Shown: piece by piece, positions 1-64,000 of the stretch
How the letters are laid out: the number at the start of each line of letters is the position of its first letter
Position numbering within the stretch: position 1 is the first letter of the stretch
Virus record (IMG/VR): IMGVR_UViG_3300020109_000011
Location: 1 to 64,000 of that record
Strand: one strand, 5' to 3'
DNA: 64,000 nucleotides
From: a virus
The notes under the pieces: generated by a model
The model's database searches: none
Told to the model about the DNA's origin: nothing
The model's input: only the letters and a program-made list of their open reading frames with translations
Translations under genes and position numbers: made by a program

Positions 1-2
1 CG

Positions 3-206
3 GTGATCTTCCAGCCACCGGTCAAGAACTCGAACGACAAGTTCCAGAAGGCCAACACCCGGCCCGGATCCGTGCGCTGGGCGAACAACATGCAGCACGC
101 GCCGGTCGAGGAGAACACCCAGCTGACCTGGCACTACCCGGGCACCGGGTGCCTGCCCAAGGTCGTGCTGGACTTCATGGCCGAGCAGGGGACGCTGCCG
201 CAGTGA
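3..206 (+). CDS. Hypothetical protein, 5'-truncated by the window
   Basis: GC3-rich codons; stop overlaps the next start (GTGA 203-206). Confidence 0.6.
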   Translation: MIFQPPVKNSNDKFQKANTRPGSVRWANNMQHAPVEENTQLTWHYPGTGCLPKVVLDFMAEQGTLPQ

Positions 207-505
207 GCACGCCGGAGCAGCCCACCCTGGACCAGCTGGAGCAGCAGGGACCCATCGCCGGGCCCACCGTGATGACCCGCGCCAACCGCGAGGGCCTGCG
301 CAAGGCCGTGGCCAAGGCGAAGTCCTGGTTCAAGCCCGGCGTCTCGGCCGAGACGGCCATCAAGGCCGCCGTGGTGGTCTACCTCAACGAGTGGGCGAAG
401 ACCTATGGCCAGGGCGTGCAGGCCAGCCACCTCACGAGCACCGAGCGCACGATCCTGTCCATCCGCCAGGACACCGTGCAGCAGATCCTGCGCGAGCTCG
501 CCTAG
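203..505 (+). CDS. Hypothetical protein (MSTPEQPTLDQLE...)
   Basis: GTGA coupling with the previous ORF; good codon bias. Confidence 0.7.
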   Translation: MSTPEQPTLDQLEQQGPIAGPTVMTRANREGLRKAVAKAKSWFKPGVSAETAIKAAVVVYLNEWAKTYGQGVQASHLTSTERTILSIRQDTVQQILRELA

Positions 506-570
506 CGTGGCGGCGCGCTCCCGGTGGCCGCTGGGTCGCCACCGGGAGCGCGCGCTGCCAGCATGACCGC

Positions 571-867
571 ATGGCGCTCGGTCTGCGAGAGGTCGTGCGG
601 CGGCTGGGCTACCACCGCCCCACGGCGCGCACCATCCCGGTCTTCGAGGAGAACCGGCACCTCGCCATCGAGCTCATGCTGCACTGGGACGAGAACCTGC
701 CCGAGGGGTTCGAGAAGGACCAGTGCCTGCTCCGGCTTCAGGAGGCCCTGATGTGGGCCAACGGCGCGGTCGCCTGCAACACCGGCCCGGGCGAGGACCC
801 GTTGCCGCACTCGATGCCGCCGGGTCACGGTGAGAGCGGGCCGCCGCCGGGCGCCAACCTGGGCTGA
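571..867 (+). CDS. Acb2/Tad1-like helical hairpin protein (putative cyclic-nucleotide sponge)
   Basis: RLGYHRP...LPEGFEKDQCLLRLQEALMWANGAVACN resembles the P.xREKSLAxTKLEEAxxWANAAIAR family pattern. Confidence 0.6.
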   Translation: MALGLREVVRRLGYHRPTARTIPVFEENRHLAIELMLHWDENLPEGFEKDQCLLRLQEALMWANGAVACNTGPGEDPLPHSMPPGHGESGPPPGANLG

Positions 868-924
868 GACGTGTCAACCGGTAGCGTGTGAGCGACCACG
901 CCGCGCTACCGCTGGAGGCCCTGA

Positions 925-1854
925 GTGGCAACGACCGACGGCCTGAAGCTGCTGATCCCCGAGCTCACGGACACCGCCGATGGGCCGGACGCGATCAGCG
1001 ACCTGGCCAACGGTGTCGAGGACTACGTCTACGACCGGCAGCTGCCCACCGGAGTCACCCGGTACCCGGTGCACCACTGGGGCTCGGGGACCAGCTTCCC
1101 GACGGTCGGCCAGGGCGTGAAGGTCGGGGACACCTACACGCACACCGGCATCGGCGCGATGTTCCGCTTCACCGGAGTGGGCACCATCCAGTGGGCCCAG
1201 GTGTCGGTTCCCGAGGTCTCCGGCCTCGCGCCGCTGAACGCGATCTCGTCCAACTACGGCTCGCTGCTGCCCTCGGGCTTCCTGGTCCGGCGGACGGACT
1301 GGCAGTTCGAGATGGCCTGGGACCCGCTGGCGGGCACCTCGGGGAAGTGGGTCTTCAAGAAGCACTACGGCGAGAAGAACCCGACCGGGATCACGAACAC
1401 CGGGCCGAGTGCGCACTGGGCGGTCCAGCCGTGCGCCGTGCCCTTCGGATCCGGCCTCCAGCGCTTCCACGGCTTCACCTTCCGGCGGGGCAACAACGGC
1501 CTGGTCAGCTGGGACAACACGAACAAGCAGTTCACGGTCAACGTCGAGGGCATCTACGCGATCACGCTGTTCTCCTTCATCGACCTGCCCGGCTACCGCA
1601 GCCAGTTCCAGCGGCTGGTCACCAGCACGGCCGCCATCACCAGCGCGGGCGATGTCGAGGACCACCGTCTCTACGCTCCGGGCACCTCGTTCCCCGGCTG
1701 CAACACCGCGCGGCACCCGCTGTCCGTCACGACCTACCTGAAGGAGGCGTCCACGGTCTACGGGGACATGGACTGCTACGGGACCGGGGTGGTCGCCAAC
1801 GGGACCAACGTCAACTGGGACGTCTACTTCGGCTTTCAGCTGATCGGGAGTTGA
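925..1854 (+). CDS. Minor tail / tail-fibre-like protein
   Basis: N-term LxxPELTDTADGPDAISDLANGVE typical of actinophage fibre N-termini; beta-rich C1q-like C-term (FTVNVEGIYAITL); GGAGG upstream. Confidence 0.55.
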   Translation: MATTDGLKLLIPELTDTADGPDAISDLANGVEDYVYDRQLPTGVTRYPVHHWGSGTSFPTVGQGVKVGDTYTHTGIGAMFRFTGVGTIQWAQVSVPEVSGLAPLNAISSNYGSLLPSGFLVRRTDWQFEMAWDPLAGTSGKWVFKKHYGEKNPTGITNTGPSAHWAVQPCAVPFGSGLQRFHGFTFRRGNNGLVSWDNTNKQFTVNVEGIYAITLFSFIDLPGYRSQFQRLVTSTAAITSAGDVEDHRLYAPGTSFPGCNTARHPLSVTTYLKEASTVYGDMDCYGTGVVANGTNVNWDVYFGFQLIGS

Positions 1855-1862
1855 TCAACACC

Positions 1863-2129
1863 ATGCCCCCTGCATCGCGCCAGCCCGAGCCGGACACCGC
1901 TCCCCGGGTCGGGGAGTACGTCCGGTTCCACGGGGACCCGGAGCGCCTGAGCGAGGCCCTGGCCACCTACAACGGCCGAGAGGCCAAGGTCGAGGGCATC
2001 AACGGCCAGAACATCACTCTCCGGCCGCACCGCTACGGGCCCGAGGACCCCAGGCCCCAGCTGGTCGAGGCCACACTGGACCAGGTCTACGTGGAGCAGT
2101 GGCAGCTGGACGCCAGGAACGGAGCCTGA
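1863..2129 (+). CDS. Hypothetical small beta-barrel (SH3/KOW-like) protein
   Basis: ATG at 1863 in ORF 888..2129; PRVGEYVRF..GREAKVEGI. Confidence 0.6.
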   Translation: MPPASRQPEPDTAPRVGEYVRFHGDPERLSEALATYNGREAKVEGINGQNITLRPHRYGPEDPRPQLVEATLDQVYVEQWQLDARNGA

Positions 2130-2131
2130 CC

Positions 2132-2332
2132 GTGTCAACCACCCCCGGGATGCCGGACGAGCCGGAAGACGCTCTGCACGAGCTCTCCGATGACGACTAC
2201 TTCGACGCCCTGGCCGAGATGCCCGAGGTGCTGGACGCCTCCGGCAAGCCGGTGACCGGGCTGTTCGATGACGTGACCGACGCCCGGGAGTCCAAGGCCC
2301 GGGCGAAGGCCGCCGGGGAGGGCAAGGCGTGA
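2132..2332 (+). CDS. Small acidic hypothetical protein
   Basis: Start GTG 2132 (or ATG 2150); GTGA overlap with the endolysin start. Confidence 0.55.
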   Translation: MSTTPGMPDEPEDALHELSDDDYFDALAEMPEVLDASGKPVTGLFDDVTDARESKARAKAAGEGKA

Positions 2333-3264
2333 GCACGCAGGTCGGGTACTACGAGGCCTTCCGCGACACGATGCGCGGCTGGGGCTTCACCGTGCACGAG
2401 GTGGCCGGGTGGCACACCCGTGACGCCGAGCCGCGCACCCCCTACACCCCCGGGAAGCTCTACGTCGAGCACCACGACGCCTCCACGCTGCTGTCGGGCA
2501 ACTGGGGCGCGCTGGCCTACATCACCCGGAACAACCTGGCGAACATCGTCACCGCGCGGGACGGGCAGATCATGCTCAACGCCGCCGGGGTGCAGTGGCA
2601 CGCCGGGGTCGGTGGACCCTTCGCCGACGTGGCCCGCAACCTCGGGAACCCGGCTTCGCTGGGCAACGAGGTGTGCAACTCCGGCCGCGAGGCCTACTCG
2701 CCGGGGTGCACGGCCGCCGTCATCGCCTCGGAGGCCGCCTGGGCCATCGTGTCCGGCCGCCAGGCCGACCTCGCGCGGATCCGGGGCCACAAGGAGTGGG
2801 CGACCCCGCCCGGCCGCAAGACCGACCCCTCGCTCAACATGGACACCCGGCGCCAGCAGGTCGCCGACTTCATCGCGGGCAAGACCGGCCAGCTGCCGCC
2901 GCTGCCGCGCCCCGTGCCCGCTCCCGCGCCTCCACCGGCCCCGGCCCCGGCCATCCCGCCGATGCCCGCGCCGTTCCGCTGGGCGCTGCCGCGCGGCCAC
3001 TACTACGGCCACAAGGACGGCCCGGCGCAGTCGCACGGCGGGTACTACGCCAGCGAGCGCGACGAGGTGCAGTGGATCCAGCGGAAGTTCATCGCGCTGG
3101 GCTGCGTGGCCGGGATCCGGGACTGGCGCTCGGGCTGGGCCGACGGGCTCTGGGAGGACGCCACCACGGCCGCCTGCCGGGTGTTCTTCAGCCGGTTCCG
3201 CGCCAGCCAGCCGATCCACACCCAGATCTGGTCCGACGACTACGCCGCGATGGTCCGCCTGTAG
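2329..3264 (+). CDS. Endolysin, N-acetylmuramoyl-L-alanine amidase with Pro-rich linker and C-terminal cell-wall-binding domain
   Basis: Zn-amidase motifs EHHDA, QWHAG, GNE, GHKEW..RKTDP; PAPAP linker; VQWIQRK..ADGLW peptidoglycan-binding-like tail. Confidence 0.9.
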   Translation: MSTQVGYYEAFRDTMRGWGFTVHEVAGWHTRDAEPRTPYTPGKLYVEHHDASTLLSGNWGALAYITRNNLANIVTARDGQIMLNAAGVQWHAGVGGPFADVARNLGNPASLGNEVCNSGREAYSPGCTAAVIASEAAWAIVSGRQADLARIRGHKEWATPPGRKTDPSLNMDTRRQQVADFIAGKTGQLPPLPRPVPAPAPPPAPAPAIPPMPAPFRWALPRGHYYGHKDGPAQSHGGYYASERDEVQWIQRKFIALGCVAGIRDWRSGWADGLWEDATTAACRVFFSRFRASQPIHTQIWSDDYAAMVRL

Positions 3265-3304
3265 CTGTACCCTGGCTGCTGTCGGACGCGGTCGCGCGCA
3301 CCGA

Positions 3305-3351
3305 ACGGCCCCCGCCCCCAGGTCTGCGTCACAGCCCCGGGCGGGGGCCGT
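3305..3351. terminator. Hairpin between convergent genes (likely bidirectional terminator)
   Basis: 13-bp inverted repeat acggcccccgccc / gggcgggggccgt. Confidence 0.6.
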
Positions 3352-3364
3352 CGCGTGTCCGGGG

Positions 3365-3526
3365 TCAGGCCGGGGTCAGCACCGGCCGCAGCCGGGCCAA
3401 GATCCGGGGATCGCGCTCGGTGCGGGTGCGCACCACGTCCTCGCCGGTCAGCCGGTCCTCCATGATCACGCCGTCCGGGATGGTCAGGCAGAGGCCGAAG
3501 TAGCGGGGCCGTGGGGTGCGGCGCAT
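3365..3526 (-). CDS. Small hypothetical protein, 53 aa (MRRTPRPRYFGLCLTIPDG...), not in the ORF track
   Basis: Manual translation; GC3-biased codons; ends near the hairpin. Confidence 0.5.
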   Translation of the reverse strand: MRRTPRPRYFGLCLTIPDGVIMEDRLTGEDVVRTRTERDPRILARLRPVLTPA

Positions 3527-3545
3527 GGAGGCTCCCGGGGGTTTC

Positions 3546-3566
3546 GTTGACAGTTGTGCGCATACT
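3546..3566 (+). promoter_or_regulatory. Leaderless promoter GTTGACA-N8-CATACT-N6-ATG
   Basis: Same geometry as the MTQT promoter family. Confidence 0.7.
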
Positions 3567-3572
3567 TACCCC

Positions 3573-3836
3573 ATGACGCAGCCTGGAGCAACGAACCCGA
3601 CGCCCAAGCGCCCCACCAGTCCCCCGCGCCCCACGCCTCGCCCTGGTCCGGGCACGCGGGTCCGCTACGACAGCCTGCCCGAGGTCGGCGTGGTGGTCGA
3701 GAGCGACGACTTCATGGACACCCTCCAGCGCCGGGGGACACCCATCTCCTCGCAGGTGCTCGTGGAGTGGCCGCGCGACGGCTTCCCCGTGCAGGTCTGG
3801 GAGCTCGTGGGCGCGCTGACCATCGTCCGGGACTGA
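3573..3836 (+). CDS. Hypothetical protein (MTQPGATNP...)
   Basis: ATG 6 nt after CATACT; begins ATGACGCAG like the MTQT genes. Confidence 0.7.
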   Translation: MTQPGATNPTPKRPTSPPRPTPRPGPGTRVRYDSLPEVGVVVESDDFMDTLQRRGTPISSQVLVEWPRDGFPVQVWELVGALTIVRD

Positions 3837-3906
3837 TCACGGCCCTGTGACCTGCGGCCGGTACCTTCCGAGGTACCGGCCGTTGTCGTCTGGCGAGGGG
3901 GACGCT

Positions 3907-4281
3907 GTGCGCGACGCGCAGGGGGAGCAGCCCGACCGGCCCGTCTTCTACCGGATCGACGTGGCCAACGTGACCCGGATGACGGCCCCCCGCTACGGGA
4001 CGATCACCTACACCGACCGGAACTCGGTGCACGTGCTGGCCGGGCACGGAGATCTTCTGCTGATCGGCCCGATGGGCGTGAACTACCACGTCGAGGGCTC
4101 GAACAACGACGTGATCTTCCTGCGGCGCTGGGACCAGCCCACCGTGAAAGGTCACGGGCACACAACGATCTTCAGAACGCTGAGGGGTGAGAGCCCCGGC
4201 AACACCTACAAGGGGCCCGAGACCACTCCTGCGCCCGCGCACCGGCCCTTCGTGGCGCCTGGACGGCCCCGGCGCCCGTAG
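3907..4281 (+). CDS. Hypothetical protein
   Basis: GTG preceded by GAGGGGG; good codon bias. Confidence 0.6.
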   Translation: MRDAQGEQPDRPVFYRIDVANVTRMTAPRYGTITYTDRNSVHVLAGHGDLLLIGPMGVNYHVEGSNNDVIFLRRWDQPTVKGHGHTTIFRTLRGESPGNTYKGPETTPAPAHRPFVAPGRPRRP

Positions 4282-4290
4282 CCTGGCAGC

Positions 4291-5904
4291 GTGTCAACCG
4301 CCGTGGCCGGAGACCTCTCCCTGGAGCAGCAGGTCGCGCTGCTCCCGCTGGAGACCCAGGAGCAGGTGCTGGCGGACCTGGACCTGAACACCCTGCCCTG
4401 GGACTGGAAGTGGACCGCCCGGCCCTCGCAAGTGCTCCCGCTGGAGCCCGTGGGCGAGGGCGCGGACTGGTCGGCGGCTCTGTTCAACGGCGGCCGAGGC
4501 ACCGGGAAGACCCGCTCGGGCAACGAGTTCGTGCGCGAGCTCGATGAGCGCTGGCACACGCTGGGCCGCGACCCCGGACAGCAGCTGCGCATCTGCCTGC
4601 TGGGCCGCACCGCCGGGGACGTGCGGGACACGATCCTCAACGGGCCCTCGGGCCTGCTGAACATCTACCCGCCGAGCCAGCAGGACGAGGTGGAGTGGAT
4701 CTCCAGCCAGCGCCGTGTCAACCTGCCCGGCGGCGGCTTCGCGCTGTGCTTCTCGGCCGAGGAGCCCGACCAGCTGCGTGGCCCGGCCTTCCACTTCGGC
4801 TGGGCCGACGAGCTCGCGGCATACAAGCAGGTCAAGGGCCAGGGCGAGCTCGATGCCTGGACCAACATGCGGATCGCCACCCGTCTCGGGCTGGTCCCGC
4901 AGGTCATCGCCACCACCACGCCGAAGCGCGTGAAGATCCTCCGGGAGTTCATCGCCGAGATCCTGGCGAACCCCGGCAAGATGCTGATGCGCACCGGGAA
5001 GACCACGGACAACGTCCACCTGTCCGAGAACTACCTGGACACCCTCTACGCGCTCTACGGGAACACCACGCTGGGCTCCCAGGAGCTCGATGGCGAGATG
5101 CTGGATGCCGTCCAGGGCGCCACGGCCGACGTGCAGACCATCGAGGACAACCGGGTCACGAAGCTGCCCGTGCTGCCGCCCTCGGTGAAGTGGGCCCGCA
5201 TCGTGGCCGTGGACCCCTCGGTGGCCGAGAAGCCCGGCGACGAGTGCGGCATCGTCGTGATCTACGTGCCGCTGACCCAGCCGATCCTCAACCGGCACGC
5301 CTACATCGTGGACGACCTCTCGCTGCGCGGGTCCCCGACGCTGTGGGGCGACCGGGTGGTCAAGGCGGCGATGAAGCACAAGGCCGTGGTCGTGGTCGAG
5401 AACAACCAGGGCGGGGCCCTGGTCAAGCGGGTGATCAAGGAGCGGGCCGCCGCGCACGACATCGCGCCGCCGAAGATCCGCGAGGTCTGGTCCTCCAAGG
5501 CCAAGGCCGTGCGCGCCGAGCCCATCGGAGCGGCCTACCAGCGCGGCCGGATCCACCACCTGAACACCCTGGCCGAGCTCGAAGACCAGGTGTCCAGCTG
5601 GACCCCGGAGGACAAGGGCTACTCCCCCGACCGCCTGGACGCGCTGGTGCACGGCCTGAGCGCGGTGCTGTTCCCGGAGGGCATGGTCGGCGGCGGCGTG
5701 CCGGGGTCGGCCACCACGCACTCGCCGGTCGGGATCGCGCTGCCACGCACGCGCGCCACCACCGAGCGCCGGGCCCAGGGCCTGCGCATCGACACCTCCG
5801 GCGGCCGGTCCGGTGTCAACCGGCGCGCCTCCGGTCTGGGCGTGCCCGGCGGCTACCGTCCGGGTCTGGTGGTCCCGCGCCGTGTCCTGGGAGGGAAGAA
5901 GTGA
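4291..5904 (+). CDS. terL: Terminase large subunit
   Basis: Walker A GGRGTGKT, LRGP..WADE Walker B, ATTTP motif, RNase-H-like nuclease VAVDPS ... SPDRLDALV. Confidence 0.95.
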   Translation: MSTAVAGDLSLEQQVALLPLETQEQVLADLDLNTLPWDWKWTARPSQVLPLEPVGEGADWSAALFNGGRGTGKTRSGNEFVRELDERWHTLGRDPGQQLRICLLGRTAGDVRDTILNGPSGLLNIYPPSQQDEVEWISSQRRVNLPGGGFALCFSAEEPDQLRGPAFHFGWADELAAYKQVKGQGELDAWTNMRIATRLGLVPQVIATTTPKRVKILREFIAEILANPGKMLMRTGKTTDNVHLSENYLDTLYALYGNTTLGSQELDGEMLDAVQGATADVQTIEDNRVTKLPVLPPSVKWARIVAVDPSVAEKPGDECGIVVIYVPLTQPILNRHAYIVDDLSLRGSPTLWGDRVVKAAMKHKAVVVVENNQGGALVKRVIKERAAAHDIAPPKIREVWSSKAKAVRAEPIGAAYQRGRIHHLNTLAELEDQVSSWTPEDKGYSPDRLDALVHGLSAVLFPEGMVGGGVPGSATTHSPVGIALPRTRATTERRAQGLRIDTSGGRSGVNRRASGLGVPGGYRPGLVVPRRVLGGKK

Positions 5905-6695
5905 CCTCGCCCGCCTACCGGATCCCGGCCGACTACCCGCCGGACCAGGTGCCGCCCCAGCCCGCTCGCCCAGCGGGTCCGCAGGCCCAGGCGGTGGTCG
6001 AGGCCCAGGAGTTCGAGGTCGGGGCCGTGGAGCCCGCGCTGGCGGCCTTCATCGCGGCCGTGCTGGCCTACTCCCGGGGGTCGGGGCACCTGATGGGCTC
6101 CCCGTTCACCGTGGCCCAGAAGGTCGGCTACTACGCCGCCGTGGCCGGGATCCTGCGGGCCATCGCCGCGCGCTCCCTGGAGCACCAGCGGGCCTGGAAC
6201 GGGCGCCGAGCGGCCGAGGAGTTGTGGACCGGGCAGGACGCCGGGATCGCAGCCGGTGAGGCCGCCGGGCTCCGGACGCTCTCGCAGGCCGCCCGGGTCA
6301 TCGCGCGCAAGGCGCGGCAGGACGAGGCGGCCGGGGGCAGCCCGGGGATCTCGCTGCCGGGGGAGCCCTACGACCCCACCGCGCCGGACACCGCCCAGAC
6401 CTACTCCGACCCCGGACAGATCGCGCTCCCGGTCGTGCAGTCCACCCGGCACGCGGCCCAGCTGGGGGCGGCCAGCGAGGCGGGCTGGACGCGCAAGACC
6501 TGGGTGGACATGCACGACACCCGGGTGCGCGCCAGCCACGCCTTCCTGGGCAGCCCGAAGTACGAGTTCCACACCGTGCCGATCCTGGAGCCCTTCGAGA
6601 CCATCGACGGGAACAAGCTCTGGTACCCCGGCGACACCTCGGCCCCGGTGCACGAGTGGATTCGGTGCCGCTGCTGGCTGAAGCTCTCCCGGTGA
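5901..6695 (+). CDS. MuF-like / phage head morphogenesis protein
   Basis: KTWVDMHDTRVRASH ... PF ... LWYPGDTSAPVHEWIRCRC MuF signature; GTGA overlap with terL. Confidence 0.85.
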   Translation: MTSPAYRIPADYPPDQVPPQPARPAGPQAQAVVEAQEFEVGAVEPALAAFIAAVLAYSRGSGHLMGSPFTVAQKVGYYAAVAGILRAIAARSLEHQRAWNGRRAAEELWTGQDAGIAAGEAAGLRTLSQAARVIARKARQDEAAGGSPGISLPGEPYDPTAPDTAQTYSDPGQIALPVVQSTRHAAQLGAASEAGWTRKTWVDMHDTRVRASHAFLGSPKYEFHTVPILEPFETIDGNKLWYPGDTSAPVHEWIRCRCWLKLSR

Positions 6696-6704
6696 CTCCG
6701 GTCT

Positions 6705-6726
6705 GGTTGACAGAACCTGGCATAGT
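6705..6726 (+). promoter_or_regulatory. Leaderless promoter GTTGACA-N8-CATAGT-N7-GTG
   Basis: Matches the promoter family geometry. Confidence 0.6.
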
Positions 6727-6733
6727 CCGGGCC

Positions 6734-6943
6734 GTGCCGCGCCGACCGTTCCCCCGCGTCCGGATGCAGGCCCGCCGGGTCTGGTTCGCGCTCCGGGAGA
6801 TCCGCTGGTGGGCTCTGCTCGCGCTGCTGACCGCGCTGCTCGGCGTGGTGCTCGCAGTGGTGCAGGTCCGGCTGCCGGTGATCCAGGCCGTCGCGGCGCT
6901 GTCCATCACCCTCGCCATCCTGGCGACGAAGGAGGAGCCGTGA
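6734..6943 (+). CDS. Small two-TM membrane protein
   Basis: Two hydrophobic stretches; GTG after the promoter. Confidence 0.65.
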   Translation: MPRRPFPRVRMQARRVWFALREIRWWALLALLTALLGVVLAVVQVRLPVIQAVAALSITLAILATKEEP

Positions 6944-7245
6944 GCGACAAGATCCCCGAGGGCCTGGAGGTCCAGGACGCCCGGAAGAAGCCGGTCACCG
7001 TGCAGACGGTGCTGGTCACGCCCGACAACCTGGCCAGCATCGTGGAGTGGATCGTGATCAACGGTCACCACGCGGTCCTGGACACCGACCAGCTGACCAT
7101 CCAGACGCTGGAGGGCCCGTTCGTGGCCCGGCCGGGCGACCAGGTCATGCGCGGCATCCAGGGCGAGTTCTACCGCCACGAGGGCGGGGACTTCTTCAAG
7201 GAGGCCTACGACATCATCGGCCCGCACGTCTCGACCGACGCCTGA
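6940..7245 (+). CDS. Conserved phage protein (RKKPV...TLEG...PGD...GEFY family)
   Basis: RKKPVTVQ, IQTLEGPFVARPGDQVMRGIQGEFY, FFKEAY; SD GGAGG. Confidence 0.8.
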   Translation: MSDKIPEGLEVQDARKKPVTVQTVLVTPDNLASIVEWIVINGHHAVLDTDQLTIQTLEGPFVARPGDQVMRGIQGEFYRHEGGDFFKEAYDIIGPHVSTDA

Positions 7246-7667
7246 TGTCCAGCGCCTTCGAGCAGTTCGACAAGCTGCTGGCCGAGTCGGTCATCGCCCG
7301 GCTGGGCGAGGAGGGCTCCAAGCGCCTGGCCGCGCTGCACGCCGCGCGCTCGGCGATGCCCGACGCGGACGTGTACGACCGGATCCGGCTGGCCCGGTAC
7401 ATCCTCACCGGCTTCGAGGACGCGCCGGAGATGATGACCGTGCGCACGGCGGACGGCAGCGTGCACGCCGTGTACGCCGAGCCCCAGGATCGCGTGGAGG
7501 GCGTCATGCCGGGCGAGGAGCCCCAGGAGGACCCGCAGCCGCTCACCGGAGTGGTCGGGCCGGACCCGGCCTTCGAGAAGCTGGTGGAGGAGTCCGAGGA
7601 GCAGGTTCCCGAGCGGGAGCCCGCGCCGTCCGAGGGCACCGGCTGGCTGGGGCGCCGAGGACGCTGA
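7245..7667 (+). CDS. Hypothetical protein
   Basis: TGATG coupling at both ends. Confidence 0.7.
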   Translation: MSSAFEQFDKLLAESVIARLGEEGSKRLAALHAARSAMPDADVYDRIRLARYILTGFEDAPEMMTVRTADGSVHAVYAEPQDRVEGVMPGEEPQEDPQPLTGVVGPDPAFEKLVEESEEQVPEREPAPSEGTGWLGRRGR

Positions 7668-7858
7668 TGGCCGGGCGCCTGATGAAGTTCCGGTGCAGCG
7701 CGTGCGGGACCGAGCACCACATCCCGCGCGCGCTGGCTGTGGACTGCCCCGTCGTGGGCTGTCAGGCGCCCGTCGGCCAGAAGTGCCTGGACCTGAGATC
7801 GAGCGACGGCAAGACCCGGTTGACACCCCACCCCGAGCGAGAGGCACTGCTGCCGTGA
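7667..7858 (+). CDS. Small zinc-finger protein
   Basis: CSAC, CPVVGC, C..PHPER. Confidence 0.7.
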   Translation: MAGRLMKFRCSACGTEHHIPRALAVDCPVVGCQAPVGQKCLDLRSSDGKTRLTPHPEREALLP

Positions 7859-8148
7859 AGCCCCTGATCCTGGTCCTGGCCAGTGCCCGGCTGACCCAGC
7901 TGGTCGTGGACGACGCGATCACCGAGCCGGTCCGCCGGGCCGTGGAGAAGAAGGGCAACGAGTCCGAGGGCTGGGGGCTCGTGGACGAGGGCATCAACTG
8001 CCACGCCTGCACCTCGGTCTGGGCGGGTGGCGGCGTGCTCACGGCAGAGCACGCCGGTCCGGTGGGACGCTTCCTGGTGCGCGTGCTCGCGCTGTCGCAG
8101 AGCGCGCTCATCCTGAAGGCCATCGTGGAGAGGATCGACCGAGGATGA
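7855..8148 (+). CDS. DUF1360-like membrane protein
   Basis: ARLTQLVVDDAITEPVR ... CHACTSVW pattern. Confidence 0.7.
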   Translation: MKPLILVLASARLTQLVVDDAITEPVRRAVEKKGNESEGWGLVDEGINCHACTSVWAGGGVLTAEHAGPVGRFLVRVLALSQSALILKAIVERIDRG

Positions 8149-8546
8149 CCGCCACCGCAGAGCCCGTCGTCCTGATCGCCGACCTGTTCCCCGGGGTCGT
8201 GCTGGACCGGGAGACCGGTCAGCGGGTGGACGGCGTGCCGAAGGGCGCGAAGCTGCACGTCATCGTGTCCACCACCGAGATCGCCATCGGCTGGGACGCC
8301 GGGACCATCGACGGGGTGGCCACCGTCGGCACGCTGTTCCTGTCCCTGGAGGGCATGGACATCGACAACCTGAGCCACAACGGCGGACCGGTCGGGCCCT
8401 ACGAGGTGAAGCGCGCGGGCGGCTGCTCGTGCGGCACCACGCTGAAGCGCTGGAACCCCTACGCCGGTCGCCCGATGACCCAGCTGGCGCGCGCACCGCG
8501 CGAGAGCAGCTACGGCCTGCCCCAGCGCTACAGCCGCTCGCGCTGA
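8145..8546 (+). CDS. Hypothetical protein
   Basis: ATGA overlap; GGCSCGTTLKRWNPY motif. Confidence 0.7.
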   Translation: MTATAEPVVLIADLFPGVVLDRETGQRVDGVPKGAKLHVIVSTTEIAIGWDAGTIDGVATVGTLFLSLEGMDIDNLSHNGGPVGPYEVKRAGGCSCGTTLKRWNPYAGRPMTQLARAPRESSYGLPQRYSRSR

Positions 8547-8567
8547 CCTGGCGCGGCCCGCGACGCC

Positions 8568-8588
8568 GTGTCAACCGGCCGCTACTCT
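8568..8588 (+). promoter_or_regulatory. Putative leaderless promoter of the head operon (GTGTCAACC-N6-TACTCT-N6-ATG)
   Basis: TAnnnT hexamer 6 nt before the portal ATG; 9-mer motif upstream. Confidence 0.55.
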
Positions 8589-8594
8589 GCTGGC

Positions 8595-10244
8595 ATGGCG
8601 GGTGGCGGCGTTCTCCGGCGACGGCGTGAAGCGACCCCGGAGGCGATGACCGCGTCCGCTCAGGTGGTCCGGATGCCCGAGCGGAAGGCCCAGGCGGCGC
8701 CGTACCGGCAGCCGCGCGCCATCGTCGCCTCGGCCGAGCGCGTGGACCTGGACACCGCCTGGACCGAGCGCGCGAACGCCTCCTACAAGTCCTCCCAGGA
8801 CGAGGCCTGGATCGGCTACCAGCGGGTCGGCGAGATCCACTACGGCTTCAACCTGGTCGCCAACGTGCTGTCCCGCCTGCGGGTCTACCCGGCGGCCATC
8901 CCGGAGTCCGAGGAGGCGCCTCAGGGCGCGAAGGACGCCGCCGACCGTGGGCGCATCTCCTCCGACCTGGCGCGCGACGCCGAGGAGGTCATGCGGCAGA
9001 TCACCGGGCCGACCTTCTCCCAGCTGGTCCGCAGCTTCGCGCTCAACATCAACGTGCCGGGCGAGTGCTACCTGGTCCGGCTGAAGGAGCGCACGAAGGA
9101 GGGCAACGAGACCGTCCAGTGGAAGGTCGTCTCCACCGACGAGCTCGTGGTGGACGTGAACGGTGCGACCCTCCGGCCGCTGCGCGGGCAGACCGCGAAG
9201 GAGAAGCGGCTGCCGAAGGGCACCTTCGTCGGTCGCATCTGGCGCTCGCACCCGCGCTACTCCGGGGAGCCGGACTCCAGCCTCATGGGCGTCGCGGACG
9301 CCATCGAGGAGTTGCTGATCCTCCAGCGCCTGGTGCGCTCGGCGACCCGCTCGCGGCTGAACAACGGCCTGCTGTTCCTGCCCGAGGGTCTGCTGTCGGC
9401 CCGGATGCAGATGGCCATGCAGGGCCTGGACGAGGCCGGGAACCCCCTCTCCGACGAGGAGAAGGAGGCGATGGCCAACGACCCCGGCAACCAGCTGGTG
9501 GCCGACCTGATGCAGGCCATCGTCACGGCGGTCAGCGACGAGGGCGACGCCTCGGCCGTGGCCCCGCTGATGGTGACCGGTGAGGGCTCGCTGGCCGAGC
9601 AGATCAAGCACATCACCTTCGAGCGCGGCAGCGACGAGTGGCTGGTCAACCGGACCGAGCGCGCGCTGGAGCGGATCCTCCAGGGCATCGACGTGCCGAA
9701 GGAGGTCGTCACCGGGCTGGCCAACGTGAAGTATTCCAACGCGCTGGTCATCGATGAGAACCTCTACAAGGCCAACATCGAGCCCCTGGCGCTGGTCCTG
9801 GTGGACGCGCTCACCGAGGTGTTCCTGCGGCCCCTGCTGCGGGCCCGGGGCTACGACGAGGCCGACCTGGACCGGATCGTCGTCTGGTACGACCCGAGCG
9901 AGATCGTCACCCGGCCCAACCAGGCCGAGGACGCCAGCGACGGCTACGACCGCTACCTGGTCGGCCCGGGCGCCTGGCGGCGCGAGCACGGCTTCGGCGA
10001 CGACGACGCCCCGACCGAAGCCGAGCTCGGGATGATGCTGCTGACCAGCGGCGCGCCCCTGCCACAGGATGTCCAGATGGCCCTGCTCCAGGCGATGCTG
10101 CCGAAGATCCTCGGCCAGCAGCGCGAGGAGAACATGGGCAACCAGCCCGTGCCGTTCCCCCAGAGCGCGCAGGACGTGCTCTCCCCGACCCCCGAGGCCT
10201 CGGCCAACGTCAGCGACGCAGCCACTGGAGAGAACGCCGCGTGA
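8595..10244 (+). CDS. Portal protein
   Basis: Position after terL/MuF; VGEIHY..ANVLSR, NINVPGECYLV, RIWRSHPR..PDS, RSRLNNGLLFLP, VWYDPS motifs of cluster-B-like portals. Confidence 0.9.
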   Translation: MAGGGVLRRRREATPEAMTASAQVVRMPERKAQAAPYRQPRAIVASAERVDLDTAWTERANASYKSSQDEAWIGYQRVGEIHYGFNLVANVLSRLRVYPAAIPESEEAPQGAKDAADRGRISSDLARDAEEVMRQITGPTFSQLVRSFALNINVPGECYLVRLKERTKEGNETVQWKVVSTDELVVDVNGATLRPLRGQTAKEKRLPKGTFVGRIWRSHPRYSGEPDSSLMGVADAIEELLILQRLVRSATRSRLNNGLLFLPEGLLSARMQMAMQGLDEAGNPLSDEEKEAMANDPGNQLVADLMQAIVTAVSDEGDASAVAPLMVTGEGSLAEQIKHITFERGSDEWLVNRTERALERILQGIDVPKEVVTGLANVKYSNALVIDENLYKANIEPLALVLVDALTEVFLRPLLRARGYDEADLDRIVVWYDPSEIVTRPNQAEDASDGYDRYLVGPGAWRREHGFGDDDAPTEAELGMMLLTSGAPLPQDVQMALLQAMLPKILGQQREENMGNQPVPFPQSAQDVLSPTPEASANVSDAATGENAA

Positions 10245-13200
10245 GCGAGTCCAAGCACTACACGACCGCGATCCTCGCCGCCGTCCCCGCGACGGACGAC
10301 CCGGTCCACGAGGTCGTCGCCGAGGACGCCCACGTCACCCTCCAGTTCCTGGGCGAGGCGGCCGAGCTCTCCGAGGAGCAGGTCGAGGAGATCACCACCG
10401 CGCTGGAGATGCTGGCCAGCGTCGTCTACCCGTTCGAGGCCGACATCTCGGGCACCGCCGAGCTCGGGCCCGACAAGGCGCAGGTGCTGCTGGTCCAGAG
10501 CGCGCTGCTGACCAAGGTCCGCGAGACGCTGGGCATGGTCGAGGCCGTGTCAACCGCCGTGGCGGCCAGCGACCAGTTCCCGAACTGGATCCCGCACCTG
10601 ACGCTGGCCTACGAGGGCGAGATGCCCGACGTGAGCAGCTACAAGACGGTGACCATCGGCTCGCTGGAGCTCTGGCTGGCCGAGAAGAAGACGGTCTTCC
10701 CACTGGCCCAGCCGAAGGACGCGGTCACCGCCGCCGGGCTCAAGGTCTTCGAGGAGCACCTGCACCCGCGCGGTGCGGACGGCCGCTTCATCGAGAAGTT
10801 CGGCGTGATCAAGTTCCTGACCGCCAAGGGCTGGCAGTACGGCAAGGTCGAGGGGATCTACGAGGAGAACGGCCAGGTCAAGCTGACCGTCAGCCCCTCC
10901 AACCTGTCCGGGAAGACCCACGGCGAGTCCGTCGTGCTGACCCCGAAGCAGGTCTACCGGGCGCCGAAGACCAAGGCGCACCTGCTGGTCAACCAGTCCG
11001 GCGTGACCAAGATCGGTGGCCAGGGCGGCTCCAACCCCGGCGGCCTCTACTCGATGCCCGCCCAGGTCCCGCACCCCGACGGCAGCGTGGAGCTCACGGG
11101 CGAGCAGGACCAGTTCTACGTCAAGACGCCGAAGTCCAAGGCCATCGGTCAGAACGAGGCGCTGACCAACGCGCTGTACGAGCACGCCGGGGTGCCGGTC
11201 CCCGAGGTGGACCTGGCCAGCGACGGGAAGCTCTACAGCAAGATCGTCAAGGGCCAGCAGGACATGGCCCAGCAGCTGTCGAACGCGGACTGGAAGGACC
11301 AGGTCCGGCGGAACTTCGTCGTGGACGCCTGGCTGGCCAACCGCGACGTGTTCGGCATGACCTACGACAACATCCTGACCGACGAGCACGGCGTGCCGTG
11401 GCGCATCGACAACGGCGGCGGGCTGCTCTACCGGGCGCAGGGCGCGAAGAAGACCGACTTCGGCTCGCAGGTCACCGAGCTCGACGCCTTCCGGCAGGGC
11501 AAGAAGGCCGCGATCTTCGGCCCCGAGATGTCGAAGGCCCAGGAGATCGACGGGGCCGAGCGCGTGCTGGCCATCTCCCCGGCCGACATCGATGACCTGG
11601 TCAAGGCCCACGGCCTGCCCAAGTCGCTGGCCGACACCCTGAAGGCCCGGCGGCTCTACATCGCCGACTACTACGGCCTGACGCTGCCGGAGTCCAAGGC
11701 CCCGGCCGAGGCCGAGGGCCCGACCAGCGCGCCGCTGGTGGACGCCCCCGACATCGCCGAGAACGAGGGCCACAACCGCAGTTGGTTCAAGGTCAACCTG
11801 TCCCAGCTGGGCTTCGTGGCGAGCACGGGGGACCTGCTGGAGCTTCCGGACGGGAGCACGAAGCTGCTGGGCGTCGGGGACGACGGCCAGGCGCTGTCGA
11901 TGGTGGGCGCCCAGGCCCAGCTGCTGGGGCTCATGCAGACCATCGGGCCCGAGGCCCAGGTCTACCTGAAGAAGCAGATCGACCCCCAGCAGTCCCGCCC
12001 CGACCACGGGTCGAAGCTGAAGGGCAGCGACCTCACCTCGCAGCGCTGGAAGCGCGGTGACCAGGTCATCGACTCCGACGGCGTGCCGTGGAAGGTGCTG
12101 GGCTGGAACGAGGACACGGGCGCGATGCTCGTGCAGTTCGCCAGTAAGGCCCCGGTGCTGCTGGACACCCACGGCAAGGACAAGGGCGAGACCTTCACCG
12201 TCCAGCGCTGGGACCCGCCTGCGGTTGACACGGCCGAGCCGGTGCAGACCGAGCAGCAGGCCATCGACCAGGTCCAGACCGCCGTCTGGATCAACCCGCC
12301 GCCGGTCAAGATCGAGACGCTGACCGAGCCCGACGACGAGCTCACCACCTACACGCAGAGCGAGAGCGGCACCTACGTCCCGAAGGTCGTCCCGGCCGAG
12401 ATCGTGGACGAGTTCCTGGCGCCGCTCCCCGCCGAGAGCACGAAGACCGGCCAGGCCGCGCAGGCCGAGCAGGCCATCAAGGCCGACCTCAACCAGCCGC
12501 TGCCCACCGGAAGCGGCGCTCCGGCGCCCGCGAAGACCAGCGCGCCCGGCGGCGCGAAGGTCATGGTCATCGGCGACGGCACCGAGGCTGCCACCGGGGA
12601 TTCCGTCACGTCCAAGAAGGACGGCAAGACCTACGTCTTCGTGAAGCCGAAGGGGCAGTACGCGGTCGTCACCGACCCCAACGGCGAGGACCCGACCAAG
12701 CAGCTGCTGAAGCTGGCCAGCACGATGACCCAGCCGGGCAAGGCCCCGGCCGCCGACGCCACCGAGGTCGAGGCGCCGAAGACGGCCACGGGCGAGGTCC
12801 CGCAGCTGGGCATGACCGCGCTGGCCAAGGACGGATGGGCGGGCACCATCACGCTCATCTCGCCGGACGGCAAGTTCGTCTTCATCACCGACGCCAACGG
12901 GAAGCGGAAGCGGAAGTCCACCGGCACCGTCTCCATCACCGGGGGCACCCCGGCGGTGGTTGACACCCCGGCCCCGGCCACGGCTCCGGCCGCTCCGGCC
13001 CCGCTGAAGCCCTACGGCCCGGCCCCGGCCAACGTCCCGGCGGCCAAGGCCGCGCTGGGGGACATCTCCTTCGACCTGGACGACCCGGCCGACCTGGACG
13101 CCGGGGACATGGTGGTCGTGGGCTACGCGGACGGCACCATCGGCCTGGAGCCCTACACCGGCCAGCCGCTGGACAGCCTGCTGAAGAACACCACCGGCAA

Positions 13201-16200
13201 GGTGGCCACCCACAACACGATCACGGTCTACCAGGGCCCGGTGTCGGCCGAGCAGTTCGTGGCGGCCACGGCGGCCAAGGCGGGCTCGCACCCGAAGCAC
13301 TACTTCGTCTTCTGGGACAGCAAGGTCTTCCTGACCGACGGCAAGACCGGGCCCAACGGCGGCCTGATCCTGTGGGACTCGGAGAACCCGAGCACCTACG
13401 CCCTGGAGCTCCCGAAGACCGGCCACGTGCTGGTCATCGCCGACAGCACCCCGGCCAACGAGTCCGGCATCGTGCTGCCCGACTTCGAGACCATCGGCTC
13501 CTCCCAGGTGCTCGACAGCGGCTGGACCCCCGCGCTGCCGCTGTACGGCGACGAGGCGAAGACGTTGGCCGACTGGGGCCAGGACATCGGCGTGGGCTCG
13601 GAGATCTCGCTGGACGGCGAGGAGTGGCTGAAGGTCACCGCCGTCACCGCCAACGGCGTGACGGTGCAGGACTCGAACGAGGCCAACACCTACCTGACCA
13701 CGAAGGCCAGCATGGCGAAGTGGGTCATCAAGGCCCCGCCGATGAAGGACGGTGACGCCCCCAACCCGGCCTTCCAGCCGGGTGCGAAGGACCCGGACCT
13801 GGACGAGCTCCCGGTGCAGTCCGGGAAGAAGAAGATCGCGGACCTGGCCTCGGGTGACGTGGTCATCGACGCCCACGGCGGCACCACGATCATCGACTCG
13901 GTCCTGGTGGACCCCGACGCCCCGGGGATCCACAAGGCCGAGATCACGGCGATGGGGGAGCAGGACACCTTCCCGGCCGATCCCAACCAGGTGCTGGACC
14001 ACCTCGGCAACATCACCGAGGACTTCGTGACGGTCCCGCTGGAGACGGTGCTGGACCACCTCTACCCGGGCGCGCAGTTCCAGATGGCTGGGCAGACCAT
14101 GCAGCTGGTCAGCTACCCGCAGAAGCTGGACAACGGCAACTACCGCTTCGCGGTCATCCCCGAGGGCGAGCCCGGCAGCCCGCTGCTGTACGAGGTCGGT
14201 CAGTACGACCTGGGCGCCGACATCTCCAGCGAGTTCGTCGTCCCGGTCAAGCTGGGCAGCTTCTCCTCCGCGCAGGACGCCGGGGCCGACCTGATCCAGC
14301 TGAACGCGCTGTTCGACGCGGCGGCCACGCAGAAGCAGGACACCCCGGACTACTCGGCGGCGATGACCGACGCGGGGATCCCGTTCGGCACGGCGCAGTA
14401 CCCGATCTACTACGGCGCGCAGTCCGAGACCTTCTTCCGTGCCGCGCACTCCGGCATGGAGGAGTGGGACCCCGAGGGCGGGGTCTGGAACAAGGTCGGC
14501 GGCTCGGTGGCCGAGAAGACCAAGGTCTGGGACGGCGTGCCCTTCACCGGCACGCTGAAGGCGCCCGAGGGCTTCCAGGACAGCACCATCGGGATCACGG
14601 CGGGCCTGACCTGGGCGCTGGAGAACTACAAGCCGAAGCCGGGCGAGACCATCCAGGTGGTCAAGATGCCCCAGCTGTCGGGGAAGTCGCTGCTCATCAG
14701 CTACCCCTACGGTCTGGACGGCCCGGCGCACACGATCCTGGACGACCAGGCGGGTGGCCTGCACGCCTCCACCGACCCCTTCGCCGGGGACTGGAAGGAG
14801 TCCGGCGGCTTCAGCGACTACACGGTCATCCACGACCCGTTCGCCGCTCCCACGCCCGGTCCGCAGCTGACCCACCAGGCCGCACCGCAGCCTCCGGCCG
14901 TGCTGGGCGCCCACCTCCAGACGGCGGGCTACGAGCCGACCCCCGGCGAGCAGTTCATGGTGGTCAACCAGGGCACGGCCACGCGCGTGTGGACCAAGCA
15001 GCCCGACGGGACCTACGTCCGGATCTTCGGCTCCGGCGCGGTCGGCAACACCCCGTGGGACCTGGACGACATCAAGCACACCTTCGAGGGCTGGGACCAG
15101 TTCACCTTCACCTGGCTGCCCGAGGGCGCCGACGCCCCGGCGGCGGTGGCCGGGATGCCCGAGGGCTACGCGCCGTTCGTGCCGGGCGAGGGCCAGTCCC
15201 TGATCAAGGTGACCCTGGGCAACGGCAAGCAGAACGTCTACCTCCAGAAGCAGCCCGAGGCGGGCTGGTACGAGCTCGGCCCCGATGGCGTGGTCAGCGA
15301 GGCCAGCGACGCCGTCAAGAGCAACTTCGTCGTCCAGCAGAAGCTGGCAGGCCAGGGCCTGGGCACCGGCACGGTGAAGTACGAGCTCCTGCACCCGAAG
15401 CCGGAGGGCCAGAAGCAGGCCGACAAGCCGGTGCCGGAGTTCAGCAACTCCACCGGCACGTGGACCCCGGAGGCGGGCCAGAAGGTCGTCGCGCTCACCA
15501 GCTACCCGGGCGACTCGGACCCCTGGTTCTACGTCCAGAGCGAGCCGGGCGGGGACTGGGTGCCGAGCCCGAACACCCCGGACACCACGGCCCAGAACGA
15601 CAGCGCCGTGCAGAACGGGATCTCGGCGGGCCAGAAGGCCTCGGGGTCCAGCTGGACGCTGGTCTACGACGGCGACAGCGGTCAGGCGGCGGTTGACACG
15701 CCGGAGAAGGCGCTCGCGTCCTTCCACCACCACGTCCCGCTGCCCGACACCGAGGTCTACCAGGACGCGCAGGGCGACTACTGGGCCCAGCAGGCACCGG
15801 GCGGGAAGTTCTACTACGTCAACCCCGAGACCGGGACCTACTCCCTCGGTGGGCTGACCGAGCAGGACATCACCGACTCGGCCGAGGACATGACCAAGGT
15901 CTGGCCGACCGAAGACGGTCCGGCCATCGAGACCCTGACCGAGGCCTTCAGCGGGTACACCCCGAAGCCGGGCGACACGGTCATCAAGTGGACTCCGGCC
16001 AGCGGGAACGCGGTGTGGCTGGTCCTGGCCGAGGGCGAGACGGTCTACCACCCGATCTCCAGCGAGGGCGAGATCGTCCAGAGCGGCGGGATCGCGCAGT
16101 ACCAGCTGGACCAGCTGAACGCCCCGGGGTCCAACCAGACCGTCGAGACGGTCTGGCCGCCGAGCGCGCAGGGCAAGGGCATCGAGGTCGGGGGCTACCA

Positions 16201-19200
16201 GACCCAGCCCACCGACAACGTGGTCCAGTTCGTCGCGCAGAGCGGCACCACGGTCACCGCCGTGCAGCAGCCCGACGGCAGCTGGGCGCCCATCATGGGC
16301 GGCCAGCTGGAGCCCGACGACGGCTACTCGCAGAGCACCATCGAGTGGGCGGCCAACCCCGACAGTGGGCTGGAGCTCACCGTGCTCCAGGGCACGCTGA
16401 AGGGCGCCCCGCCTGCCGAGCCCGAGGCCCTGCCGACCACTGTCACGCCCTACGCGGGTGTCAACCAGACCACCGTGCTGGCGCAGACCAACTGGGCGCT
16501 GGAGGACCCGGCTGCGCCCCTGACCGAGTACGGCAAGACCAAGGTCCAGGGCCTGACGCTCCAGCCGGGCGAGTCCGCCTACGTCGCCAGCGGCAACGGC
16601 AGCTACGTCTACGTCCGGGACAGCGCCGGGAACTGGAACTACGTCTACGGCGACAGCGGCGAGCAGAACCTGGAGTTCTCCTCCGACGAGGAGATGGAGC
16701 AGCACCTGGCGAACACCAGCCAGACGCTGAACAAGGTCAAGTTCGCCACGCCGCAGGCTGCCCCGGTCAGCGCGCCGACCACCTACGCCGGTCCGTCCAT
16801 CTCCGGCTGGGCGGCCCAGGGCCTGCCCGACCCGGCCACGATGGGCTTCCTGGGCGGTCCCGAGGGCGCGGCCGGGATGCAGAAGGGCATGTGGCTGTTC
16901 ACCCAGGCCGACAGCAGCCTGGCCCAGGGGAACGGCACCGGCCTCTACGTCCAGCTGGCCGAGGACGTGAAGCCCGGGCAGACCGGCACGGTCAAGGTCC
17001 AGGCCTACGCACCGGTCCAGAGCGGCGACGTGAAGGACATCAAGCACCCCTCCAACGGGGGCACGATCAACTTCAACCTGGGCCAGGTCAAGCACATCTA
17101 CGGGCAGAACGCCTCGGGCATCCCCTCGCCCGACGGTCAGCAGGCCCCGGTGGCCGCCCCGAGCGCCCCGCAGAGCGCCCCGGAGGCCCCGAAGGCTGCC
17201 CCGGCCTACCCCGGCGCCCAGAAGCCCAGCCAGGAGGACATCAACGCCTGGGGCGGCGCGCTCACGAAGGACGGCCACATCCCCACCGCCGGGATGTTCG
17301 TCACCGGCAAGGGCCCGATGTCCGGGAAGATCATCTCGGTCTCGAAGGACAAGACCAAGGCCACCGTGCTCACGGCGGACGGCTCGAAGTCCACGCGGCT
17401 GATCTCGGCGCTGAAGACCGACCCCTCGGCCAACTACTCGGCCTACGCCGCGCCGGTCACGCTGAAGGACATCCCGGGTGGGATGCCGCTGGCGGTTGAC
17501 ACGGTCGCCGAGGCCCTGGAGAAGACCGCGAAGGACGGCAAGTTCCGCGCCATCCTCAACGGCCACCCCGGGGTCAGCCAGGGCCAGATGGTCGTCACGA
17601 AGACCACCGCGCCGTCGGGCAAGGTCTTCAACCGGGTGCACCTGACCCTGACCCCGGCCCAGCGCGCCGAGCTCCTGGCCACCCTGGCCGGGACCGGCGA
17701 GAAGGGCGACTGGGTCAAGTCCTCGAAGATGTCCGACCAGGTGGCGGTCGGCGACCAGCTGCCGATGCGGAAGTCCTCCACGGACAACCCCGACGGGACG
17801 CCGCGCTGGAAGGTGGACCCGGAGACCAAGCCGCCCACGCACACCGTGACGAAGGTCGAGGACGACCCCTCGGGCTCCGGCGTCAAGGTCGTGACGCTGA
17901 AGAACACCGTCACGGGCGAGGAGATCACCAGCCGGTTCCACGCGGGCAAGTCGCTGTCCGTCTACGCCTGGGACCCGAACAAGCCGAAGCCGGTCACGGC
18001 GGGCGCCTTCAGCGTCTCGGAGACGGCCAAGGCGATGGGCTGGCAGTTCGTCACCGACGGCGGCATCTCGGCCATCAAGGGCGGGGCCGACAAGGGCACC
18101 CTCTACAACGAGCCCGGGTCGGCCGTCACGAAGTCCGCGCTGGGGCAGGTCAGCCACAGCTGGAAGACCCTGCGCAACGTCTCCCAGGACGGCGTGGTCA
18201 TCGAGATCGCCGACCCCAAGGGTGCGGACACGCACTCCACCACCGGGGTCACGGTCATCTCGCTGCCCGAGGGCGCCGACGAGAAGGCCCTGGGCGCGGC
18301 GCTGTCGAAGATGGGCATCGACTACCGGCCGATGAACCAGGACGACGCCAAGGTGGCCGTGCGCGGCGTGCTGCGCACGCTGCTGTCGCTGGACACCTCG
18401 GACGTGGACACCCCGAAGCACTACACCGACGAGCAGCTGTTCAAGCAGGCCGGTCAGACGATGGGGATCAGCGACCTCGGCTGGCAGGACGTGCTGGTGG
18501 GCGTGGACGAGAGCACGGGCAAGACCAGCTTCTTCTGGTCCGACCGGGCGCGCGCCGCGCTGGCCGGGAAGGTCAGCTACAACCTGGTCTACCGGGCCGC
18601 GAGCACCGGCACCGCCGCGCAGATCGTGTCAACCGTGAAGTACGGCTCGGCGAGCTCGATCCTGAAGAAGACCACCGGGATGCTCGATGGCTCCGGCTCG
18701 GTGGGCAACGGCGCCAGCGCGAGCTCGGACAACTCCAACCACGCCGGGCACGGCTCCTACGCCTCGGCCAGCAAGGAGTTCAAGCTGCCCAGCACGAACG
18801 CCCAGGCGGGCTACAAGGGCTCGGTCGGGATCATGGTCTACCACCGGCCCGAGGCCGTGCTGGGCCGGATCATGGACTACCGGGTGTCCGCCTCGGACGC
18901 CTTCGGGATGGGCCACGGCTCGGGCTCGGACCACCTGAAGTACGCCACCTCGATGGGCAAGGTGAAGGACTACTTCCTGGGCGGCGGCCTGCCGACCGAG
19001 GCCGTGGGCTTCATCGCCGTCCAGGACTCCGGCGAGCGGGCCAAGGCCATCGAGCAGCTGAAGGCCGAGGGCTTCGGCGTGATCAACGGCCGCCCGGTCG
19101 AGGACATCGTGATCACGAAGCAGAAGGCCGCCACGCTCACCCCGGACGACCTGCCGCCCGTGACCATCCCCGCGAACGCCCGGCCGATCCTGGATCTGCC

Positions 19201-19270
19201 GGTCTCCTACGACGCCCCTGCTGCCCCGGCTGGCGCCGAGGGCCCGACTGGTGGAGAGGCTGCCGCCTGA
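10241..19270 (+). CDS. Giant 3009-aa multidomain head-region protein: 2H phosphoesterase, HPRG module, kinase-like domain, repeats, ART-like C-terminus
   Basis: AHVTL/PHLTL (2H); FYVK..NE..DAWLANRD..DNI..IDNGG (PI3/4K/HipA-like); coupled to the portal stop; strong codon bias. Confidence 0.9.
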   Translation: MSESKHYTTAILAAVPATDDPVHEVVAEDAHVTLQFLGEAAELSEEQVEEITTALEMLASVVYPFEADISGTAELGPDKAQVLLVQSALLTKVRETLGMVEAVSTAVAASDQFPNWIPHLTLAYEGEMPDVSSYKTVTIGSLELWLAEKKTVFPLAQPKDAVTAAGLKVFEEHLHPRGADGRFIEKFGVIKFLTAKGWQYGKVEGIYEENGQVKLTVSPSNLSGKTHGESVVLTPKQVYRAPKTKAHLLVNQSGVTKIGGQGGSNPGGLYSMPAQVPHPDGSVELTGEQDQFYVKTPKSKAIGQNEALTNALYEHAGVPVPEVDLASDGKLYSKIVKGQQDMAQQLSNADWKDQVRRNFVVDAWLANRDVFGMTYDNILTDEHGVPWRIDNGGGLLYRAQGAKKTDFGSQVTELDAFRQGKKAAIFGPEMSKAQEIDGAERVLAISPADIDDLVKAHGLPKSLADTLKARRLYIADYYGLTLPESKAPAEAEGPTSAPLVDAPDIAENEGHNRSWFKVNLSQLGFVASTGDLLELPDGSTKLLGVGDDGQALSMVGAQAQLLGLMQTIGPEAQVYLKKQIDPQQSRPDHGSKLKGSDLTSQRWKRGDQVIDSDGVPWKVLGWNEDTGAMLVQFASKAPVLLDTHGKDKGETFTVQRWDPPAVDTAEPVQTEQQAIDQVQTAVWINPPPVKIETLTEPDDELTTYTQSESGTYVPKVVPAEIVDEFLAPLPAESTKTGQAAQAEQAIKADLNQPLPTGSGAPAPAKTSAPGGAKVMVIGDGTEAATGDSVTSKKDGKTYVFVKPKGQYAVVTDPNGEDPTKQLLKLASTMTQPGKAPAADATEVEAPKTATGEVPQLGMTALAKDGWAGTITLISPDGKFVFITDANGKRKRKSTGTVSITGGTPAVVDTPAPATAPAAPAPLKPYGPAPANVPAAKAALGDISFDLDDPADLDAGDMVVVGYADGTIGLEPYTGQPLDSLLKNTTGKVATHNTITVYQGPVSAEQFVAATAAKAGSHPKHYFVFWDSKVFLTDGKTGPNGGLILWDSENPSTYALELPKTGHVLVIADSTPANESGIVLPDFETIGSSQVLDSGWTPALPLYGDEAKTLADWGQDIGVGSEISLDGEEWLKVTAVTANGVTVQDSNEANTYLTTKASMAKWVIKAPPMKDGDAPNPAFQPGAKDPDLDELPVQSGKKKIADLASGDVVIDAHGGTTIIDSVLVDPDAPGIHKAEITAMGEQDTFPADPNQVLDHLGNITEDFVTVPLETVLDHLYPGAQFQMAGQTMQLVSYPQKLDNGNYRFAVIPEGEPGSPLLYEVGQYDLGADISSEFVVPVKLGSFSSAQDAGADLIQLNALFDAAATQKQDTPDYSAAMTDAGIPFGTAQYPIYYGAQSETFFRAAHSGMEEWDPEGGVWNKVGGSVAEKTKVWDGVPFTGTLKAPEGFQDSTIGITAGLTWALENYKPKPGETIQVVKMPQLSGKSLLISYPYGLDGPAHTILDDQAGGLHASTDPFAGDWKESGGFSDYTVIHDPFAAPTPGPQLTHQAAPQPPAVLGAHLQTAGYEPTPGEQFMVVNQGTATRVWTKQPDGTYVRIFGSGAVGNTPWDLDDIKHTFEGWDQFTFTWLPEGADAPAAVAGMPEGYAPFVPGEGQSLIKVTLGNGKQNVYLQKQPEAGWYELGPDGVVSEASDAVKSNFVVQQKLAGQGLGTGTVKYELLHPKPEGQKQADKPVPEFSNSTGTWTPEAGQKVVALTSYPGDSDPWFYVQSEPGGDWVPSPNTPDTTAQNDSAVQNGISAGQKASGSSWTLVYDGDSGQAAVDTPEKALASFHHHVPLPDTEVYQDAQGDYWAQQAPGGKFYYVNPETGTYSLGGLTEQDITDSAEDMTKVWPTEDGPAIETLTEAFSGYTPKPGDTVIKWTPASGNAVWLVLAEGETVYHPISSEGEIVQSGGIAQYQLDQLNAPGSNQTVETVWPPSAQGKGIEVGGYQTQPTDNVVQFVAQSGTTVTAVQQPDGSWAPIMGGQLEPDDGYSQSTIEWAANPDSGLELTVLQGTLKGAPPAEPEALPTTVTPYAGVNQTTVLAQTNWALEDPAAPLTEYGKTKVQGLTLQPGESAYVASGNGSYVYVRDSAGNWNYVYGDSGEQNLEFSSDEEMEQHLANTSQTLNKVKFATPQAAPVSAPTTYAGPSISGWAAQGLPDPATMGFLGGPEGAAGMQKGMWLFTQADSSLAQGNGTGLYVQLAEDVKPGQTGTVKVQAYAPVQSGDVKDIKHPSNGGTINFNLGQVKHIYGQNASGIPSPDGQQAPVAAPSAPQSAPEAPKAAPAYPGAQKPSQEDINAWGGALTKDGHIPTAGMFVTGKGPMSGKIISVSKDKTKATVLTADGSKSTRLISALKTDPSANYSAYAAPVTLKDIPGGMPLAVDTVAEALEKTAKDGKFRAILNGHPGVSQGQMVVTKTTAPSGKVFNRVHLTLTPAQRAELLATLAGTGEKGDWVKSSKMSDQVAVGDQLPMRKSSTDNPDGTPRWKVDPETKPPTHTVTKVEDDPSGSGVKVVTLKNTVTGEEITSRFHAGKSLSVYAWDPNKPKPVTAGAFSVSETAKAMGWQFVTDGGISAIKGGADKGTLYNEPGSAVTKSALGQVSHSWKTLRNVSQDGVVIEIADPKGADTHSTTGVTVISLPEGADEKALGAALSKMGIDYRPMNQDDAKVAVRGVLRTLLSLDTSDVDTPKHYTDEQLFKQAGQTMGISDLGWQDVLVGVDESTGKTSFFWSDRARAALAGKVSYNLVYRAASTGTAAQIVSTVKYGSASSILKKTTGMLDGSGSVGNGASASSDNSNHAGHGSYASASKEFKLPSTNAQAGYKGSVGIMVYHRPEAVLGRIMDYRVSASDAFGMGHGSGSDHLKYATSMGKVKDYFLGGGLPTEAVGFIAVQDSGERAKAIEQLKAEGFGVINGRPVEDIVITKQKAATLTPDDLPPVTIPANARPILDLPVSYDAPAAPAGAEGPTGGEAAA

Positions 19271-20139
19271 TGACCGCCCCCGTGCAGTTCCCGAGCCTGG
19301 CGATGGTCGAGGTGTCGGGCATGGTGCTCACCGACGCCGTGACCGACACCCAGGAGCGGCTGACCAAGCTCCACCCCGTCCCGGGCCTGGTGGCGGGTGC
19401 CGACCAGGGCGGCTGGGCCGTCGGGTGGGACGAGGACGGCCGGGTCAACGGGGTCATCCTGACTTCCGTCACGGACGAGGGTGACTGGATCGTCGGGTCC
19501 GACACGGCAGGGGTCCAGTACCGCTTCCGCGACCTGGACACCTACGACGCTGTGATGATGTCGCCAGCAGGAGTGCCGCAGCCGCTGATCGCGGTGCAGG
19601 CACACGTACTTCGAGGGGGAGCCTTGGCCGACAGCCTGGACGCGGTGGTCGCGGCCGACAACACGGTGGCGACGCTGATGCTGGAGACCGGGGTGGGCAC
19701 CTTCGTGCGCTACTCCGGGGACTGGCAGCAGCTGCGCGACGACAGCGGCGCCCTGGAGGACATGGCGCTGGTCTCCGTCGCGCCCGGCGCGCTGGACGTG
19801 TGGGACGCCGCCGACTCGGCCGGTCAGACCATCTCGGTCTTCGACCTGCCGCTGAAGGGCGACGGCGGGGAGACGATCAACCCCGAGCCTCAGGTGGACC
19901 TGGAGACTGCTGCCGCCATCGCGGCCAGCGGGGTCTCCATCCCCCAGATCGACACGGTCGAGGATCTGGACCTGGGCATCCGGTACGGCAACGGCCACCC
20001 CGAGGCCCGCTGGTACGTCACGAAGCGGGCGCGGGCCCTGGCGGCCAGCGCGCGGATCCCGGCGCACTGGAACGTGGCCCCGGCGGCCGTGGCGCCCCCT
20101 TTCGCGGCCCTGGCGGCCGAGGGGCTGGCCGAGATGTAG
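19270..20139 (+). CDS. Head-region protein of unknown function
   Basis: TGATG coupling; C-term IPQIDTVEDL..WYVTKRARAL..IPAHW resembles a motif of phage head/protease-associated proteins. Confidence 0.75.
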   Translation: MTAPVQFPSLAMVEVSGMVLTDAVTDTQERLTKLHPVPGLVAGADQGGWAVGWDEDGRVNGVILTSVTDEGDWIVGSDTAGVQYRFRDLDTYDAVMMSPAGVPQPLIAVQAHVLRGGALADSLDAVVAADNTVATLMLETGVGTFVRYSGDWQQLRDDSGALEDMALVSVAPGALDVWDAADSAGQTISVFDLPLKGDGGETINPEPQVDLETAAAIAASGVSIPQIDTVEDLDLGIRYGNGHPEARWYVTKRARALAASARIPAHWNVAPAAVAPPFAALAAEGLAEM

Positions 20140-20210
20140 CTGACCAGGTCCGCGCGACGGCCGGGCTGTTCTCGGACATCTGCGCGAGTGGGAGAACCCC
20201 ACCCGAAGGG

Positions 20211-21656
20211 ATGTTCCGTGCGCTCATCGCTGCCGCGCGTGTCACTGGCCTGTTGCAGGATCCTGCTGTGCTGACGGCGGCCAAGTGGCAGGACTGGCTG
20301 CACCCGCGCGGCAAGGACGGGCGCTTCATCGAGAAGGGCTCGTTCGTCAACATCTTCGCCGACCCCAACGCCTGGACCGGCGACCGCACGGCTGTCCGGC
20401 GGCGGGCGAAGATCGTGGAGCTCCGGCCCGAGGGCGCCTACGTCGCCTACCAGGACACCGAGGGCAAGCCGCTGGACCCCGACCCGAGCTCGGGCTTCCC
20501 CGACCTCATCCCGGTGGACCAGCTGGGCCAGAAGGTCTCCACGGCGCCGCAGGCCATCGCGCACCTCCAGCCCGGCGAGTCCGCCGCCAAGGAGGTCAAG
20601 GACGCGCTGGTCCCCGCGCTGGGCCTGGACGAGTGGAAGGCCGAGATCCAGACCCTGTCCGACGGGCTGGCCGAGACCTTCCCCGAGCAGGCCGACATCG
20701 TGTCAACCGGCCAGGACAAGATCACCGACGAGGCCTTCCTGGAGCACCAGCGCTACGTCACGCTGGCCACGAAGATGGGCCTGCACGGGCCCGGCCGGTC
20801 GATGTCCATCGACGGCTCGATGAAGGACTCCTTCGGCCTGTGGTCGGAGGAGATGCGCGAGGTCTTCGAGGGCATGGTCAACGCCGCCTACGACGAGCTC
20901 ACCGCCGGGCAGACCAAGCCCCGGGACTCCCGGGCCATCGTGCTGGGCGGTCTGCCGGGCGCCGGGAAGTCCTCCACGCTGGACGCGATGGCCGAGTCCA
21001 AGGTCTTCAACAAGGACGAGTGGATCATCGCCAACCCCGACTGGTTCAAGGACCGGATCATCGCCCAGGGGCTGGCCCCGCAGATCCACGGCCTGGCCCC
21101 GGCCGAGACGGCCAGCTTCATCCACGAGGCCTCGTCCGAGATGAACCACATGCTGGAGCAGCTGCTGACCGTCGAGGGCTACAACGTCATCTTCGACATC
21201 ACGCTGGGCTCCAGCTTCTGGACCGGCGAGACGATCAACCGGCTGGAGAGCCTGGACTACTCCATCGACGGGATCTTCGTGGACGTGCCGCCGACCACCG
21301 CGCGTACCCGCTCCCAGTCCCGGCACCGCTCCGGCCTGGACGCGCTGCGCACCGGCCAGTCCCGGCGGACCGACGACCCCGAGCTCTCCAACGGCGGCCG
21401 GGTGGTCCCCGAGGCCGTGCTGGCCGCCGCCGAGATCGACAAGAAGGACCCCGACGCCGAGACCTACAACTCGGCGAACGCCCGGAACTTCGACCAGATC
21501 AAGGGCCAGTTCGCCCGCTGGGCGGTCTGGGACAACTCGGGCGATTCCCCGGAGTTCATCGACGGCTCCGGCATCGGCCCGGACGACCCCCAGTCGATGC
21601 CCGGCTACTACCCGTCCGGCCCGACCGTCGCTGCTGTCCTGGAGGCCTCTGCATGA
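20211..21656 (+). CDS. Zeta-toxin-family P-loop kinase with N-terminal HPRG module
   Basis: LGGLPGAGKSS, IANPDWFK, FIHEASS, VIFDITL, GGRVVPE; likely ATG 20211 within ORF 19800..21656. Confidence 0.85.
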   Translation: MFRALIAAARVTGLLQDPAVLTAAKWQDWLHPRGKDGRFIEKGSFVNIFADPNAWTGDRTAVRRRAKIVELRPEGAYVAYQDTEGKPLDPDPSSGFPDLIPVDQLGQKVSTAPQAIAHLQPGESAAKEVKDALVPALGLDEWKAEIQTLSDGLAETFPEQADIVSTGQDKITDEAFLEHQRYVTLATKMGLHGPGRSMSIDGSMKDSFGLWSEEMREVFEGMVNAAYDELTAGQTKPRDSRAIVLGGLPGAGKSSTLDAMAESKVFNKDEWIIANPDWFKDRIIAQGLAPQIHGLAPAETASFIHEASSEMNHMLEQLLTVEGYNVIFDITLGSSFWTGETINRLESLDYSIDGIFVDVPPTTARTRSQSRHRSGLDALRTGQSRRTDDPELSNGGRVVPEAVLAAAEIDKKDPDAETYNSANARNFDQIKGQFARWAVWDNSGDSPEFIDGSGIGPDDPQSMPGYYPSGPTVAAVLEASA

Positions 21657-21991
21657 CCACCCCCGAGCGCTCCGAAGTGCCTCAGGGCGAGAACGTCCAG
21701 GCGGTGCGGGACGCCATCGAGGCCATGCGGACCGGCTCCGGCGACTTCGAGGGGCTGCGCGCGGCCGTCTCCGGCGCCCGCTTCGCGGTGCGCCCGACGG
21801 CCCGCAGCGAGGAGGACGTGGCCGCCGCCTGGGACTACGTCCCGCTGCCGGACTCCTTCACCGATACCGTGGAGGCGGCGAGATGGCAGAAGATCATCAC
21901 GCCTGAGCAGGTGGGGGAGCTCCGGAGCATGGCCCAGTTCGTCGCAGAGGCGCCCAGCCGGATGCCGCAGGAAGACCGGGGGGCAGCCTGA
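21653..21991 (+). CDS. Small helical protein (candidate antitoxin/immunity for the zeta domain)
   Basis: ATGA overlap with the zeta gene; GGAGG SD; function inferred from position only. Confidence 0.7.
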   Translation: MTTPERSEVPQGENVQAVRDAIEAMRTGSGDFEGLRAAVSGARFAVRPTARSEEDVAAAWDYVPLPDSFTDTVEAARWQKIITPEQVGELRSMAQFVAEAPSRMPQEDRGAA

Positions 21992-24366
21992 TGACCAGCC
22001 TGATGATGTCGGGGTACGGCCTGAAGAAGCTGCCGACCCGTTCGGTGCGCGAGGCGGCCAGGGAGTCCTCCGACCCCTACGCCAGCCTGGTGTCAACCGG
22101 CAACGTCCGGCCCTGGGACCTGTTCAGCATCCAGGCCAGCTGCGGGATCCCCGGCGCGCGTGAGTGGGCCGACCGCACGCTGGACGCCGTGCTCGCCGCC
22201 GCGCTGGAGCCGGTGAAGCCCGCGCTGGACTGCGAGGACTGCATCGACCTCGGCTTCTACGGCCGGGTGGACCGCTCCGACCCCGACACCCTCACCGCGC
22301 TGCTGCGCCGGGTGGGTGACGGCGGGTACGAGCAGCTGACCGTCAGCGGCACCTGGCAGGCCTACGAGATCGTGGCCGACCAGCAGCTGGAGATCCTGAC
22401 CCGCGAGCTCGCCGGGGACCTGGCCGAGGCCATCACGGCCGGGGCCAGCGGGCTCACGCGCCGGTACTTCTGGCCCGCCGCGTTCCTGCCGCCGAGCGCG
22501 ATGATCGCGGCCGTCCCGGCCGACCAGGTCACCGCCGCGCTGCCCGAGACGGTGGCCGTGGACAGCCAGGACGCGCTGGACCCCGAGCTCGCATCCGAGC
22601 AGGGCTGGGTGGCCTACGCGGTCGTGGACGACCTGGACCCCGGTGCCGTGCTCGACCTCATCCGGCTGCGCCGGGGAGCGACCGGGCCCGAGCTCGTGGC
22701 CTACCGCAACGGCGCCTGGAGCGAGGCGCCGGAGATCCTGGCCGACCTCCAGGGCGTGCAGCCCCCGCCGCTGGTGGAGCTCGACCAGGCCCAGCAGGCC
22801 AGCGTGCTGGAGCAGATCGGCGGCGTGCCCGAGGGCAGCGAGGACTCCGGCGACCCGGGCGAGGGCCTGGACGAGGCCGACAAGGTTCCGCCGCTGGCCG
22901 CTGCCGCCTTCGGCCGGAAGACCCCGGACCGCCTGGGCGCCCTGCTGGCCGACGCGCCCCTGACCGTGAGCCCGGACCCGCGCGCCGAGAAGCTGCGCCG
23001 GTACTGGACCACCGGGAAGGGCGCGGCGAAGATCCGCTGGGGCACCCCCGGCGACTGGACCCGGTGCTACCGCCAGCTGCGCAAGCACATGGGGCTGCGG
23101 GCCAAGGGCTACTGCCAGAACCTGCACAAGCGCGCCACCGGCATGTGGGCCGGTGACCGAGGCAACCGGGGCGGCGGACGTGCTGCCGCCCTGGCGGCGG
23201 CTGGAACCCCAGCTGCCCAGTCGATGGAGGTCGCGCTGGTCGCGGCCGTGTCAACCGGGCGCTGGTTCTGCCCGGAGGGAGGCACCACCATGCTGAAGGA
23301 CGGCATCTACGTGGAGGGCGGCGAGAACGTCGCGCTGCTGCGGACGCTCACCGCCGGGGGCTTCCCGGTCGCGCCGCCGGACGAGTGGTTCGAGAACCCC
23401 CAGCTGGACGGCCCGACGCCGCTCACGGTAGACGACGACGGCCGGGTCTACGGCCACATCGCCACCCGCGACGTGTCGCACATCGGCCTGCCGGGCCGGG
23501 TCAAGGCGCCGATCTCGAAGACGGACTACGCCTACTTCAAGACCGGCCAGCTGGTGACCGCCAGCGGTCGGAAGGTCAACGTCGGGCAGCTGACCCTGGC
23601 CGGGGGCCACGCGCCCCTCCAGGCCGACGCAGCGGCGGCCGTGGCCCACTACGACAACACCGCCAGCGCGGTGGCCGACCTCAACGCCGGGGACGACCAG
23701 TGGGGCATCTGGGTGGCCGGGGCCGTGCGCCCGGAGGTCACCCCCTCCCAGCTGCGCACGCTGCGCGCCAGCGCGCCGTCGGGCGACTGGCGGCCGATCA
23801 ACGGTCGGCTGGAGCTCGTGGCCTGCTGCCAGGTCAACGTGCCCGGCTTCCCGGTCGTGCGCGCCCGGGTGGCCAGCGGCGCCATCACCAGCCTGGTGGC
23901 GGCCGGTGCGGGGCCGCTCTACGCCCGGCGCCTGGCGCTGATGGCCGACGCGGCCACGGCCGAGCGCATCACCGCGCTGGAGAACGCCGTCTTCGCCCAG
24001 CTGACCGCCGGGCTGGAGGACCCCAGCGAGGTCATCGTGGCCGACGGGGAGGGCGAGGGCCTGGATGGCGGGGAGCCGATCTCCGAGGAGCAGGCAGCGG
24101 CCGAGGGCCTGGAGGACGAGGACCCGGCGGCCGAGCCGGAGATCAGCGACGCCGTGAAGCGCGCACGGGAGGCCGTGGCCGCGCGGAAGGCGGCCCAGCC
24201 TGCTGAGGCGGCCGTGGAGGCCACGGAGGAGCCTCCGGCACCCGAGGAGACCAGCACCGACCCCGCCAAGGCCACGGACGAGGACAAGGAGCGCGCCGAC
24301 CGGCTGGCCGCGCTGCGCGCGCGGGTGCACGGCAACCGCGAGCCGGTCGCCGCCTCCGGCTCCTGA
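21991..24366 (+). CDS. Capsid maturation protease fusion (cluster-B-like) with scaffold-like C-terminus
   Basis: PPDEWFENPQLDGPTPLTVDDDGRVYGHIA..HYDNT..GIWVAGAVRP..SGDWR..VNVPGFP; upstream GDWTRC..GYCQNLH domain; acidic tail. Confidence 0.8.
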   Translation: MTSLMMSGYGLKKLPTRSVREAARESSDPYASLVSTGNVRPWDLFSIQASCGIPGAREWADRTLDAVLAAALEPVKPALDCEDCIDLGFYGRVDRSDPDTLTALLRRVGDGGYEQLTVSGTWQAYEIVADQQLEILTRELAGDLAEAITAGASGLTRRYFWPAAFLPPSAMIAAVPADQVTAALPETVAVDSQDALDPELASEQGWVAYAVVDDLDPGAVLDLIRLRRGATGPELVAYRNGAWSEAPEILADLQGVQPPPLVELDQAQQASVLEQIGGVPEGSEDSGDPGEGLDEADKVPPLAAAAFGRKTPDRLGALLADAPLTVSPDPRAEKLRRYWTTGKGAAKIRWGTPGDWTRCYRQLRKHMGLRAKGYCQNLHKRATGMWAGDRGNRGGGRAAALAAAGTPAAQSMEVALVAAVSTGRWFCPEGGTTMLKDGIYVEGGENVALLRTLTAGGFPVAPPDEWFENPQLDGPTPLTVDDDGRVYGHIATRDVSHIGLPGRVKAPISKTDYAYFKTGQLVTASGRKVNVGQLTLAGGHAPLQADAAAAVAHYDNTASAVADLNAGDDQWGIWVAGAVRPEVTPSQLRTLRASAPSGDWRPINGRLELVACCQVNVPGFPVVRARVASGAITSLVAAGAGPLYARRLALMADAATAERITALENAVFAQLTAGLEDPSEVIVADGEGEGLDGGEPISEEQAAAEGLEDEDPAAEPEISDAVKRAREAVAARKAAQPAEAAVEATEEPPAPEETSTDPAKATDEDKERADRLAALRARVHGNREPVAASGS

Positions 24367-24403
24367 CCTCCGACCCGGCCTGCCCACCCCCGAGAGGACC
24401 CGC

Positions 24404-26440
24404 GTGCTGACGACCGCCGAGCGCCTGGATGTGCTGGAGCGCGCGGTGACCGCCGCCTTCGACCCCAGCCAGCCGCGCGACAAGAACGGCCGCTGGATCG
24501 ACACGTTCTCCTCGGTGCACTTCTCCACCGGCCTCATGGGGAAGAAGCGGGCAGGCCGGGTCGCCGGTCCCACCGCCGGGAAGCCCGGCTACTTCGACGT
24601 GGTGGAGAGCGGCAGCGGCAAGCGCACCAGCATCCGCTCGGACAAGCTGGAGGTCATCGACGCCCGGGCCCGGCTGGACACCGGCCTGGACGAGGCGACT
24701 CGGGGGCTGATCGACCGGACCAGCCAGCGTCTGGGCCCTGGGGCACCGTCGGCGCCCGCGCCCGCGCCTGCACCGGCTCCCGTGCCGGAGGCGCCCCGGC
24801 CGGTTGACACGCCCGCCCCGGTCATCGACATGGCCCAGCGGGCCCCGAGCCTGCCCGGTCGCAAGACCGCCGAGGAGGCTCCGGCCGGGGAGCGGTTCCA
24901 CGCGAAGGGACCCGACGGGCAGGGCCTCCAGCTGCTGCTGGCGGGCAAGGCCCGTCGGTCCGACGGCGGCTGGACGATCATCGGCCACGACCAGGAGGGC
25001 AACTCCCACCGCGTCGTGGTCCCGCCCGGCGGCACGCTGCGGACGATCCAGCCCGACGCACCCTGGCCGGACACCCGCAACGTGCCCGAGCCCCCGAAGG
25101 ACCCCCAGAAGCCGGGCACGCCGCGCGGCAACGCCACGCTGGAGGATCTGGAGGCCGAGGCCGCCGCCAACGGCGAGATCGTGCTGTACCACGGCGGCCT
25201 GCCCGAGGGCACCGGGATGGACGACATCGACCTGGGCCGCGCCGGGAGCCAGCAGAACAAGAAGGGGAAGTCCTACGGCGGCTTCTACCTGACCGACCCC
25301 GGCTCGAAGGACTGGTCCACCGACTACGCGCGGGGCCGCAACGGGGTCATGCACGGCTTCCGGGTCAGCAAGGACGCGAAGGTCGGCGACCTGGGCAGCA
25401 AGAACATCGACCGCCTGTCGGCGAACGAGCGCGCGTCCCTGGCCGAGCAGTTCGACGTGGTCAAGGGCAAGGACACGATGGGCCGCGACCAGTACGTCCT
25501 GCTCAACAAGGACGCCATCTCGGGCGTGGGCGAGACCAACGTGGGGCTGGGCCGCACGGGCAACGTCGGGACCCGGCCGGTGGCCGCCGCACTGCTGGCT
25601 GCGCCGCCCCCGGCTGGGGGCCCGGCGCACCGGATCGCGGCCGACTACGGCGCCAAGAGCAAGAAGAAGGGCCGGAAGGTCGCCACGAAGGCCGGGGAGA
25701 AGCGCTACGGCCTGCCCATCGGCACCCCGCTGGGCCAGGGCAAGGCGAAGAACGAGCAGGACGCCTACAAGCGCTTCACCGACCAGAAGACCCCGGCCGA
25801 CCTCGCGCGAACCGCCTCGTACATGAGCAACGGCGACCTGGCCCTGACGGCCAAGGCCGTGTTCGGCGTGAAGGGCCAGAACGAGTGGGACAAGGCCGCG
25901 CAGATCGCGCTGGTGAAGGAGCTCGCCCAGCGGGGGATCGACCCGCACGGGCTGGGCTACGAGGGCGGCTTCGTCGCGCTGAACCCGAACCCGAAGAAGG
26001 ACCCGACGATCAAGGCGGCGAAGAAGCCGAAGGCCTCCGAGCTCCCTGACAGCGTGGACGCCGAGAAGCTGTCCGACGCGGACCTGAGCGTGCTGGCCGA
26101 AGCTGGCTGGAAGGGCCGGGCCGACGACCAGCGCGAAGCTCTCTACGCCCCGGAGAATCCCGGACCGCTGCCGTCCGGCCGCCTGAGCCAGCCCGCCAAG
26201 GAGATGCTGCTGGCCCAGGGCTGGCGGACACAGGGCGACCAGCTGGTGCCGCCGAAGACGCAGGTCGAGAAGGAGAACGAGCGCCTGGCCCGGGAGGCCG
26301 AGAGCACGGCCAAGAAGGCCGAGACCGAGCGGAAGAAGGCCGAGGCCGAGGCCGAGAAGGCGCGCAAGGCGGCCGAGCGCCAGGCCGAGCGCGAGCGGCT
26401 GGCGGCCGAGGAGTTGGCGACCATCCCCCGGCGCCGCTGA
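24404..26440 (+). CDS. ADP-ribosyltransferase-domain protein with N-terminal QPRD module and C-terminal coiled coil
   Basis: IVLYHGG ... GGFYLTD ... DYA ... QYVLLN (H-Y-type ART); FDPSQPRDKNGRWID; RKVATKAGEKRYGLPIGTP. Confidence 0.8.
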   Translation: MLTTAERLDVLERAVTAAFDPSQPRDKNGRWIDTFSSVHFSTGLMGKKRAGRVAGPTAGKPGYFDVVESGSGKRTSIRSDKLEVIDARARLDTGLDEATRGLIDRTSQRLGPGAPSAPAPAPAPAPVPEAPRPVDTPAPVIDMAQRAPSLPGRKTAEEAPAGERFHAKGPDGQGLQLLLAGKARRSDGGWTIIGHDQEGNSHRVVVPPGGTLRTIQPDAPWPDTRNVPEPPKDPQKPGTPRGNATLEDLEAEAAANGEIVLYHGGLPEGTGMDDIDLGRAGSQQNKKGKSYGGFYLTDPGSKDWSTDYARGRNGVMHGFRVSKDAKVGDLGSKNIDRLSANERASLAEQFDVVKGKDTMGRDQYVLLNKDAISGVGETNVGLGRTGNVGTRPVAAALLAAPPPAGGPAHRIAADYGAKSKKKGRKVATKAGEKRYGLPIGTPLGQGKAKNEQDAYKRFTDQKTPADLARTASYMSNGDLALTAKAVFGVKGQNEWDKAAQIALVKELAQRGIDPHGLGYEGGFVALNPNPKKDPTIKAAKKPKASELPDSVDAEKLSDADLSVLAEAGWKGRADDQREALYAPENPGPLPSGRLSQPAKEMLLAQGWRTQGDQLVPPKTQVEKENERLAREAESTAKKAETERKKAEAEAEKARKAAERQAERERLAAEELATIPRRR

Positions 26441-26452
26441 CCGGTTGACACG

Positions 26453-26489
26453 ACAGAGGCCCCCCGCCCGATGGGCGAGGGGCCTCTGT
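26453..26489. terminator. Hairpin between convergent genes
   Basis: acagaggcccc-ccgccc / gggcga-ggggcctctgt. Confidence 0.7.
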
Positions 26490-26506
26490 GCTGAGAAGGG
26501 GGCTTA

Positions 26507-26926
26507 TCAGCCCTCGTCGGCCTGGTTGGCCTCGTCCAGCTTGGCCATCGCGGCCTCGTCGTCCTCGTTGACCTCCTCGGCGGTGAACTCGTACTCCCCC
26601 GCCTCGCCGGTCAGACCGGCCACGAGCGCGTCGAACGACGCCTGCTCGGCGGCGGTCAGCTTGCCCTCGGCGACGGCCTTCTTCGCCTCCAGGTAGGCCT
26701 CGTAGTCGCGGTTCTCCGCGAGCTCCAGCGCCTTCTGCGCGCCGGAGGCCATCTTGCGGAGCTCGCCGACCACGGCCTTCAGCACGCGGACCTGCTTCTC
26801 CTGGGTCATGTTCGGCTTGCCGGAGACGGCCGCCGCGATGGCCAGCGCGGACTTCCGCAGCTTGTGCCGGTACGGGGTGAGGGTCTTCGGCTCGACCTTC
26901 GGCGTCTCGTTCGTGGGCTCGGTCAT
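26507..26926 (-). CDS. Helical hypothetical protein (inverted insert in the head operon)
   Basis: ATG 26926 overlapping the upstream stop; good codon bias. Confidence 0.75.
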   Translation of the reverse strand: MTEPTNETPKVEPKTLTPYRHKLRKSALAIAAAVSGKPNMTQEKQVRVLKAVVGELRKMASGAQKALELAENRDYEAYLEAKKAVAEGKLTAAEQASFDALVAGLTGEAGEYEFTAEEVNEDDEAAMAKLDEANQADEG

Positions 26927-27180
26927 CGGGCGGTCCTCTCGTCGGTGGTGCGGTCGCTGGTGGTCCCGGACTTCGGGGCGTAGTGCCCCGCCGCCCAGAC
27001 GGCGGTCCCCAGGATCAGGACCACGCCCGCGAGGGGCGAGGCCTGGGCGAGCAGGAAGACCGTGATCGCCCAGAGGACCCACTTCGTCCTCGGGCTCTCG
27101 TCCTGTGCGGGCTTCCGCTCCCGGGTGCTGGCCACGAAGACGGGGCCGACCTGGACGCCCACGGTGCTGTGCTCGCTCAT
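26923..27180 (-). CDS. Small membrane protein
   Basis: SD GGAGG; hydrophobic hairpin WVLWAITVFLL..VVLILGTAVW. Confidence 0.7.
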   Translation of the reverse strand: MSEHSTVGVQVGPVFVASTRERKPAQDESPRTKWVLWAITVFLLAQASPLAGVVLILGTAVWAAGHYAPKSGTTSDRTTDERTAR

Positions 27181-27219
27181 GCCGGTCCTCCCTCGGGGCT
27201 CTGCTTACCGTGCCTGCCA

Positions 27220-27248
27220 AGAATAGCAGGTCTCTCAACACTGTCAAC
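27220..27248 (-). promoter_or_regulatory. Promoter TTGACA-GTG-TTGAGA-N7-TATTCT
   Basis: Tandem core plus -10, member of the promoter family. Confidence 0.7.
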
Positions 27249-27380
27249 TAGATCTTGCGGCGTGCCCTCACCCGGACGAGTGCTGTACCGTCTGCCAACG
27301 AGAAACGACGGTCGGTGACCACTCCCGATGCGCTCGGACCCTCCGGTGATGTAGCTGACCCTCTACCGGAGGACCCTTTC

Positions 27381-29096
27381 ATGGACCCCCTCGCCGACTT
27401 CCAGGGCGACCTGGACCGTCTGGCCGATCTCAGCGACGACGAGCTCCGCGACCTGGAGACCCGTCTGGTGGACGCCTTCGACGCGGCCGACCAGGGCGGG
27501 GACGACACCGCCGCCGGTCAGCTGGCCGACGCGCTGGACACCGTCCGCAACGAGATCAGCCAGCGTTCCGAGGCGCCCCCGGCCGAGCCGGTGGCCGCGT
27601 CCGTCCAGGCCCCCGACGGCCCGACGGAGCCCACCGAGCTCCCCTCCCCGGAGAGCCCCAACGCGGGCTCCCCCGACGGTCCGGCTCCCGAGACGCCGGT
27701 CGCCACCCCGCCCGCCACCCCCGCCCCCAACACCGAGCAGGAGAGCACCCCCGTGACCGCTTCCGTCGAGGTCATCGAGCCGCAGGTCCCCGAGGGCCGC
27801 GCGCCCGTCGCCGTCAGCACGGGCTTCACCAACACCATCGTCGCGGGCGCGGGTGTCCCCAACATGGAGACCGGCCAGGTCTTCAGCGACCTGCGCGACG
27901 TGGCCCTGAAGATGGGCCGCAAGATCGAGCAGCTGGCCGGTCTCGGCGGCAACGGCGAGAAGGTGCTGGTCGCCTCCATCCGCAACGACATCCCGCAGGA
28001 CCGCTGGCTGTCCTTCGGCGACCCCATCGGCAACCGCGAGAAGATCGACGCGGCCATCAACCTGGACACCCTCCGGGCCAACGCCGAGCAGATGGGCATG
28101 ACGGCGGCCGGTGGCTGCTGCGCGCCGCTGGAGACCCGCTACGACCTGTTCGGCATCGGCGACACCGACCGGCCGGTCAAGGCCTCCCTCACCGGCTTCG
28201 GCGCCGACCGGGGCGGCATCCGCTTCTTCGAGGGCCCGACGCTGGACCAGGTGGCCGCCGCCACCGGCTTCTGGACCTGCGCCGACGACGCCGCCGTGGA
28301 CGCGGCCGACCCCGACACCTGGAAGGTCTGCGCCCGCGTGGACTGCCCGGACGAGGCCGAGGCGCTGGTCCAGGCCGTCACCTTCTGCCTCACCTTCGGC
28401 GTGATGCAGAGCCGGGTCTTCCCGGAGATGGTCACGGCCAACACGAACCTGGCGATGGTCTCCCAGGCCCGTCTGGCCGAGTCGGCCCTGCTGGCCCAGA
28501 TCAAGGCCCAGTCCAAGGCCGTCAACGGCGGCACGGTGATCGCGGGGCTCTCCTTCCTGCGCTCGCTCCTGGTCACGGTGGACCGCGCGGCGGCCTACTA
28601 CCGCGACCGGCACCGCCTGGCCCCGGAGACCCCGCTGCGGGCCCGGTTCCCCGTCTGGATGCTGTCGGCCATCGACGCCGACCTGGTCCTCCAGCCGCCG
28701 TCCACGGCGCAGATGGCCGACAACTTCGGCATGAGCCGTGACGAGGTGCTGTCCTTCTTCGCGGACCGCAACATCAACGTCACCTGGACCCTGGACACCC
28801 CGAACCCCGCCACGAACGGTGGCGGCCAGTACGGGGCGCTCGCGGCGGCCGGGACCATCCCGGACTTCCCGTCCACGATGGAGTGGTCGCTGTCCATCGA
28901 GGGCTCGTTCCTCTACCTGGACGGCGGCCAGCTGGACCTCGGCATCGTCCGGGACTCCACGCTGGTCCGGACCAACGACTACCAGACCTTCTCGGAGACC
29001 TTCGAGTCGGTCGCGCGCGTCGGCGGCGAGGCCCTGTGGGTCACCTCGCCGGTCCAGGTCACCGGCCGGTACGCCGGTCCGCTGGTCTACGCCTGA
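27381..29096 (+). CDS. Major capsid (hexamer) protein with N-terminal scaffold-like extension
   Basis: TAAGGCCAPLETRYDL, RGGIRF, KVCARVDCP, LDLGIVRDSTL..NDYQTFSETFE typical of cluster-B-like hexamer capsids; SD GGAGG. Confidence 0.9.
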   Translation: MDPLADFQGDLDRLADLSDDELRDLETRLVDAFDAADQGGDDTAAGQLADALDTVRNEISQRSEAPPAEPVAASVQAPDGPTEPTELPSPESPNAGSPDGPAPETPVATPPATPAPNTEQESTPVTASVEVIEPQVPEGRAPVAVSTGFTNTIVAGAGVPNMETGQVFSDLRDVALKMGRKIEQLAGLGGNGEKVLVASIRNDIPQDRWLSFGDPIGNREKIDAAINLDTLRANAEQMGMTAAGGCCAPLETRYDLFGIGDTDRPVKASLTGFGADRGGIRFFEGPTLDQVAAATGFWTCADDAAVDAADPDTWKVCARVDCPDEAEALVQAVTFCLTFGVMQSRVFPEMVTANTNLAMVSQARLAESALLAQIKAQSKAVNGGTVIAGLSFLRSLLVTVDRAAAYYRDRHRLAPETPLRARFPVWMLSAIDADLVLQPPSTAQMADNFGMSRDEVLSFFADRNINVTWTLDTPNPATNGGGQYGALAAAGTIPDFPSTMEWSLSIEGSFLYLDGGQLDLGIVRDSTLVRTNDYQTFSETFESVARVGGEALWVTSPVQVTGRYAGPLVYA

Positions 29097-29143
29097 TCCG
29101 CCTCTCTGACCGGAGTGGTTGACACAGAGAGGAGAGGATCAGC

Positions 29144-30304
29144 GTGACGAGTCCGAACTACGTCCAGGACAACGCCGCGTCGGTCCGGGGTCGCGCGCTG
29201 CGCGTGACGGCCCTGGCCGACGACGGTGCCCCGGCCGTGGGCACCGAGTGCGACGTGTACCTGACCGGCGGCTTCATCTCGTTCCAGTTCACCCCGGAGT
29301 ATTCGGACGGGGACGAGATCGAGGTCAAGAACGCGGCCGGTGAGACCTGCGTCTACTACAAGCTGCCCGACACCCTGAAGAACGTCGGTCTCCAGCTGTC
29401 CATCTGCGACCCGGACCCCGTCCTGACGCAGATGCTGGTGGGTGGCACGGTGCTCACGGCGGCCGGGAACTCGGCCTACGCCCCGGCGGGGACCGACCCG
29501 GCCAGCGCGGTCGCGGTCGGCTACGCCTCCGGGCTGGCCGGTCAGGCGGCCACGCCCAACGGCGTGGCGGTCGAGGTCTGGGCCGACGCCATCGTCAACT
29601 CGCGCTCGGCCAGCCGGGCGCCGTTCTGGCACTACCTGTTCCCGTCGGCCCAGTTCAAGCTGGACGGCGACCGGGTGATCGAGAACGGCAACCTGGCCAC
29701 GGCCTTCGCGGGCACGGGCGTCGGCAACGAGGCCTTCGGCACGGGTCCGAACATGGACCTGACCGGGGTCACCCCGACCCCGGCCGAGGGCATCTGGGAC
29801 TGGCACTTCCCCGAGCACACGCAGAGCCCGTTCCTGTACGCCAGGACGTTCTCGGCGCCCATCGGGCTGAAGGGTCAGTTCGACAACCTCGGCGTGCCCA
29901 TCGTGGCGATCATCGCGGGCGACCCCGCGACGTTCAACCCGGTGAACGCCACCCGCCCGGCCGACATCGATGAGCTCGCCGACCTCGGCGCGCTCGGCAA
30001 CGTCGGTGCCTGGCAGTCCGGGCAGTACGTCACCCTGCGAGACGGGACCCAGGCCTACTGGGACGGCGACAGCTGGGAGGTCGGGGCTGCCCCGGCACCG
30101 GTCATCACCGCCACCGGGGCCAACGCGGGCTCGCCGGGTGCCTACACCCCCTCGGGTGCCACGCCCCCGGCCAACCTCGCGGCGCTGGACAGCGTCACGG
30201 CGAACCCGACCACGGCCTGGACCGCTGGTCAGTACGTCGTGCTCGCCAACAGCACGCTGGCGCACTGGGACGGCACCGACTGGGTGGCGGGCGCCGCCAC
30301 CTGA
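29144..30304 (+). CDS. Major tail (tube) protein with C-terminal repeat extension
   Basis: LRVTAL..G, EYSDGDEIEVKNAAGETC, LSICDPDP; two AWxxGQYVxL..xWDG repeats. Confidence 0.85.
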   Translation: MTSPNYVQDNAASVRGRALRVTALADDGAPAVGTECDVYLTGGFISFQFTPEYSDGDEIEVKNAAGETCVYYKLPDTLKNVGLQLSICDPDPVLTQMLVGGTVLTAAGNSAYAPAGTDPASAVAVGYASGLAGQAATPNGVAVEVWADAIVNSRSASRAPFWHYLFPSAQFKLDGDRVIENGNLATAFAGTGVGNEAFGTGPNMDLTGVTPTPAEGIWDWHFPEHTQSPFLYARTFSAPIGLKGQFDNLGVPIVAIIAGDPATFNPVNATRPADIDELADLGALGNVGAWQSGQYVTLRDGTQAYWDGDSWEVGAAPAPVITATGANAGSPGAYTPSGATPPANLAALDSVTANPTTAWTAGQYVVLANSTLAHWDGTDWVAGAAT

Positions 30305-30355
30305 CCGCTCTGAGCGGTTGACACACCACGACGGCGGCGAGGACTGGAGGATCGG

Positions 30356-31063
30356 ATGCTCTGGGTGGACCCCACCGATCCCGAGGTCTTCGCCGCCGTC
30401 TCTGGTGTCGAGCTCGGCGAGGAGCCTGCGGACCCCGACCTCCAGCTGGAGGTCAACCGGGCCGTGGCCATCGCCAGCGAGCTCCTGACACTGGCCACCG
30501 GCCAGCTGATCCACCCCGCCGGGACCCGCACCGAGGAGTTCATCGGCCGGGGGACCAAGCGCTTCGCGCCCGTCTTCGGGCCCGTCATCGAGGTCGTGAG
30601 CCTGGTCCGTGTCGCGGCGGACGACACCGAGCGGCCCATGACTCACCGCCTGGTGGGCAACACCGTCTACCTGACCGGCGCGGCCGGAGGAGACACCGGC
30701 AGCGTGCCGCTGTGGCGGACCAACTGGGCGCCCAGCGGGAGCACCCAGGTGCACCGGCTGACCTACCGCTACGCCAGCACGCTCACCGCGACCGCGCGCG
30801 CGATGGCGCTGCACTACGCAGCCCAGTTCTTCGCCTGGCTGACCGGCGCCGACGACTGCGAGCTCCCCGACAACGTCACGAGCATCGACCGTGAGGGCCT
30901 GGGGATCCAGCTGGCCACCCCGCAGGACTTCCTGGACCGGGGCCGCACCGGCATCGCCAAGATCGACACCTGGCTGGCCCAGGTCAACGCCAAGCGCGCG
31001 CTGCGCCCGTCGGCCGTCTACACGCCCGACAGCCCGCCCGGGGTGGCGGTGAGGCGCCAGTGA
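30356..31063 (+). CDS. Head-to-tail adaptor
   Basis: CELPDNVTSIDREGL..GRTGIAKIDTWL..N..VYTPD motif; synteny. Confidence 0.75.
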   Translation: MLWVDPTDPEVFAAVSGVELGEEPADPDLQLEVNRAVAIASELLTLATGQLIHPAGTRTEEFIGRGTKRFAPVFGPVIEVVSLVRVAADDTERPMTHRLVGNTVYLTGAAGGDTGSVPLWRTNWAPSGSTQVHRLTYRYASTLTATARAMALHYAAQFFAWLTGADDCELPDNVTSIDREGLGIQLATPQDFLDRGRTGIAKIDTWLAQVNAKRALRPSAVYTPDSPPGVAVRRQ

Positions 31064-31632
31064 GCGGCCCCATCTCCTACGCCCGCATGGACCCCTACTA
31101 CGAGGCCCTGGCGGCCGAGCAGCAGGCCCAGGAGAACGAGGCGACCGGCACCAGCCAGAGCACTGGGGCGCCCGAGACGCTGGACGCGATGGGTCACGCG
31201 CTGCTGGAGATCGTGGAGCAGGCGGCCGTCGCGCGCGGTGTGCAGCTGCCCGCCCGCCGCGTGGTCTACCCGGCGCCGATCCCGGCCGACTGCGAGCAGG
31301 TCGCGGTCCTGTTCACCGAGTGGTCCCCGACCCCCGGGCAGGACGGTCCGACCATCTGCCAGCCCTGGCGCTGGATCGCGCCGTTCTCCGTGGCCATCAC
31401 CCGGTGCACCCCGGCCGCGCCGAAGATGAACAAGCCCCTGAGCTCGGTCACGGTCGAGGCGATGATGGCCGCCGCCAAGCTGGCCAGCGACGACGCCGAG
31501 GTCTTCCTGGAGGCCATGACCCGGCTGTCCGAGGTCGGCTCGGACGTGTCCATCGTGACCAACGCGCCCCAGGGCGGGATGCAGACGGTGGAGTGGAACG
31601 TGCCGCTGATCAGCGGCGGGAGCTTCCTCTGA
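31060..31632 (+). CDS. Tail terminator/completion-like protein
   Basis: DCEQVAV, ITRCTP, PQGG motifs; synteny. Confidence 0.6.
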   Translation: MSGPISYARMDPYYEALAAEQQAQENEATGTSQSTGAPETLDAMGHALLEIVEQAAVARGVQLPARRVVYPAPIPADCEQVAVLFTEWSPTPGQDGPTICQPWRWIAPFSVAITRCTPAAPKMNKPLSSVTVEAMMAAAKLASDDAEVFLEAMTRLSEVGSDVSIVTNAPQGGMQTVEWNVPLISGGSFL

Positions 31633-32048
31633 TGGCCGTGGACGTGGTGGTCGAGATCGATGAGGCCGCCCTGGCCAAGTTCCAGGGGTGGGAGGGTCCG
31701 GTCGGCAAGTCGGTCGAGCGGCTGGCCAAGGAGACGGTCTTCCGGCAGAAGGCCCTCCAGAAGAAGAAGTCCGGCGCGATGACCCTGGGCACCCACTACA
31801 TCAAGCGGACCTGGAAGCGGAACATCGGCTTCGACGCGGGCTCGGACGTGCCCTACGCGGCGGCCAACGACCAGGGCGCGAAGCCCCACAAGATCAAGGC
31901 GAAGAACGCCCCCGCGCTGGTCTTCTTCTGGCCCAAGGTCGGCCGCGTCGTGGCCTTCAAGTCGGTCAACCACCCCGGCAACAAGCCCTACAACTGGGCC
32001 ATGCGGGGGCTGGAGCGCGCGCTCCGGATGTGGGAGCGGGGCGGTTGA
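31632..32048 (+). CDS. Neck/tail-completion protein (HK97 gp10-like)
   Basis: YAAANDQGAKPHKI..ALVFFW..KSVNHPG. Confidence 0.7.
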   Translation: MAVDVVVEIDEAALAKFQGWEGPVGKSVERLAKETVFRQKALQKKKSGAMTLGTHYIKRTWKRNIGFDAGSDVPYAAANDQGAKPHKIKAKNAPALVFFWPKVGRVVAFKSVNHPGNKPYNWAMRGLERALRMWERGG

Positions 32049-32099
32049 CACACTGAGCTCGTCCGCACGACCAGCACCACGCGATGAGATGGAGATGAG

Positions 32100-32573
32100 A
32101 TGCCCCGCAAGAGCTTCCGGGTGGCCATCGCGGCCGAGCCGATCAGCTTCGACCTCCAGGGTGCCCTGAGCACCCAGAACTTCCACTGCCGGGACCGGAT
32201 GTCGGCCGGGACCCTGATGAAGTTCGCCGAGACCTTCGCCAACCTGGAGGACGGGGACGAGAACCCCTCCTCGGCCAAGCAGGGCGCCGCCGCCATCCCG
32301 GCGCTGCGGGACTTCTTCAACTCGGCCCTGATGCCCGAGGGCAGGCCCCGCTTCTGGGCCATGATCAACTCCGACGACGAGGGCATCCCGATGGACACCC
32401 TCGTGGAGATCGCGGGCTGGCTCGCGGAGGTGTACGCCGGGGACCGCCCTACTGGGCCGACCTCGTCCGGTACGTCGGGGGCGACATCCACTGGCGACGC
32501 TTCTCTGGGTTCGCAGGAGCAGCCGGACACGCAGACGTACTCGCGGCCGGAGCTGACTTCGTCTTCGACCTGA
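32100..32573 (+). CDS. Tail assembly chaperone (gpG-like)
   Basis: Upstream of the tape measure; WLAEVYAGDRPT then Ser/Thr-rich tail. Confidence 0.8.
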   Translation: MPRKSFRVAIAAEPISFDLQGALSTQNFHCRDRMSAGTLMKFAETFANLEDGDENPSSAKQGAAAIPALRDFFNSALMPEGRPRFWAMINSDDEGIPMDTLVEIAGWLAEVYAGDRPTGPTSSGTSGATSTGDASLGSQEQPDTQTYSRPELTSSST

Positions 32574-32731
32574 TCGAGCACTGGATGGAGGAGCGCGCCA
32601 TCGAGGAGAAGGCCATCGGGGAGGCCCGGGACCGGGTCCGCTCCCAGCTGCACCGGGCCGAGAAGGTCCACCAGCAGCTGCACAGCGACGAGGACATCAG
32701 CGACATCCCGCCCCACATGCTCGGCAGGTAA
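32447..32731 (+). CDS. Frameshifted tail-chaperone extension (gpT-like, -1 frame)
   Basis: Open -1 frame PYWADLVRY...HMLGR with good codon bias and no early start codon. Confidence 0.6.
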   Translation, partial: PYWADLVRYVGGDIHWRRFSGFAGAAGHADVLAAGADFVFDLIEHWMEERAIEEKAIGEARDRVRSQLHRAEKVHQQLHSDEDISDIPPHMLGR

Positions 32732-32803
32732 CCGCAGGTCAGGGCCGGTTGACACGGACCGCCCGGACAGGAATGGACGTTCAGGAGAGGAGGCAAGTCG
32801 CCG

Positions 32804-35800
32804 ATGGCCATCGTGGGCACTGCGTTCGTCCGGCTGCGGGTCATCGGCGACAAGCTGAAGAACGACATCTCCCAGGCGACCAAGGACGCCATCCAGGACG
32901 CCTCGCCCGACCTCAACGAGGCCGGGCGGGACGCCGGGCGTGATGTCGGCGATGGGATGGGCGATGGTGTCGAGGAGAGCACCGACCGCGACATGCCCCG
33001 CCGGGGCCAGCGCATCGCCCAGCGGATCAGCGAGGCGATGGCCAAGGCGCTGGCCCCGCTCATCCGGACCAAGGTGGGCGGGGCCTTCGCCCGGGGCTTC
33101 GACCGGATCAGCGACAGCCTGGGCGACCTCGGCAGCCGGGTCTCACCGGTCTTCGAGGGCTTCGGTGACCGGTGGGCCAAGGCCAGCGCGTTCAAGTTCA
33201 AGGGGATCTTCGGGAAGCTGCTGTCCAGCGCCGTAGGCCTGGCCGTGCTCGCGCTCCCGTCCATCCTGTCCTTCATCGGCGTGGCCATCGGCTCGGTCGT
33301 GGCCACGTCGATCACGGCCATCGCAGCGCTGGGCCCGGCCTTCGCCGGGGCCGGGATCGCGGGCGTCGCCGCCTTCTCGGCCGTGATGATCTCCACCAAG
33401 CTGCTGGGCCTGGCCATGAAGTACCCGTCAGACCAACTGACGGACTTCCAGGAGCGCGCGGAACGCTTCCGGGGCACCATCGCCCGGCCGATCCAGGCGG
33501 GGCTGCTGTCGGGCCTCAACGCGGCCATGCGCATCGCCCAGCCCGTGGTGAACGCCCTCCAGCCGCAGCTGACCCGGCTGGGCATGGCGGCCGGGGACGT
33601 GGCCATCGGCTTCGCCGACGCCATGCGTCAGGGCGCCAACATGGAGCGCCTGGGCCGGATCCTGGACACGAACAACCAGTTCATCACCGACGCAGGCGGT
33701 GGCATCAGCAAGCTGGGCCAGGCCTTCGTCATCGTGCTGGACGCCCTGCGGCCGATCACCACCGAGATCGGGCAGATGATCGGCCAGCTGGGGGACTTCG
33801 CCCTGCGCTCGGCCGAGGCCGGGTCGGCCAGCGGCGGGTTGGCAGCCGGGGTCGAGCGCTACTGGCGGGCCTTCACCTACTTCGTCGGCATCCTGGTGGA
33901 CTACGCCAAGGGCATCGGCAACATCTTCAGCGCGGCCAGCCAGGCCAGCGGCGGGATGCTCCAGAACCTCCAGGCCAACGCGGACGCCTTCAACCGCTGG
34001 ACCGGGGACCCGGCCAACCAGGAGCGGATGGTCGGCTTCTTCGAGCGGATGCGCACCGCCGCAGGTCAGGTCTTCGACCTGCTCCAGCGCATCGGCGGGG
34101 CCTCCATCCGGGGCCTGGAGGGCACGAACATCGAGCGCTTCACGGGCGCCATCGAGGGCCTGATTGCGATGGGCGCGCCCATCGCCACGATGTTCTCGCA
34201 GATCAAGGAGGCGGCCGGGCCGTCCCTCCAGAACGCGCTCAACAACTTCACCACGATGATGGTCCACCTGGCCGAGTCCGGCGTGCTCACCGTCGTGGCC
34301 GACGCCCTGAGCATGGTCTTCGAGGCCATCTCGATGCTGCTGGCCATCCCGGGCATCGGTCAGCTGCTGGCGCTGGCCGCCGGGGCGCTGGCCATCTTCA
34401 AGGCCCTGAGCCTGCTGTGGACCCTGCTCGGGCCCGTCGTGCGGATCCTGATCCTGCTGGTGCAGGTCGTCGGTGGCGCGCTGGTCGCGGCCTTCGGCTG
34501 GATCCCGGTGATTATCGGCCTGGTCGTCGCGGCGCTGATCTGGTTCTTCACCCAGACCGAGATCGGCCGACAGATCATCGAGGCGGTCTGGAACGCCATC
34601 GTGGCGGCCTTCAACTGGGCCAAGGACGCGATCATGACCGCGCTGGAGGCGGTCTGGGGCTTCCTCCAGGAGACCTGGGACGTGATCTCCACGGTGGCGC
34701 AGGCCATCTGGGGGGTCGTGTCAACCGTCTTCGGCGCGATCCGGGACTTCTTCGTCACGGTCTTCACGGCCATCTGGAACGTGGTCTCGACCTACTTCAA
34801 CATCGTCTGGACCGTCGTCAGCACGGTGATGAACGCGATCTGGACCGTGATCAGCACGATCCTGAACGTGATCTGGGTGATCTACCGGACGATCATCATG
34901 ACCATCGTCGCCTTCGTGGTGGCCTACTTCCAGCTGATGTGGGGCGTGATCTCCACGGTCATGCAGGCCATCTGGCTGGTCATCAGCACCATCTGGGAGG
35001 CCATCTGGGGCTTCCTGGAGCCGATCATCTCGGCCATCTGGGAGTTCATCGTCGGGGCCTGGGAGGCCATCTCCGGAGCCATCAGCACGGCGATGGAGTT
35101 CGTGTGGGGCGTCATCTCCGGGGTCTGGAACCGGATCTGGGGCTTCATCAGCGGGATCCTCGGAGCCATCGGCGGCTTCATCTCCAGCGTGTGGAGCAGC
35201 GTCGCGGACTCGGTCGGCGGCTTCGTCTCCCGGATCTGGGAGCGGGTGCGCGACGGCTTCAACACCGTGGTGGACTTCATCCGGGGCATCCCGGGCCGGG
35301 TGATCGGGCTGGCCGGGGACTTCCTGTCGGCCGGTGGCCGGATCATCTCCGGGCTCATGGACGGCATCGCCGAGGGGATCAACGCCGCCGGGGACTTCGC
35401 GCGGTCGGTGGTCAACCGCATCATCGACTTCCTGAACTCGGCCTTCATCGACGGTCTGAACGACCTACTGGAGTTCACCATCCCGGTGCCCGGCCTCCCG
35501 GACATCAACATCAACCCACCGGACATCCCACGCATCCCCCGCCTGGCCAAGGGCGGCACCATCTCCCCGACGACGGGCGGCACGCTGGCGCTCATCGCCG
35601 AGGCCGGGCGCTCCGAGCGTGTCGAGCCGCTGGACCCCCAGGGCCTGTCCCGGCGCGACCGCGCGATGATCGACCTGCTGGCGGGCAGCGCTGGCGCGGG
35701 TGCGAACGTGCAGGTCTACATCGGCACGCGCGAGCTCACCGAGCTCGTGGACTTCGTGGTCGAGGACCGCGAGGAGCGGCTGGCCGACCGCATCCTGACC

Positions 35801-35815
35801 GGGACGAAGGGGTAG
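32804..35815 (+). CDS. Tape measure protein
   Basis: 1003 aa; MAIVGTAFVRL start; 11-residue W/F repeats; IPRLAKGG..EAGRSERVEPL tail. Confidence 0.95.
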   Translation: MAIVGTAFVRLRVIGDKLKNDISQATKDAIQDASPDLNEAGRDAGRDVGDGMGDGVEESTDRDMPRRGQRIAQRISEAMAKALAPLIRTKVGGAFARGFDRISDSLGDLGSRVSPVFEGFGDRWAKASAFKFKGIFGKLLSSAVGLAVLALPSILSFIGVAIGSVVATSITAIAALGPAFAGAGIAGVAAFSAVMISTKLLGLAMKYPSDQLTDFQERAERFRGTIARPIQAGLLSGLNAAMRIAQPVVNALQPQLTRLGMAAGDVAIGFADAMRQGANMERLGRILDTNNQFITDAGGGISKLGQAFVIVLDALRPITTEIGQMIGQLGDFALRSAEAGSASGGLAAGVERYWRAFTYFVGILVDYAKGIGNIFSAASQASGGMLQNLQANADAFNRWTGDPANQERMVGFFERMRTAAGQVFDLLQRIGGASIRGLEGTNIERFTGAIEGLIAMGAPIATMFSQIKEAAGPSLQNALNNFTTMMVHLAESGVLTVVADALSMVFEAISMLLAIPGIGQLLALAAGALAIFKALSLLWTLLGPVVRILILLVQVVGGALVAAFGWIPVIIGLVVAALIWFFTQTEIGRQIIEAVWNAIVAAFNWAKDAIMTALEAVWGFLQETWDVISTVAQAIWGVVSTVFGAIRDFFVTVFTAIWNVVSTYFNIVWTVVSTVMNAIWTVISTILNVIWVIYRTIIMTIVAFVVAYFQLMWGVISTVMQAIWLVISTIWEAIWGFLEPIISAIWEFIVGAWEAISGAISTAMEFVWGVISGVWNRIWGFISGILGAIGGFISSVWSSVADSVGGFVSRIWERVRDGFNTVVDFIRGIPGRVIGLAGDFLSAGGRIISGLMDGIAEGINAAGDFARSVVNRIIDFLNSAFIDGLNDLLEFTIPVPGLPDININPPDIPRIPRLAKGGTISPTTGGTLALIAEAGRSERVEPLDPQGLSRRDRAMIDLLAGSAGAGANVQVYIGTRELTELVDFVVEDREERLADRILTGTKG

Positions 35816-35818
35816 CGC

Positions 35819-38038
35819 GTGGCCAAGGCCCTGACCGCCCAGCCGGACGTGATGCGCGGCCTGGTCCGCCTCGCGGCCCAGGGGGCGCCTCCGGGTGCGG
35901 GCATCATCACCCGTCGCACCGGGCGCCAGGTGGACACCATCCGGGGCGGCGTCTTCCCCATCACCGGGACCGGCGGCACGATCATCACCGACGCCGAGGC
36001 CCACTTCGGCAACGAGCTCGTGTACCGCCTGGTTGACACGCCGACCGACCGGTACATCGGCAGCAACCGGGTCCTGAACCCGAAGGCCGCCACCGGGGTG
36101 GCCAACGTGACCAGCGGCCCCAGCCGCACGGTGACCCGCGAGACGGATCCGCTGCTGGCGCCCCCGCGCGACGCGGTCACGTCCTTCAAGGTCGGCCCGC
36201 ACCCGACCGCGCCCACCTGGTGGACCGTCGAGGACCGGCTGCTGCTCTCGATGCTGCCCAGCGGCTTCGGTCCCGGCCGCTGGTACGTCTCCGGCCAGCT
36301 GCGCTACGACAGCCCCGACATCTGGCTGTGGGACGACGCCAAGGCCGCAGGGTCCTGGCAGACGGTGAAGGACAAGGGCACCTGGCAGCAGGTCAAGGCG
36401 TCGAACTCGCCGCTGGCCGGGCAGCCCTTCGCCAGCCTGTTCGCCACCGTGCTGGGCCCGGCCAAGACCACCCAGGAGCGGCGCCGCAACCTGGCCACCG
36501 ACCCGCGCGTGGTCAGCGCCAGCCTGTGGATGAACTACGCCGGGGTCGGCGGCGCGGTCACCGCCTCCAAGCCCACCAGTGGTGGCCCGACGGCCGGGCT
36601 GCCCAACTACCGGCGGCTCCAGTGGACGACGGCGCCGACCAGCCAGGGCGGGCTGGTCCTGCACAACGCCACGGGTGCTCGGTTCGTCACCGAGCCTGGC
36701 GGGAAGCTGACCATCGGCTGCTGGGTGCGCTCCAGCGTGGCCAAGAACCTGACCATCCGGGCGGACTACCGCAACGCGGCAGACAGCGCCGGGGTCGGCT
36801 CGGCCGAGTCCGCTCCCATCGCGGTCGCCGCGAACACCTGGACCTGGATCAAGGCCACCCTGACCACCCCCGCCGGGGGCTACCGGGCGGTCCCCACCGT
36901 CTACGACGCGCCTACCGCTGCACGCTGGGCGGTCGGGAACACCCTGGACGGTGCCGGGCTGTTGGTCGAGTCCGGCGAGACCAGCGGCGACTACTTCGAC
37001 GCCACGGCGGCGGCAACGGGCCCGGTGACCTACGCCTGGGCGGGAACGGTGGACGCGAGCGCCAGCATCCAGAACGTCCTGGACTACCCGACCCACGTGG
37101 TGCCCTTCCAGATCCTCGGCGTGCAGGCCGGGGACAACGGCGGCTGGGCGACCTTCCAGGGCGTCGTGGAGGTCCCTGCGGGTACCCCGGCCAACTCCCG
37201 GCTGGCCTTCCTGTCCGGGAAGGTCACGCGCGAGGCCACGGTCACCTGGTGGCTGTCCACGTTCATGGCCTGCCCCGAGGCCGAGGCCCTGCACGGCGGC
37301 GCGATCCTGCCCTACTTCGACGGGGACACGCCGATCAACTCCATCGGCCGCGACCCCGGGGACCGGCTGGCGCCCGGGTACGACTGGCGAGCCCTGAGCG
37401 GCGACGCCGCGATCACCTGGCAGGGCACCCCGAACGCCAGCTGGAGCCAGTTCATCGGCCCCTCGCAGATCTTCGCCGAGGACACCACCTACATCGGGCG
37501 GCCCGACCGGCATCTGCTCCCCCGGGTCCGGATGCCGGTCTACCTGTCCGACCCGGTGGCTCCGCAGCTGGGGCAGTGGTTCGAGCTCATCGAGATGGGC
37601 GACCTGTCCTTCGCCGCACGCCAGCAGCTGTTCGACGTGCTCGGCCGGGGTGCGGCCATCGCTGTCAACCAGAAGCGCGGCTGGGCGACCGGCGAGCTCC
37701 AGCTGATGACCTACACCCTCTCCGAGGCCGAGATCGCGGAGCGGATGTTCGAGAGCGGCCGGATCCTCTACTGGCGCAACCCGGACCCGCGCTTCACCGA
37801 GAACGGCTGGTGGGTCGCCATCGGGAACATCACGCAGGGCCGCGTGGGCCCGCGTGCGGCCTTCCGGCCCGAGCGGCTGTGGCGGGTGCCCTTCGTGCGC
37901 GTCGAGCGTCCTGAGGGCCTGATCAACGCCTCCACCAGCATCGACTGGAACCTGGTGAAGAACAACTACACCTGGCAGCAGCTGCGCGACATGAAGAACG
38001 ACTGGCTGGACGCGGCGCTCACGGGGCCCGGCGCATGA
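35819..38038 (+). CDS. Minor tail (distal-tail-like) protein with inserted carbohydrate-binding modules
   Basis: Follows the tape measure; DAEAHFG..YR; NRVLNP / RRNLATDP and YFD..W.GT..AS CBM-like boundaries. Confidence 0.8.
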   Translation: MAKALTAQPDVMRGLVRLAAQGAPPGAGIITRRTGRQVDTIRGGVFPITGTGGTIITDAEAHFGNELVYRLVDTPTDRYIGSNRVLNPKAATGVANVTSGPSRTVTRETDPLLAPPRDAVTSFKVGPHPTAPTWWTVEDRLLLSMLPSGFGPGRWYVSGQLRYDSPDIWLWDDAKAAGSWQTVKDKGTWQQVKASNSPLAGQPFASLFATVLGPAKTTQERRRNLATDPRVVSASLWMNYAGVGGAVTASKPTSGGPTAGLPNYRRLQWTTAPTSQGGLVLHNATGARFVTEPGGKLTIGCWVRSSVAKNLTIRADYRNAADSAGVGSAESAPIAVAANTWTWIKATLTTPAGGYRAVPTVYDAPTAARWAVGNTLDGAGLLVESGETSGDYFDATAAATGPVTYAWAGTVDASASIQNVLDYPTHVVPFQILGVQAGDNGGWATFQGVVEVPAGTPANSRLAFLSGKVTREATVTWWLSTFMACPEAEALHGGAILPYFDGDTPINSIGRDPGDRLAPGYDWRALSGDAAITWQGTPNASWSQFIGPSQIFAEDTTYIGRPDRHLLPRVRMPVYLSDPVAPQLGQWFELIEMGDLSFAARQQLFDVLGRGAAIAVNQKRGWATGELQLMTYTLSEAEIAERMFESGRILYWRNPDPRFTENGWWVAIGNITQGRVGPRAAFRPERLWRVPFVRVERPEGLINASTSIDWNLVKNNYTWQQLRDMKNDWLDAALTGPGA

Positions 38039-39129
38039 TCCCGCACAGCCAGCTGTTCGGGTCCGCCATGTCCTACTCGCGGACGGTGTTCGCCGAGATG
38101 GACATCCTGAAGGGCGGCGTGGTCCTGGAGAACAACGTGCCGCTGACCGGCGGCTCGGTGTCAACCGACCGGACCCGCAACACTCGGTACGAGGCCAGCG
38201 TCGAGATCGGCATGTACGACTGGGACAGCCTGCCGATCTCCTCGAAGGGCCACCGCATCCGGCTGTGGCACGGCGTGGAGAGCATCGGCGTGCGCGAGCG
38301 CGTGCAGGTCGGCGAGTACCAGGTCTTCAGCTACCGCCGGAACGGCCGTGGGTCGGTGTCAACCACCCTGAAGGGCCTGGAGAACTTCCTGATCGAGTCA
38401 GGCTTCATCCGGCCGCGCACCCCGCCCTACGGGCAGCCGATCATCACCGCGATCAGCGACCTGATCCACGAGGTGCTGCCCGACGCCGAGGTGGTCAACC
38501 TGGCCTCCCAGAACGCCCTGGTGCGCTCCACCGGGGCCTGGGAGAAGGAGCGCTGGGACGAGGCCATCACCGCGATGGCGAAGGGCATCGACGCGGAGGT
38601 CTTCTGCGGGCACGACGGGCGCTTCTACATCGTGGACGCGCCCAACCTGGAGAACCTGGTCGGCCAGTACCAGATCGCGGGCGGCCAGGGCGGCGTGATG
38701 GTCACCGAGGACCGCTCGGACACCCGGGACCAGGTCTACAACGCCGTCAGCGTCTCGGCGAACTCCTCCGACCAGACGGTGCCCCCGCTGTGGGCCTGGG
38801 CCCGGGACAACGACCCGACCAGCCCGACGTACTTCTACGGCGACTACGGCCAGCGCGTCCGGTACTACTCCAGCCAGTTCTTCACCACGACCTCCCAGTG
38901 CCAGGCCTACGCCGACCGGCTGCTGATCGAGTCCCTGGCGCCCAACCAGACCCTGTCCATCGGCTCGGCGCCGATCCCCTTCCTGGAGGCCGGTGACCCC
39001 ATCCGGGTCATCTCCCAGCAGGGCGCGCCGGACGGCACCTTCCTGATCAACAAGACCGCGCTGCCGCTGGGCAACGCCGAGTGGTCCGCCGAGATGCTGA
39101 CCGCTGGCGAGACGGTGGAGGCAGCCTGA
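38035..39129 (+). CDS. Minor tail protein (baseplate hub, DUF5047-like)
   Basis: GGSVSTDR, VYNAVSV, DNDPTSPTYF.GDYG..VRYYSS, PFLEAGD. Confidence 0.85.
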   Translation: MIPHSQLFGSAMSYSRTVFAEMDILKGGVVLENNVPLTGGSVSTDRTRNTRYEASVEIGMYDWDSLPISSKGHRIRLWHGVESIGVRERVQVGEYQVFSYRRNGRGSVSTTLKGLENFLIESGFIRPRTPPYGQPIITAISDLIHEVLPDAEVVNLASQNALVRSTGAWEKERWDEAITAMAKGIDAEVFCGHDGRFYIVDAPNLENLVGQYQIAGGQGGVMVTEDRSDTRDQVYNAVSVSANSSDQTVPPLWAWARDNDPTSPTYFYGDYGQRVRYYSSQFFTTTSQCQAYADRLLIESLAPNQTLSIGSAPIPFLEAGDPIRVISQQGAPDGTFLINKTALPLGNAEWSAEMLTAGETVEAA

Positions 39130-39881
39130 TGCCCGACCTCGGCAACGCCCTGGAGGCACTGTTCTCCGGCGGCGACACGACCATCTTCAAGGCCACCGTG
39201 GACGCATTCGACAGCTTCCAGGGCACCGTGGAGATCCACGTCAACGGGGGCAGCTTCACCGACGTGCCGGTGCTGGCCTCGGCCAACTACTGGGGCATCG
39301 ACATCGGGGACCTGGTCTACGTGATCGGCAAGCAGGGCTGGGGGATGCTCTGCCTGGGCGAGGCCCTGCCCTCGGACCGGCCGCCCGTCGGGGACTCCAG
39401 CGTCTTCACCTGGGACCCCGCTGCGCTCGCGCGCTGGAACGCCAGCCCGGCCACCTGGACCGTGCCCGCCACTGACGAGGTGGTCCTGTCGGCCGCCGTC
39501 CCCGACCGCGCGGCGGTCTACTTCTTCAGCCCCAGCGACCTGACGGCGGCGGGCTGGCCCAACGACGCCGAGCTCGGCTCGTTGAGCTTCAAGCTGGGCG
39601 TCAAGAACCTGGTGCAGAACCCCGAGATGGCCGTGGACTACAGCTACGTGACCATCGGCCTGCACTCCTCGGCCAGCCCGGCGGGGACCTTCGCGCCGAT
39701 GGCCAACCTGTCGGCCGAGTTCCGGGTCTGGATGAGCGGCAACAACGGCTACGTGACGGTCCCGCTGGACTGGTTCGCCCGGCTGATGAACGGCACGGCC
39801 AAGGGCATCTACGTGCGGCCCTCGGGCGGGCACGACCTCACCGTCTACGGCGATGGCGACCTGCGGGTCACCGCGCTGTGA
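39129..39881 (+). CDS. Minor tail protein
   Basis: OB-like N-term VPVLAS..IGDLVYV..CLG; synteny. Confidence 0.75.
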   Translation: MPDLGNALEALFSGGDTTIFKATVDAFDSFQGTVEIHVNGGSFTDVPVLASANYWGIDIGDLVYVIGKQGWGMLCLGEALPSDRPPVGDSSVFTWDPAALARWNASPATWTVPATDEVVLSAAVPDRAAVYFFSPSDLTAAGWPNDAELGSLSFKLGVKNLVQNPEMAVDYSYVTIGLHSSASPAGTFAPMANLSAEFRVWMSGNNGYVTVPLDWFARLMNGTAKGIYVRPSGGHDLTVYGDGDLRVTAL

Positions 39882-39913
39882 CACCCTGAACGCACCGTGA
39901 CACGAAGGAGACC

Positions 39914-40699
39914 GTGGTGAAGCTGCTGGACGCCGCCGAGGTGGAGTGGGCCGCCCGAGGCAACTGGGAGCGCGGCTGGGACGGGGACACCCGGTCGTGC
40001 AGTGGGATCCACGTCTACCTGTCCGAGTGCGACCCGGATGTGACCGCCGACGTGATCAACACCGAGGGGACCGACTGCGGCTACCGCGTCATCCCCTTCG
40101 GCATCGTGGCCACGATGGAGCGGACCGTCCGTGCGTCCAAGGACGACGACGACGAGTGGCTGGCCCGCACGCTGAAGGAGGCCGCCGAGATCCCGGTCTC
40201 GCGCGGCCTGCTGGTGCGCCAGGGCATGGGCAACGCGGTGGGGGAGACCTGGATCGGCAGCCCCGCCGGGCACGAGGTCCCCGCGCCCGTGCTCACCGAC
40301 AACGCGGCCGTGGCCACGGCGGTCAGCGACGGCCGCCGGGAGTTCTTCCAGCGGACCCTGGGCCTCCAGCCGATCCTGCACGTCAACCCGGGCAACGCCC
40401 TGACGCTGAAGAACGCCGGGGTGCTCCAGCTGGACCCGACGACCGGCGACGACCGCACGGTCTGGGGCGACCCGGTGGTCATCTCCGAGGGCTACTACGA
40501 CATCCCCGACCTGTCGGCGGTGCCGCTGGCCTTCTGGACCGGGCCGATCAAGATCAAGCTGTCCGATGTCAACCGCGAGGAGGTCGCGCGGGCCATCCGG
40601 CAGAACAAGGCCATGCACCAGGCCACGATGCTCGCGGCCATCGACTTCCTGCCCTGCTCCATCGTGCGCATCGGCCCCGCGCCTGCCCCGGAGGGGTGA
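39914..40699 (+). CDS. Capsid pentamer-like protein
   Basis: PFGIVA, ILHVNP, RTVWGDPVVISEGY, FWTGPIKI, RQN..DFLPC resemble cluster-B pentamer proteins; SD AAGGAG. Confidence 0.65.
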   Translation: MVKLLDAAEVEWAARGNWERGWDGDTRSCSGIHVYLSECDPDVTADVINTEGTDCGYRVIPFGIVATMERTVRASKDDDDEWLARTLKEAAEIPVSRGLLVRQGMGNAVGETWIGSPAGHEVPAPVLTDNAAVATAVSDGRREFFQRTLGLQPILHVNPGNALTLKNAGVLQLDPTTGDDRTVWGDPVVISEGYYDIPDLSAVPLAFWTGPIKIKLSDVNREEVARAIRQNKAMHQATMLAAIDFLPCSIVRIGPAPAPEG

Positions 40700-40710
40700 A
40701 CGGCCCCGGG

Positions 40711-40733
40711 CTGTTGAGTCCGACGGCTATTCT
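40711..40733 (+). promoter_or_regulatory. Leaderless promoter CTGTTGAGTCCGAC-N3-TATTCT-N6-ATG
   Basis: 14-mer shared with the 48219-48232 (-) promoter. Confidence 0.6.
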
Positions 40734-40739
40734 CAGACC

Positions 40740-41039
40740 ATGACCGGCAAGATCGAGCTCCGTGAGCCCCCGCCCCGGGTCGCCACCGGGCGGCGGCCGA
40801 TCATGCAGCTGGACGCCGCCATCCTGCGGGTCGCCACCGAGCACGCGCGGCGACCGGTGGAGATCGCGTCCTTCCTGCGGGACAACGGCCACGCCGGGCT
40901 GACCACGCAGCGCGTCGCCAGCCGCCTGAAGGCCCTGGTGGCCCGTGGGCTGGCCGAGCGCATCAAGCCGGTCGGTGGGCCCGCCAACGGGCCAGGGACG
41001 AGCCTCTACAAGGCGGTGAAGCAGGACGGCGGTGGGTGA
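40740..41039 (+). CDS. Winged helix-turn-helix DNA-binding protein
   Basis: AILRVA..RPVEIASFL..TTQRVASRLKALVARGLAER..SLY. Confidence 0.7.
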   Translation: MTGKIELREPPPRVATGRRPIMQLDAAILRVATEHARRPVEIASFLRDNGHAGLTTQRVASRLKALVARGLAERIKPVGGPANGPGTSLYKAVKQDGGG

Positions 41040-41556
41040 GGTCGGCCTGCGCCAGGTCCGGGACGGTGCGCGCGTGCTGCGCTTCCACGCCCGGGTCCTC
41101 GGTGCAGGCACCTCCCAGCGCGGGTCGGTGCCCCGCTGGTCGGAGCTCGTGGTCTACCAGCTGACCGACGGGACCTACCTGATCTCGAAGATCGGGCGCT
41201 CCACCGTGGCCCACCGGCCGGACTGCCTGCGTGTCAACCACCGGATGGTCACCTGGGGGTCGGCCCAGTCCTCGGACGAGTTCATCGGCCCCCGGAGCCC
41301 CTGCCCTGACTGCTGCCCCGACGTGGAGCACATGGCGGTCAGCACGCGGCTGGAGATCGACCGCTACCGGGCCATCGCCGCCCCGACAGCAGAGAGGGTC
41401 GCCCAGTCCCTCACCGGGGACCGGGCGACCCTCCTGATGCCTCAGCTGGTCAGCACCGTGCTCGCGCAGTGCGCTCAGGCGGACCCGTGCTTCGCCAGGT
41501 ACGCGGACGCGGCCATCGAGCCGAACCCCTTGGAGAAGACCACCCGCACCGGGTAG
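41032..41556 (+). CDS. Conserved phage hypothetical protein with Cys motif
   Basis: RWSELVVYQLTDGTYLISKIGRSTVAH..C..CPDC. Confidence 0.7.
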   Translation: MGEVGLRQVRDGARVLRFHARVLGAGTSQRGSVPRWSELVVYQLTDGTYLISKIGRSTVAHRPDCLRVNHRMVTWGSAQSSDEFIGPRSPCPDCCPDVEHMAVSTRLEIDRYRAIAAPTAERVAQSLTGDRATLLMPQLVSTVLAQCAQADPCFARYADAAIEPNPLEKTTRTG

Positions 41557-41858
41557 CCCGACCGGCCCGCGTGGTTGAAGACCTCGCGCACGGCCTCGGG
41601 CATGAGGTGCCCGGCCCGCTGGACGACCGTCCGCACCTCGGTGGGCTGGAGCAGGCCGCCCTGGTCCAGGACCGTGCACGCGGCGTCGCTGCTGGAGCTC
41701 CCAGGGGCCGCGCAGACGGCCTGGACCATGCTGGCCATGTCCGAGACGCTGACGCCGGTCCAGGGGGCGTTCTCCGGCGCCCACAGCGTCCAGGCCGAGA
41801 AGTCGGCCGCCTTGCGCGTCTGGCTCTCCGGGTGGTCGGAGTAGATCTCGTAGCCCAT
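41475..41858 (-). CDS. Hypothetical protein
   Basis: SD GAGGAGG, TATTCT upstream; 3' overlap with the convergent gene. Confidence 0.6.
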   Translation of the reverse strand: MGYEIYSDHPESQTRKAADFSAWTLWAPENAPWTGVSVSDMASMVQAVCAAPGSSSSDAACTVLDQGGLLQPTEVRTVVQRAGHLMPEAVREVFNHAGRSGYPVRVVFSKGFGSMAASAYLAKHGSA

Positions 41859-41934
41859 GACGGCCTCCTCTCTGTGTGGTGACACAGTTGATAACGGCAA
41901 GAATAGTCCTCGACCTTAGCCGAGGGTTGGGAGT

Positions 41935-42249
41935 TCACCCCTCCAGGTGAGGCCTCAACCTCTGGTAGAGCCCGTCGGTCGCGGCTACGAGCAGCAGCCC
42001 GATGCGGTCCATCGTGCGCTGGCCCAGGCTGCCGTGGTTCCCGGCCGCGCGCTCGGCCTCGATGTCGCGCCGGATCTTGCGGCCCCAGTAGTGCCAGGAC
42101 CACAGCATCAGCCGGATCTCCTCGCGCCGGTCCCGGCGGCAGGGCCCGTCGCTGGACCGGTAGACGGTCCCGTAGTCGTGGTACCCGCCGACGACCGGCG
42201 GCGGTGCCTCCAGCCCCATCAGCTGCCAGGCCGGGGTCTTCTTCGCCAT
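41935..42249 (-). CDS. Hypothetical protein (MAKKTPAWQL...)
   Basis: SD AAGGAG; codon bias. Confidence 0.65.
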   Translation of the reverse strand: MAKKTPAWQLMGLEAPPPVVGGYHDYGTVYRSSDGPCRRDRREEIRLMLWSWHYWGRKIRRDIEAERAAGNHGSLGQRTMDRIGLLLVAATDGLYQRLRPHLEG

Positions 42250-42276
42250 GCGGGGAGTCTCCTTCGTGGGCGTGAC

Positions 42277-42304
42277 GAAAGGGCCCCCGGTGTCCCGGGG
42301 GCCC
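42277..42304 (-). terminator. Intrinsic terminator
   Basis: GGGCCCCCGG-GACA-CCGGGGGCCC followed by TTTC on the minus strand. Confidence 0.7.
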
Positions 42305-42317
42305 CTCCGCGAGTGGA

Positions 42318-43004
42318 TCAGGACCAGTAGGTCTTGCAGACCGGCCCGATGCCGTCCGCGACGCTCTGCGGGTCGGTCAGCGTGGCGCCGCACCGGATGC
42401 AGAAGCCCATCACGTGACCCTGGGTCGCGGCCTGGGTCATGCTCATCGGCTTCGCGCCCGCCTGGACGGCCTCGGCCAGCACCTTGGGGACCGTGACGGT
42501 CTTGGTCACCGGGGCGGTGATGTAGCTCTTGCCCGCGTAGGGGGTCCAGGTGCCGGTGACCTTCGGGGCGGTCTTGAACTCGGCGTAGGGGGCGCTGTGC
42601 TTCTTCCAGCTGCCCTTGACGGCCCCGGTGTAGCTGGTGACCTTGGTCAGCTGGCGCAGGACCGGGAAGGCGTCCTTGCCGGTCACGTCCCAGTAGAAGA
42701 CCTTTCCGTCGATCAGGTAGTAGCCGAACTCGGGGAGCTCGGTCAGGGCCATGACCTCGGCGGCCGAGGGCAGGACCGGCGAGGCCGGGGCCGCGAAGGT
42801 CTGGTGCTTCTTCTTCGGGGCCTTCAGCGCCTCATCGATCAGGCCGCTGGCGGCGCCCTTGGCCAGGAAGCCGATCTTGGTCGAGAAGCGGAACTTCTCG
42901 GCTACGGCCGGGCACTCGCGGTCCTTGACCAGGCTGGTCAGGAAGGCGATCTGCTTGTCGGTGGCCGGGGCGGCCGGGTCCTTGATGGTGATCGTCTGCG
43001 TCAT
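42318..43004 (-). CDS. DUF6011-like Zn-binding protein (MTQT...)
   Basis: PATDKQIAFL N-term; CIRCGATLTDPQSVADGIGPVC C-term. Confidence 0.8.
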   Translation of the reverse strand: MTQTITIKDPAAPATDKQIAFLTSLVKDRECPAVAEKFRFSTKIGFLAKGAASGLIDEALKAPKKKHQTFAAPASPVLPSAAEVMALTELPEFGYYLIDGKVFYWDVTGKDAFPVLRQLTKVTSYTGAVKGSWKKHSAPYAEFKTAPKVTGTWTPYAGKSYITAPVTKTVTVPKVLAEAVQAGAKPMSMTQAATQGHVMGFCIRCGATLTDPQSVADGIGPVCKTYWS

Positions 43005-43010
43005 GGGAGA

Positions 43011-43043
43011 AGTATGCGCCTCGGGTGTCAACATTGTCAACAC
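43011..43043 (-). promoter_or_regulatory. Leaderless promoter TTGACA-ATG-TTGACA-N9-CATACT-N6-ATG
   Basis: Read directly on the minus strand. Confidence 0.8.
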
Positions 43044-43071
43044 ACTTTCTCGGCGTGTCCCCGGAACGGGT

Positions 43072-43107
43072 GAGGCCCCGTCCCCGGGGAAGCGGGAACG
43101 GGGCCTC
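43072..43107. terminator. Hairpin downstream of gene 43126-43461
   Basis: gaggccccgt..cc / gg..acggggcctc inverted repeat. Confidence 0.55.
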
Positions 43108-43125
43108 GGTGGGCGGTTACCCAGG

Positions 43126-43461
43126 TCAGTCGGTGCACTCGCGGCAGCCGCAGGGGTGCTCGCAGTCCCGGCAGCGCGTCTCGTCGTCGTGCCAGTCCTT
43201 CGTCATCGTGCAGTAGCAGCCGCGCTCGCCGCAGTCGCGGCACTCGACCTCGCCGTTCTCGGCGCCGCACTCGGTGCAGCAGACTCCGAGCACGAAGTTC
43301 CGGGCGGCCTCCCAGCCGTCGCCGAACTCCTCGCGGGCGGCCTCGACGCTGGTCATGGCCACGAAGTGGAGCTTCACGAAGCGGTAGCCGGAGACGTTCC
43401 GGACGACGGTCATGGCGACCGTGGGGACGATGTCTGCGGGGGTGGAGAAGGTCTGCGTCAT
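43126..43461 (-). CDS. Cys-rich hypothetical protein (MTQTFST...)
   Basis: ATG after the family promoter; multiple CxxC. Confidence 0.75.
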   Translation of the reverse strand: MTQTFSTPADIVPTVAMTVVRNVSGYRFVKLHFVAMTSVEAAREEFGDGWEAARNFVLGVCCTECGAENGEVECRDCGERGCYCTMTKDWHDDETRCRDCEHPCGCRECTD

Positions 43462-43467
43462 GGCACC

Positions 43468-43497
43468 AGTATGGGCACCGGTGTCAACAATGTCAAC
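43468..43497 (-). promoter_or_regulatory. Leaderless promoter TTGACA-TTG-TTGACA-N8-CATACT-N6-ATG
   Basis: 17-bp spacing from the outer TTGACA to the -10. Confidence 0.8.
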
Positions 43498-43735
43498 TAG
43501 CGATGCACTCCAGCGTGCCGCAGACCGGGCAGGGATCCCCCGAGCACCACATCTCGATGCCCAGCACGCAGACCCGGCAGAAGTCCTCCAGCGGCGGGGG
43601 CGGGTCGGGAAGCTGGAGGAGGTCGCGGGCGTCCTGGCCGCACCAGGTCCGGTCCAGGGTGTCGCACGCGACGTGGTGGAGCTCGTCGTCATCGGCGCCC
43701 GTGTCAACCGGGCTGGGCAGCACCTCGGTGGCCAT
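43493..43735 (-). CDS. Small Cys/His-rich protein
   Basis: HHVAC, WCG, CRVC, CPVC. Confidence 0.6.
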   Translation of the reverse strand: MATEVLPSPVDTGADDDELHHVACDTLDRTWCGQDARDLLQLPDPPPPLEDFCRVCVLGIEMWCSGDPCPVCGTLECIAS

Positions 43736-43802
43736 GACCGATCCTCGCACCAGACGCCGCGAGCCCGCTCCGAGGGCTGGAGCGGGCTCGCGGGTCGTGC
43801 TC

Positions 43803-43916
43803 TCAGCGGGCGAAGTAGACCATCACGGCCACCATCGCGCCGACGACGATGACGGCCTCCGCGACCATCGCCACCGCGATCCGCCACGTCGGCCGGAACC
43901 GGATCTTCAGGGGCAT
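43803..43916 (-). CDS. Small single-TM protein
   Basis: SD GGAGG; hydrophobic C-term; followed by a hairpin at ~43758-43792. Confidence 0.5.
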   Translation of the reverse strand: MPLKIRFRPTWRIAVAMVAEAVIVVGAMVAVMVYFAR

Positions 43917-44086
43917 GACTCCGTCCTCCCCGTGGTGCCTCGGGGCTGACAGCCCCCTCACAGGTGGGAACGGTACGGACCGGGACCGACGTTCCACGCC
44001 GATCCCGGTCCGTTGGAGAGGGATGTCGCAGGCCCCGATCCCGGGTGCCCCGTGCGCCCCTCCTGACGCAGCGAGTTGCCAGCCGG

Positions 44087-44470
44087 TCAGGCCCTGGCGG
44101 GCTCACCACTGGCAGGACTCGACAGCCGGGCCCGCATCTCCTCGGTCCACCTCCACGACGGCAGCAGGCCCATGACGGCGTGCACGTCGCCCTCCACGAC
44201 CTTGGCCGCCGCCTCCAGCGCGCAGGCCTCGGACTCCAGGGCGGCGCGCTGGGCGCGCAGGGCGTGGTTGGTCTCCTGGAGCGAGTAGCCCCCGGCGTAC
44301 TCGGTCCGCCCGGCCGCGCAGGTGCGCAGCAGCGCGGCGAGCTCGGCCCGCTGGGTGGCCAGCGCCTGGGCGATCAGGTCCCGCTGGCGGGTCGGTGAGA
44401 GGTCCCCGCTGGACCACTCGATCACGACGGCCTCGGCGGCCTTCAGGTCAGCGGCGGTGGGCTCGGGCAT
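44087..44470 (-). CDS. Hypothetical protein (MPEPTAADL...)
   Basis: TGATG coupling. Confidence 0.65.
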   Translation of the reverse strand: MPEPTAADLKAAEAVVIEWSSGDLSPTRQRDLIAQALATQRAELAALLRTCAAGRTEYAGGYSLQETNHALRAQRAALESEACALEAAAKVVEGDVHAVMGLLPSWRWTEEMRARLSSPASGEPARA

Positions 44471-46068
44471 CACTTCTCCAGGTCGTCGGCGAGGCGGTCC
44501 AGCATGTTGGCCACGGCGTCCCGGGTGAACAGCATGACGCTGTCGGCCCGGAAGGCCTTGGCCGAGCGGCGGATCTCGACGGCCGCGCGCGCCCGGCCGA
44601 CGGTGTCCACCGTGATGTGGCGGATGTCGGAGATCTCGGCCTCCCCGAGGAAGACCCGCACCGGGCCGGTTGACACCAGGCCGCCGTCCTCCGGCACCGG
44701 GGTCTCCTCCAGGATGTGCACGAGCTCCTGGTAGACCGAGCTCTCTTCCCAGCCCGAGTCCCGCAGGCGGGTGACCAGGTCGCGCAGCTTGGTCCGGCCC
44801 TCCCGGAGCGTCCGGGTGCGGTCGGCGAGCACCTGCTGGAGGCGCTGGCACTGCTCGCGCTCGCGGTCCCGCTGGCGGCGCAGCACCTCCTCGCTGGCCT
44901 CGGCCTGGGTGTTCAGCCGGGCCAGCTGGGCGTTCTTCTCGTGGATCATGCGGGCCTGCTCGGAGTTGGCCGACTGGAAGGTGTCCCGCTGCTCCCGGAG
45001 CTCCCCGGCCTCGGTCAACTTCGCCATCAGCGCCTGCTGGGCACGATCACGCTCGTCCCGAGCATCGGCCAGGTCGGAGCGCAGCTGGTTGTTGATCTCC
45101 TCCAGGTCGTGCACCAGCGACTCGGCCTCCCCGACCGCCTGGGCCTGCTCCTGCATCGCGCGCTGGGCCTCGCGGGCCTGCGTCACGAGCTCGCGCACCT
45201 TGTCCTCGGACGCGCGCCCGGCCGCCAGGGCCGCGTCGCGCTCCTCCACGGCCTCCTGGTTGAGCAGGTCCAGGTAGCCCGGGATGGCCGCCAGACCGCC
45301 GCGCCGCAGCCACTCCAGCAGCCGCTCGGCGGGGGCCTGGTAGGGCGCGCGCAGCGCGTACCGACCGGCCCGGCCCAAGCCGTCGTCGGCCGCCCAGTCG
45401 CGGTCGAAGTCCACCCCGGCCATCGCCGCGATGATCCGGTCCACCAGGATCCGGCGCTGGCCGTCGGCCTGGACCTCCTCCTCGGCCGCGTCCTCGGGGT
45501 CAGTGCTCGGGGCGGCGCTGTGCAGCGCGATGTGCTGGGCGTAGACCTCGCGCACGTCGATGTCGCTGGTGGCCAGCCCGTGGGCCTCGTTCAGGTGGTA
45601 GGCCAGCGTCCGGCGGTCGGCGTTGCTGTGCCAGTCGGCGACGCTGCCGTGGTTGTGGCGGACGGTCCGGGCCTGGGGCTCGGCCTCCTCCTGGGCCAGC
45701 TGTCGGGCGGCGGCGTCCCCGTGCGCGTGGGCGCGAGCGTGCAGGCCGTGCCAGCTGGAGGTCGTTCCGGTGTCGATCCCGTGGTCCTGACGCAGGTGCC
45801 CGGCGAGGACCGCGTCCGGCGTCGTGTCGTGCCAGCGGGCCAGGTCGCCGTGGCTGTGGTCGGGCAGGTCGGGCACGGAGGTCTCCTCGATCTCGGGAGC
45901 CTGGTGGCTCTCCAGGTGAGCCTGGTGAAGGCGGCCGAGGTCCCAGGACATCGGGATGGTCATCTCGTGGACATCGCGCAGGTGCCGCCGCATCCGGTCG
46001 GCGCCCCAGCGGTAGAGGTGGTCCCCGCCGCTGGCGCTCTCGCTCTCATCGTGGACGTGCTGGCGCAT
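44470..46068 (-). CDS. His-rich repeat plus long coiled-coil protein
   Basis: Three HLxxxH..H..H repeats, then a long heptad-rich region. Confidence 0.8.
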   Translation of the reverse strand: MRQHVHDESESASGGDHLYRWGADRMRRHLRDVHEMTIPMSWDLGRLHQAHLESHQAPEIEETSVPDLPDHSHGDLARWHDTTPDAVLAGHLRQDHGIDTGTTSSWHGLHARAHAHGDAAARQLAQEEAEPQARTVRHNHGSVADWHSNADRRTLAYHLNEAHGLATSDIDVREVYAQHIALHSAAPSTDPEDAAEEEVQADGQRRILVDRIIAAMAGVDFDRDWAADDGLGRAGRYALRAPYQAPAERLLEWLRRGGLAAIPGYLDLLNQEAVEERDAALAAGRASEDKVRELVTQAREAQRAMQEQAQAVGEAESLVHDLEEINNQLRSDLADARDERDRAQQALMAKLTEAGELREQRDTFQSANSEQARMIHEKNAQLARLNTQAEASEEVLRRQRDREREQCQRLQQVLADRTRTLREGRTKLRDLVTRLRDSGWEESSVYQELVHILEETPVPEDGGLVSTGPVRVFLGEAEISDIRHITVDTVGRARAAVEIRRSAKAFRADSVMLFTRDAVANMLDRLADDLEK

Positions 46069-46361
46069 CAGGCGCTCACCCGGGTGTCAACCGCGAGGTC
46101 CAGCGCTGCCCCGTGGGCCGCCATGACCTTGGCCAGCCAGCCGCGCCGGTCGCAGGGGTCCTCGGGCAGCCGGAGCTCGGCGATCCAGGGGTGCTGGCGG
46201 ACGATCTCGGCGCGCAGCTGGGACTGGACCACGGGCAGATTCTCGGGGGTCGCCGGGGACCCCAGGAGGTCGTGCATCAGCTGGAAGGCGCTGGTCAGCC
46301 CGGACAGCGGGATCCCGGTGGCCACGGTGAGCACCGTGGGCGTGTAGTAGGTCTGCGTCAT
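46068..46361 (-). CDS. Hypothetical protein (MTQTYYTP...)
   Basis: Family promoter at 46369-46388; VLTVATG..QHPW motif. Confidence 0.75.
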   Translation of the reverse strand: MTQTYYTPTVLTVATGIPLSGLTSAFQLMHDLLGSPATPENLPVVQSQLRAEIVRQHPWIAELRLPEDPCDRRGWLAKVMAAHGAALDLAVDTRVSA

Positions 46362-46387
46362 GGCGCCGAGTATGGCACCTTTGTCAA

Positions 46388-46558
46388 CTAGACACCGGGA
46401 GGCCTGCCCTGTGGCCAGGGGCGCGCCGGGGCGCCCTGGAGGTCGCAGTCCGGGCAGACCCAGACGGCCGCAGTGCCGGGCAGGCTCAGGCCGCCCAGGC
46501 CGCCCTTCGGGACCCTGACCTTCGTCCGGTTGCAGCAGGTGCAGTCCGCGAGAGCCAC
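46388..46558 (-). CDS. Small Zn-ribbon protein, 56 aa, not in the ORF track
   Basis: Manual translation VALADCTCC...WVCPDCD. Confidence 0.5.
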   Translation of the reverse strand: MALADCTCCNRTKVRVPKGGLGGLSLPGTAAVWVCPDCDLQGAPARPWPQGRPPGV

Positions 46559-46562
46559 ATGA

Positions 46563-47567
46563 TCAGGATTGCAGCAGGGCCCGCTTGTGCTCGGCCGAGG
46601 TGGCCGGACGCAGCCAGCCGCCGGACTCGCAGCCCACCGGGTCGGCGGTGTGCCGCTCCCAGTGCACCTCGCAGCACGAGCACCACCAGCCGTAGAGCGC
46701 CCGGTGCGCGGCGGACTCCGGGCCCACCGTGATGACCCAGCCGCCCTTCAGCGCGAACTCCCAGACCGCGCCGTCCGGCCCGACGTGCTGGGTCCCGTCG
46801 GCTGGCCAGTGGCTGGTTGACACCGGCTTCGGCATGACCACGACCGGCTGGGCCTTCCCGAGCACGTCGAAGACCAGGGGCTTGTAAGAGGCCGAGACGT
46901 GCGGGAACAGGTCCCCGTCCCCCTCCAGGTGCTCGGGCTCGGGCTCGAAGCCGGTCACGGTCCCCAGCGGGGCCCAGTAGCCGGAGTCCTCCAGGTGGTC
47001 CAGCGGCGCGATGAAGCCCCCGCTGGCCACGATGGGCGCCTTCTTCGGCGAGGTGGTCACGGAGACCTCCGTCGGGCTCAGGTGCTGGATGGTGCCGTCG
47101 CTCATCTTCGCCACGAAGGTGGTCCCGTAGACCGCCAGATCGACCCCCACGGCCTCGATCACGGGCTGGTCCACCACCGGGTCGGCCACGAGCGACAGCG
47201 GGATGTCGAAGGCCTTGGCCACCTGCTCGGCGGTGATCTGCTGGCCGTGCTTGTGCTGGACCAGCAGCTTCCCGGGCTGGTTGGCCAGGTACTTGGCCTG
47301 CGCCTGGGCCACGGCCGCCGAGAAGCAGGCGTCGCCGGACCCGGGGTCCACCTTGCCGACGGGCTTCTGCCATTCGTGGTGCCAGGCGGGCTGGAGCGTG
47401 AAGTCGGCCTGCTCCAGGGCCTTCTTGAAGCCCTCGAAGGCTGGGGTGACCGCTTCGGCGAAGCCCCGGGCGATCTGGTCCACCGTCTTGCCGATGACCG
47501 TGAACACCTCGGTGATCTGGGCCGTGTCGGCCTTCACGTAGGCCTGGAGCTCGGCGTTCTCAGGCAT
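46563..47567 (-). CDS. Hypothetical protein
   Basis: 334 aa with good codon bias; WWCSCC..H near the C-term. Confidence 0.7.
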   Translation of the reverse strand: MPENAELQAYVKADTAQITEVFTVIGKTVDQIARGFAEAVTPAFEGFKKALEQADFTLQPAWHHEWQKPVGKVDPGSGDACFSAAVAQAQAKYLANQPGKLLVQHKHGQQITAEQVAKAFDIPLSLVADPVVDQPVIEAVGVDLAVYGTTFVAKMSDGTIQHLSPTEVSVTTSPKKAPIVASGGFIAPLDHLEDSGYWAPLGTVTGFEPEPEHLEGDGDLFPHVSASYKPLVFDVLGKAQPVVVMPKPVSTSHWPADGTQHVGPDGAVWEFALKGGWVITVGPESAAHRALYGWWCSCCEVHWERHTADPVGCESGGWLRPATSAEHKRALLQS

Positions 47568-47739
47568 CGGGGCACATCCTCGGCGGCTCGGCGGGCATCA
47601 GGGTCTGGAAGTCCTGGCAGACCGTGCAGCTGGTCAGCCGGTAGCTGGAGCTCTCGCCGCAGCTGCCGCAGGCCCGGGTCACGATCACCCCGGGGTCCAG
47701 CCGGTGCATCCGGCAGCGCGTGTCAACCGCGTCGGGCAT
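47560..47739 (-). CDS. Small Zn-finger protein
   Basis: CGSC, CTVC. Confidence 0.55.
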   Translation of the reverse strand: MPDAVDTRCRMHRLDPGVIVTRACGSCGESSSYRLTSCTVCQDFQTLMPAEPPRMCPDA

Positions 47740-47959
47740 CGGCCGCCTCCCGCTCGTCCTGGTGGGCACGGTAGGCCTCCTGGTAGTCGCGCTCGAAGTC
47801 GTCGCGGGGCTCGGCGCCTGCGCGCAGCGCAGCACGGCGCTCGGGCAGCAGCCAGCGGGCCTGGGCGTGCACGCACGCGCACCAGGCGCGCGAGAAGCAA
47901 TCGGCGTGCGCCCCGGCGGTGCAGAAGTCGCAGATCCAGGGGTCAGTCAGTCTGGGCAC
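47723..47959 (-). CDS. Small Cys-rich protein
   Basis: CDFC..HADC..CAC. Confidence 0.55.
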   Translation of the reverse strand: MPRLTDPWICDFCTAGAHADCFSRAWCACVHAQARWLLPERRAALRAGAEPRDDFERDYQEAYRAHQDEREAADARRG

Positions 47960-48203
47960 GCACGTAGTCCAGGTAGTCCTCGCGGTGCTCGGGCTCGATG
48001 ACCAGCCAGACCGCGATGCAGGGCGCCGTGGGGTGGCCGTAGCCCTCGCAGAGCATCGGGGCCCCGCCGTCCAGCGTGCCGCGCCGGGTGTCGGCCTGGC
48101 ACTCCGGGACGCAGCAGGGGTCCCCGGGAGCGGGCGGGCGGCGCGGCTCGGGCGCGGGACCCTCGGCGAGGATCTGCGAGATGCGCTCGGTGGGGCCGAT
48201 CAT
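47943..48203 (-). CDS. Hypothetical protein (MIGPTER...)
   Basis: ATG 6 nt after CATACT (promoter 48210-48232). Confidence 0.6.
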   Translation of the reverse strand: MIGPTERISQILAEGPAPEPRRPPAPGDPCCVPECQADTRRGTLDGGAPMLCEGYGHPTAPCIAVWLVIEPEHREDYLDYVRAQTD

Positions 48204-48244
48204 GCAGCGAGTATGCATGGTCGGACTCAACAGAGCGAGCAGGT

Positions 48245-48514
48245 TCAGGCGGCGAGGTCCGCGAGCTCGCGCTGGGCGCGCTTGTGGCGGCGCCAGGCCC
48301 GTCGGCGCGCGGCGCCGGTCAGCAGGTGTTCGGAGGTCCAGCCGCACTCACAGAGCGCGTGGCCGTGGCCGCCGACGCCCTGGTCCCGGACGGTACCGAA
48401 CTTGTCCACCCGGCGGACGCCCGCGTGCAGGTCGCAGGGCCACTTCTGGCACGTCTGGCCGGTGTGGGGCGCGCCTCGGCCCTGGAGCCGGTGGCCGGGG
48501 ACGCGCAGGCGCAT
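48245..48514 (-). CDS. Cys/His-containing hypothetical protein
   Basis: CQKWPC, ALCECGW..H. Confidence 0.6.
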   Translation of the reverse strand: MRLRVPGHRLQGRGAPHTGQTCQKWPCDLHAGVRRVDKFGTVRDQGVGGHGHALCECGWTSEHLLTGAARRRAWRRHKRAQRELADLAA

Positions 48515-48636
48515 CAGAGCAGCGGCTGACCGCTGGTGGGCTCCTGGGAGCGCGTGAAGACGACGGTGATCCCGCCGAGCAGACCGAGCATCAGGAGCAG
48601 CATGGCGACAGTCCTACCCCACTGGCGCGGTTCCAT
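48514..48636 (-). CDS. Small single-TM protein
   Basis: Hydrophobic stretch; SD GAGGAG. Confidence 0.45.
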   Translation of the reverse strand: MEPRQWGRTVAMLLLMLGLLGGITVVFTRSQEPTSGQPLL

Positions 48637-48869
48637 GCTCCTCGGGCTGGGCACTACGCGGGGCTGGGATGACGGTCTGATCGGCGGCGAGGGACCGGGC
48701 ATCGTCCGGAGTCCGGGGCACCTGACGCACGGCTGACCTGGACAGAAGCCCGAAGACGGCCATGAACAGCAGGCCCTGGACGGACTCCCAGAGGCTGATC
48801 ACCCTCGGATTGTAGGCGCTGACAGGCTGTAGTACCCCTACCTCTGGGCGCGTCAAACCCCACAACGCA

Positions 48870-48906
48870 CCGAGCCCCCGACCCTGGGCGGGGGTCGGGG
48901 GCTCGG
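48870..48906. terminator. Hairpin downstream of gene 48940-49200
   Basis: ccgagcccccgaccc / gggtcgggggctcgg. Confidence 0.65.
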
Positions 48907-48939
48907 CGGAAGGGCAGGGGGGACGCTGCCGGGGTCAGC

Positions 48940-49200
48940 CTATCGGGTGGTCGTGATCTGGAAGGCCTTGCGGTGCTTCTGGTAGCCCTCCATGCGGGCC
49001 TTGCGGGCGGCGGCCTTGGTCCGGAAGGTCCGCACCGGCTCGTTCACGCGCGGGTGGCCGACGTGGTAGCGGACCTTGCTGCGGCGCCAGGCGGCCATCG
49101 CGCCGAGGACTCCCAGCGCGGGCAGGCCGTAGGTGAGGGCGATGACCCCGAGGCCCTGGAGGACGATCAGGATGTTGTCGAGGGTGATGGTCTGCGTCAT
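48940..49200 (-). CDS. Membrane protein (MTQTITLD...)
   Basis: Family promoter; hydrophobic N-half, basic C-half. Confidence 0.75.
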   Translation of the reverse strand: MTQTITLDNILIVLQGLGVIALTYGLPALGVLGAMAAWRRSKVRYHVGHPRVNEPVRTFRTKAAARKARMEGYQKHRKAFQITTTR

Positions 49201-49206
49201 GGGAGA

Positions 49207-49238
49207 AGTATGCAGGGCAGTGTCAACATTGTCAACAC
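49207..49238 (-). promoter_or_regulatory. Leaderless promoter TTGACA-ATG-TTGACA-N8-CATACT-N6-ATG
   Basis: Near-identical to 43011-43043. Confidence 0.8.
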
Positions 49239-49316
49239 GCGACACGCAGGCAACTTCTGACCCAGTGCGGGGCGCCGGAGAGCCACGGGGGGGAGCTCTC
49301 CGACGCGCGGGCGAGG

Positions 49317-49523
49317 CTACTCGTCCCGGGGCGGGCCCAGAGCGTGCTGGGCCGTGCAGAGCACCACGACCGCACCGAGGCTGCCGAGCACGAGCATCGC
49401 CCACCAGTAGGGCACCCCGAGCACCGGCACCAGCAGCACGAAGCCCGTGAGCATGGCGGGAAGGCCGTGCTCACGGGCGTCGCGGGTCCAGAGGGCTACC
49501 TGCTCCTCGTCCACGGTTGACAC
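49317..49523 (-). CDS. Small two-TM protein
   Basis: Starts on the GTGTCAACC motif; two hydrophobic segments. Confidence 0.6.
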   Translation of the reverse strand: MSTVDEEQVALWTRDAREHGLPAMLTGFVLLVPVLGVPYWWAMLVLGSLGAVVVLCTAQHALGPPRDE

Positions 49524-49524
49524 G

Positions 49525-49821
49525 CTACGGCGCGGGCCGCATCCGGTCGGGCCGCGCGAAGATGCCGGGCAGGAGCTCGAAGCCCGGCCCGATCAGGGCC
49601 TCCAGCTGGGTCCGATGCTGCTCGGCCCAGTGCGCGGCCAGGGCCACCCCGGCGACGTGCGGGCCGTCGATGGTGTCGCTCAGGTGCACCGTGGCGGGCA
49701 TCGTGCCCGTCCAGCCGACCGGCAGGGGCTCCCCGGGCAGGTAGACCGCCCAGGGGGTCCCCGACCAGTCCAACGTCCAGTCGCACAGGACGCACTCGGT
49801 GGGCACCCACTCGCGGGCCAT
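49525..49821 (-). CDS. Hypothetical protein
   Basis: TGATG coupling; CVLCDW. Confidence 0.55.
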   Translation of the reverse strand: MAREWVPTECVLCDWTLDWSGTPWAVYLPGEPLPVGWTGTMPATVHLSDTIDGPHVAGVALAAHWAEQHRTQLEALIGPGFELLPGIFARPDRMRPAP

Positions 49822-50117
49822 CAGTCCGCGAAGGGGTCGTCCAGGCCCGAGGCCTCGCGGTCGGACCCAGCGTTGCGCCAGGGCCACCACTTCGCCCGGG
49901 AGTACCGGGGCGGGTCCGCGATGGAGTAGCCGTTCTGCGAGGACTCCTCCAACTCGGTGGCGTGCTCGATACACAGGCACGTCTCCCAGCCGGTGTCGCC
50001 CCGGGCCAGCAGGAAGCCCACCCGCTCGCAGTCCAGCCAGCAGATGTCGTAGGGCTCGGGGTCCCAGCCCAGCTTCTCCAGGAAGGCCGGGAGCGTCGGC
50101 GTGACGACGGTGACCAT
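49821..50117 (-). CDS. Hypothetical protein (Zn-finger-like)
   Basis: CWLDC..LCIEH. Confidence 0.55.
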   Translation of the reverse strand: MVTVVTPTLPAFLEKLGWDPEPYDICWLDCERVGFLLARGDTGWETCLCIEHATELEESSQNGYSIADPPRYSRAKWWPWRNAGSDREASGLDDPFAD

Positions 50118-50320
50118 CAGAGCACCGCCAGGGGGCCGCGCGAGTCCCACATGGCCTCCCAGCGGCCGAACGCGGGGCCGTCGGGCTGGCGGGCCCAGCC
50201 CGCCTCCGTGCGGACGTGCTGGGCGCCGAGGCGGTCGGTCACCCTGGTGCCCACCGGGGGCTCCTCGGGCGCTGGAGTCGGCTCGACGTGGACGGTGCAG
50301 TCGGGGCGGCAGGCCATCAC
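50117..50320 (-). CDS. Hypothetical protein
   Basis: EPPVGTRVTD..GW..W motif; coupled. Confidence 0.55.
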   Translation of the reverse strand: MMACRPDCTVHVEPTPAPEEPPVGTRVTDRLGAQHVRTEAGWARQPDGPAFGRWEAMWDSRGPLAVL

Positions 50321-50514
50321 GCGCTCACCAGCGTGGCGATCAGGCCGTCCACCAGGTCACGGCCGTGCTGGCGGCAGAGCCGGTCGGCCTTGGCCGGGAC
50401 CGGATCGTCCAGGTCGTAGTAGAGCGTCGTGCGGATCCCGCGCGTCCGGGTCCGGGCGCTGGCCACGGCCATAACGGCCTCGGCCGTGCAGACCTCGTTG
50501 GAGCAGGTGGTCAT
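50317..50514 (-). CDS. Small Zn-finger-like protein
   Basis: CSNEVC..LCRQH; SD GAGGAGG. Confidence 0.6.
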   Translation of the reverse strand: MTTCSNEVCTAEAVMAVASARTRTRGIRTTLYYDLDDPVPAKADRLCRQHGRDLVDGLIATLVSA

Positions 50515-50543
50515 GGGGGCCTCCTCAGGCAGCGGTTGACACA

Positions 50544-50825
50544 TCAGACGGGGAGGTCGGTGGGGATCTCGGTGGGCTCGATGCCGAGGACGCGGGTCAC
50601 GCGCACCTGCACCGAACCCGTGCCACCCTCGGCCTTGCGCTTCTTCTCGTCGCGGCGGAACTCGGCGGCCACCGACCGGGCACGCGCCCGGCCGATGAAC
50701 GCCTCGACCTTGGTCCCCTCGGGGTCGTGCACGGGGCCCTCGCCCCAGGCGTGCACGACCCCGTTGTCGGCGATGGTCACCACCACGTACAGGCCGTTGA
50801 GCTCGGCCTTCTCGCTGCCGGGCAT
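50544..50825 (-). CDS. Hypothetical protein (MPGSEK...)
   Basis: TGATG coupling. Confidence 0.6.
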   Translation of the reverse strand: MPGSEKAELNGLYVVVTIADNGVVHAWGEGPVHDPEGTKVEAFIGRARARSVAAEFRRDEKKRKAEGGTGSVQVRVTRVLGIEPTEIPTDLPV

Positions 50826-51745
50826 CAGGCCAGCCCGTTCCGGCGCCGCTCGGCCGTCTGCTTGTCCAGGTAGGCCTGCCGGTTGCGGGCCTCGCTGCCG
50901 TGCTTGCCGTCGCGGCGCTCCTGCTCGTAGCGCGCCTGGTCGGACGCGGCGCGCTCCTGGTTGTGCCGGTTCTTCCGGCCCTTGCGGGCCTTCCGGCGCT
51001 CGCGGCGGCTGCCCGGCCGGTTCATCGGCGCCGGGGAGACCACCAGGGCCCGCTGGGCGGCCTCGAACTCCTCCTCCATCTCCCGGCGGCGCAGGTCGGC
51101 CTCCTCGGCGTCCAGGTACTCGTCGCGCTCGTCGTCGGTCAGGGCGCTCCACCAGGCCTCGAACTCCTCGTCCGTGGCCCACGGGTCGGCGGCCTCGGGA
51201 CGGGTGGTGGGCGAGACCGGGTCCGGGTGGCTGACCCCGCTGCCGCTGCCCCAGGCGTTGGCGTCCCAGTCGAACTCCGACGCCCGGCGGCTGCCCCCGG
51301 TGCCGAAGCCGATGGCCTGCTGGCCGGGACCCGGCTGGCGGCTGCCGCCGAGCACGCCGCCGCTGGCGTAGGTCTTCTTGACCGGCTCGGGGCGCGGGGT
51401 CTTCGAGTAGGGCGCGTAGGGCTGCATCTTGGCCAGCGAGCCCCACAGGGCGTAGTAGGCGTCCCGGCGGCTGCCGTGCTTGGGGACGGCGGACCGGCGG
51501 ATGGCCTCGTCCTTGAAGTGGCTGGTGATCGTGGCGGCCATGATCAGCTTGGTCATCTGCTCGGCGAACTCGGCCTTGGAGACCTTCGCCCGGAACAGGT
51601 AGTCCGCGCCCGGCTTCTCGTAGACGGCGACGCCGGGGAAGTTGCGCTCCAGGTCTTCGCGCAGGCGTGCCCGCAGGTGCAGGACGTTGGAGTCCTTGCG
51701 GTCCACGACGAAGGAGATGAAGCCGTGCTCGGTGATGATCCACAT
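50825..51745 (-). CDS. Conserved phage hypothetical protein
   Basis: MWIITEHGFISFV..LRAR..ADYLFRA..FK domain; promoter at 51794-51825. Confidence 0.75.
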   Translation of the reverse strand: MWIITEHGFISFVVDRKDSNVLHLRARLREDLERNFPGVAVYEKPGADYLFRAKVSKAEFAEQMTKLIMAATITSHFKDEAIRRSAVPKHGSRRDAYYALWGSLAKMQPYAPYSKTPRPEPVKKTYASGGVLGGSRQPGPGQQAIGFGTGGSRRASEFDWDANAWGSGSGVSHPDPVSPTTRPEAADPWATDEEFEAWWSALTDDERDEYLDAEEADLRRREMEEEFEAAQRALVVSPAPMNRPGSRRERRKARKGRKNRHNQERAASDQARYEQERRDGKHGSEARNRQAYLDKQTAERRRNGLA

Positions 51746-51793
51746 GGTGGCGGGGGTGTCCGATCTGTCGGGGTGCGGTGGTCGCGTGAATGA

Positions 51794-51825
51794 AGAATAG
51801 CTGGCTTTGTCAACAACGTCAACAC
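51794..51825 (-). promoter_or_regulatory. Promoter TTGACG-TTG-TTGACA-N8-TATTCT
   Basis: Family geometry; adjoins the hairpin at 51821-51852. Confidence 0.7.
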
Positions 51826-51856
51826 GGGGACCCCCGGAGGGGCCCCCGTGTTGCGG

Positions 51857-52489
51857 TCAGCGGGTGGAGCGGTTGCCGGTGCCCAGGAGGTTGACCAGGT
51901 TCTCCTCGGTCTCCTCGGCCAACCCCTGCCAGACGGTGAGCTCGTCCCGGAGCCGAGCGACCTCCTGCCGGGCCAGGTACAGCGCGCGCCGCGCCTCGTC
52001 CTCGGGCAGCGTGGCCTCGTCGTGGGTCAGCTGGTGCCGGGGCAGGTTGCCCGGGCTGAACGCCCCCGCGCAGATCGGGCAGTTGACACGGACGTGGGCC
52101 CGTACCCGGTGCACCGACATCGCCTGGAGCGTCCGGAACGGCTTGCCGCACTCCGTGCAGTCCACCGTCGGCTCGGGCTCGGCTGCCAGCGGCCGGGGCG
52201 GCATCACGGGCCAGGGCAGCCACTCGACCGGCCGGGGCGCCTCAGGCGCCTCCTGGGAGGCTGCGGCGGCCTCCTGCTCGCGCTGCCAGCGGCGGAACTC
52301 CATGCCGAGGTTCGCGGCGCGGAACGCGGCGCCGACCTTCGGGGACACCGAGCAGGTGGTCTGACCGTCGGGGGCCCGCATGATCGCGTGGCCCTTGCGG
52401 GAGACCTTGCCCGTCCAGCCTGCCGCCTCCATCTCGCGGATCAGCTTGGTCGGGATCTCCTCGAAGGTGTTGGACAGCTTCAGCGCCAT
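51857..52489 (-). CDS. HicA-like N-terminus plus tandem C2H2 zinc fingers and coiled coil
   Basis: LIREMEAAGW..RKGHAIMRAPDG; CTECGKPF..LQAMSVHRVRAH; CPIC..LPRHQLTH. Confidence 0.7.
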   Translation of the reverse strand: MALKLSNTFEEIPTKLIREMEAAGWTGKVSRKGHAIMRAPDGQTTCSVSPKVGAAFRAANLGMEFRRWQREQEAAAASQEAPEAPRPVEWLPWPVMPPRPLAAEPEPTVDCTECGKPFRTLQAMSVHRVRAHVRVNCPICAGAFSPGNLPRHQLTHDEATLPEDEARRALYLARQEVARLRDELTVWQGLAEETEENLVNLLGTGNRSTR

Positions 52490-52812
52490 CAGGCTGCCAC
52501 CGCCGCGACCTCGCGCCGGATCTGCTCGGCGGCCTGGTCCTTGACCTCGGCCTCGACCCGGTCCAGCCAGCCGTAGCCGCCCTCGAACTCGTGGGCCTCG
52601 GCGGCGTTGCGGGCCTTCTGGGCCTGGGCGGCCAGGTCGGCGGCTGCGGCCTCGGTGATGCCCTGGGCCCGCACGACCTTGGCGGCTGTGCTCCAGGCGA
52701 AGTAGCGGGTGGTGGCGGCGCGGTCGCTGCCATCGTTGCCGTAGTCGGCCCAGCGGGCCGACTCCATGAACCGGGTGGCTACCTGCTCTGCGGTGGTGCT
52801 GGTCTGCGTCAT
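52489..52812 (-). CDS. Hypothetical protein (MTQTSTT...)
   Basis: Family promoter 52819-52848 (TTGACA-GTG-TTGACA-N8-GATACT-N6-ATG). Confidence 0.75.
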   Translation of the reverse strand: MTQTSTTAEQVATRFMESARWADYGNDGSDRAATTRYFAWSTAAKVVRAQGITEAAAADLAAQAQKARNAAEAHEFEGGYGWLDRVEAEVKDQAAEQIRREVAAVAA

Positions 52813-52843
52813 GGGACCAGTATCGCAGACCTTGTCAACACTG

Positions 52844-53350
52844 TCAACTAATGGCTGGCTCGGGTTCCTCGTCCGGATCGCGCGGTGAGCCGTTGACCTG
52901 CGGCATTGCCTGGGTGTCGGTGCGCGGTGCGCGCCACGGGATGCGCAGCGGCGGGGGTGTCGGGATGTCCCCCGGACGCACGCCGCGCTGGATCAGGGTC
53001 TGGACGACATCGTGGTCCCAGCCCATGTGCTCGCGGATCACGCGCTGGAGGGCGTCCCGGTCGTCCAGGGTCTCGTCCAGCTGGCGCCGCAGGCTCTCGA
53101 TCTCCTGGTCGGCGAAGGCCCGGCCCTCGGTGGCCTGGGCGATCATCTGCTCGCGGCGCTTCCGCCGCTCCTCGACCTCGCGGTTGACACGCCGCTCGCC
53201 GAGGGACTGGAACCACCGCGCCACCTTGCCGAAGGGGCCCTTCAGGTTCGTGGCCGCGTTCGTGCCCACGGTCAGGATCACGACGACGACCAGGAACCAC
53301 TGGACGACGACGTTGTCCTTGACCAGGTCTAGCAGCGCGGTGGGGTCCAT
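52844..53350 (-). CDS. Single-TM plus coiled-coil protein (lysis-cassette accessory-like)
   Basis: N-term TM, heptads, PTPPP end; follows holin-like genes. Confidence 0.7.
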   Translation of the reverse strand: MDPTALLDLVKDNVVVQWFLVVVVILTVGTNAATNLKGPFGKVARWFQSLGERRVNREVEERRKRREQMIAQATEGRAFADQEIESLRRQLDETLDDRDALQRVIREHMGWDHDVVQTLIQRGVRPGDIPTPPPLRIPWRAPRTDTQAMPQVNGSPRDPDEEPEPAIS

Positions 53351-53353
53351 GCG

Positions 53354-54034
53354 TCAACGGAGGGCAGCGACCCGTGCCAGGGCCTTGAAGTCCTCGTCCT
53401 CCTCTCGCTTCAGGCGCTCGGAACGGCGGGCCAGCACCTGCGTGCCGAATCCGAAGATGAAGTGCAGCGCCGCGCCGCCCAGGAAGCCGTTACCGGTCCG
53501 GTAGCCGTAGCCGAGGCCGTGACTGGCCAGGTAGCCCCCGGCGACCATCGCGGCCACCCCGAGCACGAGCGCGAGGATGTCGGGCACGAAGCGGGAGTCG
53601 CTGGCCAGCAGGACGGCGGCGAACAGCAGCAGGGAGCACCCCGCACCGGCCAGCCACCAGCTGTCCAACGGCGCATCCCGCAGGAAGGTGATGCCCAGGA
53701 TCAGATAGCTCGCGCCGACGAACAGGTGGCCCATGCTCAGGGCCCGCATCCAGCCCATCGCCAGCCCGACGAAGCCGACCCCGGCCGGGATCAGGAAGGC
53801 CAGGCCGAGCACCCGCAGCGGCACGTCGGCCTCGATGCCCGACAGCACGGGGTTGAGCTCGGGCCCGTCGTTCACCACGTCCGGCAGGTTGAAGTAGTCC
53901 ATGCCGCGCTGGGCGGCGGTCCACAGCACGACGATCTGGGCCATCAGCAGCACCACGTTGGCCGCGCCGGGCTTCCAGTTGCCTCGGAGGCGGACGGCGG
54001 CCAGGCGGCGCAGGGCGTGCACGGGGGAGGTCAT
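53354..54034 (-). CDS. Multi-pass membrane protein (holin-like)
   Basis: About 6 hydrophobic segments; coupled to the holin. Confidence 0.65.
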   Translation of the reverse strand: MTSPVHALRRLAAVRLRGNWKPGAANVVLLMAQIVVLWTAAQRGMDYFNLPDVVNDGPELNPVLSGIEADVPLRVLGLAFLIPAGVGFVGLAMGWMRALSMGHLFVGASYLILGITFLRDAPLDSWWLAGAGCSLLLFAAVLLASDSRFVPDILALVLGVAAMVAGGYLASHGLGYGYRTGNGFLGGAALHFIFGFGTQVLARRSERLKREEDEDFKALARVAALR

Positions 54035-54483
54035 GGCTCCTCGATGGGGGTCAGCTTGCGGCCGAGGGTGTCCCGGGGGTCGGACAGCGGCGTGACCTTG
54101 TCCCGGGCGCGCAGGCGGGCCATCAGCCAGGGGCCGACCAGGCTCCAGGCACCGGCCAGGGCCAGCACCACGTTGCCCGCCTGGTCCGCGATGGCGTCCA
54201 GGTCATAGTCCTCGGGGAGCGTGACTCCGACCAGCTTCAGCAGGCCGCCGATGGCCAGGATCACCGCGCTGACCACACCAGCCACACGCGCCGCACTCAG
54301 GACGGGCTCGGGGCGGGGCGCCAGCACCTCGCCCGACAGCGCGGTGTCGCTCAGGTCGTTGGGGACCTCGATGACCAGGCGGCCGTCCCGGGATAGCTCG
54401 TCCGTCTGGGTAGCAGGGGTCTCGGGCTCGGGCGCCGCGTGCTGCGGGATGCCGTCGTTGCCGGAGTGCAGGGGTTCGCTCAT
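54031..54483 (-). CDS. Holin-like protein
   Basis: EPVL..two TMs..RDKVTPLSDPRD, typical of actinophage holins. Confidence 0.7.
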   Translation of the reverse strand: MSEPLHSGNDGIPQHAAPEPETPATQTDELSRDGRLVIEVPNDLSDTALSGEVLAPRPEPVLSAARVAGVVSAVILAIGGLLKLVGVTLPEDYDLDAIADQAGNVVLALAGAWSLVGPWLMARLRARDKVTPLSDPRDTLGRKLTPIEEP

Positions 54484-54539
54484 CGTGTCAACCGGTCAGG
54501 CCCGGGGCGCCGGTTGACCCAGCGCCCCGAGCTCGGACC

Positions 54540-55109
54540 TCAGGCCTCGTCGGCCCCGGAGCGGGCCTCGGCCTGCTCGCGCGCAGCGGCCAGCTGCTGC
54601 TGCTTGCGCTGCTGGGACAGGCCCTGGAGCACCTCGGCGTGGTGGGTGCCCCGGCTGGTGCGCTGGATGCCCCCGTTCTCGACCGTGCTGGGGTCCACCG
54701 AGGCGGTGGGCACCTGGGAGGCGTCCCCGCCAGCGGCCTGCTGGGCGTCGTTCTCGCGCAGGCGCGCGATGAGCTCGTCCCGCTCCCCGCCGCCGTTGAG
54801 GCCGCGCTGCTTGGCCTCCTGCTGGAGCGCCCGGTAGCGCCAGGCGTTCTCGTCGTCGTAGTTGTCGGTGGGGCCGTCGGTGTCGTTGCTGGCGACCCCT
54901 CCGGTGCCCGGGTCGGCGTTCTCGTCGCCGGTCCCGATGGTGGGGTCCTGGTTGATCGTCACGTCGGCCTGCTGGGTCTGGCCCTCGCTGGCACGGCTGA
55001 CGTTGGACTCCACGGACTCCTGCGTCGGCGCAGGGGCCGCGTCGGCCGGGGTGGCGCTCGGGGTCGCGGTGGTGGGGCTGGTCTGCTGGTCCAGGGACTG
55101 GTCGGGCAC
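54540..55109 (-). CDS. SAP-domain DNA-binding protein
   Basis: YRALQQEAKQRGLNGGGERDELIARL in a disordered protein; SD GAGGAG. Confidence 0.75.
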   Translation of the reverse strand: MPDQSLDQQTSPTTATPSATPADAAPAPTQESVESNVSRASEGQTQQADVTINQDPTIGTGDENADPGTGGVASNDTDGPTDNYDDENAWRYRALQQEAKQRGLNGGGERDELIARLRENDAQQAAGGDASQVPTASVDPSTVENGGIQRTSRGTHHAEVLQGLSQQRKQQQLAAAREQAEARSGADEA

Positions 55110-55167
55110 GGGGTGCTCCTCGCTGCGGACGGTGGTGATGGGCGTGCTCACGGTACCGACGAGTCTG

Positions 55168-55569
55168 CTATGCAGAGAGGTAGGCGATGGCCTTCTGGAA
55201 CAGCGTCGGGTCGTCGCGGAACAGCCCCAGACCGTTGTTGCAGCTGGTACAGAGCCAGCCTCGGACATCTCCTGAGCGGTGGCAGTGGTCCAGGACCAGC
55301 TTGTCGCCCTTGCCGCAGATGGCACATCCATCGCCGTAGCGGGCCTGGATCTCATCCATCTGCTCAGTGGTCAGCCCGTGCTTCGCCTTCCTGACCCGCC
55401 TGGCCTTGTTCTCCTTCGACTCGCGCGGCTCGCCCGGTCGGCGGCAGACCCAGGTCGTGCTTCCGGTCTTGGTCTTGCGCGGACGGATAGGCGTGTCTGG
55501 CCCGCACTCGGCGCAGGTGCCTCGGCGGGTCTCGGTGTTCTTCTCGGTCAGCACATGACAACGCCCCAT
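55168..55569 (-). CDS. Endonuclease VII-family (HNH-like) homing endonuclease
   Basis: CAICG..LVLDHCHRSGDVRGWLCTSCNNGLG; less GC3-biased than neighbours. Confidence 0.85.
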   Translation of the reverse strand: MGRCHVLTEKNTETRRGTCAECGPDTPIRPRKTKTGSTTWVCRRPGEPRESKENKARRVRKAKHGLTTEQMDEIQARYGDGCAICGKGDKLVLDHCHRSGDVRGWLCTSCNNGLGLFRDDPTLFQKAIAYLSA

Positions 55570-55599
55570 CCTCCAACCGTAGCTGGAGGATGGGGCGTT
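55560..55599 (-). promoter_or_regulatory. 16-bp hairpin sequestering the EndoVII start, with a -10-like TACGGT in the loop
   Basis: aacgccccatcctcca / tggaggatggggcgtt perfect stem. Confidence 0.65.
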
Positions 55600-55615
55600 A
55601 TCGGGGACGGGCTGG

Positions 55616-55933
55616 TCAGGCCTTGGCGGGCGGCACGGGCACGAAGCGCAGGTAGACCTCCACCTCGTGCTGGCGGCCCTCCACCCGCTGGTCGGTGGAC
55701 ACCTGGATCTCCCAGCGCCCGCCCTCCGGCTCGGCGAAGGCCTTGATCTGGCCCCGGCGGATCCGGTGGGCGGTCTGCGAGAAGACGCCGTAGCGGGCCT
55801 TCTCGCCGCCGCCGACCAGATGCCAGGCGCCAGGGTTCTCGCGGACGGTCTGGGCGGTCGTCTCGAAGTCCTCGAACAGCACCCGGGACCGGGTGCGCCG
55901 GGGCTCCTTCACGGTCAGCGTGGGCGCAGTCAT
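55616..55933 (-). CDS. Hypothetical protein (possible DNA-binding)
   Basis: VRENPGAWHLV..IRRG..F..EVYLRF; promoter 55940-55969 (TTGACA-TTG-TTGACC-N8-CATACT-N6-ATG). Confidence 0.7.
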   Translation of the reverse strand: MTAPTLTVKEPRRTRSRVLFEDFETTAQTVRENPGAWHLVGGGEKARYGVFSQTAHRIRRGQIKAFAEPEGGRWEIQVSTDQRVEGRQHEVEVYLRFVPVPPAKA

Positions 55934-56074
55934 GCAGCCAGTATGGGCATCGTGGTCAACAATGTCAACTCTGTGACACCCCGGACAGCGCGAGGGGCGG
56001 GCCCCGGTGTCCACCGGGAACTCCCGCCCCTCACTTCCACCCGCGTCCGCAGACCGGAGGCCTCACCGCCGAAA

Positions 56075-58030
56075 CTACTCCCCGCCGAACAGCGCGGCCA
56101 GCTTCTCCCCGTCGTTGACCAGGGACTCCAGCACCTCGGCGTTCTCGCCCTGGCGGGTCAGCTGGCGCTCCTCGATGGTCCCGGCCGTCACGTAGTCGAT
56201 GACCTTGACGTGCTGGTGACGCTCCGAGCCGATCCGGTGCACTCGGTCCAGGCCCTGCTTCCACAGGATCGGGCTCCACGGCCGCTGGACGCGCATCAGC
56301 GTGCTGGCAGCCGTCAGCGTGGTCCCGGTGCCCCCGGCGGCGTAGGTGTAGGCGATCAGCCGCTTCTTCCCGGCCTGGAAGTCCTGAATGGCGATGTCGC
56401 ACAGCTGGTGCGTGCGGTCGCCCGCGATCACGTCCAGCTGCTCGTGGAGCTCGGGGTGGCGCTTCAGCAACTCGGCCTCCCACAGCCGCAGCAGCCGCCG
56501 GGACTCGAAGGCCAGCGCGATCTGCTCGCCGTCGAACTCGCCCGAGACCAAGTCCTCGATGACCTGGTCGATCTTCCCGCTGGGCATCCGCAGCAGCATC
56601 TTCACGGGCACGTCGTCCTCGGTGCTCGCGCTGACCGCGTCGGGGTCCTCGGGGTAGCCGGTGGCGCTGGCCAGCATGGTGAGGCGCCCGGCCGCGATCA
56701 TGGCGTTCTGGGCCACGATCACGCCCTCGGCGACCTTCAGGACCATCTCGTCGCGCATCTGGAGGTAGGCGGTCGCCTGCTCCTTCGGCATGAAGCACTC
56801 GCGCCGGAGCTCGCCGCCCATCAGCAGCGGCGGCAGGTCCAGCACCTCGGCCTTCAGGCGGCGCCGGGTGATCCCGCTGAAGACCTGCTGGAACTCCTCG
56901 ACCCGGTCGGCCCGGAAGCCGTTGGTCTCGAAGAAGCCCGCCATGTTGTAGCCGGACTCGGCGTAGTAGCCGATCCAGGTGGTCTTCACCGGCCAGGCCT
57001 CGGCGTCCGCGTAGTGCAGGATCGTCCAGGCCTGCTCGACCTTCCGGCTGACCGGCGTGCCGGTCAGGCCCCAGCGCAGGGCGTTCGGCGCCGACCGGAC
57101 CAGGCCCCACAGCGCCAGGGTGTTCTGGCTGGTGTTGTTCATCGCCCGGTGGACCTCGTCGGCGACGATGAGGCCCCAGTCGATGGCGTTGAGCTCCTTC
57201 TCGTGGGCCTGGCACTTGGCCTCGGTGACCGTGTTCTCCTCGGACTGGTTCGGGCCGCCGCAGGCCTCGCACTTCTTCAGCGCGTGCCCGGGCTGGGCCT
57301 TGAACCGGGTGTGGGTCTTCAGCGACTCCCAGCCGATGATGCCGATCTGCGTCTCACCAGCGGCGATGCGCTCGATGACCTTGCGGCGCTGGGTCGGGGT
57401 GCCACGGATGAGCTCGGCGGTGGCCTCGGGCATGAAGTCGGCGAGGTCGTCCAGCCAGGCGGTCTTCAGGGTCTTCTGCGGCGCCACGATCAGCACCGGC
57501 TTGCCGGTTGACACGGGGATCCCGAGCTCGCGCATCCCGGCGATGATCGAGATGGTCTTGCCGGTGCCGGTCTCGTTCAGCAGCAGCCGGGCGGGCACCG
57601 GAGCGGTCCCACCGCCGTAGGCCAGCCACGCGGCGTCGTCCACCTGGTGCGGGTAGAGCTCGGCGTCGGGCTCCTTGCGCGCGGCGGGGTCCACCTTGGC
57701 CGAGAGCTCGCGCATGGCCTTCCAGTGCGCGGTCTGCTCGTTCACCCAGGCCATGAGCTCGGGGTGCGGCAGGATCCGCAGCCCGGTCTCCTTGGCCATC
57801 ACCCCGAGGCTCAGGACGGCCGGGTAGGCCTTCGGCAGCGTCCAGACCTCGTCGGCCTTCGAGTAGAGCGCGCCGGGGATGAGCTCCAGCCGCTTCATGT
57901 ACGTCGGGGGCACGTAGACCCCCATCCGGCCCGCGTAGCGGCCGTCAGCGATCTCCCAGGGGTAGATGCCCGGGGAGGCCCCGGCCAGCTTCGCGGCCAT
58001 CTTCAGCGGGGCGGTCAGGGTCGCGGTCAT
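56075..58030 (-). CDS. SNF2-family DNA helicase
   Basis: ETGTGKT, ADEVH, LTGTP, GTGTTLT, QGLDRVHRIG. Confidence 0.9.
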   Translation of the reverse strand: MTATLTAPLKMAAKLAGASPGIYPWEIADGRYAGRMGVYVPPTYMKRLELIPGALYSKADEVWTLPKAYPAVLSLGVMAKETGLRILPHPELMAWVNEQTAHWKAMRELSAKVDPAARKEPDAELYPHQVDDAAWLAYGGGTAPVPARLLLNETGTGKTISIIAGMRELGIPVSTGKPVLIVAPQKTLKTAWLDDLADFMPEATAELIRGTPTQRRKVIERIAAGETQIGIIGWESLKTHTRFKAQPGHALKKCEACGGPNQSEENTVTEAKCQAHEKELNAIDWGLIVADEVHRAMNNTSQNTLALWGLVRSAPNALRWGLTGTPVSRKVEQAWTILHYADAEAWPVKTTWIGYYAESGYNMAGFFETNGFRADRVEEFQQVFSGITRRRLKAEVLDLPPLLMGGELRRECFMPKEQATAYLQMRDEMVLKVAEGVIVAQNAMIAAGRLTMLASATGYPEDPDAVSASTEDDVPVKMLLRMPSGKIDQVIEDLVSGEFDGEQIALAFESRRLLRLWEAELLKRHPELHEQLDVIAGDRTHQLCDIAIQDFQAGKKRLIAYTYAAGGTGTTLTAASTLMRVQRPWSPILWKQGLDRVHRIGSERHQHVKVIDYVTAGTIEERQLTRQGENAEVLESLVNDGEKLAALFGGE

Positions 58031-58308
58031 CGGATCTCCTCCATCACGCGGGCCAGCACATCCGCGACGTGCGCGGGGCCGGACAGGGCGAGTTCAACGG
58101 GGTCCAGGCGCGCCATCAGCTGCTCCTGGGCGGTGTCCTTCACGCGCTCGCGCTCGGCGCGGCGCAGGCGGGCAGCGCGGTCCACGGTCCGCAGCAGCCG
58201 GTCGTTCAGGGTGTGGATCTTGACCCCGGCAGCGTCCAGGCCGGGGCACATGGCCTCGAAGGCGGCCTGGTAGTCCAGACCGGTCGGGGTGGGCTCCGTC
58301 GTGGTCAC
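58027..58308 (-). CDS. Hypothetical protein
   Basis: GTGA/ATGA coupling on both sides. Confidence 0.6.
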   Translation of the reverse strand: MTTTEPTPTGLDYQAAFEAMCPGLDAAGVKIHTLNDRLLRTVDRAARLRRAERERVKDTAQEQLMARLDPVELALSGPAHVADVLARVMEEIR

Positions 58309-58793
58309 TCGGGCCTCCAGCGGGTGCTCGCCCACAGCAGGGCGTGCCTCAGGGCCTGGACGGCATGGCCCTCGCCGCCCTTGCCCACGTTGTTGGGCCG
58401 GTCCCGGTTCTCCCGGTACCGGCGGATCTTCTCGGGGGTGGACCACTCGCGCTCCGACGGCTTCTGGACGTAGAACCGGCCGGGCTCGCCGTCCATCAGC
58501 CACCGGCAGAAGCCGATGACCTCGACGGCCTCGGGCTGCCAGGTGCGCACGCCCTCGCGCGGCCACCAGCCCTCGATGACGATGCCGCTGATCCGCTCCG
58601 AGGGGAGCCGAGCGTTCGTGCACTGCATGGCGAAGTCCATGAAGCGCAGGTGGTTGGGCTGCTCGCCCCAGTCGGCGATCTCCAGCCCGACGTTGGCCAG
58701 CTGGGTCGTGTCAACCACCGGCCGGAACAGCACCCAGCCGGTCACACCGCCTGGGTCCACGGCCAGCCACAGCCCGGGCCCGCGCGCGATCAC
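58305..58793 (-). CDS. RuvC-like Holliday junction resolvase
   Basis: LAVDPGGVTGW, IVIEG, HAVQALRH. Confidence 0.75.
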   Translation of the reverse strand: MIARGPGLWLAVDPGGVTGWVLFRPVVDTTQLANVGLEIADWGEQPNHLRFMDFAMQCTNARLPSERISGIVIEGWWPREGVRTWQPEAVEVIGFCRWLMDGEPGRFYVQKPSEREWSTPEKIRRYRENRDRPNNVGKGGEGHAVQALRHALLWASTRWRPE

Positions 58794-60598
58794 TTCGCCT
58801 CGGCCCAGTTCGCGCCCATGCCGGGCTCGGCCTGCACGTCCACCAGCCAGCCGGTCTGCTCGTTGACCACCTGGTCCATGACCTCCTTGATCTCCTGCAT
58901 GGCGTCCTCGGCCTCGGCCTTCGGGCAGCTGAACAGCACCTCGTCGTGCACCGGCAGCAGCATGTGCGGGCTGAAGCCCGCCGCGTCCAGCCCGACCAGG
59001 GCCTTCTTCAGCGCGATGGCGGCGCTGCCCTGGGTCACGTAGTTGGGCAGCACGCGGCGCTGGGATGGGTCGGCGACCTGGAACCGACGGCCGAAGGGGC
59101 TGTCCAGGTAGTGCACGAGGCCCCGGGGCGTCTGCTCGGTCTGCACCAGGTCCATCCCGACCTCGCGCAGGCTCGGGTAGGACTGCTCCAGCTTCTTCCA
59201 GGTCGGGACCAGCTGGTAGACACCGACCCCGGCGGTGGCCGCCGCCGTCTCGATCCCGCCGCCGAACAGCTTGGCGTAGACGGTGGACTTCAGCAGGGTC
59301 CGGCGGGCGTCCTTCTTCACGAAGTCCGGCTCGCCGTAGACCACCTTGCCGAGCTCCACGAAGAAGTCGCCGCCCGTGGCGTCGGCCTGCTTCAGGGCCG
59401 CGATCATCGCGGTGTCCTTGTTCCAGCTGGCCCACATCCGGAGCTCGATCTGGCCGTAGTCGGCCGAGATGATGACCTCGTCGGGGTTGCGCGGGATGAC
59501 GGCCGTGCGCACGGTCGGGTCGTTGCTGGGCAGCTGCTGGAGCGGCGGGTTCTCCACCGACATGCGGCCGGTGCGCGCCTCGAAGGGCTTGATCCCGGGG
59601 TGCAGCACGGCGCCCTCCTCGGGCACCACGCCGTTCTCGAAGTCGCCCCCGGCGCCCCGCAGCATGGCCTCCAGGTAGCTGGTCCGGGTCTTGTAGAGCC
59701 CCCGGAACTCCAGCACGTCCTGGGCGGCCGGGTGCTCGATGTGCTCCAGCACCTCGGCGTCCAGCTTGACCTTGCCCTTCTCGGTCTTGGCCGGGAGCGG
59801 GATGCCCGCCTCGTGCAGCACGAGCTCCAGCTGGCCGTTCTGGTGCGGGTTGGTCACGCCGATGCTGGCCAGCCGCGCGCGGACCTCGTTCTCCTGCTCC
59901 AGGTGCTCGTGGATCTTGTCCATCAGGTAGGGGCCGTCCACCGGCAGGCCGCGCCAGGACATCTCCCCGGTGATCCGGAGGCTGGCGATCTCCAGGGCGT
60001 GGTCGGCCGCCCACTTCTTCCGGCGATCGGCCCACTGCTCCCACAGGGCTGCGGTGACGCAGGTGTCCACCACGCCGTAGAGGGGGTAGGGCTTCCAGCC
60101 CAGCGGCACGTCCGCCCAGGTCCAGCCCGCGTTCTTCATGCCCTCGTGCAGCACGCGCTCGCCCGCGCCCGCCCACGGGCCGAACTCGCGCATGGCCAGC
60201 GTCTTCAGGCCTCGGGGCTGCTCGGCGAAGCCGCCCAGCGCCGCCCAGGTGAAGGTGTCCTCGACCACCGACCAGTCCACGGTGATGCCCTTGGACCGCA
60301 GCGAGAGGATGTCGTACCCGGCGTTGTGGAAGACGATCTTCACGCGCGCCCGGGAGCACCAGTCCAGCGCGCCCTGGACCATCGCGGGCCAGCCCTCGAA
60401 GGGGATGGCCCAGCCGCCTGCCACGTCGCCGAACTGGATCAGCCGGACCTTGAAGGCCGGGGAGTACCAGTCCAGGCCGGTGTTCTCCGTGTCAACCGCG
60501 ACCATCCGGCGCCCGGGCAGGGTCAGCCACTCCCAGAAGGCGGCCATCTGGTCGGGGGAGGTGAGCACCCGGATCTTCAGGTTGGGCACGGCGGACAT
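58790..60598 (-). CDS. DNA polymerase family A with 3'-5' exonuclease
   Basis: AVDTENTGL, FHNAGYD, RTGRMS..PPLQQLP, ADYGQIELR, K..YAKLFG, NYVTQGSAA, VHDE. Confidence 0.95.
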   Translation of the reverse strand: MSAVPNLKIRVLTSPDQMAAFWEWLTLPGRRMVAVDTENTGLDWYSPAFKVRLIQFGDVAGGWAIPFEGWPAMVQGALDWCSRARVKIVFHNAGYDILSLRSKGITVDWSVVEDTFTWAALGGFAEQPRGLKTLAMREFGPWAGAGERVLHEGMKNAGWTWADVPLGWKPYPLYGVVDTCVTAALWEQWADRRKKWAADHALEIASLRITGEMSWRGLPVDGPYLMDKIHEHLEQENEVRARLASIGVTNPHQNGQLELVLHEAGIPLPAKTEKGKVKLDAEVLEHIEHPAAQDVLEFRGLYKTRTSYLEAMLRGAGGDFENGVVPEEGAVLHPGIKPFEARTGRMSVENPPLQQLPSNDPTVRTAVIPRNPDEVIISADYGQIELRMWASWNKDTAMIAALKQADATGGDFFVELGKVVYGEPDFVKKDARRTLLKSTVYAKLFGGGIETAAATAGVGVYQLVPTWKKLEQSYPSLREVGMDLVQTEQTPRGLVHYLDSPFGRRFQVADPSQRRVLPNYVTQGSAAIALKKALVGLDAAGFSPHMLLPVHDEVLFSCPKAEAEDAMQEIKEVMDQVVNEQTGWLVDVQAEPGMGANWAEAK

Positions 60599-60633
60599 CG
60601 GCGCTCCTGGGGGACGGAAGGTCTGGAGATGGT

Positions 60634-60670
60634 GCAGGGCGGGCCCCGGGGGAGGTGGGGCCCGCCCTGC
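60634..60670. terminator. Hairpin between SSB and polymerase
   Basis: 14-bp stem gcagggcgggcccc / ggggcccgccctgc. Confidence 0.55.
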
Positions 60671-60684
60671 GGATCAGGTGGGGA

Positions 60685-61254
60685 TCAGCCCCACGGGTTG
60701 TTGCTGCTGGCGCTCGCACCGGCCGTCGCGGGCTCGGTGTCGGGGTCACCGGCAGCGGCGCTGGCCGCGTCGGCCTCGTCGTCCAGCGAGACGGCCTGGG
60801 AGGCCGACTTGCCGCCGCCCGGGGTGGCCGTGGCCGCCTTGGACGAGACGGTGGACCGGTAGGTCACCCGGGTCTGCGGCTGGCCGTTGAACTCGTCGGC
60901 CTTCAGCCGGGCCTCGAAGACCGTGCCGGTGATCTGCTCGGCGATCTGGTCCGGGGTCGGGCGGGCCGACATGATCCACTCCTGGCTGGCCCCGAGGGTG
61001 CGCAGCGTCTGGGCGAAGATCCGGGCGGCCGTGTCGGACTCCGGGGACCAGTAGAGCCGGTCCTGGATCTCCTTGTTCTTCGCGGCGTGCGGGCCGGACT
61101 TGAAGCCGAGGGTCAGCGTGAACATCCGCTTGCCCTTCGGGCTGGTCCCGGCCACGGCCTTCTTCACGAACATGGTGTGGTCGCCCTCGTAGGCGACGCC
61201 CTTCAGGTCGTCACCGAAGGCCGCGAACTCCGCGCCGAAGTCGAACTCGCTCAT
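60685..61254 (-). CDS. Single-stranded DNA-binding protein (DUF669-like)
   Basis: OB-like core, acidic flexible tail ending PWG; follows the AAA ATPase. Confidence 0.7.
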   Translation of the reverse strand: MSEFDFGAEFAAFGDDLKGVAYEGDHTMFVKKAVAGTSPKGKRMFTLTLGFKSGPHAAKNKEIQDRLYWSPESDTAARIFAQTLRTLGASQEWIMSARPTPDQIAEQITGTVFEARLKADEFNGQPQTRVTYRSTVSSKAATATPGGGKSASQAVSLDDEADAASAAAGDPDTEPATAGASASSNNPWG

Positions 61255-61257
61255 GGG

Positions 61258-62142
61258 TCAGTTCTCCTGCTTCTCGGGGGTGGGGGTGGGCTGCTCGCCC
61301 TGGTTGACAGGCGCGCTGGCCTGGTCCTGCTGCTGGGAGTGCGGCACGCCCGTCTGCGCGGGCTGGGAGATGCCACGGCCCTTGAACACCATCTTGATCA
61401 ACTTCTCGAAGGTGGTGTTCTTCGCGCGGATCTCGTCCTCCGTCTGACCCACGACCTGGGGCAGCTGGATGATCGGCGGGATCCGGCCGCCGACCCGCTC
61501 CTTGGCCTCCTTGCCGTTCATGCGGCGGGTCTGGAGGTAGCGGGTCTCGGTGCCGTCCGCGTCGGGCTCGACGTACAGCCAGGCGCACACGTCGAACAGG
61601 TACGGGATCACGTCCCGCAGCTGACCCTGGAGGTAGGGCCGCATGATGCCCTGGTTGTCCTCCTTGGTCATCGACGTGAAGACGACGGCCTCCAGGGGCT
61701 TGGTCGGGTGCTCGGTGAGGTCCCGGAGGTCCCGGCAGAAGCCGCCGACCTCCCGGAGCGCGGCGCCCCAGTCCTGGATCTTCATCTGGTCGCGCCCGGC
61801 GACCTTCTCGACGTACCGGTACTGGAGCTCGGAGATCGAGTCCACCGTGGCCGAGCGGAAGGGGTGCTCGCCCTGCTTCAGCCAGTCCAGGCCGTTCAGG
61901 GCGTCCTGCCAGGTCCGGACGATGATGACGGCGGTGTCCCACTCGGGCTCGCCGTTCTTGTCGATCTTCGGGGGCTCGGGGGGCGGGTTCGCGGGGTCCC
62001 AGATCTTCACCTTCACCGGCAGGAACCGGTGGGCGGCCTCGCAGTCGAACAGGACCCTGGGCCACGGGGTGGAGGACCCCAGCAGCGACTTCCCCGCGCC
62101 CGACGGCCCATGCACCAGCATGGACAGTGCAGGCACCTTCAT
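61258..62142 (-). CDS. Sak4-like AAA ATPase / recombinase
   Basis: VHGPSGAGKS, FDCE, TVDSISEL, QDWG, AKER. Confidence 0.85.
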   Translation of the reverse strand: MKVPALSMLVHGPSGAGKSLLGSSTPWPRVLFDCEAAHRFLPVKVKIWDPANPPPEPPKIDKNGEPEWDTAVIIVRTWQDALNGLDWLKQGEHPFRSATVDSISELQYRYVEKVAGRDQMKIQDWGAALREVGGFCRDLRDLTEHPTKPLEAVVFTSMTKEDNQGIMRPYLQGQLRDVIPYLFDVCAWLYVEPDADGTETRYLQTRRMNGKEAKERVGGRIPPIIQLPQVVGQTEDEIRAKNTTFEKLIKMVFKGRGISQPAQTGVPHSQQQDQASAPVNQGEQPTPTPEKQEN

Positions 62143-62284
62143 GTGACTCCCTCCCAAGCCGCTGACCAGCCGCTTCGCACAGAGGGATCCACCGGAATCT
62201 CAGATGCTCAGGGTCGCTCAGATGGCTTAGATGTTGTTGTGGGTGTTGACAGAACCTACCACTCTCGGGTGACAGGCACCAGCC

Positions 62285-62473
62285 TCAGGACCGGTGTCGC
62301 CAGCCCGGGAGCAGCAGCCACCAGAGGGTGCGCCCCTCCAGCTTCCGCATCCGGCGCTCGCGCCTGCGGAGGATCCGGTTGTCGTTGCCGTGCAGGCCGA
62401 TGGCGAAGGCGATGTTGGACAGCACGGTGCCGATGGCGACCCCGGACAGCAGCCAGGCGTACCAGGTCATCAC
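62285..62473 (-). CDS. Small membrane protein
   Basis: N-terminal TM, Arg-rich. Confidence 0.55.
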   Translation of the reverse strand: MMTWYAWLLSGVAIGTVLSNIAFAIGLHGNDNRILRRRERRMRKLEGRTLWWLLLPGWRHRS

Positions 62474-62814
62474 GGGCCCCAGACCGAGAAGGGCTGGTTG
62501 GGCGGGTAGACGGCCACGCCCGAGGTGGTGGCGACGTGGACGTTGCCCTTCGCGGTGAGCTCGGTGCTGCGCAGGTAGCCCCGGTGCCCGGGGGTCTGCA
62601 CGATCCGGCCGTGCTCGGCGGTTGACAGGGCGTCGGCCGCCACCGTCAGCACCTGCTCGCCGGAGCGCCGGGCGCGCGGGAAGGCGTAGACCCTGCCCTC
62701 GATGAGGTAGCTGGCGGCCATCCGGCAGCCGTAGCAGCTGACGCCGGGGTCGTCCGGGTGGTGAGCGGCGTGGAGCTCGCGGGCCTTGCGCCCGACCGGG
62801 CCGATGGCGGCCAT
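62470..62814 (-). CDS. Hypothetical protein
   Basis: Coupled starts and stops; HH..CYGC. Confidence 0.55.
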   Translation of the reverse strand: MAAIGPVGRKARELHAAHHPDDPGVSCYGCRMAASYLIEGRVYAFPRARRSGEQVLTVAADALSTAEHGRIVQTPGHRGYLRSTELTAKGNVHVATTSGVAVYPPNQPFSVWGP

Positions 62815-63002
62815 CAGCCCTCCTCGGCCGGGTTGGCGTGGTTCGGGCACAGGATCGGCACGTCCGGACGGTGCGGGTTGTACCGCCAGCCGTCCTCCAT
62901 CAGCTGGGCCCAGTTGCTGGCCAGCGCCTCGTACCAGTCCAGGGTCCAGTTGGGGCACCCGGACTCGTCGTCGCAGGTGATGATCGGGAAGGTGGCCTTC
63001 AT
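62814..63002 (-). CDS. Small Zn-finger protein
   Basis: ITCDDESGC..DGW..LCPNH. Confidence 0.65.
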   Translation of the reverse strand: MKATFPIITCDDESGCPNWTLDWYEALASNWAQLMEDGWRYNPHRPDVPILCPNHANPAEEG

Positions 63003-64000
63003 CAGGCGGGCCCGCCCGAGATCTCCGAGTCGGCGCCCTGGTCGGCCATGTACCGGGCCCACGGGTCGCCCTCGGTGTAGAGGTCGTCCAGCATCGCCTC
63101 GGCGGACTGGGGGGTGTGCTGCATCAGCCCGCACGGCAGCTTGAACGGGCAGGTGGCGCAGTGCCAGCCCGGGGTGAAGTAGGCGACCCGCCGGGGGTCA
63201 GCGCCAGCGTCCAGCGCGAACTTGGTCCGGGCCAGGTCGGTGACCGCGCCCTCCAGGCGGACGTTGTAGGCCTCCTGCTCGGCGTCGTTGATCTCGATGG
63301 TCACCCGCTTGTAGAACGGCGGCTTCGCGGTCGGCGTGCGCAGCACCTTGCGCAGCAGCGTGAAGCTGACCCCGGCGGTCCACTGGTCGGCGGGGGCCTG
63401 CTGCTGCTCCAGCATCCGGTAGAGCCGGGGCTGCGGGCTCATCTCCAGCGACAGCATCGCGGGCTCGCCGAAGTTGCCCATCGTCTTGAAGTCGTCCACG
63501 TAGACGGCGCCGTCGGACTTCCGGCGGCGGCGGCGGTCCAGCTTGCCCCGGACCAGCACGGTGACCTCGGCGTCCCCGTCGGGCGTGTCAACCACCAGGG
63601 TCAGGAAGTGGGACAGCTTGGTCTCGACCCCGACGATGTCCCAGTAGGCGTCCTCGCCCTCGGCCTCCAGCCACTCCATGTAGCCCTCCAGCATCCGGAA
63701 GCCCAGCTTCGACTCCTTGTCCAGGTCCAGGACGAAGGGGGAGTTGCTGGCCTCGGCCACGGCGAACTCGTGGGCCATCAGCTGCTTCCAGGCGATGGCG
63801 GGGTCGGGGACGGTGCCGTCGTAGAAGGCCTCCAGCGCGCTGTGGATCCGGGAGCCGAACGGCAGCGCGCCCGTCGGGGGCTCCTCGATCTTGCGCAGGC
63901 GCCGGTAGTCCCCGAGCCACCAGCGGCGGCGGCACTGGTGGAACTGGCCGAGGGAGGAGAAGGACGCCACCGTGTTGTCAGGAACGTGGGCGGTGGTCGC
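63002..64000 (-). CDS. Cas4/RecB-like PD-(D/E)XK exonuclease, start probably beyond the window
   Basis: SFSSL..CRRRW, FGSRIHSALE, GKLD..VDDFKT, QPRLY, CATCPFKLPC. Confidence 0.9.
   Translation of the reverse strand, partial: ATTAHVPDNTVASFSSLGQFHQCRRRWWLGDYRRLRKIEEPPTGALPFGSRIHSALEAFYDGTVPDPAIAWKQLMAHEFAVAEASNSPFVLDLDKESKLGFRMLEGYMEWLEAEGEDAYWDIVGVETKLSHFLTLVVDTPDGDAEVTVLVRGKLDRRRRRKSDGAVYVDDFKTMGNFGEPAMLSLEMSPQPRLYRMLEQQQAPADQWTAGVSFTLLRKVLRTPTAKPPFYKRVTIEINDAEQEAYNVRLEGAVTDLARTKFALDAGADPRRVAYFTPGWHCATCPFKLPCGLMQHTPQSAEAMLDDLYTEGDPWARYMADQGADSEISGGPA

Follow-up and report, generated by a model that had tools for sequence, protein, structure and literature searches.

A 9-letter DNA word at regular intervals along the genomes of a group of uncultured high-GC phages

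The window analysed here is a stretch of 64,000 nucleotides that corresponds to bases 1-64000 of a single 86,483-bp phage contig (IMG/VR record IMGVR_UViG_3300020109_000011) with 71.3% GC. Gene calling based on GC3 gave 126 genes covering 92% of the sequence, among which are the terminase, portal, capsid and tape-measure genes, a gene for a protein of 3009 aa, an SNF2 helicase, a DUF3987 helicase, an AAA_24 protein, a family A DNA polymerase and a PD-(D/E)XK nuclease. The preliminary description of the window had listed 41 exact copies of the 9-mer GTGTCAACC, and we found all 41 at those coordinates, 23 forward and 18 reverse, whereas 100 dinucleotide-preserving shuffles gave a mean of 0.23 copies and a maximum of 1. 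The observation is therefore confirmed. The whole contig carries 55 copies, 29 on the plus and 26 on the minus strand, against about 0.4 expected. Of these, 38 lie inside gene bodies in four reading frames (13 V-S-T, 7 x-V-N, 15 V-D-T and 3 R-L-T), 4 supply the TGA stop of a gene and 13 are intergenic.

In the first half of the window, exact copies lie at 871..879 (+), intergenic and 4 nt after the stop of gene 595-867; at 2132..2140 (+), intergenic; at 4291..4299 (+), on the first GTG of the longest terminase ORF; at 4715..4723 (+), inside the terminase (x-V-N frame); at 5813..5821 (+), also inside the terminase; at 7818..7826 (-), in gene 7667-7858 (R-L-T); and at 8568..8576 (+), which is intergenic by our gene call and is the first GTG of the longest portal ORF. 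The gene of 3009 aa contains seven copies, at 10547..10555 (+, V-S-T), 12223..12231 (-, V-D-T), 12958..12966 (-, V-D-T), 15691..15699 (-, V-D-T), 16458..16466 (+, x-V-N), 17494..17502 (-, V-D-T) and 18626..18634 (+, V-S-T), so the lattice is not one site per gene. Further copies are found at 20700..20708 (+) in gene 20268-21656 (V-S-T), at 22090..22098 (+) and 23248..23256 (+) in gene 21991-24366 (both V-S-T), and at 24802..24810 (-) in gene 24404-26440 (V-D-T). The copy at 26443..26451 (-) is intergenic, just after the stop at 26440, that at 29117..29125 (-) is intergenic, just upstream of the ribosome-binding site of the capsid gene 29144-30304, and that at 30316..30324 (-) is intergenic. 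The start-codon role that the preliminary description had given to some copies was only partly checked: it fits the longest ORF for 4291, but 2132 and 49523 were not verified as starts.

In the second half, the TGA of the copy at 32043..32051 (-) is the stop of gene 31632-32048. The copy at 32747..32755 (-) is intergenic, before the tape-measure gene, and that at 34718..34726 (+) lies within the tape-measure gene (V-S-T). Copies follow at 36031..36039 (-) in gene 35819-38038 (V-D-T) and at 38158..38166 (+, V-S-T) and 38356..38364 (+) in gene 38035-39129, the latter marking the shortest gap in the genome (198 bp). We also find copies at 41231..41239 (+) in gene 41032-41556, at 43701..43709 (+) in the minus-strand gene 43493-43735 (antisense, V-D-T), at 44668..44676 (-) in gene 44470-46068, at 46084..46092 (+) in gene 46068-46361, at 46815..46823 (-) in gene 46563-47567, and at 47720..47728 (+), intergenic. 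The copy at 49515..49523 (-) is intergenic and abuts the start of gene 49317-49514, that at 50534..50542 (-) is intergenic, just after the stop of gene 50544-50825, that at 53182..53190 (-) is in gene 52844-53350, and that at 54485..54493 (+) is intergenic. The last four are at 57506..57514 (-) in the SNF2 helicase gene, 58708..58716 (+) in gene 58305-58793, 60489..60497 (+) in the family A DNA polymerase gene and 63585..63593 (+) in the PD-(D/E)XK nuclease gene.

The six near-variants named beforehand are all present. Those at 6705..6713 (-), 61302..61310 (-) and 62620..62628 (-) read GGTTGACAG; the first sits in a gap of the lattice and the other two in its largest gap (3096 bp). The variant at 37662..37670 (+) reads CTGTCAACC (GGTTGACAG on the minus strand) and also lies in a gap, that at 40566..40574 (+) reads ATGTCAACC (GGTTGACAT on the minus strand) and lies in the 2875-bp gap, and the sixth is at 52081. 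More generally, weaker spellings of the form GGTTGACA[A/G/T] sit in the gaps (P = 0.005, 0.08, 0.02, 0.007 and 0.10 in five genomes). Across the 41 copies of the window, the word extends by one partly specified base on each side (C27/G10/T4/A0 before it and G30/A10/T1/C0 after it), and no conservation reaches further out.

The core of the word, GTTGACA, also forms the tandem boxes of the leaderless promoters of the phage. We identified such cassettes at 43005..43041 (-), with tandem boxes TTGACAnnGTTGACA, a CATACT -10 and the start ATGACGCAGAC, and at 43462..43497 (-), 49201..49236 (-) and 52813..52848 (-). These promoters use TTGACA at a 17-bp spacing. All 95 TTGACA hexamers in the genome are preceded by G: 55 lie in the word, 11 in near-variants, and most of the rest in tandem promoter boxes, where the proximal box lies inside the 17-bp spacer, an operator-like position. 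However, promoter boxes read [T/A]GTTGACA whereas lattice sites read GGTTGACA, and promoter loci avoid lattice sites in only 1 of 5 genomes. Hence, it is unproven that one protein reads both. The dispersed sites have no -10-like element at 16-19 bp and are thus not promoters.

To assess whether selection acts on the DNA, we used the codon-preserving controls that had been suggested in advance as a critical comparison. The 13 copies outside the shuffled gene bodies stayed fixed in every shuffle. Synonymous shuffling gave 14.9 copies in all, i.e., about 2 re-formed inside genes, and codon permutation gave 13.2, i.e., about 0.2, against the 38 observed. The claim that rare codons are used also holds: TCA is 25 of 1336 Ser codons and GTT is 27 of 2048 Val codons. 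V-D-T is spelled GTTGACACn in 15 of 20 cases and GTGGACACC in 5 of 20, and V-S-T is spelled GTGTCAACC in 13 of 25 cases. Together with the four reading frames and the intergenic copies, these controls show that selection acts on the DNA and not on a peptide.

The spacing was likewise compared with random placement, under which a lattice would have been refuted. Over the genome the mean spacing is 1579 bp, with a CV of 0.46 and a largest gap of 3096 bp, whereas uniform placement gives a CV of about 0.98 and a largest gap of about 7070 bp; none of 20,000 simulations was as even. In four large genomes, including this one, the CV is 0.46-0.63 (P no higher than 0.0006 against uniform placement). 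Orientation is random with respect to transcription (20 sense and 22 antisense copies), and the order of orientations is random as well (24 runs against 28.4 +/- 3.7 expected), with no switch along the genome. Plus and minus copies repel each other (circular-shift test P = 0.0007, 0.009, 0.015 and 0.015 in four genomes). The CVs within each strand are 0.85 and 0.76, as given by random labelling of one joint lattice. The two orientations thus behave as if interchangeable, so the signal is probably read on double-stranded DNA, as we expect of a reader whose effect is symmetrical.

We then examined related phages for turnover of the sites, another comparison that had been named at the outset. The same word is the commonest or second-commonest 9-mer in five further related metagenomic phage lineages, which makes six independent lineages, and it occurs in independent assemblies from several samples. 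In three word-bearing relatives (G001, G002 and G003), 15 of 30, 14 of 31 and 10 of 20 alignable sites are identical, whereas control 9-mers are conserved at 16%, 14.5% and 11%. Lost sites are replaced by new ones elsewhere. The sites at 4291 and 4715 are kept in G001, G002 and G003, whereas that at 5813 is not kept in G001 or G002. A 5.4-kb relative (L051) spells the word CGGTTGACC in 6 of 10 cases, which hints at a reader evolving with the phage, not a fixed host sigma factor. Sister phages with 62-68% identical capsid proteins lack the word and have no substitute word. The word was not enriched in any of 401 sampled Actinomycetota genomes (at most 36 copies per genome, about 15 per Mb or fewer, against 636 per Mb in the phage), nor in any of the 406 bacterial genomes sampled overall.

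The search for a protein that reads the word did not identify one. We scanned 60 of the 126 called proteins against Pfam and 30 against PHROGs (the two sets overlap), and none gave a repressor-type HTH, sigma factor, integrase, methyltransferase or nickase. About half of the proteins of the phage have no assignable function. Of the binders proposed in the preliminary description, two phage proteins were compared across relatives, and neither tracks the word: the SAP protein (54540-55151) has no detectable counterpart in G003, and the wHTH candidate (40740-41039) also has counterparts in three word-less relatives (G006, G007 and G009; none was found in a fourth, G008). The best phyletic candidate, which is a lead only, is a 306-aa protein (g61) encoded at 50825..51745 (-). 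It was found in every word-bearing relative where that region is available and in none of the four word-less ones. It has a folded N-domain, a disordered middle and a basic coiled-coil C-terminus, but no recognisable DNA-binding fold and no known fold (Foldseek E-values of 0.16 or worse, best VIA Z of 4.3), and its N-domain resembles widespread phage proteins of unknown function. For the protein g62, the zinc-finger part is missing from the G003 and G010 counterparts.

These results suggest, as our best but still tentative reading, which we hold to be somewhat less likely than not, that YGGTTGACACS (GTGTCAACC plus one partly specified base on each side) is a cis-acting site on double-stranded DNA that a whole clade of high-GC phages keeps at roughly one per 1.5-2 kb, so that no stretch of the genome lies more than about 1.5 kb from a site. 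It would most likely be the high-affinity landing site of a sequence-specific DNA-binding protein, probably encoded by the clade itself, that reads a -35-like/WhiA-like core (TTGACAC). The same protein, or a related one, would read the GTTGACA boxes in the spacers of the leaderless promoters. From these sites, it would act over about a kilobase in either direction, by spreading, bridging or blocking, and would thereby silence, coat or mark the whole phage genome. Such a genome-wide array of sites would be stoperator-like, but orientation-free and evenly spaced. The analysis itself establishes the lattice, the selection at the DNA level, the independence of orientation, the conservation with turnover in related phages, the restriction to one clade and the core shared with the promoter boxes; that a protein binds, who encodes it and what the binding achieves are inferences. 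Binding, nicking and base modification are all untested, and nicking or base modification at the word is not excluded. The earlier interpretation of a protein-binding lattice is thus supported in part: its claims on DNA-level selection, orientation, regularity and persistence hold, but its variant of decoy sites for a host factor fits poorly, because even spacing points to a role in cis along the DNA. There are precedents for an asymmetric site read at over 20 places by a monomeric two-domain repressor (the stoperators, PMC9283540) and for a sigma-region-4-like HTH that reads GACAC and TTGACA (PMC10243135). On the other hand, a tightly bound protein every 1.5 kb would also impede the replication and transcription of the phage itself, and because the host is unknown, a host-encoded reader is not excluded.

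Two alternatives seem to us unlikely, to a similar degree. The word could be the target of a phage enzyme that nicks one strand or modifies a base, with the regular spacing serving packaging, ejection, repair or protection. Nick motifs are short asymmetric words of similar length, such as the 9-bp TACTRTGMC that occurs 14 times in phage tf (PMC3517423), a nick or a modified base could act regardless of orientation, and the word contains a GTYRAC core, as pointed out in the preliminary description. Yet all sites of tf lie on one strand, as do the nicks of T5 and phiKMV, against 29 plus and 26 minus here, and no nickase, HNH or methyltransferase domain turned up in the 60 proteins scanned against Pfam; read ends and modifications were not examined, the data being assembled contigs. 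Alternatively, the sites could be read by a host protein, either region 4 of the housekeeping sigma factor in RNA polymerase or WhiA with a WhiB-like partner, which would dock the host transcription machinery along the phage DNA or titrate it away from the host. The word contains the -35 consensus TTGACA overlapping the WhiA motif GACAC, the WhiA C-terminal HTH and sigma region 4 read these words in the same way (PMC10243135), the promoters of the phage use TTGACA, and gene 64418-65044 has a weak WhiB-like match (phrog_12112, E 5.6e-4). However, the dispersed sites are not promoters, a decoy role does not need even spacing, and sister phages lack the lattice. Moreover, the invariant GG before the hexamer and the C after it go beyond what we found described for sigma region 4 (TTGACA) or WhiA (GACAC), and the CGGTTGACC spelling in L051 fits neither protein. 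One related contig is labelled Longimicrobium sp. at NCBI. WhiB-like proteins are described as restricted to Actinobacteria and their phages.

A true stoperator system, in which the immunity repressor of a temperate phage stops transcription elongation during lysogeny, is more doubtful still. Many copies of an asymmetric word whose core recurs at the promoters recall L5 (PMC9283540), and the word-less relative G006 is classed as a provirus by IMG/VR, but stoperators are oriented with transcription, lose function when reversed and lie in short intergenic spaces, unlike the sites described here. No integrase or repressor was found in the 60 proteins scanned against Pfam, and no prophage relative was found in the genome contigs searched. 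A strand-specific signal, either a Chi-like site that tames a host or phage exonuclease or a start site for a primase on the lagging-strand template, is improbable. The length scale of 1-3 kb matches Okazaki fragments and Chi spacing, the word contains GTGTC, one of the T7 primase recognition sites, and the phage encodes the DUF3987 helicase, PD-(D/E)XK nuclease and AAA_24 protein mentioned above. Such a signal should nevertheless be evenly spaced within each orientation and indifferent to the other, which is the opposite of what we observe, and the word is not enriched in the sampled Actinomycetota genomes. Nothing was found in favour of a word without function of its own, as a by-product of peptide selection, mutation bias, a miniature mobile element or an assembly artefact; this is refuted by the reading frames and intergenic copies, the lack of conserved flanks beyond one base, the regular spacing, the independent assemblies and the retention of sites.

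Among known systems, DNA uptake sequences (USS of Pasteurellaceae and DUS of Neisseriaceae; PMC1939737) are 9-12-mers in both orientations, written through genes. They are more evenly spaced than chance (Karlin and colleagues, 1996). They are words of a bacterial chromosome read by a competence machine, whereas this word belongs to a phage clade. The nick-associated motifs of T5, phiKMV-like and tf/LUZ24-like phages are also short asymmetric words repeated along the genome with an unknown purpose (PMC3517423), but they number 4-14 per genome and lie on one strand, whereas here there are 42-58 sites per complete genome and both strands are used equally. The stoperators of Cluster A mycobacteriophages (L5, TipsytheTRex) are present at more than 20 places across the genome, have a core that is the complement of the -35 hexamer and recurs at the promoters of the phage, and are read, in Cluster A, by a single protein as a monomer (PMC9283540). 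The L5 consensus contains TGTCAA. Stoperators are 13 bp long, whereas the word here is 9-11 bp, with 38 of 55 copies inside genes, random orientation and regular spacing. Finally, the 17-bp repeats of Cluster O mycobacteriophages (Corndog) are spread in more than 30 copies through an actinobacteriophage genome of about 70 kb, about a third of them in coding regions, and are presumed to be protein-binding sites, their function being unknown (PMC4351075). Those repeats are palindromic (TGTTCGGNNNCCGAACA) and denser towards one genome end, whereas the word described here is asymmetric and evenly spread.

The window is the first 64 kb of a single contig of 86,483 bp with 71.3% GC, which, judging by its genes, belongs to a tailed phage. 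It encodes a terminase, a portal, a 3009-aa head-associated protein, a capsid protein, a tape measure, an amidase, an SNF2 helicase, a family A DNA polymerase, an AAA_24 protein, a PD-(D/E)XK nuclease, a DUF3987 helicase, and an SSB. The run that contains it completely is a lake-water metagenome, and no RNA run was listed as containing it. Related sequences at about 90–97% identity occur in four further runs, but their small shares led us to draw no conclusion about habitat. Of about 2,500 differences in these sequences, we examined 40, none of which falls in a site, which is too little to count as evidence. The nearest cultured relatives are distant. Megablast of positions 1–20000 against phage records gave no match, and the best tblastn identity of the terminase was about 44%, to phages of Microbacterium, Gordonia, and an uncultured actinomycete.

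The observation made in the preliminary description holds and is strengthened by our analysis. All 41 copies of GTGTCAACC in the window lie exactly at the positions where they had been placed, 23 forward and 18 reverse, whereas dinucleotide shuffles give 0.23. The whole genome carries 55 copies, and the word is its commonest 9-mer. One further base is partly specified on each side (C27/G10/T4/A0 before, G30/A10/T1/C0 after), and the flanks are random beyond that. Hence, this is a word of 9–11 bp and not part of a longer repeat. It lacks the dyad symmetry of the Cluster O 17-bp repeats, since only 3 of 5 base pairs of the 11-mer are symmetric when the consensus is counted by eye.

To find out at what level selection acts, we called 126 genes by third-position GC (92% coding) and placed the copies against them. 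Of the 55 copies, 38 lie inside gene bodies in four reading frames (13 V-S-T, 7 x-V-N, 15 V-D-T, 3 R-L-T), 4 supply a TGA stop, and 13 are intergenic, i.e., 24% of the copies in the 8% of the genome that is non-coding. A codon-preserving shuffle had been proposed in advance as the control that could undo the observation, and it did not. In these controls, 13 copies lay outside the shuffled gene bodies; synonymous shuffling within genes gave 14.9 copies in all, so about 2 re-formed inside genes, and codon permutation gave about 0.2, against the 38 observed. The codons used are rare, as had been claimed: TCA is 25 of 1,336 Ser codons and GTT is 27 of 2,048 Val codons. The word even appears to shape the proteins, because V-S-T is spelled with it in 13 of 25 cases and V-D-T in 15 of 20, so that the DNA signal seems to dictate some of the amino-acid sequence and not only codon choice. 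Selection is therefore on the DNA and, because sense and antisense copies are equally common, it is not on the RNA either.

The gaps between copies have a mean of 1,579 bp and a CV of 0.46; only two are under 700 bp and none exceeds 3,096 bp. Random spacing, which had been named beforehand as an outcome that would count against the proposal, was not seen, since none of 20,000 uniform simulations was as even. The lattice runs straight through single genes, with seven sites inside the 9-kb gene at 10241–19270 (+) that directly follows the portal gene and encodes the 3009-aa protein, so it does not reflect gene boundaries. Orientation is unrelated to transcription (20 sense, 22 antisense), and the order of orientations along the genome is random (24 runs against 28.4 +/- 3.7 expected). 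The key test was to slide the minus-strand copies round the genome relative to the plus-strand copies. The real joint arrangement is more even than nearly all shifts (P = 0.0007, 0.009, 0.015, and 0.015 in four genomes), and the CV within each strand (0.85 and 0.76 in this genome) is what random labelling of one joint lattice gives. Hence, plus and minus copies substitute for each other, as we would expect of a site read on duplex DNA with a symmetrical effect. The weaker spellings GGTTGACA[A/G/T], of which there are 11 in this genome, lie further from exact sites than random points do (P = 0.005, 0.08, 0.02, 0.007, and 0.10 in five genomes), which bears out the earlier remark that variants fill gaps.

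We recovered related phages by scanning IMG/VR for the promoter cassette of this phage and with a capsid profile. The word is present at similar density in five further independent lineages: G001 (89.6 kb, 46 copies), G002 (85.4 kb, 42 copies), G003 (82.7 kb, 58 copies), the records G005 and L043, which overlap at 99.9% (13 and 9 copies), and G010 (38.8 kb, 16 copies plus 12 other GGTTGACA). A further record, G004, is G003 at 99.2% identity. The reversed control word occurs 0 times in the five records in which it was counted. These genomes share only 70–75% nucleotide identity with the phage under study (G000), over 37–58% of its length for the three near-complete ones (G001–G003), and their spacing is again regular (CV 0.51–0.63). 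Site turnover in related phages, another of the checks proposed beforehand, is indeed observed. Of the G000 sites that can be aligned, 15 of 30, 14 of 31, and 10 of 20 are identical in G001, G002, and G003, whereas control 9-mers in the same alignments are fully conserved at 15.9%, 14.5%, and 11.2%. The remaining sites are replaced by unrelated sequence, with another site 31 to about 2,500 bp away. Individual sites are thus under purifying selection but do turn over, and the lattice persists.

Four sister records with a 62–68% identical capsid protein (G006–G009, two of them 87–88% complete) have no such word and no substitute. One of these, G006 (IMGVR_UViG_3300048917_000656), is classed as a provirus by IMG/VR, which is a hint about lifestyle. 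A 5.4-kb relative, L051 (IMGVR_UViG_3300046533_000354), has 10 CGGTTGAC[C/A] at 859–4751, six of them spelled CGGTTGACC and some only 60–100 bp apart; this may be a drifted spelling of the word with a different spacing habit. A terminase scan of the collection of viral contigs and a capsid-alignment scan of the collection of genome contigs found no relatives. The promoter-cassette pattern gave 61 single hits in the latter, mostly in gut and rumen MAGs by their titles, which we took for chance matches, and no prophage relative appeared.

The word is linked by its core to the promoters of the phage. All 95 TTGACA hexamers in the genome are preceded by G; 55 are in the word, 11 in the near-variants, and most of the rest in promoter cassettes upstream of 11 genes that begin with the identical ATGACGCAGAC (M-T-Q-T), placed 6–7 nt after a CATACT -10, and are thus leaderless (window 43004, 43461, 46361, 49200, 52812; genome 77222, 79076, 79515, 84434, 84944, 85837; all on the minus strand). 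Eight of the 11 cassettes carry tandem boxes TTGACAnnGTTGACA. The distal box lies 17 bp from the -10, and the proximal box lies inside the spacer, which is an operator-like position. In Cluster A stoperators, the dispersed site also serves as operator at the early promoter. Here, the core GTTGACA is shared, but promoter boxes read [T/A]GTTGACA whereas lattice sites read GGTTGACA, and promoter loci avoid lattice sites in only one of five genomes, so the comparison does not tell us which way the matter falls: a shared reader is plausible but not shown. The dispersed sites have TTGACA, but the positions where a -10 would lie, 16–19 bp downstream, show no A/T enrichment, and they are not promoters. 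The word fuses the -35 hexamer with the WhiA motif GACAC, and sigma region 4 and the WhiA C-terminal HTH read those words in the same way (PMC10243135). This tells us what kind of domain could read the core, but not which protein does.

We could not tell which protein reads the word. No repressor-type HTH, sigma factor, integrase, methyltransferase, or nickase appeared among the 60 of the 126 called proteins scanned against Pfam or the 30 scanned against PHROGs (the two sets overlap; 66 genes were not scanned against Pfam). A phyletic profile picked out five genes present in G001–G003 and G010 but absent from G006–G009: g22, g61, g62, g74, and g120. About 20 further clade-specific small genes were not assessed because G010 is only 26% complete. 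The gene g120 encodes an isochorismatase. The product of g74, a candidate on phyletic grounds, was rejected because it is a single-strand DNA-binding protein, as seen by alignment and by its match to phrog_378. The SSB-type protein (phrog_378) at 60685–61254 (-) sits between the polymerase and AAA_24 genes and has an Ala/Pro-rich linker and a conserved C-terminal [D/N]PW tip; the family has 49 members, all metagenomic. The protein g62 (51857–52489, -) has a HicA-like N-terminal part fused to two C2H2-type zinc fingers, but the fingers are missing from the G003 and G010 counterparts, and an atlas comparison gave only leads below 0.9. The protein g61 (50825–51745) has a confidently predicted N-domain (pLDDT 94), a disordered middle, and a basic coiled-coil tail. 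It matches no solved fold: Foldseek found nothing below E 0.16, the weak rows being mostly LAGLIDADG endonucleases, one WhiA chain, and the T4 MotA C-terminal domain. A wide VIA structural comparison of the full model matched only the C-terminal coiled coil, and the best Z for the N-domain was 4.3. None of this assigns a fold or shows that the fold is new. Its N-domain resembles widespread phage proteins of unknown function, and we treat g61 as a lead only. Binding of the clade-specific proteins, among them g61, g62, and those encoded at genome 64418–65044, g1 (3–206), and g2 (203–505), was not assayed, be it to GGTTGACAC, to GGTTGACAG, or to the promoter-type TGTTGACA.

Our best-supported reading, which is tentative and held at somewhat less than even confidence, is a genome-wide array of duplex-DNA sites for a sequence-specific protein. 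The earlier interpretation as an orientation-independent protein-binding lattice is supported in part: the lattice, the selection on DNA, and the interchangeability of orientations come from the analysis, whereas the protein that would bind the sites is an inference. The array would work like the stoperators of Cluster A in that an asymmetric word related to the promoter boxes is spread through the genome, with 55 copies of a non-palindromic 9–11-mer where stoperators number more than 20. It fails two of their defining features (PMC9283540), since copies do not follow the direction of transcription and most do not lie in short intergenic spaces, and it adds a spacing rule. Stoperators also belong to temperate phages with an immunity repressor; we found no integrase or repressor family among the proteins scanned, which with so many genes unscanned does not settle the point either way. 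The array resembles the Cluster O repeats in being dispersed and unexplained, but it is not palindromic (PMC4351075). Nicking or modification of the word is unlikely but not excluded. The nick motifs of T5, phiKMV-like, and tf phages all lie on one strand (PMC3517423), whereas here 29 copies are plus and 26 minus; single-strand breaks in virion DNA were not measured, as only assembled contigs of the runs were examined and read starts and nicks are not visible in these.

A host protein as reader is likewise unlikely but not excluded, and strand-specific signals are more doubtful still. Chi-like sites or primase start sites should be regular within each orientation and blind to the other, the opposite of what the sliding test shows, because the joint lattice is significantly more even than independently placed strands. 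Chi sites and DNA uptake sequences are also over-represented across the host chromosome. In 401 sampled Actinomycetota genomes (15 of them unpublished, for which only the counts were used), the word occurs at most 36 times per genome (about 15 per Mb or fewer), close to its reversed control, against 636 per Mb in the phage, and five other genomes gave 9–23 copies. So the word is not a genome-wide word of the sampled bacteria, although this leaves the comparison with the host undecided, because the host is unknown and the right genome may not have been sampled. A G002-like contig of 85,438 bp is labelled Longimicrobium sp. at NCBI, which is a hint about the host. A more speculative possibility, which we consider unlikely but which the data do not exclude, is that the lattice is a self-mark. 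Evenly spaced high-affinity sites would let a clade-specific multivalent phage protein nucleate on phage DNA only and spread or bridge between sites. Such a protein would combine a specific DNA-binding domain, a disordered linker, and a basic coiled coil, for which the architecture of g61 is a lead. The resulting coat or condensate would hold phage genomes apart from host DNA and shield them from translocating host nucleases and defence systems regardless of the direction of approach. This would be a sequence-encoded way for a phage without a nucleus-like shell to tell self from host.

Dispersed binding-site arrays in phage genomes are known from a few cultured actinobacteriophages (stoperators, Cluster O repeats). 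In those cases, the sites are oriented or palindromic, many of them lie in intergenic spaces, and we saw no report that they are regularly spaced. Those results of a literature search for the word itself that were inspected were unrelated studies, mostly of eukaryotes and animal viruses, and a search on stoperators and evenly spaced or overrepresented words in phage genomes found no description of this word or of a regular lattice in actinobacteriophages, although supplementary files, which might hold motif tables, were not covered. Here, a whole clade of uncultured phages pays a visible cost to keep an orientation-free word within about 1.5 kb of every base, using codons found in under 2% of cases and, it appears, bending protein sequence to fit the word. 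That spacing rule implies a process that acts in cis over a kilobase on duplex DNA, and no described phage function is known to need such a rule. Finding the reader protein would add a new kind of genome-wide control or protection, and would give a simple sequence signature for recognising this phage clade in metagenomes. Among the relatives that lack the word, the 107-kb sister phage G007 (IMGVR_UViG_3300043496_000175) has 12 clustered copies of GAGCAAAGGA (CV 2.8), probably a shared ribosome-binding or regulatory element, which suggests leadered genes, unlike the leaderless genes of the word-bearing clade.

Follow-up and report, generated by a model that had tools for sequence, protein, structure and literature searches.

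Phage T4 packages the internal proteins IPI-III and Alt, which include an ADP-ribosyltransferase, into its head and injects them, and their leader is cut by gp21; in the giant phages SPN3US and phiKZ the cut consensus ends in Glu. For tailed phages beyond T4, little is understood, to our knowledge, of how proteins are selected for carriage in the capsid and injection. In the parts of the published accounts considered here, the prohead protease of SPN3US and phiKZ cleaves many head-internal proteins at a short consensus, and they are ejected into the host (PMC10052503, PMC7411985). The concept of packaged effectors is already established for polyvalent proteins, which, in the main-text passages considered, are proposed to be packaged and injected and to be processed into units (Iyer, Burroughs, Anand, de Souza and Aravind 2017, PMC5512222). 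The MuF polymorphic toxins of temperate phages, as presented in the main text of Jamet et al. (2017, PMC5576092), combine a constant head-associated part with a swappable toxin and are encoded next to the portal gene, as is the cargo described here.

The locus under study lies in an uncultured phage genome from IMG/VR (86,483 bp, ~86.5 kb, GC 70%), of which the whole stretch analysed, hereafter the window, covers 64,000 nt; all features given below are on the + strand. The head operon reads TerL, MuF-like, portal, giant, zeta, protease, ART, major capsid protein (MCP) and MTP, as assigned by Pfam and PHROGs. The 3' end of the portal gene (8568..10244; phrog_776, E 1.4e-99) overlaps by 4 bases the start of a giant gene (10241..19270; GC3 0.98), which encodes a 3009-aa cargo protein with a 2H phosphoesterase, a header module, a kinase-fold domain and a long remainder, and has an end-to-end orthologue in the relative L004 (53% over 3077 columns). 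Downstream lie a conserved 289-aa gene (19270..20139; orthologues 70% identical in relatives L004-L006, no match in Pfam or PHROG searches), the 481-aa zeta-toxin cargo protein (20211..21656) and a conserved 113-aa ORF (21650..21991), which overlaps the zeta stop, is 57-77% identical in L004-L007, gave no match in the PHROG search and is an immunity candidate. The true start of the zeta protein is most likely ATG 20211, because orthologues cover 100% of the query beginning there. The following gene (21991..24366) encodes a 791-aa prohead protease fusion protein (phrog_18402, E 2.9e-53; protease part aa ~446-667; also phrog_6439, aa 329-394), which had no match in the Pfam search and can be aligned by eye with Sixama gp79, annotated in its record as a capsid maturation protease. 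Next come a 678-aa fusion of module, ART-like domain and conserved basic protein (24404..26440) and the MCP (27381..29096; phrog_777, E 1.4e-76). The three enzyme genes thus flank the protease gene, as a preliminary description of this DNA had stated.

Each of the three proteins carries a module of ~90 residues, in which a hydrophobic-T-A-A string is followed by [WF]xxx(H/Q)PR[GD]xxGR[FW]I and a small β-barrel with a PKxKAHL-like end. Specifically, module 1 (10709..11005; aa ~157-255 of the giant protein) comprises AVTAA, HPRGADGRFIEK, the barrel and APKTKAHL; module 2 (20250..20585; zeta protein) comprises AVLTAA, HPRGKDGRFIEK, the barrel and APQAIAHL; and module 3 (24437..24679; aa ~12-92 of the ART protein) comprises AVTAA, QPRDKNGRWID, a divergent barrel and ARARLD. 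Scanning all six frames of the 86,483-bp genome for P[RK]x2-4G[RK][FWY] gave nine matches, of which only those of the three modules fall in real coding frames, the other six being in Arg-rich off-frames. All three modules lie where the preliminary description had placed them, and they are homologous. BLASTP aligns the giant module with that of zeta at E 1e-7 (104 columns) and with that of ART at E 2e-4 (40 columns), and zeta with ART at E 0.013 (18 columns). As an independent test of the weak third module, a profile of 21 modules without ART-type rows was compared with the ART-type N-termini (P0003 and P0192), giving an hhalign match of 93.7% (E 1.9e-7) over 57 columns that span the motif and most of the barrel; with P0003 alone the match was 69% (E 4.5e-5, 38 columns). 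A non-significant alignment had been named beforehand as refuting a common module; the alignment is significant both by BLASTP (giant against zeta and ART) and by hhalign. The DNA-level similarity of giant and zeta was also recovered, window positions 10760-10798, inside the giant gene, being 90% identical to the zeta module along 39 bases (E 2.6e-9).

As modelled by AlphaFold2 (mean pLDDT 84.2), the module of the giant protein contains five strands, in support of the proposed SH3-like barrel, onto which the HPRG stretch packs (pLDDT 75-93). Its best structural neighbours are the SH3-like barrels of Tudor, chromo, BAH and KOW domains; since the best Foldseek E value is 0.054, above 0.05, and the VIA Z scores of 8.9-7 fall in the range that the tool calls common, the barrel is assigned to a fold class only. 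The barrel ending in PKxKAHL is limited to the lineage of the present phage.

A different enzyme stands behind each module, as anticipated. In the giant protein, aa 28-130 match Pfam 2_5_RNA_ligase2 at 33.9 bits (cut-off 27) and contain two HxT motifs, HVTL and HLTL, which identifies a 2H phosphoesterase (PF13563), and module 1 is directly followed by an atypical protein-kinase-fold domain (10991..11680). The AlphaFold2 model of this domain, of middling confidence (pLDDT 66), adopts a predicted bilobal kinase fold over its whole length. Kinases fill 49 of the 50 VIA rows listed for model residues 1-230 (Z 9.8-8.4, 169-186 aligned residues, rmsd 3.4-4.2), with CotH (Z 9.8), CtkA (9.6), actin-fragmin kinase (9.1), PI4KIIalpha (8.9), MavQ (8.9) and HipA (8.5). 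The best Foldseek match is HipT (E 1.2e-3), the Atlas leads are PI3_PI4_kinase, HipA_2 and LepB_N (0.91-0.92), and the strings DAWLANRD...DN and IDNGG are invariant across seven orthologues. The zeta protein matches Zeta_toxin (PF06414) at 58.6 bits (cut-off 22.3), possesses the Walker A sequence GLPGAGKS of a P-loop kinase, and shares its architecture with 37 further proteins. The third enzyme is an ART-PolyVal-like domain (25172..25528; LYHGG ... GGFYLTD ...), for which a Pfam search gave no match at E <= 5. Its family aligns with 14 ART-PolyVal-type domains (hhalign 93.6%, E 2e-7, 66 columns), the match covering the N-terminal half only, that is the H and Y regions, and no third catalytic position was located. 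Additionally, the domain matches the ART-PolyVal region of P0167 by BLASTP (E 9e-5) and is joined to NUDIX in P0193.

The payloads also change among relatives, which supports the claim that they are swappable. The conserved Lys-rich, or basic, part of the ART protein (25601..26437) is a stand-alone gene between protease and capsid genes in L004-L006; these relatives lack the module and ART part, and tblastn finds in them the basic part (aa ~400-640) alone. The ART search of L008 gave no match at all. In L007 the module and a second zeta-like domain form one ORF with the conserved basic protein, and in L017 the module is joined to an unrelated repeat protein in the same slot, between protease and MCP. 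Homologous modules carry varied domains and not always the same C-terminal one; a constant C-terminal domain, together with a lack of head linkage, had been named as a refuting outcome.

These features can be set against the described systems. Like the polyvalent proteins in the passages of PMC5512222 that were searched, the present cargo proteins are large and multi-domain, are encoded among portal-terminase head genes (here in the order TerL to MTP), and draw on a common domain repertoire, namely 2H fused to or beside portal/MuF, zeta kinase, ART-PolyVal, PBECR and LPD. At least two effector-type domains per polypeptide are found in the giant protein (2H and kinase fold) and in the ART protein (ART-like domain and basic part), and the zeta protein has one enzyme domain only. 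The present cargo differs in being split over three genes with a header on each, and in a candidate prohead-protease cut where those passages describe MPTase domains; they mention neither a shared junction peptide nor a header barrel. The constant part of the toxins in the main text of PMC5576092 is an N-terminal MuF domain, whereas the giant, zeta and ART proteins gave no MuF match in Pfam or PHROGs and so are not MuF polymorphic toxins; under the terms searched, that main text mentions no junction motif. A MuF-like minor head protein is encoded separately (5901..6695; GC3 0.93-0.99 in its frame; phrog_2468 'head morphogenesis', E 1.8e-14, aa 185-262; weak Pfam Phage_Mu_F match, E 0.17). The label 'MuF-independent' therefore fits the cargo, which is not fused to MuF, but not the operon, which the MuF-like gene shares. 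With the T4 internal proteins the cargo would have in common head packaging, injection and removal of a short N-terminal leader, but the modules have no sequence likeness to them. The T4 signal is itself the removed leader, whereas the conserved peptide here follows the proposed cut and would be retained by the cargo. The two proteases appear to belong to different families; our search with PF03420 (Peptidase_S77) gave no match, but neither did its control. SPN3US and phiKZ are unrelated to the present phage, and the parts of their accounts considered describe no shared peptide after the cut.

The core motif is not unique to the phage under study. A profile search returned 587 representative proteins at E <= 1e-3 and 109 at E <= 1e-10, many with 3-17 copies and 17 as the maximum per protein. 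An exact DNA pattern of it occurs in at least 120 IMG/VR stretches and in 46 stretches in genomes across many bacterial phyla; a search of 72,556 plasmids gave no match. In the consensus of 326 instances, from very different phages with GC 45-70%, the residues H, P, R, G and G are each kept in 94-100% of cases, and Ala at -8 (37%) and A/G at -7 are included. The motif always lies ahead of a domain, directly before ART-PolyVal, Zeta, GNAT and NUDIX-linked ART, and also before ADPrib_exo_Tox, LPD3, Gln_amidase and PBECR1. Judged by sequence, tailed phages across many bacterial phyla have the core peptide [WF][DN][EP]xx-HPR[GD]xxG[RK][FW] before their effector domains, where it appears near-universal. 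No Pfam or NCBIfam model was found to include it, nor did it turn up in the literature searched. The three-gene module is a local, elaborate version of this widespread junction peptide, which has apparently not been described before.

The proposed linkage to head genes holds in every context that is readable. Besides the L017 module gene, a 2368-aa protein of L020 with the motif at aa 13 is encoded directly after the protease; Sixama gp73 and Phendrix gp66 carry an N-terminal module and directly follow the portal gene; P0111 is a single portal-2H-module chain; and L182 and L164 hold the motif between portal and toxin in portal fusions. Of the 16 records with a MuF match, 14 have MuF within 5 kb and on the same strand, and some ORFs hold both motif and MuF. 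Local profiles, which are narrow, found head genes in only 10 of the 68 motif loci of at least 8 kb, many of these loci being filled by giant genes. The header also occurs in several Gordonia phages in culture, among them Sixama, Phendrix, GodonK and Forza, which are propagated on a laboratory strain and so open the idea to direct test.

The preliminary description further proposed a cut at T-A|A, which has circumstantial support in a P/A-V-T/A-A-A/S string at the MCP propeptide boundary of the present phage and its relatives; the cleavage itself we infer. By alignment with relatives, the MCP has an acidic propeptide of ~125-160 aa with EPVAAS (aa 70) and TPVTAS (aa 124), and the boundary reads PVTAS/PVAAS in the present phage, L006 and L007; L017 has PVTSS/PVTAA there, and the Gordonia phages Sixama and Phendrix have AMAAS. 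In the proteome, [AP]V.?[TA]A[AS] occurs 12 times against 2.4 ± 1.5 in shuffled sequences, a count to be read with the facts that the pattern was derived from 6 of these 12 sites and that Ala-rich strings are common at GC 70%. Ten sites fall in the giant, zeta, protease, ART and MCP proteins, one of them at the ART/basic-protein junction (PVAAA, 25577..25591, a candidate cut site), near which the L004-L006 orthologues of the basic part start as separate genes; 3 of the 12 are inside folded domains. The zeta and ART proteins begin with leaders of 16-23 residues ahead of T-A|A. Across phages, 59 of 312 motif instances have [VLIM][TA]A[AS] upstream, versus 5 of 312 random windows, the strict string thus marking only 19% of instances. 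Just before the motif W/F, each phage keeps constant residues of its own: G021 has K in 7 of 9 copies, every one of the 9 G020 copies has a Lys with [GAV] and/or Glu after it, and Rhodoblastus has FKAD. Additionally, phrog_18402 occurs in 1 of 29 motif-bearing records, there outside the profile's protease part, and G020 has in its place a protease of the Pfam S78 family. No single protease family goes with the core motif, and the HPRG peptide, if it were a protease determinant, would need to serve unrelated proteases.

We lean, on balance, towards reading the three genes as capsid-carried cargo enzymes of the polyvalent type, each bearing one cassette header built of a lineage-specific cut site, a universal peptide and a barrel. 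The first part would be a short, flexible string, here hydrophobic-T-A-A/S, that serves as the prohead protease cut site; the second, the near-universal HPRG peptide after it; and the third, the SH3/Tudor-like β-barrel, which may dock free-standing cargo. We infer packaging, cleavage and ejection, and a binding partner of the HPRG peptide, as follows. The cargo proteins would enter the procapsid, the giant protein beside the portal and the free-standing zeta and ART proteins possibly via the barrel or a short N-terminal leader. The prohead protease would trim them at the header as well as at the junction between ART and basic protein, and the freed enzymes, with the HPRG peptide now N-terminal, would exit together with the DNA to act on the host. 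The payloads in question are the 2H phosphoesterase, the atypical kinase, the zeta kinase and the ADP-ribosyltransferase-like domain. A broader proposal, which we hold tentatively, is that in tailed phages the peptide marks near-universally where injectable cargo starts. A lineage-specific prohead-protease site just ahead of it would free each effector within the capsid, leaving the peptide at the new N-terminus, and the peptide itself, aided in this phage by the added barrel, would hold the unit in the head or enable its exit through portal and tail.

Other readings of the header are less probable. The preliminary description saw a loading tag, in which the HPRG motif and barrel would bring free-standing effectors in by binding the portal, a scaffold-like propeptide or MuF in the procapsid, in the manner of the T4 capsid-targeting sequence. 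In its favour, the free-standing zeta and ART proteins must enter the head by some means, the giant and portal genes adjoin, the first motif lies within 70 residues of the N-terminus in 83 of the 136 listed motif proteins, and peptides or nucleic acids are common ligands of SH3-like barrels (Tudor, chromo, KOW, BAH). For the short motif, the putative loading function is weakened by the portal fusions (L182, L164) and MuF ORFs, where loading is already assured and no tag is needed. A core motif repeated up to 17 times in one chain, an internal module in L007 (aa ~289-365 of 864) and a tag that would stay on the cargo after the cut, unlike that of T4, also speak against it, and we consider a pure loading tag unlikely. 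The Tudor/chromo/KOW-like fold and the continued attachment of the module to its enzyme after the proposed cut would suit an adaptor without an assembly role, the barrel with the HPRG peptide steering the different enzymes to one host structure after injection, as would the fixed pairing of module and kinase-fold domain in at least 23 of 146 listed proteins. Such an adaptor is rather improbable: most multi-copy proteins carry the short motif without a barrel, the motif is seen in front of non-enzymatic or structural parts too, MuF among them, and the payloads (cell-wall precursor kinase, ART, GNAT, nucleases) are expected to have widely different targets. Least probable is an inert linker or capping element copied with the cassettes by recombination and carrying no signal, since, although the HPRG stretch packs on the barrel in the model and the 39-base DNA match of giant and zeta points to recent copying, its five key residues are almost invariant in very different phages, and the motif spans many bacterial phyla and always precedes a domain.

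For the window, the cassette-header reading means that ~16 kb of 'hypothetical' head-operon DNA is annotated as cargo. A conserved header ahead of swappable enzymes would give a genome rule for injected effectors, and with it a defined peptide to mutate and a possible handle for head loading. If the peptide is indeed a mark of injectable cargo, injected effectors would be readable from any phage genome, and the mark would be usable for loading foreign proteins into capsids.

The head genes of this phage, whose record totals 86,483 bases, is complete by CheckV and has a GC content of about 70%, form one rightward operon in the window, as judged by third-position GC and PHROG matches. On the plus strand lie the large terminase (4291-5904), a MuF-like protein (5901-6695), four small ORFs and the portal (8568-10244). 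There follow a giant gene encoding 3009 aa (10241-19270), a 289-aa gene (19270-20139), a zeta-toxin gene (20211-21656), a 113-aa ORF (21650-21991) that overlaps the zeta stop by 7 bases, a 791-aa protease fusion (21991-24366), a 678-aa "ART" protein (24404-26440), the capsid protein (27381-29096) and the major tail protein (29144-30304). When 8568-28000 was compared by megablast with 50,697 phage records, no cultured phage proved close in DNA; the only match was 67 bases long and of chance size. The prohead protease is the middle of the 791-aa fusion, with the protease at residues ~446-667 and a phrog_6439 mini-domain at residues 329-394; the N-terminal ~330 residues are without assignment, and an acidic scaffold-like tail ends in EPVAASGS. 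No part of the fusion matches Pfam, phmmer of the protease part against PDB sequences gave a single chance row (E 0.42), and a Peptidase_S77 search gave no match, its control being equally silent.

Three products of this operon, the giant, zeta and ART proteins, carry a related module: a T-A-A string, an HPRG peptide ([WF]xxx(H/Q)PR[GD]xxGR[FW]I, the motif below) and a small β-barrel. In real frames, the pattern P[RK]x2-4G[RK][FWY] occurs at exactly three sites genome-wide, one in each of the three proteins, and A-V-(L)-T-A-A lies 9 to 14 residues ahead of each. The giant and zeta modules align by BLASTP with E 1e-7 over 104 columns and are alike in DNA as well (90% over 39 bases), as had been reported from the sequence alone. 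BLASTP links the ART module solely via the motif region (E 2e-4 and 0.013). Circularity was avoided by building a 21-row module alignment without any ART-type sequence and then comparing it with ART-type N-termini; hhalign matched the two at 93.7% (E 1.9e-7) over 57 columns, which comprise the motif and most of the barrel. The ART module thus truly belongs with the other two, as a divergent member. For the module of the giant, AlphaFold2 gave a five-stranded barrel with a mean pLDDT of 84, with low order in the T-A-A stretch (block mean 55) and high order in the HPRG stretch (75-93). Structure searches place the model near Tudor, chromo, BAH and KOW barrels, at ordinary tool scores, so that the term SH3-like barrel used earlier is right for the modelled fold class and goes no further. 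In a wider alignment, a second conserved string, P-K-x-K-A-H-L-(D), marks the module end. The module has no match in Pfam at E ≤ 5 or in NCBIfam at E ≤ 1, and the PHROG matches of the giant, zeta and ART proteins leave it uncovered.

Each module precedes a different enzyme. The zeta toxin is a plain Pfam match, as the preliminary description had it. The domain after the giant's module, described there as kinase-like, is modelled with a protein-kinase-like fold at middling confidence (pLDDT 66); kinases occupy 49 of the 50 best structural rows, led by CotH, CtkA, actin-fragmin kinase, PI4KIIα, MavQ and HipA, and a language-model atlas agrees with the assignment, while phmmer against PDB sequences gave no match for this part. 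The giant starts with a 2H phosphoesterase bearing both HxT motifs. The ADP-ribosyltransferase identity of the domain in the 678-aa protein is half shown by its sequence: Pfam is silent, but the domain family (four proteins: P0003, P0191, P0192 and P0193) matches 14 ART-PolyVal-type domains at 93.6% probability over the first 66 columns. A NUDIX domain is joined to the ART-like domain in one relative. The C-terminal third of the giant (residues ~1977-3009, ~16170-19270) matched no Pfam or PHROG family and is kept even in the most distant relative, L008, with 37% identity over 1057 columns. The 113-aa ORF is 57-77% conserved in four relatives (L004-L007) and has no PHROG match; its product might neutralise the zeta kinase, as antitoxin or immunity protein, or else be a small component of the head. 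An orthologue of the zeta protein (P0028) is encoded on an NCBI contig of 85,438 bases that bears the label Longimicrobium sp. (Gemmatimonadota), which may be a host hint or may merely reflect how a phage contig was binned.

A profile of 12 modules was searched against 1.84 billion representative proteins and gave 587 matches at E ≤ 1e-3 and 109 at ≤ 1e-10. Full modules (profile positions ~3-93) occur once or twice per protein, mostly near the N-terminus, and in at least 23 of 146 listed proteins the glycine loop of a kinase domain follows ~85-90 residues past the HPR motif. The short core (positions ~7-30) recurs, with 3 to 17 copies per chain, in proteins as long as 7334 residues. The consensus drawn from 326 instances reads A(-8) A/G(-7) x [WF][DN][EP] x [LK] H P R [GD] x [DH] G [RK] [FW], with H, P, R and both G conserved at 94-100%, and the ART-type spelling FDPxQPRDxxGRW and the HPRG spelling stand side by side within the same proteins. 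Domains after the motif include ART-PolyVal, Zeta, GNAT, ADPrib_exo_Tox, LPD3, Gln_amidase and PBECR1. In three metagenomic proteins of 3696-7334 residues (P0047, P0048 and P0126), HPRG junctions separate ART-PolyVal-type domains, of which hmmsearch gave ~9 to 15 rows each, many being partial fragments. An exact degenerate DNA pattern for the W-D-E spelling occurs in at least 120 IMG/VR stretches, and in 46 stretches of one-per-species genomes from Actinomycetota, Bacillota, Bacteroidota, Planctomycetota, Verrucomicrobiota, Spirochaetota, Desulfobacterota, Melainabacteria and Proteobacteria; the reversed pattern, as control, gave 0 hits in 29 records. By tblastn at E ≤ 0.01, a search that is silent on the short motif, the module was not found in 72,556 plasmids. 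The literature searched on the motif, Gordonia phages, capsid targeting, polyvalent proteins, prohead proteases and MuF toxins does not describe the motif; the supplement of PMC5512222, outside that scope, could bear on this.

Wherever the context is readable, the motif sits in a head module. In the cultured Gordonia phages Sixama and Phendrix, which share the window's protease family, the module opens a large "hypothetical protein" immediately 3' of the portal gene. One locus (L020) encodes a 2368-aa protein directly after the protease gene, with the motif at residue 13 and, by eye only, ART-like and NUDIX-like strings; another protein (P0111) joins portal, 2H and module in a single chain. 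Of 16 records with a Phage_Mu_F match, 14 have their nearest motif on the same strand and no more than 5 kb away, and in several, judged from ORF length, motif and MuF share one ORF. Two portal fusions, one from Rhodoblastus acidophilus (L182) and one from an alphaproteobacterial MAG (L164), have the motif precisely at the join of the portal domain and a C-terminal toxin, Gln_amidase and PBECR1 being the toxins of these fusions. Among 120 motif loci run against window-derived protease, portal, MCP, MuF and TerL profiles, head genes were found in 10 of the 68 loci of at least 8 kb, a count judged uninformative, given narrow profiles and loci that either are short or consist largely of giant genes. 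By eye only, the giant's open frame in a relative (L015, 6393-14612) extends upstream of 2H, with a peptidoglycan-binding-repeat-like segment and KRDTGGKF, a degenerate motif copy.

Comparison with five syntenic IMG/VR phages (L004-L008) bears out the claim that the effectors behind the module are swappable. Between protease and capsid, L004, L005 and L006 have a gene that aligns with ART protein residues ~400-640 only, and in L008 no match to the ART protein was found; this pattern indicates that module and ART were inserted ahead of a conserved Lys-rich protein. That part of the ART protein (residues 400-678, 25601-26437) is coiled-coil-tailed and matched no family. In L004-L006 it is a gene of its own, located between protease and capsid as a scaffold or internal-protein gene might be. 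L007 has an 864-aa ORF with the conserved Lys-rich protein first, then the module and a second zeta-like domain. Module plus zeta occurs in L016, and a more distant phage (L017), with the same protease, capsid and tail-tube families as the window, has at the same position a 358-aa gene made of the module and an unrelated repeat region. By these comparisons, the mobile unit is "module + enzyme".

The residues just ahead of the motif are constant within a phage and different between phages. T-A-A precedes it in the window family and the Gordonia phages; Lys does so at 7 of 9 junctions of one record (G021); Lys, then [GAV] and/or Glu, is found at all 9 motif copies found in a second (G020); and the Rhodoblastus junction reads F-K-A-D. 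Strings of the T-A-A kind also lie at the end of the acidic capsid propeptide, as T-P-V-T-A-S and E-P-V-A-A-S in the window family and as A-M-A-A-S in the Gordonia phages, and another is present at the C-terminus of the protease protein. Herpesvirus assemblin, which has the same fold as phage prohead proteases, likewise follows a V/L-x-A|S rule. In the window proteome, [AP]V.?[TA]A[AS] occurs 12 times versus 2.4 ± 1.5 in shuffled sequences, a pattern derived from six of the twelve sites it counts, in a genome where alanine is abundant; 10 of the 12 belong to five products, namely the giant, zeta, protease, ART and capsid proteins, and one is at ART protein residue 392, where the ART domain adjoins the conserved basic protein. 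Across all families, the strict upstream string accompanies only 59 of 312 motif instances, versus 5 of 312 random windows. Collectively, these strings point to a putative protease cut just ahead of the HPRG motif.

A tie between the motif and the window's own protease family was rejected: of 29 IMG/VR records with the motif, one had a phrog_18402 match (1 of 13 among those at least 90% complete), and this match fell outside the profile's protease part. In G020, a 105-kb phage with a GC content of 45%, the minus strand of locus L149 (12630-19806) encodes, in a single run, a 604-aa ORF, two motif ORFs, of which one also holds MuF, and a 582-aa ORF matching the Pfam S78 protease, so that the motif-bearing header is used alongside another protease family. 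The HPRG part is thus not a determinant for one protease family.

The giant, zeta and ART proteins are probably phage-type polyvalent, or packaged-effector, proteins. Iyer et al. 2017 (PMC5512222) already listed zeta kinase, ART-PolyVal and a 2H domain adjacent to portal or MuF, and proposed MPTase domains for processing; a shared junction peptide is not described in the parts of its main text consulted. The three proteins differ from MuF polymorphic toxins in that their chains are without MuF, and on this ground they are not such toxins. The system was earlier called MuF-independent, which holds for the chains, but a separate MuF-like gene lies in the same operon (5901-6695). The mode of action may resemble that of T4 internal proteins, with the difference that the conserved peptide here would stay on the cargo.

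How, then, might the header act? Because the motif precedes every domain, and also stands between portal and toxin, head entry cannot be its sole need; a start mark of a releasable unit fits better. One universal part and differing proteases divide the header in two. The variable upstream string would be the protease cut site, and the HPRG peptide would serve a function common to all tailed phages, most obviously to keep the unit in the head or to let it pass the portal and tail. The barrel, present in some lineages only, on free-standing cargo (zeta, ART), is by our guess a docking element, the best candidate for it; the barrel, though not the bare motif, may instead serve as a host-side adaptor. 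A pure loading tag, as initially proposed, is weakened by the portal fusions that carry the motif and by multi-copy proteins. AT-hook-like DNA binding by P-R-G..G-R was set aside, since 45% of instances have Asp at the middle position. That residues are nearly invariant in phages whose GC ranges from 45 to 70% and whose hosts span many phyla fits poorly with an inert linker. The initial observation is confirmed, and its interpretation is partly supported.

The presence of the motif in cultured phages makes a direct test possible. What this window contributes is the full barrel form on three separate genes, a candidate cut string common to the modules and the capsid propeptide, and cassette insertion on either side of one conserved protein in close relatives.
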